The position numbers were made by a program, and so were the translations under genes. From Amoebophrya sp. A120 (Eukaryota; Protista; Dinoflagellata): DNA of 64,000 nt. Of this stretch, positions 1-64,000 are shown in pieces. The notes beneath the pieces were generated by a model. The model had not been told where the DNA came from and ran no database searches. It worked only from the letters and a program-made list of their open reading frames with translations. The DNA lies in NCBI GenBank assembly GCA_905178155.1, contig CAJINV010000018.1, forward strand, positions 1,096,609 through 1,160,608, given 5' to 3'. Numbering within the stretch: position 1 is the first letter of the stretch; the number at the start of each line of letters is the position of its first letter.

Positions 1-1786
1 GCCCCCCAACGCCACCGCTGACCGGGGTATCCTGAGTAAAAACGTACCCACACCAGAGTCAGGATGGGGATTTTGCAACACAAACCTAGGAGTTTTGTGA
101 GTCACGCATGACAAGTTGCACTATGCAGTGTAGTGCAGGTTAGCAAGTGCAGCCGCATCACAGATTCATCTGCTCATCGTGTTCATAGAGTCACAAATTC
201 CAAAACACGACTGGAAATGGCCCTCATGGGGATGCGCATTACAAGTCTTCCTGTCTTTGCAAATCTGCATCACAGCTCTGGCGTGGGTACGTTTTTACTC
301 AGGATACGGGGAGAGGGAAACTTCCGAAGTGCTGTTGGCGGTGTCGCCGTATGAAAGTGCACAACTTCTCCACGTTCTGATTTCTCATGCAAAATACCAA
401 CTCCACGCTCATGCAAAATACCAACTCCACGCTTCCCCTCCTATCACTATTATGCATGACAAGTTCATCTGGCAGCCCAAATAGAAGTACAATCTGTCAT
501 GCAAAACCTGCATATTAATTCCTGCTAACGATTGCATTGCTGCTCCTGCAATACAAATGAGGGGGGACGAGGTTGTGCACTGTGATACGTCGCTCGGATT
601 GTTTACTAGCCGGTTCGATGTCGAGGTACCTCCGCCCCGCGAACTTGGCGACGAGGGAACATGGATGTCCAGCGAAAGCCGTTTCCGCCCGTTGCTCGTC
701 GTGGCGGGCGCAGAGAGGTTGAGGTTCGATTTTTTCCTTGGGCTCGAGCTACTGGCCGCGGCGGCGGAGTTGCCCGTCAAAGTCGTAGCATTGTTGTACG
801 CGGACGCAGCTCCTTGTGCTGGTCCACCGTCATCGTGGACCACCTGCAGCGGATCTACCCGCCCGTTTATCGCAGTTCCTCCTGGTCCTCCTGCACTCAT
901 GTCTTCGTCGGACGAATTGGAGGAAGACATGCCAGGAATGAACGCGTCACTCTGTTGTTGTAGCTTCTGGCGCGGTATCCTGTGCAAAGGTATCGCACTC
1001 GTAGTAATCGCAGTCATGCATTACAAATCTCCTTCCCAAGGCAAATCAGCATGACAAATTCCATTTGTAATGCTGAGCGAATTTGTATTGCAATTACTAC
1101 TAGTACGATACTTTTGCAGTGCATATGCGGTTGTTCCGCTTCATCCGGACGACCCTCTTGGTCCTGCTGCTGCAACATGATTTTCGCGGCAGGAACAAAT
1201 CGAGAATTTTTATCTCCACCTGCTCGGTCCGTTGTTTTATTGAGATTGGCGAAATTATTTCTCGTCGTCGTTGTGCTACCACAATTTGACGCAGGAGCAG
1301 GAGCGCACGTAGTTGTTCTTGTTCTATTCCCTCGTCCCTCGCCCTCTAAGATTTTTAACGGCTGGTCTACTTCTAGCGAGGACGTCGAAGTGGGCGACAC
1401 TACAGTATCCTTTTGATAACGTATCAAGAGGAAAAATCCCCCCTCCCCATATCGGAAACGGAAGATGCGCGAATTTGTGATGCTGTATTTGAGTACACAA
1501 ATCGACTTGTATTGCTAGAAGGCCAAGAGACGAAGCTGCGGCCTAAATTGCAGGTAATCTGTCATGCTGTTTCCCACTTCCAGTTGCCTCCTGTCATCCT
1601 GGAACTGCAAGGCTTTCCCACACTGGACAGCACTACAGTCCGCATCTTTTGCCTTCTAGCATCACAAAGCTGATTTGTGACCACAAATCTGCATCACAGA
1701 TTTCCGTTTTGATATGGGGAGGGGGCATTTTTCATTGTAATATAACGCTGGCTCCGGGGCGAAGTCAGCAAGCAGCACGCGCACAT
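1..1786 (-). CDS. Multi-exon gene, low-complexity Ser/Thr-rich protein of unknown function; runs off the window 3' end, start uncertain (may extend to ~2890)
   Basis: Removing introners 1422-1742, 976-1125, 350-587 and 28-306, each with one DR copy, joins ORFs 1014..1427 and 409..1017 in frame (SQR|YQKD, EQP|RQKL, NPSD|DTANS, LSP|VSGG). Confidence 0.6.
28..306. mobile_element. Introner, family C
   Basis: TIR tatcctgagtaaaaacgtaccca / tgggtacgtttttactcaggata; DR cgggg. Confidence 0.9.
350..587. mobile_element. Introner, family F
   Basis: TIR tatgaaagtgcacaac / gttgtgcactgtgata; DR cgccg/cgtcg. Confidence 0.85.
976..1125. mobile_element. Introner, family D (150 bp)
   Basis: TIR tatcctgtgcaaaggtatcg / cgatacttttgcagtgcata; DR cgcgg/tgcgg. 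Confidence 0.88.
1422..1742. mobile_element. Introner, family B
   Basis: TIR with gaaaaatcccccctccccatatc / gatatggggagggggcattttt; DR taacg. Confidence 0.9.
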
Positions 1787-1904
1787 TGATATCAAATGCA
1801 AAAATGTCTGGGTCTGGAAGATTCTAAACTTGTCATGCTGTCTTTGGATTCCAAAAACATCTGTATTGCGTGACCAACAACAGGAGTCCAGTTTGTGTTA
1901 CGCG

Positions 1905-2663
1905 TAGTAGTAGTAGTAGTAGTAGTAACCATTTAACTCCTGGCGGGTTGGCGTTAGAACAGATTTAGCCTCTGCCAATACCTGGGCGTTAGAACAGATT
2001 TAGCCTCTGCCGATACCCCTAGGTGGATACCCGATCCACTTCCTAACTACCACCCGACCGCAGCCGCAAAACCGCTATCGATTGCTTACGCGTAACTACG
2101 ACCAGTGGGCGCTACGTGTGGCAGAACCCCCTTACCATCCAAGCCCGCGAGCAAGGTGGAGCTTCGGTGTGGCCTTGAAGGGTTAGTCTTACAAACTTGA
2201 TCAGAGTCTTACACTTGTGGCCGGTTGCGCGCTAAAAAAATATACAGGGGGTCTACTGATCATACCCGATGATCCTATCACGATGACGGACAACCCCGAG
2301 GCGTACCCCTTTCAGGCACTTTAGCCGACCTTACTCCGCGCACCTTTTTCATGCGTTTCCGAAGAATCGGGCCCCAGGGCTCCGCCTACTCGGAGCCGCC
2401 ATCGCGCCCGCCCTGGAGGGACCCCTTGGGGAAGGGGGGTGCTGCTTTAGCGCAGTCTTTAAATTAGCAACCCAGTCACCACTTTGCCAATAAACCTAGG
2501 CCTAGCGACATGCAAACTCCCAGACCTTTGCAGTTTTTGTCTTTTTGTTCTTTAGCCCATGCCCCCGCCCATCTCTTCTGTTTTTTTTCTTTGTGCCCCG
2601 CACCCCTTTTCTTCTGTGCCCCCCGCGTCTTCTCTTTCATGCGTCTACTTTTCCCCCCTATGT
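1905..2663 (-). mobile_element. Putative 5'-truncated non-LTR retroelement or SINE nested in an introner
   Basis: 16-bp duplication cagtttgtgttacgcg (1889-1904, 2664-2679); (TAG)n tract at one end, i.e. a (CTA)n 3' tail on the minus strand. Confidence 0.7.
1950..2017. repeat. Tandem duplication, 35-bp period
   Basis: ggcgttagaacagatttagcctctgcc at 1950 and 1985. Confidence 0.85.
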
Positions 2664-4529
2664 CAGTTTGTGTTACGCGGAGAGGGCATTTCTCATGCGG
2701 AATAGGCATCAGAAAGCCCTCTAAAAGTCTGTGATGCTAGATCATGCATCACGTGCATTATGGCTCATACAAAATATGCATCACAAATCCCGGAATCTTC
2801 CAGACCCAGACATTTTTGCACTTGATAATTGATTCTTGGTGACAAGAAACTGCAACTTTGAGATGCCTTTTCGTTTTTCGGCGACATAGGTTCTTTCCGT
2901 GCAGAGGCGATGAAGATAGTATCTATATGTACAATTTGTGTTTGACCCAAAAAAAGCTGCAGATGTAAAAAGTTGATATGGTACACGACAGAGAAAAACG
3001 AATCAGCAACGCGAAAGTGTCGACACAAGACCGGAGAATAAAAAGAAATAGTACTAGAGATGATGTTTATGCATTAATTTCAGTAGCTGCGAATAGACAT
3101 TATGCTTTTTGTTCAATATGAAAATTATGAAGGGTGCATCGTGGAAGATGTGGTCCTGTTTCAAAGTACAATTCGGAAACCTAACAGAAGCAAGTGCTGC
3201 GTCCACAAGCTCAACAAAACTACCCGCCCCGGATGTCATCTGTGAGAAGAAAACAGTGGAGATGAGTAGACAAAGAAGTACCACCATCACGACAAGATGA
3301 AGGTTGTAATAAACTAACAAAAGCGAGAAAAAAAAAGCGGCCGTACACGGGGAGGCGGAAGATGCCCGCAGTGGAATCAATGACTGAAACAACACTTCTC
3401 GTCGCATTACAAACCACATACTTCTACAACCTGGTCACGTCTTCTTCTCGACTCACCTCAGTCACTCAGTCATCTCTCAGCCTAATGTCATCCTCTGATG
3501 GAAAGAACATTGTAATCAAACATAGCTGCTTCCACTGCTTGAGGAAGACAGCCACTAAAAAATTGTGCAGTCGCTCGTGCATCTCTCACTTAGCTTCTCT
3601 CGCCTACTTGTCTTCTGTTGACACTTCCATGGTATTTTAGTTTGGGAGCTGCACATAGTGCCTGGTCTACTCTGTTCCTCAATCTTTCTCCCTACCTCTA
3701 GTCTCGTCTCTCACTCCCTCAGGGAATGAAATAAACGGAATTCACTTTACGAAATTAGCTCAAATAAGCATTTTTAAACGCTGGCTGTAAAACATCAAAC
3801 ACCAAGGGTCTTCGAAGAGAAGAAGTCTGCGCCATCTTCGAAGAGAAGAAGGGTCGTCTCAGCTGAATCCGCTGGTGGATAGACCAGGATGGAGGCCGAT
3901 GTTGTTACTCAAGCTTCACAATTGGAACTATTGTACACGAGTGAAAAGTCGTCTAGGCCACATGTTTACAATATGCTTTGATGTTGAGACGTATTCGTGT
4001 AGTTTAGCCTTTTCGCATTATAATTTCGTAGCAATTATGATTTCTTCTTCTAACGTAACTATTCGAGTATCTTCGCATAAATATCATGTTGTAAATCCTA
4101 CAAAAAACTCATGTTGTGCGACCAACAAGTGCATAGTGCTGCAGGTGCTGCTGGACGGGCAAGCACGAGTTGAAGTTGAAGCACGCGCTTCCATTTCATC
4201 ATCCTGCGGTCCCTTATATTTTTTACTTCAAGTCGTGTCTCAACAAACCTCAATGTTGTAGGTGTCTGTAATCCTGTCATAAAAGAGAAACGCATAAAAA
4301 TGTATAGTAAATCGGTCTTGAAGTGGAAACGCTTTCAAAAAAATGATCATGCGTAGCTTGATGTGGGCACGTAAGTTTAATCGAATCTGGATCTGTGTTG
4401 AATCGGATACATTTTTGATTCAATGATGTTAATTTCAATCACGAAAAATGAAATATCTTCTTGACTTGCAGCACTAAAAAGCTGCGCGCAGCTTCTATGA
4501 AAGACAAATTCCTTTCTGACTCCCCTCCC

Positions 4530-7500
4530 TTAGGCCTCCGACGAATTTCCCGACGACAGAGAAACGACCCCACTCGACGTCCCCACCGCTGTCTCATCTG
4601 CACTACTGGAGCTACAACCCCCTTCTTGTTCCTCCGCACAGGAAGTAGTGGCGTTGGTCATTAAGTTCTGCCCGATTCTCCCGTTTTTGTTCGCCATTGC
4701 GATTGAATACGGCGTCACTTGGTCGCGGTACTTCACGTCTAGCAGCTGGGTGAACCACACGCCAAAGTTCCCGATGTTGGGATCCAGAAAATTCACGGGA
4801 GCTTGCCGAATTTTTGCGTCTTCTTCCTAAAGTGTTTTGTATTTGAATACTTGCGTTCGTGTTTTTCGCTTCGTCCGTTCATCATCTTGCCCTCGGTTGA
4901 AAACGATCAACCGCAAAGGATTTTTTTTCCGCACCATGATTCACACGTGCTGGTGTGAACAAATAATATTTTCCAGATTCAGTGAGACCGCGTCCACGTG
5001 TGCATGCATGCAATAAAAGAAAAAATCATCATACATTCCATGTAAAAAATTATACCTCTTCCAAGTAGGTGGCTCGTGCAAAAATCGCCTTCTTCGTTTC
5101 TTCATCGTTTTCCGGTTGCAATAAATCCTCGTCATCTTCGGACGCTTCGGCCTCCTCTCCGAAATTCCTCGCGTCACTCAATGCCGTTAATTCCTCAATT
5201 CTCTTCGAGTGCAGCTCATCCGCCAAGGGGTTCACTTTCACCGGTCCCTATGACAGTGCACAACTCTCCATCCCCCTCATTTGTCATGCAAAATACCCAA
5301 TCCACGACTCCTTGCATCTTGGCACTGTTTGCATGACAAGCTCTGGTAGCCCAAATAGTACTACATTCCAGTGAGAATTTGTCATGCAAAACCGGCACTC
5401 TTGCTGATGCTTGTACTGCCGTTCATGCAATACAAATGAGGTGGAAGGGGAGTTGTGCACTCTGATAGTCCCTCCAGATTATCGATGATCTGGATCTTGT
5501 CGCGCCGCACCGCGAAGCCCTGGCTTTTCATATCAAATGTAAAAGTGTCTGGGTCTGGAAGAATGCAGCTTGTGATGCTGCATTTGGATTCCAAAAAAAT
5601 CTGTATTGCATGAGTACCAAAGGGAATGCAATTTGTGCTACGCTGAGAAGGCATTTGTCATGCGGAATAGGCATCAAGAAGCCCTCAAGAAATCTGTATT
5701 GCTAGGGTATGCATCACAGACATCATGGCTCATGCAAAACGTGCATGACAAGTGTCAGAATCTTCCAGACCCAGACATTTTTACATTTGATATTTCACTA
5801 TGCATGGCAAATATGCTGTCTGGGTTTGGAAGCTTCGGATGCTCATGCTTGTAATGCTGGTGTTGCATATACATATTGATTACCACTGAAATCTCCTGTC
5901 GTGCTGTGCATGACCAATAGAAGTCGCAGCCTCATCTGCTCTCGTCGTACAGAAATGCAAGCTCTCATGCGAGCTGCGTATCATGAGAAAGCGCTGGCGT
6001 TCTGCAAAATTGTATACTCTTGACTTCATTCGGTGGAAGTGTAATTTTCATCTTCATCGTCCACAGTTCTTCAGCATCACAAGTGGTTTCCAGACGTCTA
6101 CGACAGTAGATATTTGCATTTAATATTGACGCTGAAACTGTTGTTTTCTTCCTCCTCATCCTGGTCCTCTTCGAGGGTTTCTGCACTGCATTCCCTGTTG
6201 GAGTTGTTGTTTTTGGTTTCCTCCTCTGCCACTGGGTGGAAGAACGCAAATTCTTCTCGCTGTTGCTCCTCGCACAAATTCGTAATCTTCTTCGTCCCTG
6301 CTGCGTCCTCCTGACTATGGTCCTCTCCTGACGGAAACAAATCCCCCTGCGGTTCCTCGTCCTCGTCGTCCGCAAATTCGAGCAGCCCGCTGGGTAGATT
6401 GTGAATAGCAGACATAAGAAACATGTCGTTTCGTTTCTGCTGCTCGAATTCGTCCAGAATTCGGCTGCTATTACTGTACCTTTCGTCCTCGACCACTTCT
6501 TCTTTTCCACCATCGACACCGTCCACATTTTCACCGACCACACTAAAAGGATTTACTATGTTTGTTGATGTTGAGCTGCTGCTGTTAAAAACCTCTTCGA
6601 AGTAGAACCCGTCTTCCAGCAAATTTACGCGGGTCGCGGTCAAAGAGTCCGTTATCAAATGTAAAAGTGTCTGGGTCTGGAAGAATGCAAGATTTGTCAT
6701 GCATATTTCTCATGACCCATAATGCCTGTAATGCTTGAACTAGCATCGCAGACCTTTAGAGGGCTTCCTGATGCACCTTCCGCATGAGAAATGGCCTGTC
6801 TGTGTAGCAAAAACTGTACCCATTTTGCTGGTCATGCAATACAATTTTTTTTAGAGTCCAAAAACAGCGTGACAAGTTGCAATCTTCCAGAGCCAGACCC
6901 AGACATTTTTGCATTTCATATCCGTGGCGTTGCTCCCGTTCCCGATCACGGTACCCGTCAACGTCTGCGTTAGCGCGTCCGAGTTGGAGTAGGACAGCGG
7001 GGGGGCGGTGGTTTCCTTAGAAGAAGAAAGACTGTCGGAAATGTTGTTGGTCGTGTGCAACTTCTGTGGATTGGCTTTGCTGTTGTTGACCTCAGTCGAG
7101 GTTGTACAAGAACTACTACCTTTTAGATTATTGTCCTCCTGCTCTTTCAGCAACTCCACGACGTCCGCGAGGCTGCAGGTATCCTCCTCCTCCTCTTCCT
7201 CCTCGCCGTTCGGCGCAATGATCGACGCGGACAAACTCCCTGCCTGTTGCGCGTTCTTCTCTAATTGAAAGTACTCGCTTCCCTCTTTCGTGACAATCAC
7301 GTCGTTGGCGGGGATGATGATGGCCTTTTGCTGCAGCTCTGGTCCTGGTGCCGCTCGATTTTCGATCACTGATGACACCACGTGGTCACCCAACGCAACT
7401 TCCGGCCCAATCACTGTGGGCCGCGGCGCCAATGTCCCAGCGCGGCGGCGGGAGCTGCTGGTGGTCGTGGTATTCTTTCTAGAGGTGGGAGATGAAGTTG

Positions 7501-8532
7501 TTGTAGTTGTTTCAAAGAAAGTCGCAACATCTACTTCTGCACTCTCTTGGGATCTCCGCCTGCTTCTGCCGTGGCTCTTTTTCGGGGAGGGAGACGCGGA
7601 CGAAATGGCTTCAAATTTTTCGATTTTATCGGCAATGGTGAAGGTCGTGGAGGGGGAGATTTTTGCGGAGGCATCTTCGTGGGAAGATGAAGATGGAAAT
7701 GTTGTCGCGGCGAGAGTAATATTCCTGTTGTCCGCACTTGCTCCCTTCGTTGTGCTGCCAGTGAAACTGGAACTCGAACGACCAGTAGCGGTATTAGTAC
7801 AACTAGCAGAGGAAGCACTAGAAGACAGACCCCAGGCTTCCTGAAACGGCTGCGGAATCAGAGTCGTCAAGACCGCTTTCAGCACTCGTTTCAGATCTGT
7901 TGTTTTGAGAGTGGAGTTCGATTTTCATTTTGAACTTGAAGTGGAACAAAAACGACTGCACAACTACGATGGCGCAAAAACATAAATCGAGATAAAACTC
8001 ATCGTCATCATCTTCATCAACATCATTTTCGTGCATGTCCTTGATAATTTGAAAGTCTTTTCATACCGTCTAAATCCTGCTTTCGATGGTCCTCCTCTGC
8101 ACAATCCGTCCTGCTCGCCGTCCTTGTTTTCGCGTCGCTCGTGCTGGACGTTCCCGTCTTTGTGGACACACGACAATGCGCTGCTCCGGACGAAGAAGAC
8201 GTCGTACAACTCTCAGCCTCCTTGTCCCGTTTCGCCGAAATCTCTACCCCGCAGACCGCCTGCACCACATCGATGATCAGGCCTAAAGGGCCCCGCTTCC
8301 ACAGTCGCTGCGCCCGCGTGGGGCACACGTTTTCGGCGACTTTGGTCAGCATCAAGGTCGCGGTGAGGAGAGAGGCGAAGATGAGTGTGAGTTTGAACTT
8401 TCTCTCCCGAAACGAACGGAGGAGATAGTGGAGAAGAGCTTTTACAAGAGACACGAATTTGGAAGCCTTAAACTTCTTATTACCTGCAGTTAGTTGTACA
8501 AGAACGGCAACGCTGCTAGAAAAAGATGACAT
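4530..8532 (-). CDS. Multi-exon gene, acidic/Ser-rich protein with an N-terminal hydrophobic segment; unknown function
   Basis: ORFs 8023..8532, 6851..7885, 6098..6700, 5382..5654, 5050..5241 and 4530..4796 join in frame via GT-AG introns 7897-8066 and 4827-5055 and four introners (NAT|DSL, SFSV|KSQG, LEG|PVKVN). Confidence 0.8.
4827..5055 (-). other. Canonical GT-AG intron
   Basis: gaagag|gtataa ... ctttag|gaagaa; frame kept (LEE|EEDAK). Confidence 0.75.
5249..5467. mobile_element. Introner, family F
   Basis: TIR tatgacagtgcacaactc / gagttgtgcactctgata; DR gtccc. Confidence 0.9.
5531..5792. mobile_element. Introner, family A
   Basis: Family A TIR; DR tttca. Confidence 0.9.
5799..6125. mobile_element. 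Degenerate introner, family A-like
   Basis: tatgcatggcaaatatgctgtctgggtttggaa / ttccagac...tatttgcatttaata; DR ttcac/ttgac. Confidence 0.75.
6653..6920. mobile_element. Introner, family A
   Basis: Family A TIR; DR tccgt. Confidence 0.9.
7897..8066 (-). other. Canonical GT-AG intron
   Basis: gacg|gtatga ... caacag|atctg; frame kept (QDLD|DLKRVLK). Confidence 0.7.
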
Positions 8533-10624
8533 TTACATCAGCGTTCTATCTTCTGGTGTCCGTAAAAAAACTGTAATACACAGATAGTTAGAGTGCCACC
8601 TTTTTACTAAGAGCTAACTCGCTTGCTTTTGCACATGCAGTCCCTCTTCAATAATTTAGGTGAGTGTGGTGCACATCAAGTTCACACACCCACGTTGTTT
8701 CCAATGAAAAAACATCAAACTAGAAGTTCTTCCGCGGTTTTGATTGAACTTGCTAAGGTCTACCGATTCCGTACCACGTTTGCAAGAAGAAGAAGAAGAA
8801 GAAGGACCCTCATCCTCTCGGCGGACCAAAAGGAATAAATTTGCAAAACAAGTACCATGATGAAGCAGAAGCTTCTTTGATTTTGAGCTCAAGAACGTTA
8901 ACGTGATTGATTACCCGACCCTGACGGAGACCGACTACGTTTTCATCTCTGCTAGATTTGTACGTTAAACAAGACACTGAGAACGAGACAACCGAAAGCG
9001 AACCCCGTTAACTTCTACCTACTTTTACGATCCCCGCTTTGCGATCTTCCCCCCTCCCCCACCTTCTCTATCGGTGTAGCATGAAAAAGGTGTTGAAAAT
9101 CTCACTGACAAAACTCAAAAGGAACAAAAACAGACAAGTCACGACGAATGTTCTTTACTGACATTCATCAAGAACGAACAGGCTGTAAGTAAGTGGATGT
9201 GGAACAATCTTCAAACCGGCATGAGAAACTACAAGTCGCTTCCTAAGCTCCTGCAGCGTGGTGAAGCAGCCACCAGAGTGTGATTTTTATTGTGCATGTG
9301 GATGCGCAAGCGCCGCAAATAAAGGAAACTCAAAGTCATTTCGAAACAGTCCTGGTAGCATTCTTGTCCAGGTTGCGCGAAATTTAAGTTCGTCCAGGAG
9401 AACAGGTTCGTTGACTCCTAAATCCCTCTCGCCACACCTCTTTCTGATTAACAATGTAGTCGGGCAGGATATGCTTGGTTCTGTGAGGCGAGCTACTTGC
9501 TTCTATGCGGCAGTTCTTCTCACACCGGCTACCTATTTATGCACATGCGCAGGATATGCGGTCCTAGAGAAAAATCTTACTCTACAGTGGGTAAAATAGA
9601 GCAGGCTATGCATCTTATTTCCATCTTCAAAAGCTGCAGTTCATACTGAAGAGAGTGGACTTTTTGCATGGGTACGTAGTTGTCGGTGGCACCAAAAGGA
9701 AAATAAGAATTAAGAATGCTGCAAGGGTTCTGCGGGTCATAGAAAGTAAAGCGGGGTAGTTGTACGAGCGCAAATCCGAAAACGACTGGTCTCACCCATG
9801 GTGTATGGTGTAACGTAGATGCCCCCGCAGGTGCGACGTAAGTGTCTACCTACAGGCGCGCAGCATCAAATCCAAACTACAGGCGAGCACCGTCTTCGCG
9901 GAAATAAAGGTTTGTTGTTTATTTTTCGTTTGCTGGTACCTTCGAATTAGGAAAATTCAAAACAAAACTAAGAAAAATGCGACAGGTGGTTGCTGCTAAA
10001 GCACGATACTTTAGAACGGGAGCTCCTTCAAAGTCATATTCATATTTGTGATAAAAATAAAATCAAACGGAATAAAGAACAGAGACGTCGCCGCACCAAC
10101 CTAGACCAAGAAAGACCTAACCGGGCTACTAGACCCAGCCAAATCCTTCCGTCAACGGCTGTCCCGACAGTGCTTGGCAACAGTGGTGGACACTAAACGT
10201 TGCTGCGCTGCCCCAAATGGAACCCAGAACCACCAAAAGTTGCTGTGCTGCCAGTTTTTGCTTTCTGCATGCTGGTACTGCGCTTTCACTGTGAAATTGT
10301 AGTGCAACATTTTTTATCATACTGAGTTGCATTTTTGTGATTGTGTTTTTTGTTTTTATTTTTTTGCGTTTTTGTTTTTCGGAGCCGATATATATGTGTA
10401 AAAATGGGTTGTTGTAGCAACTACGGGTCAATGAACAACAAGAAGAAGAAAGTAAAACTGAAGCGCAAATAATATGAGGAGGACAACGTACCCAAGAGGC
10501 AACTCACCCATGGGGGATCAAAAAAAAAGTTTCAATTAGTGCCGGACTGGCCGGCAAAATACCTATATAAAATAGTTAATTGCAATAGCTAGGTGATTAA
10601 GTAGTTAGATAAGACGTTTTTTAG

Positions 10625-11444
10625 GGGTTGTAGGGTGCTAGATCGCCAAGTCCAGCTCCACGGATTCGCCTCGGAACCCTAGCAAAAAACCGAGGAAGCG
10701 CCCCATGGTGTGGCGTCTGTCTACTGCCCGCGCTTTCCATTGTGCGTGGCCTGTGGGAGATTTGGCGCAGCTAGCCGCATCCAGCGGATGGCTGACGACA
10801 AGCCGGCACGGTAGACACAAAAAGCCGCGCGCCCTGGTTATGAGAGAAGGCGGAGCAGCGTGCCATCGGCTGCCGAGGGGGGTTTCGCCAAAAAGCACCC
10901 GCAAGCCAAGTGCAACATGGCCCGCAGGCCGCGGCCTGCAGGGCCGCAGGCGAGAGGCGGGGGCGCGAGGGGGGGCCGCGGGAGGGGGTCCACACAGGGC
11001 CTCCCATAGGGCATATTTTTACCCCTAGCCCCGACGCTGTGGTCGTTTTGTCCCTTGCCAAAAAGGGGGCATCTCGGAGGGGCATCGCGGACGGGGATCC
11101 CGGACTCTCGTGTTGTCCTTTGTGAGGTCAATCTGCCCAGGTAGGAACACAACGAAGCCGGGGCACTTTGGGTAGCCTCACAAAATGGCTCCCAAGCTCG
11201 GCGGAAAGTGGCAGCAAGGCACAAACAAAACACAGAAAACGGCGGCAAGGTGCGACACGGCCGTCGCAACTACGTCGTCCTGCTGCCTTGCCACAGAAGG
11301 CTGGCCGCCGATCCTCTGCCCCCTGCGAACCTTCGTGCCCTATCTGCGCCAGGCCCTCGTGTGCAGTATCCCGGCGCCCCTGCGTGGAGACAACCGAGGC
11401 GAAGCCGTGGAGCTGGATATCGGCGATCTAGCACCCTACAACCC
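10625..11444. mobile_element. GC-rich non-autonomous TIR (MITE-like) element unrelated to the introner families
   Basis: ~50-bp TIR gggttgtagggtgctagatcgcc..tccagctccacggattcgcctcgg / ccgaggcgaagccgtggagctgga..ggcgatctagcaccctacaaccc; no TSD recognised. Confidence 0.75.
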
Positions 11445-11683
11445 TTTGAAAGCGTCTACTTTACATAGCTAATTCACATAAGGCAAGCTAGTGTATTTTA
11501 ACTAGCGAAATTACTTATGTTCAATTCGTTTACTGTGAAAAAAAAAAAAATTATCCCCTTGGGTGCGTTGCCTGTTGGGCACGTTGTCCTCCTCATAAAT
11601 AATAACTCGAAAGAAAAGATGAAGGCGAACGCTCTCCTGTCTTCGACAGTCCACGTACTTCGTCTTCGTGCAGCAACTCCCAA

Positions 11684-11995
11684 TTAGTTATTGCAATCGG
11701 ACGCCGCACCGGTGCAAAGCTGAACTTCATCGCCCTGGGTTGGTCCTGCAAAGCATGCATTCGCGATCGGGGCAGCATCGTTTTCGTTCCGCCCCCTCTT
11801 GCCGTAGCTAGAGGGATCGGCACACTCCGACATGTTAGTGCAATAGCACGCGGTCGTGGTCGCCGGTGGGGGTGTCGTCTGGGTCGGTTCGGGGCGAGGA
11901 AAAAAACGGGAAACTGGGTTGTTCATGAGATTCCCAATTCCTGTTTGAATTCCTGTTTGTAGTTCTTGTTTCTTTTCGGTCATGGAGTCTTGCAT
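11684..11995 (-). CDS. Possible short Cys-containing coding segment (MQDSMTEKK...CYCTNMSEC...)
   Basis: Coding-like composition in ORF 11684..12115; no recognised family. Confidence 0.3.
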   Translation of the reverse strand: MQDSMTEKKQELQTGIQTGIGNLMNNPVSRFFPRPEPTQTTPPPATTTACYCTNMSECADPSSYGKRGRNENDAAPIANACFAGPTQGDEVQLCTGAASDCNN

Positions 11996-12963
11996 TTTGG
12001 CGCCAATCTTCCCGACGCAGTATGAATGGACAAAGCACGAAAGCGTCCCATGAGAATAACACTTTTTGAAACGCAAAAAAGTGACTTGAAAAGCGCAAGA
12101 GCCGAATCCTGTCACGACGATGGCTCTTCTTTGTCACGATGAATGAACCAGCCGCCCCCCGGCGGAGGCCGCCGGGGAGGGAGCGGCTGTTCGGGTGAGG
12201 CGTTCCGGCAGGGAGGGTGGAGCCAAGCGCTGCGCGCCGCTACGCAAACAAATAAAAGGGCCCGGCGGGTGGGGCCGCGCGGCTCTGACGCCTTTAGCCC
12301 AGAAGGCGCAGTGCGCGCGCGTAGGGATGCCGCCGCGGCCAGCGTTCTTTGTCTCTGAAAAAAGCAGAGCCCGGGGGCGGAGTTTGTTGGCTTTTTTTGG
12401 AGCGCGAGCATGCGCGCCACATCATTCAATCAGAACGCCAAAGAGCGGCATTATTTCTGCCTAGATGCGCACCCTGAGAATGCGAAGAGCCTGCGAAAAG
12501 TATGGGTGTCCTTCGGTGTGAACCGACCGAGAGATGCCCGAAGGCCCAAAATTTTCAAGAGTCCGAAGGCTAGTCTGCCCACGAAAAGTAGCGAACTTGG
12601 ACAAACAGCGAGGCTTGCACGTGCATGCGAGGGCTCGCGAGCTATGCGCCGAGAGAAAACGCTCACGAAACCTCTCGCACTAATTTAGCCACAACAGCTT
12701 TCACGGCACTACAAATGCGCCGCATCTGTTGCCCGCGCGCGCTGGGGCGTTAAATGAAGTGCGGCCACCCGTGGCGGCCGCCCACGCTAAGGAGCGGCGC
12801 CGCGCCCCCTCGGGGGGGACGCTGAGCGGCGCTGTCACTCAATGTCCAAATTCTATTTTTTTTTCATCATGGCAAGATTCGGCTTTTGCCTTTTTAAAGT
12901 CCGTTCTTTCCGTTTCAAGAAAAGTCAGTATCTTTTTGGCGAACTTTAGTACTTTGTCCAATC

Positions 12964-13447
12964 ATACGAGGCAGCTCATTGGGTCTATACACACAACTGT
13001 TGTATTAAAGGTGCGCCCATGATACGGGATATAGGAATAGGAGGTCCTCCCTTCTTCATCTTCTGCGTCGCCTTGCAGGAATGCAACCGGTTCTCCCAGG
13101 CCATTGAAGGACTGCATCTTCTTGCTGGTGGGCATTTTACCTGCAGACGGTGGTCAGAAAAAATCTATCTGAAAAAAAAAAAATAGAAACAGCAGTGAAC
13201 TTCGTGGCTCAAGCAAAATTGTAAGCATAAGCATCCGCTACCAAAACAAAAGCTATACAATACCTGCCCGGTCCTCCATCATCTTGGAGGTGCGCGGGGA
13301 ATGGACGATGCCAACCGCCCCCCCCCCCTTCGCGACCGACTTCTCCGCCATCTTCTGGCCGTTGACGTTGTCCTCTTCCCCGGCCTGCTTCAAAGCGGCG
13401 GCGGCAACCTGCGCCCCGGCGAGCAAGGTGGTAGTCTTTTTCGGCAT
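12964..13447 (-). CDS. Small putatively secreted protein, two exons, 3' end uncertain
   Basis: MPKKTTTLLAGAQVAAAA N-terminus; GT-AG intron ~13142-13263 continues as KMPTSKKMQSFNGLGEPVAFLQGDAEDEE. Confidence 0.4.
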
Positions 13448-14454
13448 GATTTGGGTCTTGGTCTTCCGGGAAGTCCGTGTGTGGATCTTCGGAATTTACT
13501 TGGGAAATCGCTGAAAACGCGGAAAAGCTAGAAGAAACGTTGTGGAAATTCCTGAGACTTCTACCGGTAGAAGTGTGCAGTTTTATAGTTGTTTCCCTGC
13601 GGTTTTTTTCGCAAAAAATGTTCCTGAAAGAGATATTGTAGTTGTAGGTATATCGTATATATCTTCATCGTCGGTCTTGTATCTATCAATCTAAGTGAGT
13701 AAATAGCAACTTCGAACTTTGTAACGTGTGGCACGATTTTTTCTGACGACGCGAGCGATCACGACTGGGTAGAACGAGGTCGGTCACGAAAACGAGTGGC
13801 CTTTCCACGATCACGAACGTATGTAATAAATGAGCAAGGGCTAGCGGAATTATTCGACACGAGCCGTACGCAGATAAGGACGATTTTGATTTTGAATTTT
13901 CACACCCCTGCGGTAGAAGAGCACAGTCTGAAACTGCAAATCCTTCTTCCTACAAAAAATTTACGGAAAGTTTCTTTTGGCTTTCTCTAGACGAGTGGAG
14001 GGCGAAGAGCGACTAGACACCCACGAAGAACTTCTGGGGCAACGATATTACCATTTGTGTTTCAACAACCGGCACTTCCGCTGTCCTTTCTATTTCTCTT
14101 CGCGCGAGAACGATTGCACCTGCACGCATTTGTTCTGCTTAACGACAGTTTTCCTCGGGCACCGTCTATGTACTCTATGACTTGCGACTTCGGGTCGCTG
14201 TACAAAGTAGTACTCCGCAGAGCAGAAACACCATTCTGGTGCAGCGCTTTTCACTTTTTCGCTGAGGAAAACTCACCGATCGCTCCTGACCTTGAACAGC
14301 CACTGGTGCATGGTTCGAGTATCACTGCTACAAGAGCCGGCTTATCTTTATTCGTGAAAAACCATGCTGCTTTGGATTATGGTTATGCTGTGGCTTGGCT
14401 CTACTGACTGACCAGACTGACTTGTTCCACTTGACAAAGACAAGCTAACAGTCT

Positions 14455-17400
14455 TCATGCTCCTTCCAACTTCTGCAGACACTCCGTCACGAACACTTCC
14501 CAAATCTCCAAGGAGAAAAGCTCCATACGTTCCTTCGTTGTGAATCGATCAAAGAGTCGAGCGGCTAGGAGGGAGCAGGTGTTTTCTAAGCGGTTCCGGT
14601 CCTGATCATCCTCGTGGCCGTGATCATCTGCAGGCTCTGCAGTGCTGTCGCCCAGATCTTGATCCAAACAGAACCCTGCTGCGCCAGCTGTACTATCAAA
14701 AGAAACCCCCGCTGCCTCGAACTTGTTACGGAGAATTTCGATTTCCACCTTCTTCGCCGCGAGGCGCAATTTTAGCTGTTTCCTTGCTCCTTCAAGATGC
14801 GTGGTGGAGGTTGAGTGCAGCTGCAGCGACGTTTCTGATATAATTATACTCGCAGGATCTTTTGCATCCACGACTACTTCCGCCTTCTTCCCTTCCGGAG
14901 TAGCAGAAGTAGTCCTAGCATCGAGAGTGTTCGTTTTCTCGTCCCCGTTAGTTTCTTCCGCTACTACCAAGAAATTATCCGTACCCACTTCTACTGTCTG
15001 CTTTTCCCTCGGCCTCGGCGAGACTGCGTCTACTGCGGCGTTGACTTTGGGCTTCGTCCTGTTCCAAATAAAACCCCCAAAGAACTTATCCTCCATTTCC
15101 CTCACGGCGTTGCACGGGGCGCGCTCCTGCTCCCGCAGCCAAATTCGCTCGAAAAAATACCTCGGAAAAAGCTGCGACTGCAGCAAATGTTTCAACCGTT
15201 CCAAGAAATTAACCTGCAGATCATTGACCAACTCTGTGCAGTTGTTTTGCGTCAGAAGAAGATTGTCGAAGTAGGTTTCGAAATTGAATCTTCCGTTGCC
15301 CGTACGCATTTTCTGCACACCAAAATCTTCCTTGCCACTAGTTACAGTGTGGTGCTGGCAGATGGTACCACCACCACCAGCTGCACGACCGTTTTGATGG
15401 TTTTCTCGCTCCGGATCGTCTTTCCTGTAATTCCGACCCCAGTTTTCACTGACGAAAAATTCCCCTCTCACGTTCTCCACCAGATGTGCGTAGTCGCGCC
15501 ATTTGTGCACTATCTTCTGCCGCATCGCGTCCAGTGCGTCAGCAAGGAGCAGAAGTTTGTCTTCCCACTTTTCCAGACGAGCTTCCCATCGCTCGAGGAG
15601 GAGAAAATTCAAATCATTTGTACCCCTGCCATTAATTCGTAGCTCCCCTTGTAGTCCCGCACGCGTCGCGCCCCCACTCGTCTCCGTGGTTTTCTCAGAG
15701 AGAAGAGGTTGGGTAGTTTTTGTAGTTCTTCTAGCATCACAAACATCAGCGAAGTCTTCACTTTTCTCTTGCTGTTGGTGCTCTCGTCCGGCAGCACAGT
15801 CGCCAAACATCTTTCCCAAAATGTTGATCTCTTTCCGAACGTAAGCCAGCGCTTGCCTTCGCAAAGCGGCGATAGTGCAAGGCGAGTTGAAGTTCTGCGA
15901 ACAGACTGCCGTAGTACTTGCTGGTGGACCACCTTCAAGTTTCATATTCACAGAAGATCCGCCGTGATCTTTTATTCCTCCTGTCGCAAGATCAAGATTC
16001 TGCTCTGCGGAAAAGTCCCGCTCCCAGTCTGGTAAGACAAAGGCCCTCACCCGCTCGGCAAAGGAAAAGCAGATCCTTTCTATCTCGGCTATTTCCCCCG
16101 CTAAAATCGCGAAAGGGCGAAGCGAAGCAGATCTGGTGTCGCTCGTGCGACTCGGCGTGGGCACGGCAAAAGTATGTCCTGCAAAAGGTCCTCGTCCGGC
16201 TGACCCCCCGGAGCCAGCGCTAATCGCATCCGCACTGCCATTATCAAATGCAAAAGTGTCTGGGTCTGGAAGATTAGAACTTGTCATGCTAAATCTAAAT
16301 GATGCAAAAATCTGTGTTGCGTGAGTGCCAAAAGCTGTCTGCTTTTGACCAAGTTGAGAGGAAGTTTCCCATGCAGGAAAGGCATGATAGAGACCTCAAA
16401 GAATCTGTCATGTTGGGTCTCGCATTCCAGACCTCATGGGTCATGGAAAACCTGCATCACAAATCTTGCATTCTTCCAGACCCAGACATTTTTACATTTG
16501 ATAGCCATCCACTTCCACCTCCACGCTGGTGCCACTGCCTTCTGGATATGGAAGCGTCAGGATTGAAATCGTCAAAGTCGAAAAAATTTGTGATGCATAA
16601 AATGCAACCCACAAAGTGTCTGCATTGCAGAGTTGGCAAGGGAGGCAGATTGTAAGCCTGTTGAGGGGTAGAAGTCGAGCTGCTAAAGTAGCATGACAAA
16701 AGGCGTCTTCCTTACCCGAACAGCATTACAAACTGGATTCAGGCACCACCAAAATTTGTCATGCGCCACTTAGAAACTGGGTTCCAACTGGCATCCATTT
16801 TATGCATGACAAATCATCTCAACTTTGTCGATTTCGATCCTGACAGTTCCATACTGGAAAGCTGTAGGGTAGTGCTGTCTCCTCGGACCTTATCGGCACG
16901 ACTCTGCAGCTCCGCAGCGCACCTCCGGGGCCGTACTGGAAAATGTCGTGCACAAACACCTCTTCTGTCTCGCTCGTGTTGCGGCTGTTCTTGTCGTTTT
17001 GGTTGTCCCTTTCCATTTTTCCCTCATCCTCATCTACTTCCCACTGCACCAAGACTTTACTACGGTTATGGTTTTGCGACAACAGCAGCAGCTCTCGTGG
17101 AGGGGACGAGGAACTAAACGCGCCAGTGCCGTCTGGTATGACTCCGTCAATACTCCTGTTTGGCTCCACCCCCGCCGTGTGCTGATCAACTACATTTATT
17201 TGCCGCGGATCATAATGAAGATTCGCTCGGATTTCTGGCCGTGCAATGATCCGTCCAGGCTTGTAGCAGTACTGCTTCACTTTCGCTTTCGCGGCAGCCG
17301 CCGTGGTTTGGTTTTCATCTCCGGTGGTCTCTTCGTGACTTCTAATTTTCGCAGCAGCAGTCGTCGTGCTGGCGGCAACGTGCAGTATTTTCCGTCGGAC

Positions 17401-20400
17401 AAACACCAACTCCCCCGGCAACACGTTCATGTACAGAAGCTCCCTCCGCTCGTTGATCTGTTTACCATGATTTTTCAATACAGCGACCTTCTTGCCATCC
17501 TTTTCCCGCGCCGCGAGTTGTGCAGCGCCAGCAGCCGGCGACCGTGTAGTCTCCTGTTGAACAGCCCCATCCTTCTGGAAATAAGGACGGAGAACTTTAT
17601 TCTGATCTTCGCTTCGCAAGTGATCCTCTTGAGCAGCAGCAGCAGCAGTGCTGCTGGAGCATGTTCTTGAACTGACAAAGCTACTGTCCTCCAACAAGGC
17701 GCCGTGAGCGGCCTCACCATAATTCGACGTCATGTAGTCGAAGATCGCGTTGCGCAAATTGGCTGCGTTCCGCAGCTTCGAAGCCGCTTTTTTCTCCAGG
17801 CGATACTTCTCCCCCGGGGTCAGCGGCTCCAGAAACACCTCGTCCGTCTTTGTGGTTTGTCCTGTAGTCGCGGCGCACGTGGTTGGTCCGTTCGCATTTG
17901 TCTTACTTGAGGTGCAGGATATCGAACAAGAATCCCCGCTTACAGCACCGCTCTGTGAAGAGGAAAAGGTCGAGGACTCCTCCTGGGTGGAGGAAAGATC
18001 TCCAACATCCCTCGCTTCTTCAACCATCCGTATTGTCGTTGATTTTCGGAGGGTAACGTACCCAATCTTGAGATCGTGCTCACACCCTGCTTGCACCAAC
18101 ACGCGGGAAGACGTTATGATCTTTTCCTGCTTCACCTTCTTTGCAGTTCCCTTCCCGACCCGCGCGCCTTCGGGGTCGCCCGCGCCGGCGCCGTTTGGTA
18201 TTCCGATTGTTCCACCTTCAGGAACTACTGCTGGTACACTACTTTCTTCCGTCGCCTCAGCTACGACCTCGCGGCTGCGGAGCAGAAACTCCCCCGATAA
18301 AGCCGTGACAATGTCGCCTTCTTGCAAAAATGCTATGTTTTCTTGCTCCTGGTAGAAGAAGGCTGCGCCCGGCTGCTGCTCGCCGTCTTTTTGCAGGGAA
18401 AGGTGTTTCGTGAGACGAATCGAGTCTATTTTAATCTTACCGGTCGTGAGTTGTGGAATCAATAAACCACTGTCCTCGTTTTCTTTCGATGAATGAACAA
18501 CCCGGTACACTTCAGAGATGCGCGTGACAGAATGCAGGAAGAGCTGGTGTGTTTTATGATGCACTTGATTTCTCTCGTCTCCTTTTCCTTTCATTCCAGC
18601 CGACGCATCATTGTCCTTCTCGCGCACCACGCCGCCGCGGCCCAGTAGCAAATCTGTCTCACAGACGCACTCGAAGCAAAAGGAGCCGGTGAGTGGTTCT
18701 ACTTTCCGCGACCAGCTGGAAGGACTGGTTTGAGTTACACTTCCATCGTCCTTGTTATTTTCTGCAAAATAGATCGGCTTCGTCATAACAACGCACGTTC
18801 CCGGAGCCAGCTGCACTTCTTCTGCCGTACAATCACTCGCACGACATTCTTTATCCGGAAGGTCTGCTATCGTCAGAAACCTAAACAGGGCCATAATCTC
18901 CTCCTTTTCCAAAAATCCGGGGGTTCGACTCCGCGAGAAAATTTTCGTCGACAGAAAATTCTCAAATTCTTCAAGCCTCGCCTCTTTGTCGAGGACGAGT
19001 TGTGGCCTTATTCTCCTACTTCGGTAGTAGAAGTTCTTCGGGGCTGGTCGTCGTGCAGCCGTTGTTGATGGCGTCGTTGTCGTGGATTTTTTCATATTCC
19101 CGTTTTCAGCCTGGTCGTGAGGCTCAATCTGGAGTGGTGCTGTTACAACTGCACTTTCAACATGATGATCCTCGCTATCAAATGCAAATATGTCTGGGTC
19201 TGGAAGAGTCGGGACTTGTCATGCACATTTTGCATGACCCATCAAGTCTGTGATGCTGGTGCTAGCATCACAGATTTTTTGAGAAAAGATTCTTGATGCT
19301 TAATTATTAATTACGCATGGCAAATGCCCTCTCCGCGTGCCAAGACCTGACTCCTCTTACTGCTCACGCAACACAGATATCTTTGGAATCCGAATCCGCA
19401 GACAGCATTACAAGTTCCACTCTTCCAGACCCAGACACTTTTGCAATCCATACTCGTACTGCTCAAACAACAAGTGCTTCAGGTGCGACAGCGACATCGT
19501 GTGGGCACAGGCGGTATGCATTGCAAATGTCCCTCGATCATGTCTGGAAACTTGTGATGCTGGTTGGAGAAAGACGAGCACACCGCAATTGGCTGCCAAG
19601 CATGACAAGTTTTGCAGATGCTGCAGCGTTGTCTATTCTGCATGACAAACTGGGCTTCTGCCTTTTGAGTAACGCGCACGACAAACTTGAGAACCATGCT
19701 AGCAGAGCATGACAAACCCTGCATGTTTCCAGACCCAGACATTCTTGCATTTCATAGGCGGCTTCCACCGTTTCGTACACCTTGAGCAGGCAGGACGCGA
19801 CCTGGAGCTGCAGTCTCGTCTCCTTGGCTATCAAAAGGAAAAATGCCCCCTCCCCATATCGAAAACGTATCCGTCTGAAAATTTGTGATGCGCATTTGTG
19901 ACCTCAAATCCTGTCTGTCTTGCAAGAAGACAAGTCCAGAAAGCGTTCCGCATTTTTCAGGCGGTTTGTGATGCTGTTTGGCTCAGAGCATACACGTTTG
20001 TCATGCTAGGCGCCTACGTCAAACCTCTCGGCTGAGGCTTGCCATATGCGTGCATTCCTCTACTGCAAGACAAACCTGATCTGTGTATGGAAATCCAGCA
20101 TCAGAAACTTCGTTTCGATATGGGGAGGGGGCATTTTTCCTCATGATATTGGCTACCTCCTTCTGGTACTCGGCAACGATGTCAAAAGCGTCGCGGTCAA
20201 CGAGATCTACTTCGCGCACCCATTCGGGCGGTTGTGATGGACCAAGAACTCGTGGTCTTTTTGGCACTTCTTCTAGAGAAGCGCTGCCCTTCTGCTTTGG
20301 TTCTTCCGGCACTATAGTTTCGTCCTCCGAGTCCGCCTCTAGCATGGCTTCAACCAGTTCGGAAGACGGAGCAGAGAGGCCTTCTTGAGGACTGAATTTC

Positions 20401-23400
20401 TCTCGTCCACCCCGCACGACATGCTCTGAGGAAGATACTTGAGAGAGTATCTGTTGTTGACCTGCAGCTTTCTGTTGATTACTATACTGACCACAATGTA
20501 GGTTTTCGCCGTAGCAAGGACTTAAACTTTCCCCTGGGTGCAGGCCAACCAAATAGTCCGCCAGAAACGGGAACAGGGCCTCTGCGGTCCAGGCCCAGGT
20601 AGTTGCAGGAGAACAACTATTACATCCTGCACCATTTATCTCGTCGGGGGAAACAAGCGAAGCAGTCGTGGAGGCTGTTGTTCTACCTTCTTGTTCGGGT
20701 AAGAGATCCTTCCTTCGCTTCACACCATCTCGAAACCGGTACACGATCCCCATGCGCTTACTTTCGTACACCTTCAACAGCCTTATCGCCTTGTCGCGCT
20801 TCTGTGATAACAAAACGGAGGAGGAAGAAGAAGAGCTCACTTTCATCTGCTCCGGATGATGAAAAAGTTCTTGATCATGCGGTCTGCTAGTGCTATTCCA
20901 CCACGACCACGACGACGACCCACGATTCCTTTCCTGTTGCAGCTCCAGCTTCTGCAGGCAGTCGAACAAGTGCTTGCGGCACTGGCGCTGAAAAAGCTCG
21001 GATCCCGGATTTTGCTCCAAGGACCACACGTGCCAGAAGCAGGATTCCAGTACGTTTTTCATCGCGATCAGCTCTCTTCTCTCGAAACCAGAAAGACCAA
21101 CTGTGGCTTTTGCGACGTTAAAACATTTTTGGCTTCCTTCATGACCGTTGTACTGATTCCTGCGGTAGTTGTTCGCGGTTTTACTGCTTCTCCGCGGATT
21201 ATTTTCTGACCCTGGTACGCAAGTGGCGCGGTGCTGATGGTGGTGGTACAATTGATTTTTCGGGTAGTCGGCGGCGGAGGAGGAAGCAACTAAAGAAATT
21301 CTGTTTACCGTTGATGTTCTACTTGTTCCAGGCCAAAAATTCTGAATAGAATGTTCGTGAGCCCTCGTCATCTCGTGGTCCTGCTCCCACGATATACTAG
21401 AAGGTGGCACACAAGTAGAACCTCCTCGTTCTGGCTCTAATACTTGTGTGCTGCAGCTCGCCCTGCCCTGTTGAGGTCCTAGAAGTTGTCCCGCTGCTGC
21501 CGTCGAGTGCCGCAGAGGAAAAAAGCCCTCTCGTACTCGTCGGCAGGATGATCTTCTGGGCATGAAACAACTTTCCATCACTGGCCCGGTCGTGTTGCGC
21601 TTGTTGCGCAACCTCGCAGCCCGAATGATCTGGTGCGGCTGCGGCGGGGGAGGGGGAGCCAATTTCTCATGACGACGATCCTGTTCATCGCAACGCTTTT
21701 CGTCCTCGCGCAGACTCACTAAAGCCTTAGCAACAACCGCATCTTCTTCGGGATAATTTGCAGATGTTGTTGATGTGGCAGCTTGTTCACCACTGATGTT
21801 TCTGGTCGTGCAGCACGTGGTCTTGTTCTGCATTTCCAAAGGATCTGGTAATATTTTCGAAACCGCACTACTACTAGCCGTGGCCGTCCCCACGACCTCG
21901 CTTTTGTTCCCATTTAACAGTTCCTCCAGAAAATTCGGGGACAGCGCACCGTACTCTTCGGTCCCCTGCTTCTCTACCCGGAAAGCGTCTTTGCACGTCG
22001 CCTGCCCGAAAAAAGAATTGTTTTGTTTGCTATTTTTCGAAGTCGGCAGTGTCTATCAACTGCAAAAATGTCTGGGTCTGGAAGAATGCATGTTTGTCGT
22101 GCTTGTCTGGCATGACTCTTAAATCTGTCATGCACGTTACCCAAGAGCTCCATTTTTCTGTGATGCAGGAACGCAGTTTGTCATGCAGAATAGGTAACAC
22201 GAACACCTAGAAGCTCAGAAACTTGTCATGCTGAGCCAGCATTTGTGGCCTCATCATGAGACGCCACCCAGCATCACAAGTTTCCAGACCCAGACATTTT
22301 TACATTTGATAGTGTCGTCCCGGGAGCAAAAGACGCTGGTCTCCGGCGGTCTGTTATCGCAAGAAAAGACTGTTTCACTGTGGACTTGTGATGCATAGAA
22401 TGGAACACAGAACTATTTGTCTTGCTACACCTGCAAGGCATTGGATTTTTAAGCGTGTTCTCCCTTGGAAAGCGCGCATGGCAAATTTTCTGTGTCATGT
22501 GTAGAAAACTTGTGATGCGGATCTTGCAAAACCATCACAGTGAAACAGTTTTTTCGTGGGATATCTGTTCCTGCACGTCCAAAGCCAGAAATTGCACCAC
22601 CGCCGGCGCCGCCACCGCCGCGCGGATTGGTGATTACCATTGAAAACCTTTTCGACCGGTTGCCCATTCTGCCAAGTTCGTACCAAGCAGAGTGTCGATT
22701 ATCGTCTTCGTGTACGAGGAGATTTTCGTTGCACATTGTTCCGGCGGGTGCGGGTCGTGCAGCTGCTACAAAAAACTCCTTCTTCTCATCTCTCTCTCCC
22801 CGAAACGAAAAGCTGGAGTCCGTAGGAAGATGAAAAGGTTTTCCTTGTACTAGCGACGCGCGACTGCAGGAGGAGTTGTAGTTGCGAATGGCTTCCTCAA
22901 TGCTACCCGTCTCCTCCTCTTGTAGATCCCCCGGTTTTTTTCCCTGCTCGTCGTGGTCGTCCCCGTCTTTATCGCAAGGAAATATCCCCCCTCCCCATAT
23001 TGAAGCGATATCTCTGATGCTGGATTTGCGTACACAAATCAGATTCGTGCTGCTGGAGAGGACTGCAGGCCCCTATCGAGCCTGAGGCGAGAGGTCTTTG
23101 CCTAGGCGCTTAGCATGAAAAACGTCCGCGCTGTAGGCCCAACAGCATGACAAACCGCCTGCATAATACGGCGGAGTCTGTGGAGTTTGGTTCTTGCAAG
23201 ACAGATGCGATTTGTGGTCACAAATCAGCAACACAAATTTTCGAAAACGTATCTTGTCAATATGGGGAGGGGGGATTTTTCCTTACGATAGTCTTTCTTC
23301 TTGGGAAAAATCGAGATCGGAATTCCGGCGGAGGGCCGGGGCCGGAACGGCGCTGGTCGTGGAAGGTCGTTTTTTTTAGGTGACCTTGCACCTCCTTCTT

Positions 23401-26400
23401 GCTCAAGGTCGGCTCTATTCGCACGAGCGGCTACTTCCCGGTCTCTCCTACCAGCAGCTGCGTGGTGGTCCACCTCTGTCGGTTTATTTCTGTCTGTGCT
23501 GTCCTCTGCTGTTGAGAAAGGTGTTGTAGGAGGCACGACGTCCTGTGGTCTTGCAACCGATGTTGATATTGATGCTTTCAACAACCGATCGGACCGGTGT
23601 ATTTGAGAGCAGGCCAACCCATCTCCATCATCTTGCTGAGCATGATGCGTCCGCAGTGAAGAAAAAACCTGCTCCGGTTGTTCAGGAGCCACGATAGAAG
23701 CGCGGGGGCCCTGCTCCCTGTTCCGGCCCGACCCCACATGAAGATGGTTCCAGGTCATTGCACGCTTGCGGGCCTTTGCGACAGGTGGGAAATGTGCTGG
23801 GGGTATGAATGGGATTTTTGGGTTCTGGCGCGAAGAGGAGGAAGAGGATCCGCCACCCCCTCCGCTCGACGGCGGAAAAAAGAATCGGGGCGGTGCTACA
23901 TTCGACGTGACACGCGGTGTGGCCATGCCTGCGATACCGGGAGCCGAAGACGCAGCAGAAGCAGGAGCTGCGTACGGGTTGATCACTTGCGCAAGCCAAA
24001 CTTGCGAGGGACGTGATGAACTGTGACCGGTTGCTGATGTCTCGCCGCTTGTGCCGTCGTTCTGAATCTTCTCTCTTGATGTGCGGGAGCTGCTCGTCGC
24101 AGGAGCAGAAGCAGCAGCTGCTTGGGCACCTATTTCCGTCTCGACGTTCGTTGGGATCTGCATCTTTGCAGCTCCCCCAGCATCGTCCTTGTAGTTTCCC
24201 TTCTCACAAAACGAAGCTACGCCCGCGTCCGTCTCCGTATGTACGAGGACTTGACCTGATGCAACTCCCGGCGTTCTCATCTCGCCTGCACGTGATAGTA
24301 GACCACCAGTGGAGCTCGTCTCTTCTGGAATCATAGTGCCCGCCCCTGCAGCAGCAGGTCGTTGTCCCTGCACGAATGTGGCTACCTTGGACGTTCCTGT
24401 GTTAGTATTCTGATCAGCTGCAAAAGTAGAAAACTGACTGTGTTGACCCTTGGCCGCCAGTGTGGCTTCAACTTCATGTGCAGTATCCTCCTCCTCGGAA
24501 ACGTCTTTCTTCCTGCGTTTGGTGGCACTAGATGCTGGAAGGCTTGTTTCCGCGAGGCTGTGGTGACCAAGATTTATTTCGCTCTCCTCGGTTAAAATCC
24601 TCTCGCCTTTCCGTTTGGACGATGAGGTACTGGATGGACATAAAGCACTTTTCTCTTTGTCTCTCGGAAAACCACGGAGGGGAAACCCATAAACACCAAG
24701 ATAGACACGCACCGTGATGGGCTCTAGGACAAAAATCCCGCAAGAGATGTATCGCAGCGAAAGCGCCGGTCCGCCACCCCCGCAAAATAGAGAAAGGATA
24801 CCTCCGGGGAACAGGGAGCACTCGACCCCAGCGACGTGGCAAGACAAGCCTAGAAGCCAATCTCAATATTTGAAAAAGAGGGTCCTGCAATGTCCAGAGG
24901 AAAAACCCCCTCCCCTCCCGGGAACGCCCGCCGGCACAGGCGGAGAACACTGATGGCGATGCGCAAACTAGCACAAGACCGTGGACCGGGATTTCGGCAA
25001 GCGGCGAGAGAGTGGGCAATAACACTCGAAAGCCGAACGCAGTAGGCACTCCCCGCGCGAACCTTCCGAACGATCACTGCCCGGCGGCACGGAACAAAAC
25101 CGGTAGTAATCCCGAAGCACAGAGATGCCGAAGACACAAGGAGAGCGGGACAGGGCGAGTAAACATTCCAGCAGGGCGCAATAAGGTCGGGCTCTAAATA
25201 AAGTCACAGGCGGACCATCTGACAGCGATTGACCCAGGCTAGCTATACGAGGGGCGCGGCCAGGTGCCGGGCGAACAGCTGCGCAAGAGCTACGCAAAAA
25301 TGCAGAGGCAGAAAACCACCTCGGAGCAGGAAGAACGCTCCACATCTGTATCGGAAATAAAGCAAAGCGAGTCACGGGGGAATACTCCCTCCAGTCACTC
25401 CTCGAAAATGATCTACCGGGGTGGATGTGTCGTTAAAATCCTCTCGCCTTTCCGTTTGGACGATGAGGTACTGGATGGACATAAAGCACTTTTCTCAACA
25501 TCTGCATTTCCCCCGCAGGCACCGCCCACACGTTGACGACCCTGAAGATTACCTCCAAGTTTCTCGGACACGACTGCGCCGTGGTCTACTTTCATCCCGG
25601 TGGCGTTCGCGACGCCACTAGTACTCATTGTACCGGAATAAAAGTCTTCATTTTCAATAGAAACAGATTGTAAAATCGGGTCTCCTTTGTCCTCGCTGAG
25701 ATCATCAGCATCCTCCTCCTCCCGTAACGGCGACCCGCCGAACCACACCAGCCCCGCGAGCGCATCAGTGTCGATGATTCCATGGGAGGATGAAAAGTCC
25801 TTGAGCGTCGCGACCTTCGGCTCGACGTTGATAGCGTCGGCGCCGCGGCGGGGGTCATTGTCGTTCTTCGATAAGGGAGGAGCAGGCGTACACATAGTAC
25901 TTGAAGCCGCATGATGTTCTTGGGTGGTCTCTTTGCTATTTTGCCGGTGATCTTCGCTCGTCTCATCTGTACAACAACTGGAGGTGGCACCTGTGGCTTT
26001 CTCCTTCTCCTCCTTCTCTTCAAGATCACGATCACAGTCAGCTCCGGCTCCGTTCGCAACAGCAGCAGGAGCTGTCCCGTAATAGCTGTTGATCCGGTCC
26101 GTGATACTTCTACCTCGAAAGGCCGTGCGGTCGGGGCCGCATAGTCGTTCTTTGTTCACGTGGTCCTTCAGAACCGCTGAAGACCGTCTGCCCGTCCGGC
26201 TCTTCCGTGCGACAAAAATCTTTTCTCGTGGCCGTCGCGGGCGTCGGTAACAGTTATGCAACATTTTTTGATCACGAGCATGACGCTGGTCGCGATGAGA
26301 CGAGCGTCGTTCGTCATCTCCAGGCAAAAATCGAAGGGACTCCTCCCCCTGGAGGTCATCTTCTTGGTCTTCTGCATCATTTGGTGCTGACGTGCCATAA

Positions 26401-27533
26401 TTATAGCGGTCAGTAGAAACTACACCGTAATTGTCGTGTGGACGACCGAACTCGTCCTCAGCGTCGTCTTCGTCGTCACTGAAGCTCTGGTTTACACCGT
26501 AGAGATCCAAGTGAGTCAGCAAAATGTTCGCGTCCGGGTCTTCCGCGTCCCAGGGCACAAACCAGTTGGTGGTTGGCGGATTCAGATTCACGGCGGGAGC
26601 GGGGCCTTGATATCCTATGGAAAAACGTCCCCACACCATAGTCAAGATGGGGCATCGGCTAGACAAATCCACAAGCGTTGGCCGATTTGCATGACAAACT
26701 TGGACTCGTAGTGTAGTGCTATTTTAGGTAGTTTAGCAGCATCACAGATCTAGTACATCACCCTGATTGTAGCATGACAAATTCCAAAACGCGACTAGAA
26801 AGCTCTTCTCATGGGGCTCCACATGAGAAACATTTCCACCATGCAGATTTGCATTAGTTACACCTATGGGGTGGGGACGTTTTTAAATACGATACTTGAC
26901 CTGCTGTATTTTGAGGATTTTCACAAGTCGCGCAGGAAGAACCTGCCACCACGACCTCCGCCCGTCCCCAGACGATATCGCCCCCGACCTCGGTTCCGAG
27001 CCACCAAAAGCCATCCTCCCACTCATACAAGCAGAAGCCGTGGTGCCCCTTGGCGTAGTAAAACTTGTTCTCGACGTCGGCGTCACGATTTTCATGATCT
27101 CCGTATAATCTGTTGGTTGGTACATCGCATATGATCCGCTTTTCCTATCCTTTGTAAAAACGTCCCCACCCCAGAGTTGTAATGCAAATGCGCAATGACA
27201 GGAACATTTGTAATGCGCATCCCGCCCATGAGAGGTATTTCAAATCGTGATTTGGCATTTGCAATGCTGTAAACAGGATGAGAAATTGGCTTTCTCATGC
27301 GGCTTGCCTTGCTATGCACCACTATACTACAGACGGAAACTTGTCATGCACAACTCCCAAAGCTTGCCGATTTGTCTAGCAGATTTCCCATCTTGACTCT
27401 GGTGTGGGGACGTTTTTACTCAGGATATCTCCCACACGCCGTTCAGTTCCTCCAACGCGTTCGTGAACCCGCTAAAACGAACTGCGGCGGGCAGTAGCGA
27501 CGCCGAGTTCGTTGGGGACATCTTCAACGCCAT
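14455..27533 (-). CDS. Very large (~3000+ aa) protein of unknown function with a Trp-rich N-terminal domain and long low-complexity regions
   Basis: ATG at 27533 (MALKMSPT...LNGVWEKR...FCLYEWEDGFWWLG...PPTTNW). ORFs 25413..26672, 23225..24847, 22449..22736, 20019..21893, 16819..19095 and 14455..16287 fuse in frame after removing 10 introners and the 24656-25431 insert, each with one repeat copy. Confidence 0.75.
16242..16503. mobile_element. Introner, family A
   Basis: Family A TIR; DR gccat. Confidence 0.9.
16547..16853. mobile_element. Introner, family G (307 bp)
   Basis: TIR tatggaagcgtcaggattgaaatcg / cgatttcgatcctgacagttccata; DR ctgga; closely similar copy at 51121. Confidence 0.9.
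19176..19452. mobile_element. Introner, family A
   Basis: Family A TIR; DR ctcgc/ctcgt. Confidence 0.88.
19515..19756. mobile_element. Introner, family A variant
   Basis: tatgcattgcaaatgt..tctggaa / ttccagacccagacattcttgcatttcata; DR ggcgg. Confidence 0.85.
19829..20148. mobile_element. Introner, family B
   Basis: Family B TIR; DR ttggc. Confidence 0.9.
22054..22311. mobile_element. Introner, family A
   Basis: Family A TIR; DR gtgtc. Confidence 0.9.
22355..22563. mobile_element. Introner, family H
   Basis: TIR tatcgcaagaaaagactgtttcactgtg / cacagtgaaacagttttttcgtgggata; DR tctgt. Confidence 0.88.
22970..23290. mobile_element. Introner, family B
   Basis: Family B TIR; DR gtctt. Confidence 0.9.
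24656..25431. mobile_element. 776-bp insertion in coding sequence flanked by a 65-bp direct duplication
   Basis: Identical 65-mer gttaaaatcc...gcacttttctc at 24591-24655 and 25432-25496 (EKSALCPSSTSSSKRKGERILT appears in both flanking ORFs). Confidence 0.75.
26611..26894. mobile_element. Introner, family C
   Basis: tatcctatggaaaaacgtccccac / gtggggacgtttttaaatacgata; DR cttga. Confidence 0.9.
27146..27427. mobile_element. Introner, family C
   Basis: Family C TIR; DR tttcc/tctcc. Confidence 0.88.
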
Positions 27534-28565
27534 GCTCGTGCGAGATTTCACTACTGTAGGTGCTGTTGCCTTTCACAAGCGCGAGACTTCGTAAAACCAA
27601 ACCATAACCATTGCTTAACTTGCATGAATCAATTGCGTAAATGGAGAACTAAGTAGTCGACAAGGCAGTAATTCGAAAAAACTTCGCGCCCTTTGATACG
27701 CATATCAAGTAAGGGGCCGTATATGTCGTGAAAGATCTTCCTCGTCGCAGACGCAGACCAAGCCTCATATGACCATCAGAGAAAACAATTTCGGGGAAGA
27801 ATCGCGTAGTTCAGCATGTCGATCGATTGTCAACAGGGCCACGGCCGTCGGCGGCATGATGAACGTAATAAACTCAACTTTCACCTTGTGTGGTGCGCAC
27901 GGATCTAACTCCGCTCAACAACCAGTGTGGAAAAGACAACTCGGATCATCTTCCACATCTTCGGAGACCCACCTTGTATACGTGAAAGATCTTAGACACC
28001 GGCGCGGCAACAACAATAGTGTGGCGTATTTTATGCAAACTACAACCGATCGTCAATCTTCAATGAAAACCCCAACACGGAGGGATCTTTGTGCGACAAC
28101 ACTACTGACAACTCCACTGGGAGTGCAACACCCACGACACCGCCGGCGTGAATGGAATACGAAAGACATCTTGACTCAATCACACACTTGCGTGGTACTG
28201 CCCTTCATGGAAAAATCAGTTCCTGATCCAGATCCTTGTCGGCCAAAGAGAAAAAATAACAAATCAAATTTTTCATCGTGGTATGAAAACAAAATTCTGG
28301 TAAAGTTGAAGAAGAGAAGCTCCTTGTCAATCCTTGAAGACATCTGAAAGCTTGTCCGTGTAAGAGTAAGAGTTGTTGTTCAGAAACTATTGTAAAACTC
28401 AGAGACAGAAAGAATAATGTACTAGTACTTTTATTCAAGATTGATGTCAACACACCTCCGGCGGGCAGCTTTAGTTTATGTTGAAGAAATGAGAAGCGTC
28501 CTTGCTCTGTGATACTCCTTGAGGTTCGACGTCAAGCACGGATCAGCCAGGCGAGGCGCTACGAA

Positions 28566-29078
28566 TTAGGATGAATCCTCCGTGCGGAGCTCTTTGTTTT
28601 TTGCCTTCGTCTCACCATTTGTCGGCTTCTTGTTGCCACCGCATCCGCCTCCGATTCCAGTTTTACCACCGCAGCCAGTGCCTTCTGGCTTCTTGCAACA
28701 TCCTCTGATCCATGCCTTCACATCAATATTATCCGGGTCCTCGGCGCGGAACGTTGCCGCCTTGTCGTATACCTTCCCCTTGGGACAAACTTGATCCGGG
28801 CTGGACCCCTCCTCTTCAGGGGCGCTCCGAGTAGGAATCTCTGTGTGAGAACTGCAAAGGAGACTCACTTTCTTTTTCTTGTACCGCTGCAAGAAACCAG
28901 TGATCTTTTCCGGCTCGTCGTCGTCCTCAACGTCGTCGTCCACTTCTGCCTCGGCACCCACCAGAACAGCTTGCCCGGCACTGTTCTCCTCCTCCTCGAT
29001 CGCGCTGACCAGAGTGCTCTGTGCCGCCGAGAAAACCGCCACGGCGGCCAACAGCTTCGCTGTGGCGGAGTTAGTCAT
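28566..29078 (-). CDS. Small intronless putatively secreted Cys-rich protein (~170 aa)
   Basis: Signal-peptide-like MTNSATAKLLAAVAVFSAAQSTLVSA, acidic segment, GFLQ, then a C..CPKG...CC motif. Confidence 0.7.
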   Translation of the reverse strand: MTNSATAKLLAAVAVFSAAQSTLVSAIEEEENSAGQAVLVGAEAEVDDDVEDDDEPEKITGFLQRYKKKKVSLLCSSHTEIPTRSAPEEEGSSPDQVCPKGKVYDKAATFRAEDPDNIDVKAWIRGCCKKPEGTGCGGKTGIGGGCGGNKKPTNGETKAKNKELRTEDSS

Positions 29079-30502
29079 GAGACACAGACGGTAGTGGCTT
29101 CTATTACATTTTTCGCGCCGCAACCCGGCCAGGTTTGCATCAATGGCTTTTGTCTCAATGAAAGAAGGCGAAGGAAGTTGCACGCCGTGTCACTGCTTGT
29201 TTTGTTTCCTGCTGTTGTGGTCGTGTGTTTGAGTATAGTCACGTAGTCCCAGAAATCACTTTCTTCTCCGAACTCAAAAAGGGAGTTAAGTACTTCTTGA
29301 TCGTTTTACAACTTCTAGGTAGTTCTTGGGGTGGCAATCAAGTTGAGGGGGCATTTTGGTGCACTGTGATCACAAGTTGTAGATCATGTAGATTTGGACA
29401 AGTATATGCCAGGGGTCGACAACGACAAGTCTTCGAATGGCGCTGCTTTCATCTTCCAGCTGCTTCGCTTTCAATCATTCTACCGAACCGCATGAATGCT
29501 TGGAGCAGTGGATATCTTGGTTGAGTCTTCTGCCGATTACACCCCGTTGCAGCATTGTACGAAGGAATGTGAACCGAGACCACACCTTTGTGTTGTAGCC
29601 GGGCTACTGCGGCCCGGCTGTGTTGCTCGCACCGACAAAGACCTTAGATTGCGTGTACGCATTTGATTACCAGATAAAAGTCTTCAAGCAAAAAACTTCG
29701 ACAATCTCGGTGGGTGCACGAACCGACCTGCGAACTAAGTACAGCTGCAACCGAGCACAACTTTGGACTTCATCACGACAACACAGGCAGGAAACCGAGT
29801 CAAGTCTGTGCGACGCCGAGAATTTTTCGTGATGCAACAAGTGCAATGGGAATACGTACTTTTACTCTCTAATTCACTTAGTACCGACTTATCAGGAAGG
29901 ATCTCGCTTAACGATGACGGGAGCACGCAGCAGAAGACACACCTGTAGTAAAGACGATCAATTTCTGCCCGTTCTTCTTTACGAACCGAACAAAGAAGTT
30001 GATTGGACTCGGGACGGAAAACATTTTTCCGTAGGTGACTGCGTTGCAGGAAAAAAGATTTTCCGCGGTGTGTAGTATAGTGTTTAGGTTATTTCACAAG
30101 TTCTGTGTATGAAGCAAAATTTTTCGTGAACAAGACGGAGCAGAATTGAAATGCTACGACAACGACTATCACATATGATGAAAGTAGGCATATTTGTAGG
30201 TGCATAAAGATGAGCCTCAATACGTGCGCACTGTGGAAGGGCCAGCTACAATTGCCTCCATTTTCTACGTGAGCGCAGAACAAGATGACACCGAAAACTA
30301 TTATAGCAGCATGGTGCATTGTATTTTTGCGAATCACAAAAACTGTACCGGATTTTTGCAACGTGACAGCAAAAACCAAAAGTTCTTTGACAGGAGCTGA
30401 AATTTGTGATATTGGTCTAGCAAGTCTTCATATGGATACACAAATGTAAGATGAGTGTGCGTTTTTCATTTTTTCGGAGAGAGCATCATCAAGAAAAACT
30501 TC

Positions 30503-34821
<4,319 letters not shown>

Positions 34822-35330
34822 CTTGTAAAAGGTGCTTCGAGAAGATCAACAGAGTAAATGGATAGGCTTACTTCCTGATGAATATATAAAGCGAACTGGG
34901 TGATGTGACCTAGTACCCTATCCGATCGTTATCCTGCTGATTATTTCAGAGGTGTAAACAAGCATTCCAGATTCATCGCCAACGAGTATTTTCTTCGGAA
35001 ACTTAAACGAAGCACATGCACCTGGACGTGGACATAGACATGCGCAAGCAGAAACAAAAAAATAAGAGTAACAAAAAGGGGGAAAAGAATGAAAGGTGCA
35101 TAAAAAAGGTCGTGGTTTGCACTTCTTAATTTCAATATGCAAAACATCAACCTCACGTGTGCACTACACCTATCCTCTCAAGCTGAACAAGGGTAGAAAA
35201 AGCACAATTTGCTTGCGCGCTAGAAAATGCTGCCAGAATGAAGTTTTTTTTGGCAACATGGAAAACGCGCTTTTCTCGTGTGATTTTGTCATGTTTCATT
35301 ACAATGAATCCGCTTCATCGTTTTAATACC

Positions 35331-38300
35331 TCAATACAGCAGAGAATCGTTTTTTACGCGATGCTATCAAATGCAAATACGGCTGGGTCTAGGAAAAGAT
35401 CGCAAGATTTGTGATGCATCTCGCGGACCACGCACCTGGTCTGGAATGGACAAAGAAGCATCACAGATTTTATGGGACTTCTTTCCTTGACGCCTCTCCC
35501 GCATGACAAATCGACTTCTTTATTGGCAGCAAGTGGGCATCTTTTGCAAGTCATGCAACACAGATCTTGTCGTCATCGAGAGTTCGCATGACAAGCCCCA
35601 TCCTTCTACACCCAGACATATTTGCACTTCATAAATGCAACAGGTAGGAGTGGAAATCCGCATTTGGTACTTGCTGCCCACCCAGATACCGAGGCAACTG
35701 GCTCACTTCGCATAGCTGTCCTAAGGAAAAACGTCCCCGCCCCATAGTCAAGATGGGGAAGCAGCAGCAGCTACACAAATCCACACGTCTTGCATGACAC
35801 GCTTGGGCTCGTAGTGTAGTTGTCCTCCTGCTTAGCTAGTGCAACCACACGCACATGCCAAATTGACAGATAGCATTAGATGAAGGTCCTCTTCCTCATG
35901 GGCCTGCGCATAAGAGACCCTTTAGGTTTGCAGATTTGGATGACAACGAACTCCGGTGGGGTGGGGAAGTTTTCAAGTACAGTGGATAAGAACTCCGCGT
36001 ACCAATCGGGCACGTTGTGCGTTGTAACGAACTGCACCACCCGTTTCAGCTTCTTCGGTACCATTGCCTGGGCGATCTGCCAGGCATGCCGGAGCAGTGG
36101 CGGCGCGTCAAGGAAAACCTGAAGAGAGGACAAGGGCTTATTTTCATTGAAATAAATAAGCAAAAGGTATACGAACGATATCAAGGGAGAAGACAAGAAC
36201 TGCGCAAACCGTTTCTCACTGGAATTGTTCTGCGGTGCAGCAAAAAATGCATCAGCATGATCAGCAGCTCAACAATAAACTCGGTCGACGTACTTTTATA
36301 CTTAAGTACTTACCACGCTCGCAATGACGCTCGGATGACAGAACGCCACCGCCGAGATCGCGTCTTTGAATTCCCAGGGTCTCGCGCTGGCGACGTTCTG
36401 CAACCGCAGCCCGTTGAAGTCGTACACCAATCGGACCCCTTTGGCCATGCTGGGCACGTTATGAATTGCAAATATGTCTGGGTCTGGAAACTTGTGATGC
36501 TGGGTGGCGTACCATGAGGAGGCAACAAGTGCTGCCTCAGCATGACAAGCTTCTGAGCTTCTAGGTGTTGCCTATTCTGCATGACAAACTGCGTTTCTGC
36601 ATGACAGAAAAATGGGACTCTTGGGTAAGACGCATGACAGATTTTAAAAGTCATGCCGGACAAACATGACAAACATGCATTCTTCCAGACCCAGACATTT
36701 TTGCAGTTGATACACGTCCTGCAGCGCGGCGTCGATGGACAGCCACGTGGATTTGATGCCCACGGGGATTTTGATTTCGTTGGGATTGATAAACTTGTAC
36801 TTGATCCAGATCATCGGCCTGCCCTCGAAGTCGCGCCCGGAGAGCACGCAGAAGCCCCGACTGTAGTTTTTCCGCACATCCTCGTCCGAGACCGCTTTCA
36901 AATTCATTTTCTGAATCATCTTCACGTGCACATCCAACAGCTTTTTCGCTTCGGCCGGGTTCATTTTGGAGGAGTACAGAAACCGCAGCATCGACCGCTG
37001 TGTGAGGAAAAAGGTGCTAGAAGTAGTACAACTACTCGACGATGTTGCTGCGGAGGACGTCGGCGGGTCTTGCTGTTGGTGTTGCAGCTGTGGTGCGATA
37101 TTATTAGAAGCTGGTCCTCCTGCAGCTTGATTTGTCCTGCTCGGGGAGCTAAGCGACTTGCTCGCGTTGTTTCGCGGCGTTAGCACGTTTGGGTCGCCGC
37201 CGTGCGAAAAAGAGTCGTCGACGTCGTCGGTATTGTCCGCTCCTGCGAGGGTCGTTCTATTCATTTCTCCCCTGCGGTTACTACTGTGCGTCTCCTCGGG
37301 TGGGTAGGTTTCGGATTCTTTGCTTTGCGGGCGGGAAGTCGCATTGATGGTGGAGCTGGCGCGATTGTTATTATTTCTCTCGATAATATTGTCGATACGG
37401 TTTTGATGTTCTATTTCTACTCCCGAAACAACTGCTGCTGTCATCGCGGCACTGGACCGTGAGGCCGTTGTTCCAACGGACTGAAAAGTAGAGCTCACCA
37501 CGCCAGCAGAACTGCCACTCTGCTGCTCTCGGCTTCGGGTTCCTCGCGAGGCCTGCCCGGAAATTGTAGACGAGGAAGTTGTAGGAGCCGCATTGTTACT
37601 AGTACTCGTTGCCGCGACCCCGCTGCGCCCAAGCCCGCGCCACAACTCGGAGTCTTGCCACTTTTGGCTCTGCTCGAGCTCTTTCGTCAATTCGGAGTTC
37701 AGTCGATAGTACGCGAACTTGTGGTCCTTCAGATGCTCAAAGAGCCGGTCCCGGTTATCAAGTGCAAAAGTGTCTGGGTCTGGAAAAGTGTAACCTTGTC
37801 ATGCAGATTTTCCATGACCCATGAGGTCTGGAATGCGGGACTTAGCACGACAGACTCTTCGAGATCTCTGCCATGCCTATCCTGCATGAGAAACTCCGTC
37901 CTAACTTGGTCAAAAGTGGACAGCTTTTGGCAATCGTGCAACACAGATTTTTACATGATCCAGCTTTACCATGGCAAGTTGCCACCTTCCAGACCCAGAC
38001 ATTTTTGCATTTGTTACCGGTCCTCTTTGAACAAGATCCGCTGGAACTCCGACAGCGCCGACCGTTCGCGCTATCACCTGCAAATTTGCCTGGGTCTGAA
38101 AAAATGCAAGGTTTGTCGTGCTTTGCTAACATGACTCTCAAGTCTGTCATGCACGTCAGCCAAAAGCCCCACTTTTCTGGTGTCATGCAGACGCTCACTC
38201 TGTCACGCGGGTAGCAAACACTGTCGCACATCCGAAACTTGTCATGCATTGCAGCCAATTGAGGCGTGGTCCCGTCTTTCTCAACCAGCATCACAAGTTT

Positions 38301-40107
38301 CCAGACCCAGACCGAGATTTGCATTTGGTACACGCCAGCTCAGATTCAACTGCTCGTCCGTTTGCTGCAGGTGGACGTTGGGAAAGATCTGCATGTTCTT
38401 TGGGTGATGTGACGGATGAACAAGTTGCGCCTGCTGTGATGTACTCGTCGTGCTAGTGGTCTTTGTGAGTTGTAAATTATGTTGGGCGGCGTTGGAGGAA
38501 AATCCAGAATTTGATGCTCCTTGTAATTTCATCGGGGTTACCATTGTTCCCTCAAGAATACCGGTAGACTTCTTTACGTTCGTGGTTGTCATCGTACTCA
38601 TGTCCGCGATTTCCAAATCATTACTTAGGTTGTTTGCGTTACTATTTCCATTCGCGTTCGCTTCGCTCCCCCCGTTGCTACTGGTCGTGGAGCTCCGCGT
38701 CAGGAGCGCGAAATTGGGACTTTCCTTGAGCGCTTCCCGAAATTCCGTCGGAGACTGCGCGAGCGATTTCTGCACCTGCTGGCTCCCCGTGCGAGACAAA
38801 GTAGTATTAACGCTGCTCGGACTGGCCTGCAGCCCGCTGTTGGCTCTGGAAAGGACGAAGGGCGGATATCAAATGCAAGTATGTCTGGGTCTGGAGGGTT
38901 CTGAGACTTGTCACGCACGTTTTGCATGAGCCAGGATGACTGTGATGCATGCCCTAGCATCACAGATTTTTTCAGGGTTTCTTGGTGCCTATTCCGCATG
39001 ACAAATGCCCCTGCGCGTCCCCAAAAATTACATTCCCGCCTTTGCTGCTCATGCAATACAGATATTTTTGGAATCCAAACGCAGCATCACAAGTTGCGTT
39101 CTTCCAGACCCGGACATACTTGCACTTCATAGCGGGTTGTCCACAACCATTGCCTCGTCGAAAAGCGGCAAATTTTCGGAAATCCCCAAATCCGTATGCT
39201 ATCGTAAGGAAAAATCCCCCCTCCCCAGATTGAAAACGTATCCGTCTGAAAATTTGTGATGCGCATTTGTGACCTCAAATCCTGTCTGTATTGCAAGAAG
39301 GCAAGTCCAGAGTGAGAGCGCCCCGCATTTTGCAGGCGGTTTGTGATGCTGTTGGGCATAGAGCATACACGTTTGTCATGCTAGGTGCCTACGTCAAAAC
39401 CTCTCGACTGAGGCTTGACATATGCCTGCAGTCCTCTACTGCAAGACAGATCTGATTTGTGTGCGGAAATCCAGCATCAGAAACTTCGTTTCGATATGGG
39501 GAGGGGGGACTTTTCCTCACGATATATGCGCCACGCTCTTCGGACTGATCACCTGGATTGGCTGGGAGGCGACACCAGAAGTGGATGCTCCGGTCGGGGT
39601 GTGAAACAAGTGATCCGCGGTGCCGAGTAGCGCAGCCTGCCGACCGTTGCTCACGCCGTTCAAAGCCGTAGTACCGTTACCACCTCCGGGGTTGGTGCCG
39701 AACCCGGCGCGCGGCGTGAGCGAGAGAGGCGTCGCGAAGCTGTCAAGCAGTGGGTCACCTGGTATGTTGTCATTTGTGGTCGAGATTCTGCTTCTTTGGC
39801 AAGTGTGTACACTACATGTTGGATCCAGATTATCATCGTCGTAGTGCATCCAGAGTAGGCAGTCATCTTCCTCGCAGCTCTCGTCTTCTTCCTCCTGCTC
39901 CCAGCCCAGTAGCGATTTGAAACCACTTGCGATATCGTCGAACCACGAGGGCGGCTCGGCAGAAACATCTTCGACGGTGGCAGGAGGTGGAGCTTGATGT
40001 TCTACAGCGGAGGTTCTTGTAGGCGGCTTTCTATCACGGAAGGAACCCTCTCTACTTGTAGTTTCCTCTCCCCGCGAGGAAGTAAGGGCTGCGCACGTGG
40101 CGGCCAT
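35331..40107 (-). CDS. CRAL-TRIO (Sec14-like) lipid-binding protein with a long low-complexity N-terminus
   Basis: LRFL..AKKLL, GRDFEGRPMIWI, VYDFNGL, FLDAPPLLRHAWQIAQAMVPKKLKRVVQF, QLPRYLGG after removing 7 introners and one GT-AG intron. Confidence 0.85.
35365..35633. mobile_element. Degenerate introner, family A
   Basis: tatcaaatgcaaatacggctgggtct / cccagacatatttgcacttcata; DR gatgc/aatgc. Confidence 0.75.
35715..35987. mobile_element. Degenerate introner, family C (ends approximate)
   Basis: ggaaaaacgtccccgcccc / ggggtggggaagttttc; AEFL|CEVSQLPRYLGG restored. Confidence 0.65.
36460..36712. mobile_element. Introner, family A
   Basis: Family A TIR; DR cacgt. Confidence 0.9.
37756..38016. 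mobile_element. Introner, family A
   Basis: Family A TIR; DR ccggt. Confidence 0.88.
38072..38330. mobile_element. Introner, family A
   Basis: Family A-like TIR; DR cgcgc/cacgc. Confidence 0.8.
38867..39131. mobile_element. Introner, family A
   Basis: Family A TIR; DR gcgga/gcggg. Confidence 0.88.
39200..39524. mobile_element. Introner, family B
   Basis: Family B TIR; DR tatgc; close relative of 19829-20148. Confidence 0.9.
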
Positions 40108-40614
40108 CTTAGAACTACTCGCGGACGTCGTGGTTGGGCAATTTCTTGTCCTCCAGAAGAACTATGTCGCACTTTTTACAACCACACAGTCGTTCTTTGT
40201 CCAAATCAATGATATTTTTGGGGTCCAACTAGTACAAGAAGCGAGTGTAGTAATGAGGCCCTGAAGTCCATCCGCAGGTTGAGAAGACCACGATCAGAGA
40301 CGAGAGCAAGACCGGACTCGTTTTCAACAAAATTTTGTGTGTTAAAAACGCGGCAAAAACTACTTTTTTTCTTATTTCGCGCAACACATTTTCAAAAAAT
40401 CAATGCGCGACCTCATCTAAATGTGACGCTAAACACGAAACATCCAATTGTGCATTTTTTAGACGCAGTCTCGTCAAATTTGAATGGCGAAGATGGGAAC
40501 ACCTTTTGACGGCAAACGGCAATTGGAAGCAGGCGAAGGCGAACCTGATTCCTCAAATTCATAAAAATCTTCCATCTAAAGAAGTGACAGAACTTCCGAA
40601 GCAACACTCTACTA

Positions 40615-42077
40615 CTAAAACTTCAAAGCAATTTTACCGAGCCCCCCGAATGGTCCCCCGCCGCCTGCGCCAAAGCTCATCCGGTCGTCGTGTCTGCTGC
40701 CCTTCCGTACAGGCAAAATATCGCTCGCCGTCACGGCGTCCCACCGGAACCACAACAAATTCACATTCTCCGGAAGGTCGTCGTCAAAAATATACTCCGT
40801 GAGGACCGCGAAGCAGCCCCGGAGAAACATCAAATTTACGATGGCCAGCGAAAACCGGATCACATCCGACACCAGGCAAAGAAAGTCCGTCGAATTTAGC
40901 GCGTGCTTGACCGCGGTGAGCACGCATGTCAGATAGTGCAAAACGACTGTGAGCTCGTTTGGCTCGAAAACATCTCTGGGGGTGGAAGACGGACCGAAAG
41001 CTGCAGCTCCCGCTGGAACGGCTGGCAGTAAATCGGTTCCATGTTGTTGCGTTGCACCGGCTGCATGATCAGACTCATTACTCACGCTCGTGCGGCCCAT
41101 GATGGCCTCCCCAGTTGTAGTTGTACCCGCGGCGCCTCTGTGCGCTCCGCTACTAGCGAGACCGTCCTGGAGGTGCCCCGGACCACTCACCTCGCTGCCT
41201 GTGACGATGCGCAGGTCTGTGACGAACATTTCGTAGACCAGCACAAAGCCGTGGATCACCAAATTTGCGGGCACAGAAAACTATCCTGTGCAAAAGTATC
41301 GGACTCGTAGTAATTCTTGCAGTCATGCATTACAAATTTTTTCCCTAAGGTAAATCCGCATGACAAATTTTATTGCTCATGCTGAGGGAATTTGTAATGC
41401 ATTTATACGAGTACGATACTTTATTTGCAATGCATAAAAACAACAGGCAGACCGTGAACAGCGACAAGCCGCTCAAGTAGAACAGCCGCGCTCTATCAAA
41501 AGGAAAAATCCCCCCTCCCCATATCAAAACGGAAATCTGTGATGCAGATTTGTTGTCACAAATCAGCTGTGTCATGCTACACGGAAAAAGATGCGGACTG
41601 TAGTGCTGGGTGGCGTGGGGGAGCCTTGCATCTTCAGCATGATAGGAGGCAGCTGAGAGTGGGAAACAGCATGACAAATTGCCTGCAAACGAGACCACGA
41701 CTGCGGCTCTTGGCCTTCTAGCATGACAAGTCGATTTGGTACCTCAAATCCTGCATCACAGATTTCCATTTCGATATGGGGAGGGGGGATTTTTCCGTTT
41801 GATACGTTCCGGACAACACGCCCAGAAGCCCGCAGAAGCTCCCGAACAGCAGCAGAGCGTCGCAAAAAATGTCCAGGTGGTGCAGCTTGGAGGAATTGGT
41901 TTTGAACACGCGCTCCGCCTGCGGCGAATGGTTTTGATTGATCTGTAACTCTTCCTCCTCGTCACCAGCCGCTACCTGATCCACCGTGCACAACCTCCAC
42001 CACGAAACCGCCAGCCAGAACAGCGTGAAGCCGGACAACACAGCCCGCTGAATATTGATAATTGGGTAGCGACGCAT
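40615..42077 (-). CDS. Multi-pass membrane protein, unknown function
   Basis: Several hydrophobic helices; ORFs 41718..42083 and 40615..41274 join through a short exon after removing two introners (LSGT|RLFYLSG...LLF|SVPANL). Confidence 0.7.
41282..41436. mobile_element. Introner, family D
   Basis: Family D TIR; DR aaaac. Confidence 0.85.
41494..41804. mobile_element. Introner, family B
   Basis: Family B TIR; DR cgctc/cgttc. Confidence 0.9.
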
Positions 42078-42592
42078 CTTCAAAATCTTCTTCGTACGGT
42101 CTTTATGGTTGTTATTTTTCTGAAGCCCCGAGAAGTACTTATGTTCTTACGGTGCGAGAACTAGATCAAAATCAACTCTACAAAGCCATGAGGTGCTTGC
42201 AGCCTCCACCAAAGTAGACAGTAAACGTAAAGGACGTAATCGCAACGACGAGTACAATAATTTAAACGGAAGAAAAAAACAAAAAACTTCGACCATTTCA
42301 CGCGTGGTTCTTTATTTTGCGCAAGAAATTCTAGGATCATGCGCGTGCTTCTTTCGCAACACAAAAAGCGAGCTGAACTCGAAGACCGATGCAGATGAAT
42401 TTGGATCTGCTCCACAAGAAGGAGAAGATGACCGCAAGGGATTCCATCATCCTTTCCTTTCGCAAGTCGAACTCCCTGCGGAATAAAAAAAAGGCAGTAG
42501 CAGTAGAATCAATTATACAAGAGCTGCCTAGTACTCGCGAGTAGTAAGTTGGCGTTTCATGAAAAAAAGCTTCATTCTAAATGTTTTTCTCA

Positions 42593-45500
42593 TCAAGAAT
42601 CCTCCGAATTATCATCGTCGAAGTCTTCGATATCATCAACCAAAAGTTTAGCGACCCCCACAGGCCGCGCCACCACCACCTCCGGTTCATCGACTGCGGT
42701 CGCGGTCGGGATCTCTAGGGCTGGTGGCTTGTTTGGCGCTGCGCCATAATTCTCACCGAAATTATTTGCCCCACCAGCACTGTTCATCTGGGGATCAAAC
42801 CCGAACTCGTTCTCGTTTCGCAGTTTGCTCGCCAAGTGCGTGATCTGGTGCAACGCAACGTGGGGCAGCGCCGGCGCCTGTCCGCGGGTGTTCCGGAGAA
42901 TCTGGTCGATGTAGCCGTAAATTTCGTAATCCCCGAAATTGATACAACTCGGCTGCTGCTGGTTCAGGTAGCTTGTGGTCCTGCTCCAATCTGGCTCTGA
43001 CAGTGTAGCTGGTGCAAAAAATGCGGACGAAGCGGTTGTACTGGCGTTATTAGTATTGTTGTTGTACACTTCTCCTTTGTATATTCAGAGGAAAAATCCC
43101 CCCTCCCCATATCGAAAAGGCATGCTACCGAAAATTTGTCTTGCTGATTTGAGACCACAAATCACGTCTGTCTTGCAAGAAGACAAATGCAGAGGCTTCC
43201 CTGCCATTATGGGAGCGATTTGGCATGCAGTTGGGCCTAGGGGACAGCAGTTTGTAATGCTAAGCAACTAGACCAAATGTCCTTCCCTAGGCTGCGGATC
43301 TGGCTGCGATGCCGTATTGCAAGACAGCGCGCATTCGTGTACACAAATCCTGCATCACAGATTTCCCATTTGATATGGAGTGGGGGGTCTTTTCCCGTTG
43401 ATATTGTACCAGTGCTTCTCTAAATTCGCCTTCTGCCTCTCCCGGTCCACATCGATGATTCGGGACCGGCGAAATTGAAAAAGCCCGTGCCCACTAGAAT
43501 TATGATTCTGATAATTGTTGTTCCCGCCAGAAGCTGCAGACCTTGATGGTGTGTAATTCGGCTTCTGACAGAAGATGTTTGCGTCCAAGTAGCTTCTGCA
43601 GACCAACTCCAGGTCGTCGGTCGTTATTTGTCCGAAATTCGTCAAGTTCGCGTTCCCCGAAATCGCACACAGGCTGTCCAAGAAATCCGCGTAGGTGGAG
43701 ATGGGAGTAAAAGTTGAAGCACAAGCATTCGCACTGCTTGGCGTTTCAAACATATTTCCCGGCGATGGCCGATGTTGATGTTGCTGCAGCTGCATTCCTC
43801 CTTCCAGTCCGGTAGCGCCTGTTGCTGCTTCTACGGATGAGTACACAGACTGCAAAGGAGTAGAATTTTCTGTAGAGGAGAAAAACGCCGGCGCATTGGT
43901 GAAAACGAAATCGACAAACATGCGTGGCTCCTGCACCTCCAGTAACTCCTCCAAGTCGTAGTAAACCTGGGGCCGGATGGACTTCACCAGTGTCAACGTC
44001 GCAGCTGGGGTGGTGGAGGACGTCGAAGATGAGTTTATACTCTGTAACAACGCGGGTGTTCGCAACGAAAATTCCTCGACTTTGATTTGCCGGCTGCCCT
44101 TCTCGGAAAATTCCTTCGGATTCTTGTAGTCTTTTGCGGTTTTGTTCGGCAGTGGCCGCGGGAGAGTTGTTATCTCGTTGTTGTCCTGCTCTTCGGTTCT
44201 TGATGTAGTGGTGCTTCTACTACCTGGAATTGTTGTCGGTTTGGCACCTGTAGTAGTTCTTATCATACTTCCGGCCTGAGTATTGCTGGTGTGACTGCCT
44301 ACAGCAGCTGAGCTCTGCCCCGCACCCTCAGGTGGTAAAACCCGCTGCCGCTTAGCTGGTGGCCCAGCGGGCGGCGCGACAACATTCAGCATCTCCGGCT
44401 CGCTGTCCGACGAAGTGAGACAAATAATGTCGTCGTGTACTTTATTTGCGACGCCGGGAGAACCAGAATCCTGGTTCTTTTTAGCAAAGTTCACTCTCTT
44501 CATCACCGGTTTCAGCTTCGCCGTTGGAAGGTTCGTTTCGTTTGCCTTTGGCGAAGGTCTACTTCCCGCTCCTGGTTGAACTTCTGCTACTCCGGGTGCA
44601 GCTGGCCGTCTCTTCATCCCAGTTCCAGCAAAGCCGCGCGAACTTGGGCTGGAAGACGCGGAGGCGTAAGAAGTAGTAGACCTCTTGTGAGCACCATCTG
44701 GTACTTCTATCACAGGCTCGGCGTTTATCCGCACTACAGGTAGGGGTCCACCACCTTTGTTCACCTCGTTAATATTCCTTGTCGTACTAGAAGTTGACAT
44801 TATACTACTACTCACGACAACATCTTCCGCACGGGTTGTAGGGTCGTGCGCGAGATCCGTAGAGGTCGTGCTGTAACCACCTAGTACGTGACGAGGATTC
44901 TTTATTTTACTTCCATCCCAATCTTGCCTCGATGAACGCGGGTCGTCCCCAACCTGTTGCGCGCCATGTTGATCCACCACAGAAACAATTTGTGGCCCCC
45001 GCGATGGTGCAACTTGTACCGCTTTAGCAGCGGCCGCAAGAAGTTGTGCCTTCCTCCTTTTCTCAACGTCTTCGAATTTTTGCCAAAAGTCCTTCGTTTC
45101 GCGCTCTTTCCATTCTACGAATTCCTGCACCAGAGTCTCCGGATCCGCTTTTGGTTCGCACCTCTTATTGTACAAAATCCGCCCCAAAGCGTGGAAAAAG
45201 TGCAGACTATCGAGCCGGCGAATCCGGTCCAGGCCGGCGGCTGTTTGGGCTTGTGCGTCTCCTTCTTCGGTTATTTTCAATACGGGCACAAATTCTGTTG
45301 CTCCTGCTGCGTAGGTGTTTTCTCTGTAGTTGTTGTCCCTCTGCGAGGACCGCTGTTGTGAAGGAGCTGCCCCCTGGCTGAACGCCATGCTGCTCGGGTT
45401 CGTTCTACCGCCAGAAGCAAACATATGCTCTTGATGCGCAACTTCTGGTGCACTAGCACCATTACCAAGATACCGCTTCTTCCCCCTGCCACCGCTTTTT

Positions 45501-46981
45501 GCGGCCGCAGATTTGGCTTTCGCTTTTGGCCTTCTGCCACCACCAGCACCTTTCGAGCCGGTTATATGAATTTGGCCACCATGGTCTGCGTCGTATTTTT
45601 TCACGGCGTAGAATTGCAGATTCACCACTGCTTGTCGCAAGTCCCCGCTTTGCTGCAGGGACTCCTTCAAACCGTGGGAAATTGCGGTATTTGTCAGATT
45701 CAGGACCCGGGTGATCGCCTTTCCCAGAATGGTCGGCGCCACGGCGTTGAATTTTATCAGCTGTGTAGCGGGGATATGCATTACAAATATGTCTGCCTCT
45801 AGAGACTTGTAATGCTGAGTTGCGTAGCATGAGGAGACCACAAGTGATGGCTTAGCATGACAAGTACAAGCTTCTGAGCTTCGACGTGTTGCCTATTCTG
45901 CATGACAAACTGCGTTTCTGCATCACAGAAAAACGGGGCTTTTGGGTAACGCGCATGACAGACTTGAGCGTTTTGCTAACCAAGCAAGACAAATCTCGCT
46001 CTCTTCCAGACCCAGACATATTTGCACTGGATATGGAAGACGCAGGCTGTTTTTTGTGTAGTTGTACTCGAACAGAACCCGTTCCTGCTTGGTTTGAAAC
46101 ATATCAAATGTAAAAATGTCTGGGTCTGGAAACTTGTGATGCTGGGTGGCGTCTCATGATGAGGCCAGAAATGCTGGCTCAGCATCACAAGTTTCTGAGC
46201 TTCTAGGTGTTGCCTATTCTGCATGACAAACTGCGTTTCTGCATCACAGAAAAATGGAGCTCTTGGGTAACTTGCATGACAGATTTAAGAGTCATGCCAG
46301 ACAAGCATGACAAACATGCATTCTTCCAGACCCAGACATTTTTACATTTGATAGAACAGCCTGCGGAACAAAAAGTCCTCGTTGTCGTTCCCCAGCAGCT
46401 ATGCATTGCAAAAGTAATCGCACTCATGCATTACAAATCTCCATTCCAAGGTAAAACAGCATGACAGATTCCATTTGTCATGCTGAGCTAGTTTGTGATG
46501 CAATTTTTGTATACGAGTTGTACGAGACTTTTGCAATACATAGCAGCGCCAGCCGGTACGTGCGGCGGAACCTCGGGCTGAGAGCCTCGATCAGGTTCTC
46601 CCGGAACCCCAACCCGTCGAATTCCATCAGGCCGAAGGGGAAATCTTTCAAACACAGTAGGTTCGCAGTGGAGTTCTTGTCGCCCATCCTCCGCTGTTCC
46701 CCCTCCTTGAGAAAGGAAAAAAAGGACGCGCCGATCTTTTCCGGGGGGGAGATCCACTGGCGAAAGTTCAACCCCAGCTCCTCGGCGAGCAGCTTCAGCG
46801 TGGTCGCCTTCCCGCTGCCCGGGGGACCGATCAAAAGGAGCACCTTCTGCCGGGAAGCGGCACTGGTGAGGAAGTCCCGGACCTCGTTGATTTTGTTCTT
46901 GTGGACCGCCAACTCGTCGGGGGAACTCGGGGCGTAGTCGAGGGTCCAGCAATTCTTGATGCTGGAGGAAGAAGAGGACAT
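42593..46981 (-). CDS. RAD17: Checkpoint clamp-loader subunit RAD17 (AAA+), with large low-complexity insertions
   Basis: WTLDYAP..ELAVHKNKINEV, Walker A GPPGSGKAT, IKFNAVAPT, GDLRQAVVNLQF, FFHALGRILYNKR. Confidence 0.88.
43082..43403. mobile_element. Introner, family B
   Basis: Family B TIR; DR ttgta. Confidence 0.88.
45775..46033. mobile_element. Degenerate introner, family A
   Basis: A-like TIR; DR gggga/tggaa (both differences synonymous). Confidence 0.75.
46102..46353. mobile_element. Introner, family A
   Basis: Family A TIR; DR aaaca/gaaca. Confidence 0.9.
46400..46542. mobile_element. Introner, family D
   Basis: tatgcattgcaaaagt / acttttgcaatacata; DR gcagc. Confidence 0.85.
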
Positions 46982-47939
46982 TGTGGGTCGTCTATTACTA
47001 TTTTCATTCGCATGTACTTACGTCGTCGACAGGGAAAACTTACTGTATAGACTGGTTGACATCAGGAGCCGAAACGAAAGTTTCTCTTGCCAATATTTTG
47101 TAGTGTTTCAAGCTCCTTGTTCCGTAGCTCTTTCCTTACTAGAAAGATCGAAAATAGATCGTCGCATCTTCGGTATGATGATGGTGATCCAAACCAAGCC
47201 CTGACAAAAACATCAATGCGAATTCAACATGACATTTCGACAACGAAATTTGTGACAAACGACACGTGGCGGAGAGCTGCATAGACAATCAGACCTGACA
47301 CCAAGCAACAAGAAGATAATTCGATCAGGTAAGTAGTAGATGATGTCGCTTAGTCCGTTTAGGGTACAATTTTTACACCAGAAAAGCTGCATGCTCTTTC
47401 CAATATATTAATCCAAACTAAGTATATCGAATAATCAGTCCATAACTTCTGCCAGTAAAGTACACGGTCAACACACGTCGCCGAAGAACTAGTGTACTAT
47501 CACAGGCGCGTTTGCAACACTGGCACAGCCAAGAAGGTCCTCGAGAGGACCCTCTGGAGGTCGTTGTGCCCCTAGTCTTTCAATCTTGGTCGTACAACTA
47601 CCTGAAGGAGCATTAACAAAGTCATTCGATTTGAAGTTCAATGGCAGGAAGCCTTCGCAGCCACTGCGTTTGTAGTTACAGCCCTTGTTTGCGCATCAAT
47701 TGCTTCGAATCAATATCGGTTTAGATTGTTTTCACAGTGGAAAGTCGAGGAGGTTGAGTAAACAAGAAAGGTACTAAATCACTTCGCAGCTCAGGTAAAC
47801 AAAAGCAAATTTGTCGTGAATAATCTTCTCACAGCGGATTCCGAAATCAAATGGTACTACTGTAGCATGGTTCTTAACTACACGTGACTATAATTCGCAG
47901 GAGCCACAGCTGTTTGCTTTCCATTTTTCCCCATTTACG

Positions 47940-48398
47940 TATTAAAATGAAAAATCCCCCCTCCCCATATCAAAACGGAAATTTGTGATGCTAAAACAAC
48001 CGCACCGACATTGCCATTGTCCAGCATAGCTGAGGAGGCAAGCCTCCACAGGCTCCGGAACGGCATAGGGTCAGAACCGCGAAAACATCGCGAGTATTTC
48101 TTCATCCCCGGGCACTCTTATATTTGTGATGCTGATTTGTGGCCACAAATCAGCTCTGTATTGCAGGGAGGCACGGCGGCCAGATCCCCAGGCTAGGTGG
48201 GGGCGTATGGGTCTAGTTGCTCAGCATGGCAAACGGCTCCCCTTTAGGCCCAACAGAATGACAAATCGCTTCCATAATGGGGCGGAAGCTTCTGCCAATT
48301 CTTGCAAGACAGATGTGATTTGTGACCTCAAATCCGCAACACAAATTTTTGGAAACATACCTTTTCAATATGGGGAGGGGGGATTTTTCTTCACGATA
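47940..48398. mobile_element. Introner, family B, just downstream of the dynein light chain stop codon, with a nested 129-bp insert
   Basis: Family B TIRs; no matching 5-bp DR; insert 47993-48121 flanked by an atttgtgatgct duplication. Confidence 0.8.
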
Positions 48399-48407
48399 GT
48401 CAGTCTC

Positions 48408-49291
48408 TTACACCTTGTAGAAGAGAAACGCGTGCTGGCCAATGTAAAATATAACCCGCTCAAGCGTTACAATCTCAAACGTTACAATAGAGTCTGGAAT
48501 TTGTATTGCATGAAGAGCGAGAGGAACGCAGAGAGAATCGAGCTTTTCGCAATACAAATTTTGCCGGATTTCAGGTGGGTCGGGGACTCCGAAACTTGTC
48601 ATGCACAACCCTATGGGAGTAGGCCAACTCATGCAGTTCTTGCATCACAGATTTCGACATTTTATTGTAACGTTTGAGATTGTAACGCTTGAGCCAGTCA
48701 TATAAAAGTAGATGAATTTCTGCTTTTCGTGCACGCAGTAGCTCCCGAAACCCTTGCCGCAGACGATGATCCACCCGAGACCCCACTTCTCGTCGAAGTG
48801 CTCTTTCAGTGCGCTGCAGATCTCTGCTCCGTCCTTGTCTGGATTTTTCCTGACAAAGTTTTTTGTTTTTTTTTGCTTCTTCAGTGCATAGATAAGTAAT
48901 CACAACACAATTGCTTTTATGATGGTCGTCGCATGACATGTTGCGCTCTGCAAAATCTGCAAAACGGAATCAACTTGTACCCCTCCAACTGTGCCATTGC
49001 TTGGTGAACTGCATCGTGCATGCAGTCGTCCGGCATATCCGATGGCCAGAGGATCCGTGCACCCGATTTATGCAGGAGGTTGCAAAAACCATTTCAATTT
49101 CTCATGTGATTTGCAGCTGATGTATCAGAATTTCCAACAGAAATGCAAATACGTTCAGGAAACAGGTATGCTTGCGGCTGACGTTGGGGTTGTCTTCGCA
49201 TGCGCATGAGAAATGGCATTAAACATTTTTTGCAAATTTCGTAACAGAGTGTGCGGAACTCCTCCTTTACTGCGTCCTTTTCCTGGGCCAT
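48408..49291 (-). CDS. Dynein light chain, LC8 family (5' exon and start uncertain)
   Basis: ILWPSDMPDDCMHDAVHQAMAQLEG|KNPDKDGAEICSALKEHFDEKWGLGWIIVCGKGFGSYCVHEKQKFIYFY|IGQHAFLFYKV; GT-AG intron 48850-48980. Confidence 0.85.
48450..48702. mobile_element. Introner, family I
   Basis: ~40-bp TIR tataacccgctcaagcgttacaatctcaaacgttacaata / tattgtaacgtttgagattgtaacgcttgagccagtcata; DR taaaa. Confidence 0.88.
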
Positions 49292-50029
49292 TTTGTAGTG
49301 CTATTTTCCTACTTGTCCTCCCTAGTTGTCGTCGACTAGGAATCTTCACGTACAACTTTTCTACCAGAAGTGTAGGTGTTGAGCAAATTGGTTTGCGATT
49401 AATCAAAGTCCTTGCTTGTCGACATTTTCCGCATATGAACAAGTGTACCAACATCATGAATACGTGCCCCAGATCAGGAATCAAACGCAAGAACTCCGAA
49501 GCAAAACAGCGTCAAGCCTGCTCCGCTCCCCGCCACTCCTGTTCATCTCAAGCCGTTCTCTCAAGAAGTTCATCGACACCCAAACTCTCCTTGTCTTAGT
49601 GCTCTTTCTCATTCCGAAGAGATAGAGAACAGACCATGACCAACCAAGAGCGACAATGGTACTACTAGTACCGTGGTGACGCGAGAGTGCCTATTTTCGC
49701 TTCTCTTCAACGGTGTTTCTTCTTGCTTCAACGCGAATCACATTAGAGCACAACTTCTGATTTCCATTCGATTTTCTTGGAAGTAATGTAGGTGTCGCCA
49801 AATCTATGAATCCGCATGCCGCTCTTGGGTTTAAGAGTCGAAATCGTTTCAACAGGCTGCTACCACTGCTACGATCTTCATCTTGTTCTTCCACAAATTT
49901 TTTCCTACGATGGGTAAAAAAGTCCTTGTAGTGCCTCTCTTCAAAGTTTATATTCTCGACTTGTTTGTAGTGCTTTGGCAGGAGTGTTGTTCCATCCATC
50001 TCCTGTGTAAAAATCTCAAGTATCTCCCG

Positions 50030-53000
50030 TCACTTCGTAAACGCTCCCATCTGGTTGTAAAGTTGCTGTAACACCAAATTTTGCTGCTGCAGCACATTTT
50101 GATAGAGGGCCTGCTGCACCTGCTGTGCACTTTGCTGCGTAGAAGAAGTTGTCGTGGCACTGTTCTGGTTCTTCCCGCCTGCGCCTCCTGCCGCCATCGG
50201 CGGTGGAGGCCCCCAGGAAGAAGAATTATTGTTGCTTCTGCCTAAGCCCTTGTTCGGATTGCCAAGCGGAATGTCATTCGAGCCCGTCGCGGAGTCGTGC
50301 ACGCGACCCTTTGCAGAAGTCGTTGTTCCCTTTTTGTTTTTACCAGAAGTGGTGGCACTATTACCGAACAAACCGCCGTTTCCTTTGGATGAGTTGTTAT
50401 TTTTAGTTCCTGTGCTGCTCTTGCCACCACCGGCACCACCGAATTTGCCTCCACCGCCCCCAAGCGGTATGTCGTTGGAGCCCGTTGCCGACTGGTGGAC
50501 GTTGCCTTTGCCTTTACTCGACGACTATCCTGTGTAAAAACATCCCCACCCCAGAGTTGTCATGCTAAACAAAATGCGACACACTTTGCCCCCCCAGAGT
50601 TGTCATGCAGATCTGCAAGCACAAGAGCATTTGTAATGCGCATCCCCATGATAGGCATTTCCGACCGTGTTTTGGAACTTGTAATGCTGTAAACAGGATA
50701 AGCAACTGGATTTGTAATGCGACTTCCGTTGCTATACTGCACTACTACACTACAGCCCGCAATTTGTCATGCGTGACTCCCAAAACTTCAAGGTTTGTGT
50801 TGCAAAATCCCCATCTTGACTCTGGGGTGGGGACGTTTTTCCTTCGGATAACGACGTCCCTTTGTTCATCTTTCCACCCGCAAAGGTGGAATTGTTCCCT
50901 TTGTCATTTCCCTTTTTCACACCGCCGCCTTTGCTGTCTTTCCCGCCATTTTTAGTATTTTTGCTACTCTTATTTCCTCCGCCACCAACCACCATGGAAC
51001 TTGTCCCATACGGACCGGACCGAGCATTTTTACCTGCTGGTGCACTGCCTTTACTATTCTTCGCCCCCTTCCCACCGAAGGAAGCCCCGGAACTTCCTCC
51101 TTTGAAGTTGGAAGACTTGTTATGGAAGCGTCAGGATTGAAATCGTCAAAGTTGAAATAATTTGTGATGCATAAAATGCAACCCACAAAGCGCCTGTCTT
51201 GCAGAGTAGGCAAGGGAGGCATATTGCAAGCCTGTTGAGGGGTAGAAATGGAGCTGCTAAAGTAGCATGACAAAAGGCGTCTTCCTTACCCAAACAGCAT
51301 CACAAACTGGATTTAGGCACCACCAAAACTTGTCATGCGCCAATTGCTAACTGGGCTCCAACTGGCATCCATTTTATGCATGACAAACTATTTCAACTCT
51401 GACGGTTTCAAACCTGACACATCCATACTTGTTGTTATTTCCGTAGAACCCACCTCCGCTTGATGAACTGTTGTTATTCATCCAGCCGCCACCCCCGCCC
51501 CCGTATCGAAAGAAAAAAGTTCGTCACGATCACTCATGCGCATTTTTGCAATACAAAATTTTCTGTCATGCGTAACAATGCATCACAGCCAAACTTTACA
51601 AGGGATTTCCCTAGTGTTTCTGCAATACAAGGAAAAGCTGTGATGCTAAATGAATTTGTAATGCAAAGCCTGCAAGTTAGTGACTGTGACAAACTTTTTT
51701 CTCTCCATACCCCGTCTTTCGGCGCGAGTATGTGCCGCACGTTGTCCAGGTTCCCTTCCAATCTGCGAAACTTGTCTTTGAAAACTTTGATGTTTTCCGT
51801 CACGACAGTGTCCTTCGAATTCACTCCGTCCGAGATCTGGTTGCACTGCTTTTCCATGTACGCACGGATCTTCGGGTCCACCAACTCCGGCACGGACCTC
51901 TGCACAATGTCCAGCACCGCCAGGCCCAAACCGGTAGGGACGAGGTGGCGAGACTTCGGCCACTCTCCAGACTTCAGTTTGCCTTTGTTCATGCCCTTGG
52001 TCTGATGATCATGATTTGCGAGAATTTGTCATGCGAAGCAGCTTGATGGCCTGGCGGCTCATAGTCAATTTGCATGACAAATCAAGTATTAAAAATTGTC
52101 GGTCTCTTTTCAACTGCTTTTTCATGTCCCACAACGACACGCTGGCGCTAGGTGCAACTACTGCAACTGCAAGAGATAATGTGATAGATAATTGTATGAA
52201 GTAAGTACTTCACTCAAAGCATTAGATAACTGCACCGAATCAACGAGAAGATCATGAAACAACCTGAAAAATAAAGTACCATGACTCTCGGCCCCGCTTC
52301 CTTGCTCCCTTTTTCACCCGGGCCGCAAACGCTGACGTAGTTCCGCACACATATGTTTTCGATATGCCCTGCCATACTTGCGTCGGTCCCAATCCCGTTC
52401 TTATCCATCAAGCCGACCAACTCCGATTCTGACAGAAACTGCGGGGGCTCGGTGAAGGTTTCCGTGCTGGTTAGCCGGAGGTTCGAGAATCGGGTGTTTT
52501 TCGCCAAGTAGTGGCTTTTCAGCAGCTGGCAGTTGTTGTTCGTCAGTGTGTGGTTGCTGAGCACTTTCAAAAACTTCCCCTTGTGCTCGCACAGGTGGAG
52601 GAAGGAATTCTGCCACGCGGGAGAGCTGGAGTTGCTATTGCCGTTGGATGAATAATTGTTGTACGACGACGAGCCACCTCCTGGTGCTCCACGATTGTTG
52701 TAGGAAGATGCGCCCCGATTCGTAGTTGATGTGTAGTGGTCCCGAGCCCGACCTCCAGTTGGGACCAAATAGTGAAAGACCGCTTCGAAAGTATTCTCGC
52801 TGTCCGTGCTGGTGTTTTTACCGCTGTTGTTATTTGATCCATACCGACCGCCTCCGCCCGCTTCATCCAACCTTGCCTTAGCGGTAAATTCCACGTACTC
52901 GATGTCGTTAAACAGCGACGCGATGTATCCTGTGCAAAAGTATCGTACTCGTATCAATGCAAGGCTTGCATTACAAATCTTTTTCTTAACGTAAATCCGC

Positions 53001-56000
53001 ATGACAAATTTCATCTCTCATGCTGAGGAAATTTGTAATGCATTTATACGAGTACGATACTTTTGCAGTTCATACGATAAAATGCTTGGCCACTAGCTCG
53101 AACATTTTCCACGCCTTCGGCTTCAAGTTCTCACCCCGGCCCGGTATCCGCATCGGCGTGATGGTATGAACTGCAAAAGTACCGTACTAGTATAGGTTGC
53201 AATACAAAGTTGATCATCATTACAAATTGAATTTGTAATGCGGGTTTGCCTAAAGACAAAGATTTGCAATGCATCAAGAGTTGCATTTATACGAGTACGA
53301 TACTTTTGCACAGGATAGATGGGCGGGTGGTCCCCCCGGTCAAACCCGTCCTGCGGGGGGCGAATTATCGTATTTAAACACGTCCCCACCCCATAGTTGT
53401 GATGCAAATCTGCATGCTGAAAATGTTTCTCATGCGGAGCCCCATGAGGGGCATCTTTTAGTCGTGTTTTGAAATTTGTCATGCTCCAATCAGCATGATA
53501 TACTGGATCTATAATGCTGCTGAGCTACCTCAAACAAGCACTACACTACGAGTTCAAATTTGTCATGCAAAACAGCCAAAGCTTGTGGATTTGTCTAGCC
53601 GATTTCCCATCTTGACTATGGTGTGGGGACGTTTTTACACAGGATACGAATGCGCGCGTTGCTTCCACTCTGCTGGTTCAGCAAGGCTTGCACGGAATGC
53701 CGCAGCTTGTTGTCGTGCTGGAACATCTATCCTGTGCAAAAGTATCGTACTCGTAGTAATTACTGCAATCATGCATTACAAATCTGGTTCCCAAGGCAAA
53801 TCAGCATGGCAAATTCCATTTGTCATGCTGAGCGAATTTGTATTGCAATTACTACTAGTAGGCTACTTTTGCAGTGCATAACATCCGGGCTATCTCGTCC
53901 ACGTTGTAGCTGCTCGCGTACTATCAAATGTAAAAATGTCTGGGTCTGGAAGAGTCCATGTTTGTCATGCGTGTCTGGCATGACTCTCAAATCTGTCATG
54001 CACTCTTCCCAAGAGCGCCATATTTCTGTCATGCAGAAACGCAGCTTGTCATGCAGAATAGGCAACACCTAGATAGAAGCTCAGAAGCTTGTCATGCTGA
54101 GCCAGCACTTGCGGCCTCCTCGTAATACGCCACCCAGCATCACAAGTTTCCAGACCCAGACATTTTTGCATTTGATACGTACTTCGTGGATTCTGTCCGG
54201 GGGTAGGATATCAGTCCAGCGGAATACAGTTCTTCCGCCGTTCGCATGGCGGACGCGGGGGAGAACCCGAGGAAGGAGGCTTGCTTCAGCAATTCGACCG
54301 TATTCAACCCCGCTGGTTTCCGGATCTTCTTCGTTTCGTAGTCCAGGGAAAGGAGGGTCGCGGTTGTGCTGTTGTTCCGGCTGTTATTCTGCAGATAGGT
54401 CGCACTGGTCTTCGCTTTCGACTTGCACTTGAACTCGATCGCTTTGTCCGTTATACTTTGCTGGTAAGAAGAACTACCGCTGCTGTTGTTGTATCGAGAA
54501 GAATTACCTGCTCCGCCCCGGTGACCACTGTGATGGCCGGCGCTTGAAGTAGAAGACCCTCCGCCGCCCAGCTGTGGGGTAAACGTCCGCTCCTGCCACT
54601 TTTCCGGGACGAACCGCTGGATTTCCTTGTGCCGCTCGATACAGAACCACAGCGTTGGGGTTTGGCAGGGTCCGTAGCTCAGGCAAGTGTTGTCGATCCA
54701 GGAGAACTTCTGTTTCGCGTGGTTTAGAAAGTTCCAGGTGAGAAGCTTGGTGTGTCCTGAGGAAAAAAGGGGCCCACGACACCCCAGAGCTGTCACGCAA
54801 CTGAAGATTTTTGCAACTACAAAAAAATTTGTACTCACATGCGCATTCCCATGGATGAGAGACCTTCTTACTCGTGTTGTAAGTCAACTTTAGAATGCGG
54901 TAAACAGGATGAGGAGCCGGCTTTGTACGTAATTCGGACGTGCTTCTGCTTGCTGACCTGCACTACAATACAGCGCGAAACTTGTCATGCGTGACTCCCA
55001 AACCTTCTGGATTTGTGTTGCAGACTTCCCAACTTGATGACTATGGGGAGGTCTGTGGGCCCCGTTTTTCCTCAGGTTATCGTGAACGCTATCCCCACTC
55101 GGAAATCCAACAGCTGCCGTGCGTCCACGGACATGGACAGAAACTTGTTCGGGCGCTTCAGGTTCGCCATCGCCTGCTGCAGCTCCGGTTTGGTTAGGGC
55201 CGAAAAGTGTGCGCGGTAGATGTGCTCGTCCGTCGCCTCAAACCGCGGATTAATCTCACTTCCAGGACCCTGCTGACCCGGGGTGGCGCTGCTTCGCAAC
55301 AAGGAAATCACTTCGAAACAAATGTTTTCTCCCTCCTTATCGCAATCCAACCACAAAACCAAGTAGTCGGCCTCCCTCCCCAAATCGCGCAGGTGCTCCG
55401 GGATGCGGCACTTCGTCGCGGACGGCTCTAGCTCCTTCACGGTGGTTGTGTCAAAGCAATCGTACGGATTCCTGGGTGATCAAATGCAAACATGTCTGGG
55501 TCTGGAAGGTTGCAACTTGTGATGCTGCCGTTGGATTCTACACCGAATCTCTATTGCGTGACCAGCAAAAGAAACCCATTTTTTGCTACACGGAAGAGCG
55601 AGCATCTCTCATGCAGTCCAGGCATCACAAAGCCCTCAACAAATCTGTGATGCTAGGGCATGCATCACAGACGTTATGGGTCATGCAAAATATGCATGAC
55701 AAGCGCTGCTTTTTTCCAGACCCAGACATATTTGCGGTTCATATAGGTTTGTTCTGAAATCCCAGCGTGAAACAGTGTCCGATGGTGGACGTGATCAGAA
55801 ACTTGAACTATCAAGAAGAAAAATCCCACCTCCCCATATCAAAACGTCAATCTGTGATGCGGGATTTGTGTACACAAATCACATTTGTCTTGCAGGAAAG
55901 CACTGCACGCAGATCGCCAGGCTTCGGGGGGCTTTTGGTGTAGGGGCCTAGTCGATGGCAGAACTCTGCCCTATAGGCCTTGCAGCATTACAAACCGCCT

Positions 56001-59000
56001 GCATATCGCGGCGGACTCTCTGGATTTGCCTTCTGGCAAGACAGACAGGATTTGTGGTCACAAATCTGCATCACAAATTTTCGGAAGGACATCTTCTCAA
56101 TATGGGGAGGGGGGATTTTTGCTTTTGATATGCACTGCTTGTTTGCCTCTTTGAAAAAACCGTTGAACTTATCCCACAGAAAAAAGCAGGCAGGTCATAT
56201 TTGTAATGCAAAAATAAATACACAAAAAAATACGCATTGCATATCCTAAACAGCATGCTATGGGGCTGCCCATGACAGAGCTTTTTGTGTATCAATTTTT
56301 GCAATACAAATATGCCGTGCCTGCTTTTTTCTGTAGGATAGAACTCAAAAGTCGGCACGCCCTTCGACAGCGTGCCGCGCTTCTGCCACGGGCCGTTGGC
56401 GGACGGGCGGTAGCTCGGGTTTAAGTGCTCCGCAAGAATCTATTGGTAAATTAGAGTACTACGCATGGGTAGAAACCGATTCGTAGTTGTTTCTAAAAAT
56501 AGAACTACTTGATGCAGATGCAAGTATCGTATTTCTCAACACAAAGAACGAAAGGACCAGGAGATGAAAATGTACGTAAAATACTGATGTGCGCCGTCAA
56601 GTTGTCAAAAGCATTCTCAGGAGCAAGGTATACGCAAGTATACCTTTGCGATCGAGGGTTTTTCTGCGACCATGAGCACGGTTGGTTTCTTGTTCGGGTC
56701 CAAGCTCCGGACCGCTTGTGCCTTTTCCTCCTTCTCCTTCTTTTCTTCGTGCCACCGACTCAAATAGAAGTAGTGCGCGAGGTAGTTCCCCCTACGGTAA
56801 AGCTGTTCCGCCGCTCGCGCATCGTAGTTAACGTGCATGGCGCAGTCGCTACTAATCAGCGTGTCCTGCTCGAGCGTGGCGTCGAACTTCGGCGGGTCTT
56901 TCGTATTACAATGAAAAACGCCCCCACCCCCGAACTTGGGAGCATTTGCATTGCAAACCTTTCCAAATGAAACATTCGCCCTCTTGCATCTATCAGCATC
57001 ACAGGTTTCCAATCGTTAATAGCAAAAATTTCTATTGCAAAAGACCCCAGCAAGAGCGGCCCTTTTCATCATGCAAGCGATGCGATACACGCCTACACTC
57101 TGCATCAGAAAGATTCCTACTCCTTTCTTGCATGACGAAAAGTTTTCATGGGGGAACTTCGCATCACAAATTTTTGAAATTTCAGGGGTGGGGGGCACTT
57201 TTCACTGCAATATTTCGCGTTGTGGCTTTCGTCGGTGGAGAACGTGTCCAGTAATTCCCCCATCAGGGTAAACCCCTCGAAAATCTTGCCCAGGGATTTC
57301 CCCTTCGCGCCCGTCGCTGGGTTGTATTCGACACACTTATCTAGCATGTCCGGCGTGGCAAAGTGCGGCCCGCAGAAGAAGTTCTGCAGCACTTGGGGAA
57401 AGGTTCTGCTCACCGGGTGGTTCTGGAGCTTTTCCCAGACGTCCTGCCCATTTCTGATCCGCCGATGGTTACTGTAGTTGTGGCTCTCAAAGTTTCCGTT
57501 ACTCGCCCGGTAGTTGTGGAAAATCTTCGGCTTGATGTTGCTGTTGGTGACCACTTTGTTCAAGGATGAAGACCCCGCGTGGCTCCTTTCAACTACAGGC
57601 GCCGCACTGCTCAGAGGCCGGAGAGAGAACGAGGACCCTCGCGCAGCACCAGCACCTACCGACGCTGCTGCATTATCTCCATGTGTCGCCTTGTTCGCAA
57701 AAGTGGAAGCTGCTCCTGGGACGATTAGGGGAGCTATCGCTTTTGCAACGGGTGGTCGAAGACCAAGCTCGGCGCTTCCGGAGGTCGCTGCTCGTTGAGA
57801 GATAATTCTACTTGTACTTCCAGTCGGCGCGGCGGGAGGGTGATGCTCTTGTTCAACAAATGCAGCACGATCATCGTGTTGCTCCTGGCCTTCTTGCGCT
57901 GCTACATCTTCATCCTCGTAATTCTCGATCTCGTCGTAATTTTCCTCCTCGTCGTTCATCATGTACCGGTCTTCACCCAGGAAGTTCTGCCTGTTATATT
58001 CGTCATCTGAGTCCTCGTCTTGCTCCTGCCCGGGGTCGTCCCCGCCGACGTAATTCTCGCCGTCTTGCTGTTGATCCGCGTCCTCCTCCTCGTCTTCCGG
58101 CCCAACCCCAACGTCAAAAGGGTCATCCGGCATGTCGCGTACTTGATTCTCCTCGTAGTTCATTTCATCCTCGTTGTACTTTCCGTTGTCGTAATTGCCC
58201 TCTGGGTCGTGGTCATTCCAATCCGCACCATCGGCATCACCATGCCCCTCGTAATTGTCGTCTACCTCTGCAGTAGCATTCGATGCTGGTGCAGGTGCAC
58301 CAGCGCCCTTTGTTCCAAGATGATTTTTACCGATGTCTTCACCACCTCTTGTCGTCGTGGCCCTCGCCTCGGCTGCGTTAGTACGTGGTGCTATCGCAGG
58401 CCGTGAAGGGCCACTGCTGCTACTGCTCGCCATCTGTGACGACGTTGTCTGCTGCTGCGCGGTCAGCAAGGGACTCGCGCCGGAGGCCTTCGAAAAAGCG
58501 CCCGCTTTAGAAAACACGCCAGCGCCAGCTTTGGGAAGAGATGATGTACTACAACTTCCGGTAGTAGTGGTTGGCACACCTCCTGCCGTTGGTCCTCGCG
58601 GAGGTAAAGGTCTCAAGCCACTCGGCTTCAAATCGGCGGGCGAGGATCTTGATGGTCCTGTTCCTGGAGAGGAATTGGCAGCATGATTCTGTTGACCATC
58701 AAGCTCCGACATCTTTTTCCCAAAAGACCCAAGCGCTGTAACCGCCGCTGGTGGTGGTGCACCACCAGCCGATTTGCTGTTGGTTTCACGACCTCCTTGG
58801 ATCTCCGACAATTTTTTCCCACCTGAAAGTGGCTTGAGGACCACCGAATTTGTACTAGTAGCCGCACCAGGTCGTGTAGTTTGTTGAAACGCCGAAGGAA
58901 TGCTCCCAGCACCTCCGTTTAGTTTCGCCACGGGAATGATGGGCGCCGGCGGGGGGCTATCCAAGACAAAAAGATTGTAGGTGTAACTTTTTTGGAGGAA

Positions 59001-59661
59001 CAGCATGACAAATCTGTCTGGCATGAGAGCAAAAACCTGTCATGCGCAGATGGTACGTGAAAACGAGCTTGAGTGGACCTTTTAATGCATGCCCAGCATG
59101 ACAGCCGCAAGCACTTTGCATGTGGCGCATCACAAAGTTTAGACTAGCAATGTTTTTTTCTTCGATAGGGGCCCTCGGCCCAGGAATCCTTCGCCGCATC
59201 GCTGGACGAGGAATGCGACTTTATTTTCGAAACTCCGCTCTTCTGTTGTATCAAATGCAAATATGTCTGGGTCTGGAAGAGTCGGGGTTTGTCATGCACA
59301 CTTTGCATGACCCATGAGGTCAGTGATGCAGGTCCTAGCATCACAGATTTTTTGAGAGCTTCTTGATGCTTGTCACGCATGAGAAATGCCCTCACCGCGT
59401 GCCAAGAACTGAACGGTATTCTTGCTGCTCATGCAACACAGATATTTTTAGAATCCGCAGACAGCATTACAAGTTCCGGTCTCAGACATTTTTGCAGTGA
59501 ATATGTTGCTCGAGTTGCTGAAGCCTCTGTGCCGAGGGCGGTAAGGGCGTCAGCCGCGGCCGCTTCGCGTCGGGCTCGTAGGAACAGTTCGTGTAGTTGT
59601 TGTTTCCTCCATTAGACGCCTGCGGCGGCGAGGGACGCCGAAACTGGTCGAGCCGCTTCAT
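50030..59661 (-). CDS. TOP3B: DNA/RNA topoisomerase III beta (type IA) with a long N-terminal extension and a Gly/Lys-rich tail
   Basis: VLMVAEKPSIAK, TSTIGH, YLVLWLDCDKEGENICFEV, LSYGPCQTPTL, LISYPRTE (catalytic Tyr), DHPPIYP, LMDKNGIGTDAS, LVPTGLG; 15 introners and GT-AG introns 56440-56643 and 52002-52279. Confidence 0.92.
50526..50850. mobile_element. Introner, family C
   Basis: Family C TIR; DR acgac; internal duplication of ccccagagttgtcatgc. Confidence 0.88.
51121..51427. mobile_element. Introner, family G (307 bp)
   Basis: Closely similar to 16547-16853; DR cttgt. Confidence 0.9.
51504..51709. mobile_element. Introner, family J
   Basis: TIR tatcgaaagaaaaaagttcgtcac / gtgacaaacttttttctctccata; DR ccccg. 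Confidence 0.85.
52002..52279 (-). other. Canonical GT-AG intron containing an introner-type motif pair
   Basis: gtcatg|gtactt ... catcag|accaag; internal atttgtcatgc...gcatgacaaat. Confidence 0.7.
52926..53074. mobile_element. Introner, family D
   Basis: Family D TIR; DR cgatg/cgata. Confidence 0.88.
53165..53317. mobile_element. Introner, family D (ends swapped relative to 52926)
   Basis: tatgaactgcaaaagta / tacttttgcacaggata; DR gatgg. Confidence 0.88.
53366..53646. mobile_element. Introner, family C (inverse of 26611)
   Basis: Family C TIR; DR cgaat. Confidence 0.9.
53728..53880. mobile_element. Introner, family D
   Basis: Closely similar to 976-1125; DR acatc. Confidence 0.9.
53922..54177. 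mobile_element. Introner, family A
   Basis: Family A TIR; DR cgtac. Confidence 0.9.
54753..55079. mobile_element. Introner, family C variant
   Basis: cctgaggaaaaaaggggcccac / gtgggccccgtttttcctcagg; DR tggtg/tcgtg; AFT|KLLTW restored. Confidence 0.82.
55478..55743. mobile_element. Introner, family A
   Basis: Family A TIR (left end GAT); DR tgggt/taggt. Confidence 0.82.
55809..56130. mobile_element. Introner, family B
   Basis: Family B TIR; DR tgaac/tgcac. Confidence 0.88.
56170..56340. mobile_element. Introner, family E
   Basis: Family E TIR; DR gaact. Confidence 0.9.
56440..56643 (-). other. Canonical GT-AG intron
   Basis: gcaaag|gtatac ... caatag|attctt; KPSIAK|ILAEHL. Confidence 0.8.
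56904..57212. mobile_element. Introner, family K
   Basis: TIR tattacaatgaaaaacgcccccacccc / ggggtggggggcacttttcactgcaata; DR tttcg. Confidence 0.88.
58958..59167. mobile_element. Introner, family L
   Basis: tatccaagacaaaaagattg / caatgtttttttcttcgata; DR ggggc. Confidence 0.8.
59249..59503. mobile_element. Introner, family A
   Basis: Family A TIR; DR tgttg; related to 19176 and 32439. Confidence 0.85.
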
Positions 59662-60480
59662 TGTTGAGCAATAAATTGTAGTTGTCGCTGAGAGGATACA
59701 AGAAGGCAGTAGAAGAGGACTGGCAGTAGAGGTTATAGGAGTAATAGAATGGCCGGCGGACCCGGACGTACAAAAAACCAAAGTAAAAAGCCTACAGCCG
59801 GGAATAAATGCAGCTGTGATAGAAAATCTTAATGGGCACCACAATTGCTCTCACTATTGTACAGAATAGATCACTTCACTTCACTTCACTTTCTAAGGCC
59901 TCTGTGGGACTATCCAAGACCCGGTCTATTGCTAAATTTTTATCAAACGCATTCTGGTTGACTAAAACTTGACTGCCAACCTTGTTTCAAGATGGCACTG
60001 GACCTGGAGGCACAGGCACATTCTGACACAATAAAGATAAACTTTCCATCTTTACAAGCATTTCGTGCTGCCTACGCAAGCGTAGCGCCACGATTGAAAA
60101 AACTGAAAAATTGATCAAATCCGGGAAAATTGCGTGGATCGGAACTCCATTGCTGGAAGACAAGGCACAGCACAACGAGTGAAAAAACAGCGCGAAAAGA
60201 AGCCACAAAACAGCAAGAAGATCGTGCTACCAGTTACTTACCCACGTCGGGGGAGTAGAACACAGGTTTCTCGGGCGCTGAAGTAGCGACTTGAAATCGA
60301 CTGAAATTCACTTGCGATGTGTCGCTAGGCAGATGCAATATTCAAACTTCTTGCGTCTACTTGATGTCTATCGGAAGATTATGAGAAGTGCGCTGCCGGA
60401 AGAACTACATGTGTGAGCGACGACATATCCCATGAACAATAACGATCTATACACCACAAGCACCAGACCTGTACTTGCGG

Positions 60481-63400
60481 TCACGGCACGAGCAGAAAAT
60501 CTGCGCCGAAGAGCTTCGCTATGCAAGAGAAGAACTGTGTTAGTGTAACTTTCGTTGGCTGACAGCATCACAAATTTCCTCTACATGACAGAGAAAATCT
60601 GTCATGCGTGGCTTGCAAGGGAAAACACACATGAAAAGAGGACTCCATGGTTGTTTCGCATGACAGGTGTAACTCGTGCTGCATGTTCCGCATTTTTGCA
60701 GAGTTACACTTACACAGTTTTTTTCTTGCATATCCGCGGCGCAGCGGTCGTTATTGGCTTGGGAGGAAAACCCGTGAACCATGTTCGCGACCTCGTTCAG
60801 CCTGTTTAGCAATGACTCGAAGAATTCCGTGAACTCCGCGTATTTGCTATCGTAAGGAAAAATCCCTCCTCCTCATATCGAAAAGGCGCGCTTTTCAAAA
60901 TTTGCGATGCTGATTTGTGGCCACAGATCGAGTCGGTCTTGCAACCGAGCAAAGCCAGAGCTTCCGTCGCATTTCGCAGGCGATTTGTAATGCTGCTGCG
61001 CTAATGGGGCAGACATCTGCCATGCTAAGTAACTACCTAAGCCACCCCTTTCCGGGCTTTGTATCTGCCTGCAGTGCTGTACTGCAAGACAAATCTGATT
61101 TGTGTACGCAAATACAGCATCACAGACTTCCCTTTCGATATGGGGAGGGGGGATTTTTCCTTTTGATATTTGTCAAAGTCTTCCAACGGATCGGGCTCTG
61201 CGACGAAGTAGTAGGGCCCTTTAGATTTCGGGAAATCTACCCCGTTTATCATAAGGAAAAATCCCCCCTCCCCCTATCGAAACGGCACGCCTCGGAAAAT
61301 TTGTAATGCGGATTTGTGACTACAAATCGCGTCTGTCTTGCAAGAAGGCAACTCCACAGGTTCCACCGCATTATGCCGGCGGTCTGTGATGCTGGTGAGC
61401 CTAGAGCATAGACGTTTCTCATGCTAAACGCCTACGCCAACCCTTCTACTCAGGCGCGACATGGGCTCGCAGTCCTTCACTGCAAGACACAGCTGATTTG
61501 TGTACGCAAATCCAGCACCAGAAACTTCGTTTCGATATGAGGAAGGGGGATTTGATTTTTTCTTCTGATACCATTTGAGTGGATGCTCTCCTCCTCCACC
61601 CGCCGATATCCTAAGCCGAACAAAACTTTTCTCGCCGGCAGACAGTTGCCAAAGTCGTTCTGGAAGTCTTTGTTGTCCAAGCGTAGCACGTTCGGGTGCT
61701 CCTCGGGCCTCTTCGCCAGTGCTTCCGTCAACTTCCGCAGCGCCGGTAGGCGGTCTTGCTTGAAGCTCTGCAGACTGTTGGACCGCAACAGTTCCGAAAA
61801 ACTCTCGTTCAGCAGCTGGCGGCTGCTGGTCCCCTTGGACCGCTGCTTGTCCGCATCCGCGAGCAAAACCCAATTTTGCTCTCGCTCCATCATCTGCGCT
61901 TTGTCGTACAGCGCGGCTTCTTCGGCGAGCCGGAGGAGTTCGTTCGCCTTGTCCCGCTTTTCCTTCTCCTCCGCCAGTTCCTTCTCTCGTTTATCCCACA
62001 GAAAAAAGCAGGCAGGTCATCTTTGTAATGCGAAAATGAATACACGAAAAATCTGTATTGCGAAGCCTAAACAGCATGCTATGGCGCCGCCCATGACAGT
62101 GCTTACTGCGTATTTATTTTTGCATTGCAAATATGTCCTGCCTGCTTTTTTCTGTGGAATATCGTCTCTGCAGTTCCAACGCCTGCTGCCGTTCCGTGGC
62201 CGTCTGGATTTCCGCGCGCGCCCGTTTGTTTTCCTCCTCCTCGGCCAATTTTTGCCGTTTCTGCCTCTGCTGCTCCCGCTCCCTCTGCTTGGCGACTTCC
62301 GGATCTTGTTCGGACTCGAGGATGTACGTCCGCAGCTCTTGCCGCAACAGGTGCAGAGCTTTTTCTGCTTGTTCTTCATCCCCATTTACTATTCGTGTAC
62401 TGCTCGCCCCGGCGCCGGCGATTTTGATGTTGCCCTCGCTAGAAGTACTGTGGTCCCGCCCGACCTCCATAGGCATTATATCTCCACCGTCTCTGATCTC
62501 CTCCACGCACAGCAGCGTCTCGATTTTCCCTTTTAATATTTCCCAATCCGCGCACAGTGCGAGCACCTTCTCGCTCATCGCGGTGCCGTAGGTGGCGTGG
62601 GAAAGGAGCCGCTCGTACGTCTGGTAGTCTGCATCGGTGATATTAGAACTTGTCGCCTTTTTAGTACCCGTTGTGTTGTTCTGCTGCGACTCGCTTCTTG
62701 TAGCTTCCCGCACCTCCTCCGGCTCATGTTGATCAGTGGGCGCAGGATGGTTTTTCGCCCTCTGCTGTTCTTCTTTGTCCTGTTGCTGCTTCTCGAAGGC
62801 CTCTTCAAACTTGCTTTCCTTCTCGAAACCGTACTTCGACAGCAGTCTATCTACGTATCCCCAGCAAAAACGTTACCACCCCCGAGTTGTCATGCAAATG
62901 CCGAATGACAGGAACATATGTAATGCGCCTCTGCATGACAGGCATTTCCAATCGTGTTTTGGCATTTGTAATGCTGTAAATAGGATGAGAAAGTGGCTGT
63001 CTCATGCGGCTGCGCTTGCTAACCAGAACTACACTGCAGATGGAAACGTGTCATGCACAACTCCCTTAACTTTGAGATGTGTGTTGCAGATTTACTAACT
63101 TGACTATGGGGTGGGGATATTTTTGCACGGGATACTACGTCCTGCCGTGCGTGGGCCTTTTCCCGCATTGCGCGGAAGTCCGTTTCGTGAAAAAGCTATC
63201 AAATGCAAAGATGTCTGGGTCTGGAAACTTGTGATGCAAGACAGTCAATAACAAATGCACTGTAATGCGCCGCCAAGCATGACAGTTTTTTCGTGCTTCT
63301 GTGCTGCGTCTTCCGGATGAGAAACTGTGTTTTTGCATGACAGGCGAGAGAGGCTGTTTGTGGCCACGCAATACAGATTTAAGGGCCATGCCAGATCAGC

Positions 63401-63560
63401 ATGACAAGTTTCGCAATCTTCCAGACCCAGACATTTTTGCAATTCATAAAAGCAACCGCAGTTGCTGCTTCTGCTCCTCTATTGCTTGGAGCGTCAGGTC
63501 TCGCTGCTGCCATGCGTCCACCGCGGACCGGGCCTTTTTATAAATGGAGGAGGAGGCCAT
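60481..63560 (-). CDS. Coiled-coil protein with a probable C-terminal PUB-like domain
   Basis: Continuous frame from MASSSIYKK after removing 6 introners; LRKLTEALAKRPEEHPNVLRLDNKDF...VLFGLGY...EPDPLEDFDKY resembles PUB. Confidence 0.7.
60520..60732. mobile_element. Introner, family L
   Basis: TIR tatgcaagagaagaactgtgttagtgtaact / agttacacttacacagtttttttcttgcata; DR ttcgc/tccgc. Confidence 0.85.
60848..61168. mobile_element. Introner, family B
   Basis: Family B TIR; DR tttgc/tttgt. Confidence 0.88.
61247..61570. mobile_element. Introner, family B
   Basis: Family B TIR; DR ccgtt/ccatt. Confidence 0.88.
61992..62161. mobile_element. Introner, family E
   Basis: Family E TIR; DR tcgtt/tcgtc. 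Confidence 0.88.
62856..63134. mobile_element. Introner, family C
   Basis: Family C-like TIR; DR ctacg. Confidence 0.85.
63197..63448. mobile_element. Introner, family A
   Basis: Family A TIR; DR aaagc. Confidence 0.9.
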
Positions 63561-64000
63561 TGCTGTAGTGGATATCTAATACCGTGGGAAGAAGTACTTT
63601 ATACTGAAGACAAAAATTATGGCGCTACAAGCAACTACAACACTTGTGGTTTTGCGATAAGATGAAAAGTTGTAGAGTACATGAACAAACACGAATAGAC
63701 TGCCTGTTTATGAAAAGAAAATGGACCATGCCGAGGAACAACGTGAAAACAGAACTCCATGACCTGACAGTAAAACCTTCTGGGAGCGCAACTTTCGAAT
63801 CCTCGTGATCGACACTCATTTGATCATAATTCCCGTGTCATCCTGCATAGCAGATGATAGAGTGTGAGGTCCGTAGAGGCTCAAGTGCCGGAACCGTCGT
63901 CCAGAGATCCTGAAGTTTAGACAGATGACCATCCAGCGGTCGGGAAATACACGCTCTAAATCCAACAACGATATTCTGATAGGAATCCGTGTCTAAGAAC

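Follow-up and report, generated by a model that had tools for sequence, protein, structure and literature searches.

Introners of Amoebophrya sp. A120 are described as introns of 100-350 bp with non-canonical junctions, found in co-oriented genes, with inverted repeats of TAT, about 7 variable bases and at least three A, and 5-bp direct repeats at the junctions (PMC7789003). The sections of the genome paper that treat them report no transposase in A120, argue that general transposase-mediated mobilisation is ruled out, and leave introner spread and GT-AG-free removal as open questions (PMC7789003). In the supplement of a second study, A120 family 38 is labelled "Ginger" with "5-bp TSD, TA/TA Termini", and this family has homology to LTR-element sequence (PMC12130899). 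GingerRoot and IS3EU have TA...TA termini and usually 6-bp TSDs, with GingerRoot TIRs of 100-150 bp (PMC6839031, PMC10045372); the word "subterminal" is absent from the GingerRoot text. Ordered protein sites are described at the ends of Tn7-like and CAST elements, where the spacing of TnsB sites tracks the DNA helical pitch (PMC10201428), and in MITEs of the Emigrant/Lemi1 system, where transposase binds subterminal motifs cooperatively (PMC1636448).

The window, a 64,000-bp stretch of an A120 contig, contains 62 curated elements that are non-autonomous TIR transposons with TAT...ATA ends, an A-tract at positions 11-15 and 5-bp target duplications. In the family-weighted terminal logo, T1 is present at 1.00, A2 at 0.99, T3 at 0.98 and A11-15 at 0.67-0.89, values that are to be read knowing that TAT was used in part to find the elements. 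Identity between flanking repeats is 0.92 at 5 bp vs 0.27-0.29 at 3, 4, 6 and 7 bp (60 elements). TA-target MITEs (Tc1/mariner) were rejected as a classification, the duplication being 5 bp of free sequence. The host genes are on the minus strand, and the elements are inserted in either orientation. Grouping by interior similarity gave 12 groups (A1, A2, B-K) and one decayed copy. The elements fit the published A120 introners: terminal inverted repeat, short direct repeat, non-canonical junctions and division into families are all matched, whereas the introner passages of that paper describe terminal inverted-repeat and direct-repeat motifs only, and a shared internal site with regular spacing is the feature reported here (PMC7789003). 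The Ginger-like family 38 is alike in its TA...TA termini and 5-bp TSD (PMC12130899). GingerRoot and IS3EU agree in the TA...TA termini but differ in the 6-bp TSD and in having coding sequence, of which the elements here have none, while Ginger2/TDD agrees in its 4-5 bp TSD and differs in its TG...CA termini. Features are as follows, unstranded unless stated, with site positions in bp and arrowheads for site direction:

28..63448: site array, about 14-bp AAAYYTGTVWTGCD, with 252 core matches in 62 TAT...ATA elements
5531..5792: family A1 example, 262 bp; sites 42>, 74>, 90<, 129<, 183<, 214<; further starts 1790, 6653, 16242, 19176, 32439, 32787, 34132, 35365, 37756, 38867, 55478, 59249; RNA joints at copies 1790, 5531, 6653
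46102..46353: family A2 example, 252 bp; TIR core that of A1; sites 41>, 72>, 105>, 125>, 164>, 211<; further starts 19515, 22054, 30980, 33783, 36460, 38072, 45775, 53922, 63197
41494..41804: family B example, family size 311-325 bp; distance to the first site 43-44 bp at one end, and at the other 43-44 or, via an 11-bp indel, 54-55 bp; further starts 1422, 19829, 22970, 33114, 39200, 43082, 47940, 55809, 60848, 61247; RNA joints at copies 1422, 47940
28..306: family C example, about 280 bp; sites nearly all in the same direction; RNA joint; further starts 26611, 27146, 35718 (ends decayed), 50526, 53366, 54753, 62856
976..1125: family D example, about 150 bp; outward-facing sites 34<, 52<, 69>, 100>; RNA joint 971->1127; further starts 41282, 46400, 52926, 53165, 53728
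31862..32031: family E example, 170 bp; sites 32>, 63>, 99<, 130<; further copies 56170, 61992
350..587 and 5249-5467: family F; RNA joints
16547..16853 and 51121-51427: family G
22355..22563, 58958-59167 and 60520-60732: family H
48450..48702: family I; first sites 53 and 52 bp from the ends; RNA joint
51504..51709: family J; sites 122>, 138<, 154>, a 16-bp alternation
56904..57212: family K
5799..6125: decayed A-like element adjoining 5531-5792; both leave RNA together
12021..12966: motif-less TAT...ATA control, 946 bp; target duplication 3/5; no site
10473..11597: second motif-less TAT...ATA element, 1,125 bp; perfect 5-bp duplication; 3' of a stop codon
52020..52090, minus strand: relic of family N8, 63/70 identical to L072:3266-3500; two sites; inside GT-AG intron 52002-52279

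A wider sample of 339 further elements was caught with the family-A pattern in loci L001-L170 of one assembly. It includes family N8, a relative of I with first sites 42 and 43 bp from its ends, and a mini family of about 110 bp with just two sites in the same direction; 5 of the 339 exceed 420 bp.

An earlier note on this DNA claimed that one internal motif is common to about 11 TIR families and rare elsewhere, and both claims are borne out across the 12 groups and the decayed copy. The pattern TGT[CGA]ATGC occurs 101 times on each strand (expected 7.2 ± 2.6 in 30 order-2 Markov simulations). Of 226 matches to the note's four motif variants, 221 lie within the 62 elements and 5 elsewhere, a density of 13.6 per kb over 16,228 bp of elements vs 0.10 per kb over the remaining 47,772 bp, so that the lack of enrichment that was to refute the idea is not what is found. 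With six variants, 252 of 261 core matches lie within the elements, in both orientations; the 9 outside correspond to 0.19 per kb, about the uniform-chance rate, and two of them belong to one element relic. Every one of the 62 elements carries at least one site, and the mean is 4.1. The full site spans about 14 bp, AAAYYTGT[C/G/A][A/T]TGC[A/T/G], around the core TGT[CGA][AT]TGC. No report of this motif, or of any internal introner motif, was found in the literature searched.

The motif is repeated near both ends of the elements with spacing that is constrained and helically phased, though some gaps are off phase. The note's picture of copies every few tens of bp in both orientations holds for the orientations; the placement is at fixed distances, not scattered. 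A same-direction pair at 31-33 bp occurs in 9 of 12 window families (null mean 1.8, maximum 7 in 5,000 simulations; 1 of 3,000 look-elsewhere simulations reached 9 families), in 14 of 16 families when the 339 locus elements are added (null 2.2, maximum 8 in 3,000), and in 7 of 8 after lineages are collapsed; it is mostly missing in families F (window copies), I and N8. Families may share ancestry, a possible confounder. The linkers are 0.31 identical between families vs 0.74 within them. Across families with unrelated TIR cores the first inward site lies at about 33, 42 or 53 bp from the terminus, and the bins 31-34, 40-45 and 52-55 hold 81 of 85 ends in the window and 409 of 441 in the loci. 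Ten lineage-collapsed end distances share a phase (R = 0.85 at 10.5 bp, P = 0.00015), in data that do not tell periods of 10, 10.5 and 11 bp apart, and related families stand about one turn apart (B, 44 vs 55; N8 42 vs I 53). Adjacent sites score 0.55-0.56 with a period of 10.3-10.5 bp and 0.22 with one of 11 bp; a 16-bp lattice describes the adjacent gaps at least equally well (0.64 for 16 bp, 0.53 for 8 bp). Nine same-direction gaps outside 30-33 (18, 20, 39, 39, 48, 49, 49, 51 and 54) have a mean cosine of -0.06 and no zero phase, and outward first sites have no significant phase (P = 0.27).

Deviation from consensus is 4.9% in the core vs 24.6% at other interior positions; decay as fast as in the flanks, the other outcome named as refuting, is thus not observed. 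Conservation of the core is stricter in lineages that left descendants: 316 core changes fall on terminal and 47 on internal branches, vs 3,634 and 1,786 at other positions (OR 3.3), and the variable motif bases give OR 0.96. The contrast may be partly an artefact, since uniform constraint simulated on a star tree gave OR 2.45 (1.15 on a two-level tree). Core decay does not differ between TSD-perfect (4.5%) and TSD-mismatched copies (5.1%). Within the first 35 bp, the segment that best resembles the motif is an outward site at base 3, which scores -2.8 vs -7.0 ± 1.1 for shuffled sequence (maximum -3.4 of 300); A1, A2, D and N16 account for the resemblance, and offsets next to it give scores almost as good. 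From this segment the next outward site is 30, 31 and 33 bp away in D, N16 and the mini family.

These observations suggest that the motif copies are probably laid out in phase as sites at which a shared mobilising machinery, either an integrase-like transposase or its helper, binds double-stranded DNA. The note's idea of a recognition code for one trans-acting factor is supported at the DNA level by spacing, phasing, strand symmetry and conservation. The spacing would place bound proteins on one face of B-DNA, some three to five turns from the cut site, and because the distances put them on one face, several subunits may gather on each end and bring it into a paired-end complex, in the manner of TnsB on Tn7-like elements. 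Propagation would fall to copies that retain the array, and sites would decay after insertion. The likeness of bases 3-16 to an outward site in some termini leans towards the transposase itself as the binder, an assignment we make tentatively; a shared helper is conceivable but rather doubtful. Tn7-like and CAST ends are comparable in their short terminal signature, several protein sites per end and asymmetric ends (PMC10201428). As described there, they are bacterial, have TG ends, are long and autonomous, and pair one element with each cognate site sequence, whereas here one site is common to at least 16 families of eukaryotic mini-elements that are also introns. Tn7 and Mu make 5-bp duplications. 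Subterminal sites of MITEs (Emigrant/Lemi1) are alike in that internal motifs are repeated in both orientations in non-autonomous elements; the Emigrant motifs, however, copy part of their own TIR, whereas the motif here spans unrelated TIR cores at a fixed 31-33 bp step (comparison with the account in PMC1636448).

For catalysis, an integrase-like DDE transposase from the neighbourhood of Ginger, GingerRoot and IS3EU is the likely enzyme. Sites of hAT Hermes and the TnpA sites of CACTA elements are comparable subterminal transposase sites. Neither an autonomous element nor a protein that binds the site turned up: Pfam revealed no transposase or integrase in 69 of 138 long locus ORFs, a sample far below 1% of the genome, and gave no match to the one scanned ORF of L026:505-1608, one of the five elements longer than 420 bp. 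The family-A TIR pattern matched 0 viral contigs. Motif-less TAT elements with 5-bp duplications exist, so these ends also accept at least one further recognition code.

Removal of the elements from RNA was followed in RNA contigs from runs marked "RNA?" of one sample, in which GT-AG introns are skipped as well. The joints equal the element plus 5 nt in 10 of 10 tabulated single-element cases, and cuts in the transcript fall 1 nt, or at most 2, upstream of TAT and 4 nt, or at least 3, downstream of ATA; an AG preference at the inferred 3' cut was not seen (13/151 in loci, 1/60 in the window). Element 5531-5792 and its decayed neighbour 5799-6125 are removed jointly (599 nt = 267 + 332). The 946-bp element 12021..12966, which has no site scoring at least 8 bits, is skipped as 951 nt (one contig, depth 4.6), and its removal restores a reading frame of about 229 codons. 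Across the second motif-less element, 10473-11597, the RNA gives no cover. By eye, it has TGTCACGA look-alikes about 89 and 111 bp from its left end, each with two core mismatches. The non-conventional introns of euglenids are alike in a TIR hairpin that joins the ends, non-canonical junctions and TSD-like repeats, and differ in a terminal CAG/CTG code and in that the description consulted has no internal array (PMC11282704).

The suggestion that the motif is the real intron-definition signal is not supported, as this motif-less element leaves RNA with the same geometry. A wider form, in which a splicing or excision factor binds the motif and defines or enhances removal of non-canonical introns, can draw on the presence of a site in 62 of 62 short elements, on the genome paper's statements that U1 snRNA was not detected and that the splicing mechanism is unknown in A120 (PMC7789003), and on the look-alikes. 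Core changes on terminal branches, at 0.39 of background (0.57-0.58 in the closest pairs), also leave room for some host-level selection. We nevertheless consider it very unlikely: an element bearing a 775-bp insert is removed too, as is a decayed one; three GT-AG introns with RNA joints have no site; orientation relative to the strand is balanced (140:139 and 294:257 in two counts); and on single-stranded RNA a constant phase relative to the terminus would serve no obvious purpose. Removal would instead rest on the terminal hairpin and the TAT/ATA ends.

Nested pairing of motif copies into a long hairpin, in RNA or single-stranded DNA, was offered as a general role and is largely refuted; we find it barely credible. 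Interiors of B, E, G and N8 do fold more stably than shuffled sequence (z about -4 to -7), 40-90% of core bases are paired core to core in some families, and A1, B, E and G have mirror-placed sites. But of 292 inverted pairs, 124 have complementary variable bases vs 127.0 expected, there is no covariation between mirror sites, T is avoided at the variable base (15 of 1,425 sites) with no need for this in pairing, and the core-to-core pairing values of C, H and N16 are 0.09, 0.16 and 0.12. Sites of family C run nearly all in one direction, so nested pairing is absent there, and the only two sites of the 110-bp family point the same way. Comparing G-U with A-C mismatches in the TIRs gives no transcript-strand bias (50 vs 42; 133 vs 118), and the search for structural RNA gave 0 Rfam matches. 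Pairing does occur as a by-product in some families. Ancestry offers another account, in which the sites are relics of copied or recombined modules, or are bound by a host protein of general DNA architecture, and play no part in mobility. The arm common to A1 and A2, the TIR common to I and N8, and a weak reverse half-site midway in several 32-bp linkers favour it, yet the spacing is kept between families with unrelated linkers, conservation of the core exceeds that of other interior positions fivefold, and site density outside elements is at chance. We hold it to be unlikely.

If the array does serve mobilisation, one docking protein for all families would explain the continued spread of introns said to lack a transposase. 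The shared, phased site is a concrete bait for the mobilising protein, and TAT ends with the lattice are a rule for picking the autonomous partner. The site array also offers a design for a minimal mobile intron, and the motif-less spliced element lets splicing and mobility be treated as separate questions. The results suggest that very few recognition codes may serve the approximately 2,000 published "families". A broader proposition, speculative and as a whole rather doubtful, is that one integrase-like protein, perhaps host-encoded, reads the 14-bp word and mobilises most A120 introners, tens of thousands of them, whatever their TIR, on a helical lattice that would begin at the terminus itself. 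The family-specific TIR core would then need self-complementarity alone, clamping the RNA for GT-AG-free excision; the mobility code (DNA lattice) and the splicing code (hairpin ends) would be separate modules, and the 110-bp two-site element might be the minimal mobile intron.

Other sources of the RNA joints were considered. Ciliate-type, TA-bounded excision from DNA was rejected, DNA run X1 having depth 0 at two listed RNA joints. Template switching by reverse transcriptase as the sole source was judged unlikely, because reading frames need the removal and the repeat at 47940-48398 matches in only 2 of 5 positions. In raw RNA run X9, cover falls on element ends only, with foreign flanks.

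The core TGT[CGA]ATGC occurs 202 times in the window, as against 7.2 ± 2.6 times in simulations, and 221 of the 226 matches to the variants listed in the earlier note fall within 62 elements, which were found by searching for inverted ends with flanking repeats and then curated by eye. Outside the elements motif density is at chance level, confirming that the motif is concentrated in terminal inverted repeat (TIR) elements. These are 143–459 bp long, apart from one that reaches 1,038 bp through an insert, and their interiors form 12 groups. Each begins with TAT, followed by variable positions (4–10), an A-tract (11–15) and a family-specific core. The flanking duplication is 5 bp (identity 0.92, versus 0.27–0.29 at other lengths). 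The full site is about 14 bp long (AAAYYTGTVWTGCD) and holds fixed slots in family alignments. The elements are introns of a known kind, and agree with the A120 introners in the portion of the published description that was available (PMC7789003). Subterminal arrays are also known as a kind; in the accessible parts of the literature searched, there was no description of a single site shared by 16 or more TIR families in a fixed lattice.

Neighbouring sites pointing the same way lie 31–33 bp apart in 9 of the 12 window families (1.8 under the null). Scanning metagenomes for the family-A TIR yielded 170 distinct loci, all from one assembly, containing 339 further elements that confirmed the same slots and added new families. 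The locus elements are at most 95–98% identical to window elements and the loci have no exons in common with the window. When window and loci are combined, the 31–33 bp pair is present in 14 of 16 families (null 2.2, maximum 8 in 3,000); of the gaps between adjacent sites with the same direction, 79 of 163 and 350 of 819 measure 30–33 bp. One locus family of ~110 bp has just two sites, in the same direction and 32 bp apart. Linker identity between families is 0.31. The distance from the element end to the first inward-pointing site is about 33, 42 or 53 bp (81 of 85 window ends and 409 of 441 locus ends fall in these bins), related families differing by about one turn. This phase persists when the families are collapsed into 8 lineages (R = 0.85 at 10.5 bp, P = 0.00015), with 10 and 11 bp fitting nearly as well. 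Three results speak against a strict 10.5-bp rule: adjacent gaps conform equally well to a 16-bp alternating lattice, several gaps (18, 39, 48–49 bp) are off phase, and outward first sites showed no significant phasing.

Among 48 window copies, the core departs from consensus at 4.9%, versus 24.6% elsewhere in the interior. With trees built for nine families, changes in the core relative to background stood at 0.39 on terminal and 0.12 on internal branches (OR 3.3); no such contrast appeared at the variable bases of the motif. On terminal branches the core changes at 3.0% per site, close to half the rate at which the duplications mismatch (23 of 300 positions). A filter on propagation would produce this pattern. 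Simulations without any filter gave an OR of 1.15 on a two-level tree and 2.45 on a star tree, so that support for a propagation filter is moderate. A canonical GT-AG intron at 52002–52279 contains a 70-bp relic of N8, a family from the loci, with two intact sites, adjoining the intron's 3' end.

The earlier note had proposed the motif as the recognition code of a trans-acting factor, a nested-pairing device, or an intron-definition signal. Spacing, strand balance and constraint support the first proposal at the DNA level, where such a factor probably reads the motif. Site orientation on the transcript is balanced in the window (140:139) and stands at 294:257 in 151 locus elements, with strand inferred from reading frames; families are found inserted in both orientations. 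Hairpin pairing is not supported: the variable base between inverted sites does not covary (124 versus 127.0 expected of 292), and predicted core-to-core pairing ranges among families from 0.09 to 0.94. The variable base avoids T (15 of 1,425), and mismatches within the TIRs are not enriched for G-U on the transcript (50 versus 42; 133 versus 118). The role in intron definition fared no better, because element 12021–12966 (946 bp), with the same ends and duplication and no site at 8 bits, is also skipped in RNA, as 951 nt (a single contig of depth 4.6, with 63 nt on its shorter side), and a reading frame is thereby restored. It carries look-alikes with two core mismatches (TGTCACGA-type), possibly a second recognition code. 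This element and 10473–11597 are both ~1-kb, GC-rich, motif-free TAT...ATA elements with 5-bp duplications; the latter holds an inner inverted repeat (10596–10647 / 11422–11473).

Most likely the sites bind a predicted protein on double-stranded DNA, several copies of which would sit at each end, phased relative to the cut site, and build a paired-end complex. Precedents, from the sections of the sources available, are TnsB sites, whose spacing follows helical pitch (PMC10201428), and the cooperative binding of MITE subterminal motifs (PMC1636448). Nearly as likely as the transposase itself, the binder would be a shared helper acting alongside transposases specific to each family. There is a hint that the binder may also occupy the terminus: bases 3–16 of some ends look like an outward-facing site, with 38 ends scoring as full sites, and in three families the next outward site lies 30–33 bp from the terminal look-alike. 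The TA ends and the short duplication of free sequence suggest a DDE enzyme of the integrase-like kind. A120 family 38 is listed as Ginger-like, with a 5-bp target-site duplication (TSD) and TA/TA termini (PMC12130899, among 38 of 58 A120 dataset rows). GingerRoot/IS3EU membership was set aside because their TSD, in the source portions available, is usually 6 bp rather than 5 bp. A Pfam scan of 69 of 138 long locus ORFs found no candidate mobilising protein. Locus element L026:505-1608 (TAT type, 1,104 bp) has a perfect 5-bp duplication, GC-rich repetitive cargo and sites at one end only, and the one ORF scanned had no Pfam match.

When each element is deleted together with 5 nt, long reading frames reappear on the minus strand, one of them running to 2,723 codons over 8 elements; among the domains in the exons are topoisomerase, Rad17, dynein light chain and cathepsin. 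A ~65-bp stretch close to where the 2,723-codon frame begins is seemingly duplicated ~840 bp apart (about 24590–24655 / 25430–25495, by eye). In RNA contigs (runs marked 'RNA?', one sample), which also skip GT-AG introns, all 10 tabulated single-element joints skip exactly the element plus 5 nt. A decayed element is likewise removed, and 1,017 nt over five elements are skipped at 52921–54177 (by subtracting piece coordinates). Element 47940 is removed as 464 nt despite only 2 of 5 matching repeat letters; 47940–48398 and 50526–50850 each have a duplicated or extra left-end segment. Introner 1790–2827 carries a 775-bp insert (1891–2665) that resembles the 3' part of a non-LTR retroelement, with a (TAG)n run at one of its ends and a duplication of 14 bp; all 1,043 nt are still skipped in RNA.

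The cut position was read from junctions with mismatched duplications. RNA retains one base or more of the left copy at element 976, no more than two at 350 and 12021, and one or two at 47940; where a piece ends at 54747, no more than one is suggested. These five or six informative junctions suggest an asymmetric cut, falling 1 nt ahead of TAT and 4 nt past ATA, so that the intron on the transcript would be N-TAT...ATA-NNNN. Introns would then have N-T starts, and no AG preference was seen at the inferred 3' cut across the element junctions. Under this rule, the joint absence from RNA of two adjacent elements (599 nt at 5526–6126: 5531–5792 and the decayed 5799–6125) implies a single-base exon between them or ordered removal. 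Raw RNA reads of run X9, which carries the same species name, align to family-A ends at 99% or more; their flanks are foreign and they cover none of the window exons. Their source is possibly another strain sharing family A.

Follow-up and report, generated by a model that had tools for sequence, protein, structure and literature searches.

A single cut register and a strand-specific U at +2 in inverted-repeat introns of Amoebophrya sp. A120

Inverted-repeat elements in the window

The window, the whole 64,000-nt stretch of Amoebophrya sp. A120 DNA that was analysed, contains 65 elements bounded by terminal inverted repeats (TIRs), some of them in a papain-family protease gene, a topoisomerase III gene, a dynein light chain gene and a Rad17-like gene, together with canonical GT-AG introns. 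Since the window belongs to the genome whose introners were described by Farhat et al. 2021 (PMC7789003) and later treated by Gozashti et al. 2025 (PMC12130899), the element class is already known, and the originally predicted identity with Amoebophrya introners is direct, the window being A120 itself. In the available excerpts of these papers, A120 introners have inverted repeats that start with TAT and carry an A run further in, direct repeats of 3-5 nt and a length of ~240 nt, and they form families mixed with GT-AG introns; the same is seen here.

With a direct repeat of 5 bp, an inverted match of 15/25 or better and equal first 3 nt as criteria, a strict scan returned 44 matches in the window, of which 38 begin with TAT, and 1, 7 and 2 matches on three dinucleotide shuffles, with none starting with TAT. 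A terminus-library scan and inspection raised the number to 62, as the original prediction of about 62 TAT...ATA elements with 5-bp repeats had it, and three decayed elements (31275-31604, 31651-32039 and 49069-49243) were added via RNA joints and gene models. The features are as follows, with strand in brackets.

28..306 (−) TIR element; perfect repeat CGGGG; strict scan; inside a 290-codon frame over 5 elements
350..587 (−) TIR element; repeat 4/5; terminus-library scan
976..1125 (−) TIR element; repeat 4/5; terminus-library scan
1422..1742 (−) TIR element; perfect repeat TAACG; strict scan
1790..2827 (−) TIR element, 1038 nt; nested insert with 16-bp flanking duplication; strict scan
5249..5467 (−) TIR element; perfect repeat GTCCC; strict scan
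5531..5792 (−) TIR element; perfect repeat TTTCA; strict scan
6653..6920 (−) TIR element; perfect repeat TCCGT; strict scan; inside a 517-codon frame
10473..11597 (no strand) long TIR element, 1125 nt, distinct family; perfect repeat AATAA; strict scan
16242..16503 (−) TIR element; perfect repeat; strict scan; inside the 2723-codon frame
16547..16853 (−) TIR element; perfect repeat CTGGA; strict scan; inside the 2723-codon frame
19176..19452 (−) TIR element; repeat 4/5; terminus-library scan; frame test
19515..19756 (−) TIR element; perfect repeat; strict scan; frame test
19829..20148 (−) TIR element; perfect repeat; strict scan; frame test
22054..22311 (−) TIR element; perfect repeat; 92% reverse complement of 30980-31237; strict scan; frame test
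22355..22563 (−) TIR element; perfect repeat; strict scan; frame test
22970..23290 (−) TIR element; perfect repeat; strict scan; frame test
26611..26894 (−) TIR element; perfect repeat; strict scan; frame test
27146..27427 (−) TIR element; repeat 4/5; terminus-library scan; frame test
30752..30901 (−) canonical GT-AG intron, protease transcript; RNA joint
30980..31237 (−) TIR intron, papain-family protease gene; RNA joint, skip 263
31275..31604 (−) decayed TIR intron; repeat 1/5; RNA joint 31270-31606, skip 335; cut unambiguous at -1/+4
31651..32039 (−) outer TIR intron, second element in 5' arm; repeat 3/5; RNA joint, skip 394
31862..32031 (−) nested TIR element; perfect repeat CATTG; strict scan; lost within the outer 31651..32039 joint
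32095-32299 and 33550-33726, canonical GT-AG introns, same protease transcript; RNA joints
32439..32717 (−) TIR intron; perfect repeat; RNA joint, skip 284
32787..33054 (−) TIR intron, 5' arm TAA; RNA joint, skip 273
33114..33429 (−) TIR intron at SCW|AF motif; RNA joint, skip 321
33783..34080 (−) TIR intron, 5' arm TAC; repeat 4/5; RNA joint, skip 303
34132..34381 (−) TIR intron; perfect repeat; RNA joint, skip 255
35365..35633 (−) TIR intron; repeat 4/5; RNA joint, skip 274
35717..35988 (−) TIR intron, 3' arm ACA; repeat 3/5; RNA joint, skip 277
36119-36313, canonical GT-AG intron, gene next to protease; RNA joint
36460..36712 (−) TIR intron; perfect repeat; RNA joint, skip 258
37756..38016 (−) TIR intron, 5' arm TAA; RNA-contig piece arithmetic
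38072..38330 (−) TIR intron, 5' arm TAC; repeat 4/5; RNA-contig piece arithmetic
38867..39131 (−) TIR intron; repeat 4/5; RNA-contig piece arithmetic
39200..39524 (−) TIR intron; perfect repeat; RNA-contig piece arithmetic
41282..41436 (−) TIR element, 3-nt bulge in one arm; inspection; RNA pieces stop at left repeat; frame test
41494..41804 (−) TIR element; repeat 4/5; terminus-library scan; frame test
43082..43403 (−) TIR intron; perfect repeat; neighbouring pieces in one RNA contig
45775..46033 (−) TIR element, Rad17-like gene; repeat 3/5; terminus-library scan; frame test
46102..46353 (−) TIR element; repeat 4/5; terminus-library scan; frame test
46400..46542 (−) TIR intron; perfect repeat; crossed by RNA loose end
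47940..48398 (−) TIR element, dynein light chain gene 3' UTR; repeat 2/5; RNA piece stops 1 nt inside left repeat
48450..48702 (−) TIR intron at YFY|IG, dynein light chain; strict scan; spliced model identical to P0002
49069..49243 (−) decayed TIR intron, weak hairpin; repeat lost; conserved Trp obtained only by -1/+4 cut
50526..50850 (−) TIR intron, topoisomerase III gene; contig arithmetic, 2838/2838 nt
51121..51427 (−) TIR intron; RNA-contig arithmetic
51504..51709 (−) TIR intron; RNA-contig arithmetic
52926..53074 (−) TIR intron; repeat 4/5; RNA-contig arithmetic
53165..53317 (−) TIR intron; RNA-contig arithmetic
53366..53646 (−) TIR intron; RNA-contig arithmetic
53728..53880 (−) TIR intron; RNA-contig arithmetic
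53922..54177 (−) TIR intron, orientation opposite 30980-31237; RNA-contig arithmetic
54753..55079 (−) TIR element at AFT|KLL; 5' arm TAA, 3' arm ACA; annotated A120 protein
55478..55743 (−) TIR element, 3' arm ATC; repeat 4/5; terminus-library scan
55809..56130 (−) TIR element; repeat 4/5; cut limited by Cys in A120 and A25 proteins
56170..56340 (−) TIR element; perfect repeat; strict scan; frame test
56904..57212 (−) TIR element; perfect repeat; strict scan; frame test
58958..59167 (−) TIR element; perfect repeat; strict scan; frame test
59249..59503 (−) TIR element; perfect repeat; strict scan; frame test
60520..60732 (−) TIR element; repeat 4/5; terminus-library scan
60848..61168 (−) TIR element; repeat 4/5; terminus-library scan; frame test
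61247..61570 (−) TIR element; repeat 4/5; RNA piece begins 61571
61992..62161 (−) TIR intron; repeat 4/5; neighbouring pieces in one RNA contig, skip 175
62856..63134 (−) TIR element; perfect repeat; strict scan; frame test; RNA piece stops at left repeat
63197..63448 (−) TIR element; perfect repeat; strict scan; frame test

The predicted TIRs and direct repeats, including all the repeats named in advance (cgggg, taacg, gtccc, tttca and ctgga), are present, and TAT...ATA occupies both ends of 57/65 elements; the description does not extend to 8/65 with a non-TAT end or to 24/65 with an imperfect repeat, nearly gone in three (perfect in 41/65, at least 4/5 matching in 59/65). Apart from two elements of 1038 and 1125 nt, lengths are 143-459 nt, and one 7-mer common to the elements occurs at 15 per kb inside them vs 0.8 outside. 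No transposase was detected by Pfam in 5 frames of the long element 10473..11597, and no autonomous partner transposon was found for the TIR elements; this partner is possibly the integrase-like A120 family 38 in the available part of PMC12130899. Both this anatomy and the cut register described below are highly probable; the elements read as small inverted-repeat transposons, non-coding and flanked by a 5-bp target duplication. They resemble MITEs in being short and non-coding, with terminal inverted repeats, a constant 5-bp duplication and random orientation, but they double as introns.

Removal from RNA in one register

All RNA evidence is drawn from a single sample's contigs, labelled as RNA by a tool's guess, and in these the element plus 5 nt is missing at 27 of the 48 elements in the regions compared. 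Among the RNA joints listed, 11/15 skip exactly the element plus 5 nt and the remaining 4 are GT-AG introns. In the topoisomerase III region, deleting 8 elements and one GT-AG intron matches a 2838-nt contig at every base. The predicted loss of an element with one repeat length is thus seen in RNA-type contigs, with TIR and GT-AG introns removed side by side within one transcript. The same deletion opens a 2723-codon frame spanning 8 elements, a frame test that is blind to +5 vs +2 or +8 nt, which the RNA joints discriminate. The three protein junctions foreseen are also real: the annotated A120 protein contains AFTKLL (TOP3B), the cathepsin frame contains SCWAF once the elements are removed, and P0002 contains YFYIG (LC8).

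A single cut, and no other, agrees with every one of the 13 junctions whose repeats are mismatched: in gene sense it falls 1 nt upstream of TAT and 4 nt downstream of ATA (-1/+4). The successive cut positions are compatible with 8, 13, 8, 5, 5 and 2 of the 13, and the chance of a common register is ~2e-4, allowing any of 6 positions. Two repeat-less junctions each fix the register alone, namely 31270-31606, whose joint shares zero letters and is present in 4 runs of one sample, and 49069-49243, through a Trp common to the A120, A25 and Ameob2 proteins. The latter folds weakly (7/25 end bases paired) yet keeps the register, as do arms with 3-nt bulges. This one register at all 13 informative junctions, which we have not found in print before, ties the boundaries to the TIR ends as predicted. 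Element orientation makes no difference to removal (75 vs 78). In the available text of Farhat et al. (PMC7789003), the position of splice sites with respect to the hairpin is called variable and the border unknown, whereas here there is one register with a strand-specific U at +2; a remark in that text on the commonest repeat position, and fam160 in Gozashti Dataset S2, may already reflect the -1/+4 geometry.

Sliding the cut within the repeat gives a GT/GC-AG placement in 0/65 elements, and cryptic sites of this kind, which would have spoken against the original prediction, are thereby absent. The predicted lack of GT-AG signals holds in this sense, but not as a lack of any fixed base, as intron +2 is T in 65/65. 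No base is fixed at +1, -1 or -2 across the elements, nor is there an AG, and G at +1 is slightly enriched (116/330 vs background 0.295, p=0.03). The -1/+4 cut places U at +2 and A at +3, resembling canonical GTA starts, which were seen in 7 canonical introns (5/6 in one set of 6).

Conservation and pairing of the element ends

Another assembly that is independent of the window supplied 343 elements. In these, the first T varies in 1/343 5' arms vs 11/343 3' arms, where its pairing partner lies (p=0.006); for elements with their own strand call the variants number 0 vs 10 of 266 (p=0.002). Interior substitutions show little asymmetry between A and T (233 vs 203), and the conserved base tracks the gene sense strand, not element orientation or contig strand. 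The U at +2 is conserved strand-specifically and its pairing partner is not, which leaves one nearly fixed base, like GU, in addition to the hairpin.

The ends are predicted to pair in 58/63 elements vs 1/6 canonical introns, with the predicted stem burying +2 to ~+25 in the same proportion (58/63), and at 31275-31604 the stem outlasts the repeat (19/25 match, repeat 1/5). Double changes affecting the two arms together are more frequent than chance predicts (18 vs 3.7; 16 complementary), and half of them fall on a single site that is polymorphic between families. RNA-level pairing selection, sought as G-U vs A-C, was blank in both tests (283 vs 273; 47 vs 53). A at -7 tends to be kept (variants in 4 3' arms vs 10 5' arms), without reaching significance in the independent set (p=0.18), and only 2/6 canonical introns not classed as former elements have A there, so no branch point is identified.

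Candidate routes of removal

We lean slightly towards the spliceosome as the catalyst of TIR-intron removal, and the fuller proposal, a hairpin-assisted, modified spliceosome reading U+2, stands at about even chances. Elements would be inserted by a transposase acting in trans; U at intron +2 would be read by the modified spliceosome, likely helped by the predicted terminal hairpin, which would hold the ends together and replace the G+1, branch-point/pyrimidine and AG signals, while U6/U2/U5 would carry out the chemistry. An element begins with TAT whichever strand is read, so that insertion in either orientation would give the 5' splice site its N-U-A and leave A-U-A four bases upstream of the 3' splice site. 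Reading frame and protein would be restored for any target sequence, since 1+4 equals the 5-bp duplication. Table S4 of PMC7789003 gives T at +2 for 18/18 of the common non-canonical sites that it lists for A120 and A25, these being aligner placements within ambiguous repeats and no independent proof. According to excerpts of that paper, U2, U4, U5, U6 and most spliceosomal proteins were found in A120, with U1 snRNA not found. A precedent is Fritillaria borealis, where excerpts report non-GT-AG introns derived from inverted-repeat elements with target duplications (Henriet et al. 2019 via PMC11282704; PMC13326754), forming the majority class in the genome (same sources) and handled by a modified major spliceosome (PMC13326754). 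As far as those excerpts go, Fritillaria prefers AG-AC/AG-AT ends, of which A120 elements show none, and it retains U1 and has duplicated U2AF, whereas U1 snRNA is undetected in A120. Against a spliceosome, the absence of AG and of a fixed base at +1, -1 or -2 precludes the usual contacts at +1/-1 and AG, the stem would need unwinding, and the excess of complementary double changes fits pairing selection.

The original prediction of a second, structure-guided pathway rightly tied the borders to the TIR ends, but the need for such a pathway does not follow; a modified spliceosome is no less likely than a distinct enzyme. Such a spliceosome-independent route, in which a structure-guided endonuclease or domesticated transposon-end-binding protein reads the terminal stem and TA, cuts with a 1-nt and 4-nt overhang and leaves an RNA ligase to join the exons, on the model suggested for nonconventional introns of euglenids, is a credible minority reading. 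It would suit the fixed offsets from the stem with arbitrary flanking bases, the pairing of the ends, the stem surviving repeat loss, use in both orientations, the complementary double changes and the enriched 7-mer as a possible protein site, and Euglena has a similar spacer code and circular products. Euglenid introns (5'-N3CDG / CH'GN5-6|R) likewise have no terminal dinucleotides but complementary triplets whose spacing to the cuts is fixed and longer on the 3' side, borders blurred by direct repeats and coexisting GT-AG introns (PMC12501133); A120 differs in its triplet (TAT/ATA), spacers of 1 and 4, exon start without a purine rule, unrelated lineage, far longer stems and still near-identical families. 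The retained U+2 with a drifting partner, the lack of G-U excess over A-C in sense orientation, and the register kept in the poorly folding intron and bulged arms argue against this route, and transposition alone predicts inverted repeats.

It is improbable that the cut slides within the 5-bp repeat by element or molecule, the register in the 13 being a majority form, as a single position fits 13/13. Inverted repeats do lie 1-5 nt from splice sites in the available text of Farhat et al. (PMC7789003), offsets differ by family among 19 of 58 rows of Gozashti Dataset S2 (PMC12130899), and contigs drop minor forms, but perfect repeats confound published placements; synonymous repeat mismatches are somewhat frequent (20/38), a share not above fixed-register expectation at omega 0-0.2 (p=0.25, 0.07). 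Excision from DNA at some life stage, as with ciliate internal eliminated sequences, the RNA copying a shortened gene, is very unlikely: transposon anatomy and loss of one repeat length would fit, and only 15 of 876 genomic-run joints are listed, but genomic contigs retain the elements, run X1 contigs (24-32x) read from exons into them, and the conserved base follows the gene sense strand. Hairpins with short direct repeats are a known signature of reverse-transcriptase template-switch artefacts. That these produced the joints is the least probable reading, as one joint has no shared letter, only 3/65 elements can be read through in any frame, conserved proteins require element removal, and the joined contigs carry full transcript depth (127-180x).

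Anatomy of the inverted-repeat introns

A strict scan of the window returned 44 inverted-repeat pairs with a flanking 5-bp direct repeat, 38 of which start with TAT, while three shuffles gave 1, 7 and 2 matches and no TAT start; a generic inverted-repeat scan without anchors yielded noise only. A terminus library and inspection raised the count to 62 elements, the number originally predicted, and three decayed copies taken from RNA joints and a gene model brought it to 65. The predicted TAT...ATA ends are indeed general (TAT at both ends in 57 of 65), while the 5-bp repeat is less regular than had been stated, being perfect in 41 elements and at least 4/5 in 59. Moreover, A occupies positions 11–13 in >90% of element ends, and the elements take up 18.5 kb of the 64 kb. 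The host genes have Pfam matches to type IA topoisomerase, Rad17, papain-family protease and dynein light chain. Read-through in any frame is possible for 3 of the 65 elements only, and removing each element together with 5 nt opens frames of 2723, 1142, 1053 and 700 codons across 8, 4, 7 and 9 elements, respectively, although this frame test cannot tell +5 from +2 or +8 nt.

These elements are real members of a class that is already published, as the original prediction had recognized. They carry terminal inverted repeats, a target duplication of constant length and no coding capacity, as MITE or TIR transposons do, and they fall into repeated families. For A120, Farhat et al. (2021; PMC7789003) described introns with TAT-starting inverted repeats and direct repeats of 3–5 nt, and the TAT starts, the A run near position 11 and the border repeats found here agree with that description, as does removal from RNA. 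In the same source, non-canonical introns make up >60% of A120 introns, single genes carry both intron kinds, and the mechanism of removal is left open. A search of Rfam gave no match, and viral contigs gave two short matches. The 7-mer GCAWBAC has a density of 15 per kb within elements and 0.8 per kb outside, is present in 63 of 65, and spans unrelated families and both strands; it is a candidate site for a transposase or a splicing factor. A GT-AG intron at 52002–52279 holds two copies of this 7-mer and is perhaps an element relic.

Composite structures in the window are as follows.

1889–2679: roughly 760 nt, having (TAG)n at one end and a 16-bp duplication, within the element at 1790–2827
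24591–25496: an 841-nt insertion unit with a 65-bp exact direct repeat at its bounds and no inverted ends, interrupting a long gene
31651–32039: an element inserted in another, 8 nt within the latter's 5' arm, both absent from RNA contigs

The insert at 1889–2679 resembles a non-LTR retroelement, and excising the complete element at 1790–2827, insert included, still brings the host frame back. Removal of the 841-nt unit, which has no Pfam match, joins a frame of 3154 codons (27572 to 14458); the unit could be a recent retro-insertion, a haplotype collapse or another odd intron. The nested pair possibly leaves the transcript in two steps, like a twintron. In addition, at 56617–59850, the annotated A120 topoisomerase III (P0004, 1453 aa) seems to begin downstream of two elements that share its open frame, and its 5' end may be under-annotated.

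Removal from RNA and the -1/+4 cut register

The spliced dynein light chain model equals the A120 protein record P0002, and a topoisomerase exon matches the A120 record P0004 at 100% identity. The RNA comparison took in the 48 elements from 26501 onward, the other 17 lying before its scope, and used sequencing runs X3–X6, which represent one sample, are of RNA type by a tool's guess, and give contigs that finish in poly(T) and from which GT-AG introns are missing. Of 25 contig joints, 15 are listed; 4 of these are GT-AG, and in the other 11 an element is missing together with exactly 5 nt. At 30125–34935, the protease transcript combines 8 element joints with 3 canonical ones, and one intron of the cathepsin gene measures 205 nt in the joint table. 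Further removals are supported by neighbouring contig pieces, by arithmetic on the pieces and by one loose end; a contig of 2838 nt is reproduced exactly once 8 elements and an inferred GT-AG intron are taken out. Altogether 27 of the 48 elements are bridged in the listed rows, 15 directly and 12 via arithmetic; among the other 21, not fully bridged in these rows, 4 show one side and 1 rests on the annotated protein. No listed row contradicts removal of the element plus 5 nt. The predicted excision of one repeat length with the element is borne out at the bridged elements, and retention of elements in mRNA, which had been named as one refuting outcome, does not appear in these rows.

A perfect repeat hides the position of the cut and a mismatched repeat reveals it. 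There are 13 informative junctions (10 RNA joints or piece ends, 1 piece start and 2 proteins), and the numbers compatible with keeping 0 to 5 bases of the left repeat on the plus strand are 8, 13, 8, 5, 5 and 2, so that only one kept base fits all 13; the chance of such a common register, any position allowed for, is about 2e-4. In gene sense, the cuts thus fall 1 nt before the TAT end and 4 nt after the ATA end (-1/+4), and the intron reads N + TAT...ATA + NNNN. Two junctions decide this register alone. At 31270–31606 the repeat has been lost and no letter is shared across the joint, and at 49069–49243 the Trp of the A120, A25 and Ameob2 proteins is obtained with the -1/+4 cut only, the A120 record being RNA-built and those of A25 and Ameob2 independent. 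For the elements starting at 47940 and 61247, one side of the joint is listed for each. No stop-codon cases fixing the register from DNA alone were found.

In Farhat et al. (2021; PMC7789003), the legend of Fig. 3 calls the splice sites variable and the border unknown, and that of Fig. S23 gives 1–5 nt. Among 19 of the 58 A120 rows of Dataset S2 of Gozashti et al. (2025; PMC12130899), one family has -1/+4 offsets and others differ. A general register is stated nowhere in the literature searched, which covered few subscription papers and to which published figures may add.

Bases and pairing at the borders

The register places T at intron +2 in all 65 elements, and within the window every non-TAT 5' arm retains TA and every non-TAT 3' arm retains A at -7. 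The same positions were compared in one other assembly, at 151 loci with elements of up to 98% identity. This outside set holds 476 elements with a perfect repeat in 368; an exact 5-mer was found in 310 of 392, and two shuffled windows gave 0. Strand was called by a codon model, which placed the element-bearing genes of the window on the minus strand in 46 of 46 confident calls (its training cases) and gave a near-uniform strand per outside contig; one-strandedness of genes has already been reported for Amoebophrya. Setting aside 98 of the 476 elements without a strand call, and then 35 of 378 with a repeat below 4/5, leaves 343.

Position 1 varies in 1 of the 5' arms and 11 of the 3' arms (n = 343, p = 0.006; 1 vs 12 of 363 at a repeat of at least 3/5), counts that are lowered, though not strand-wise, by the TAT-starting pattern with which the loci were fetched. 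Six of the 11 variants in 3' arms are not wobble-compatible, and interior substitutions of A and T are near equal (233 vs 203). Because of this asymmetry, the non-wobble variants and the symmetric interior, the sequence comparison indicates that U at +2 is needed as a base, in the transcribed orientation, its pairing partner being nearly free. The 153 copies of the 14 larger families give 1 vs 4 at position 1 when taken alone (p = 0.37), and in a position-by-position comparison of the arms in these families none survives 60 tests (best p = 0.005, position 15). Position 2 varies in 3 of the 5' and 4 of the 3' arms, and position 3, the A at -7, in 10 and 4, which is not significant (p = 0.18); a branch point at this A is a candidate that was considered but not proven. 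The sole 5' arm among the 343 lacking T at +2 (outside locus L003, 1359–1507; weak strand support) would start with GC, the usual tolerated donor variant. T at +2 also occurs in 18 of 18 common non-canonical sites of both strains in Table S4 of Farhat et al. (2021; PMC7789003), where aligner placement is a confounder.

G at +1 is slightly enriched (p = 0.03) and the target is otherwise unbiased; AG at -2/-1 is not enriched (28/330, p = 0.23), and exons start with G, A, C and T in 116, 86, 72 and 56 of 330 cases. The predicted lack of GT-AG signals was upheld, in that none of the 65 elements reaches GT/GC-AG at any slide position, so the cryptic junctions named as a second refuting outcome are not seen; in the pooled set, 23 of 420 do, which is about chance. 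A GT-AG intron at 39759–40637 also matches the element rule (G-TAA ... ATA-CCAG) and is perhaps an old element turned canonical.

Folding predicts paired ends in 58 of 63 elements, with a median z of -7.2, and in 1 of 6 canonical introns, with a median z of 0.1; such pairing is expected of any inverted-repeat transposon. Evidence for selected RNA pairing is mixed: double changes in both arms number 18 vs 3.7 expected, with 16 complementary and 8 at one polymorphic position, and wobble tests show no excess of G-U over A-C. The stem is still good in one old intron that has lost its repeat, and the register holds in another whose stem is poor. Removal is independent of orientation, which is random (75 vs 78), and opposite-orientation copies of one family (starting at 30980 and 53922) are both removed.

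What is added to the published class is a precise cut rule that can be tested, together with a single base specific to the sense strand. A fixed register with one base that is required turns "variable borders" into a rule, which indicates where to seek a branch or circle junction and which bases to mutate, and which allows tens of thousands of introns to be re-annotated.

Possible catalysts and source of the elements

Ciliate internal eliminated sequences are cut out of DNA, and a hairpin with a short direct repeat is the signature of a template-switch artefact. Excision from DNA is highly improbable here, since contigs of run X1, at 24–32x, extend into the elements; X1 (one sample) is read as genomic because its contigs run from exon into element. 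An origin of the joints in reverse transcription is more improbable still. The raw RNA runs X9 and X10 match element ends only, with 85 and 1 reads, and seem to come from another strain. Cuts that slide from copy to copy, to which the variable borders of the literature and the single register fitting all 13 informative junctions both bear, are an unlikely account.

For the catalyst, we favour a modified spliceosome, to which we give about an even chance, because N-U-A resembles the GTA seen in local canonical donors and because the machinery is there, although U1 is not detectable, with a precedent in Fritillaria (PMC13326754; review PMC11282704). U1 snRNA went undetected in Farhat et al. (2021; PMC7789003), while GT-AG introns with U1 are recorded for a Karlodinium strain (PMC12005148) and a U1-70K homologue for A25 (PMC12787238; see also PMC11453091). 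The elements share U at +2 with canonical U2 introns but lack the GT/GC donor and AG acceptor (0/65), and they differ from Fritillaria-type introns, which have AG-AC/AG-AT borders. Such a spliceosome would work with none of the positions +1, -1 and -2 fixed, and apparently in the absence of U1. The structure-guided second pathway of the original prediction thus yields first place yet keeps considerable weight, as a separate nuclease-ligase route is a tentative but serious contender: there is no AG at the 3' end, no constraint at +1/-1 and no branch point identified, and the spacer code recalls that of Euglena (PMC12501133). Euglenid nonconventional introns likewise have a stem that brings the two ends together at set distances from the cuts (here predicted), but their N3CDG / CH'GN5-6|R motif is absent from the elements, and triplet and spacers differ. 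It is conceivable, though we would not bet on it, that A120 possesses a second nuclear splicing machine that reads the code 5'-N|UA ... AUA-N4-3' off the transposon hairpin, a co-adapted transposon-splicing pair independent of Euglena; if the spliceosome is not responsible, an as-yet-undescribed nuclear splicing enzyme exists. The spacing of 1 + 4 equals the 5-bp target duplication and takes out one copy of it, so any exonic insertion would be silent, at any target and in either orientation, which explains how these transposons could have spread through exons.

A transposase-encoding element with the same inverted repeats, the search for which had been proposed as a check, was not found in the window or in 603 kb of loci: none of 10 long end pairs delimits an autonomous element, and Pfam gives nothing relevant for two 1.1-kb elements in 8 frames. 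Insertion would be due to a transposase acting in trans, and an integrase-like A120 family has been named by Gozashti et al. (2025; PMC12130899). With regard to empty orthologous sites, continuity in A25 is seen at the protein level, and the outside loci have no overlap with genes of the window. The two 1.1-kb elements (10473–11597, and 505–1608 of outside locus L019) have TAT ends, 5-bp repeats and a GC-rich interior with no Pfam transposase, and may have arisen from a larger element by deletion.
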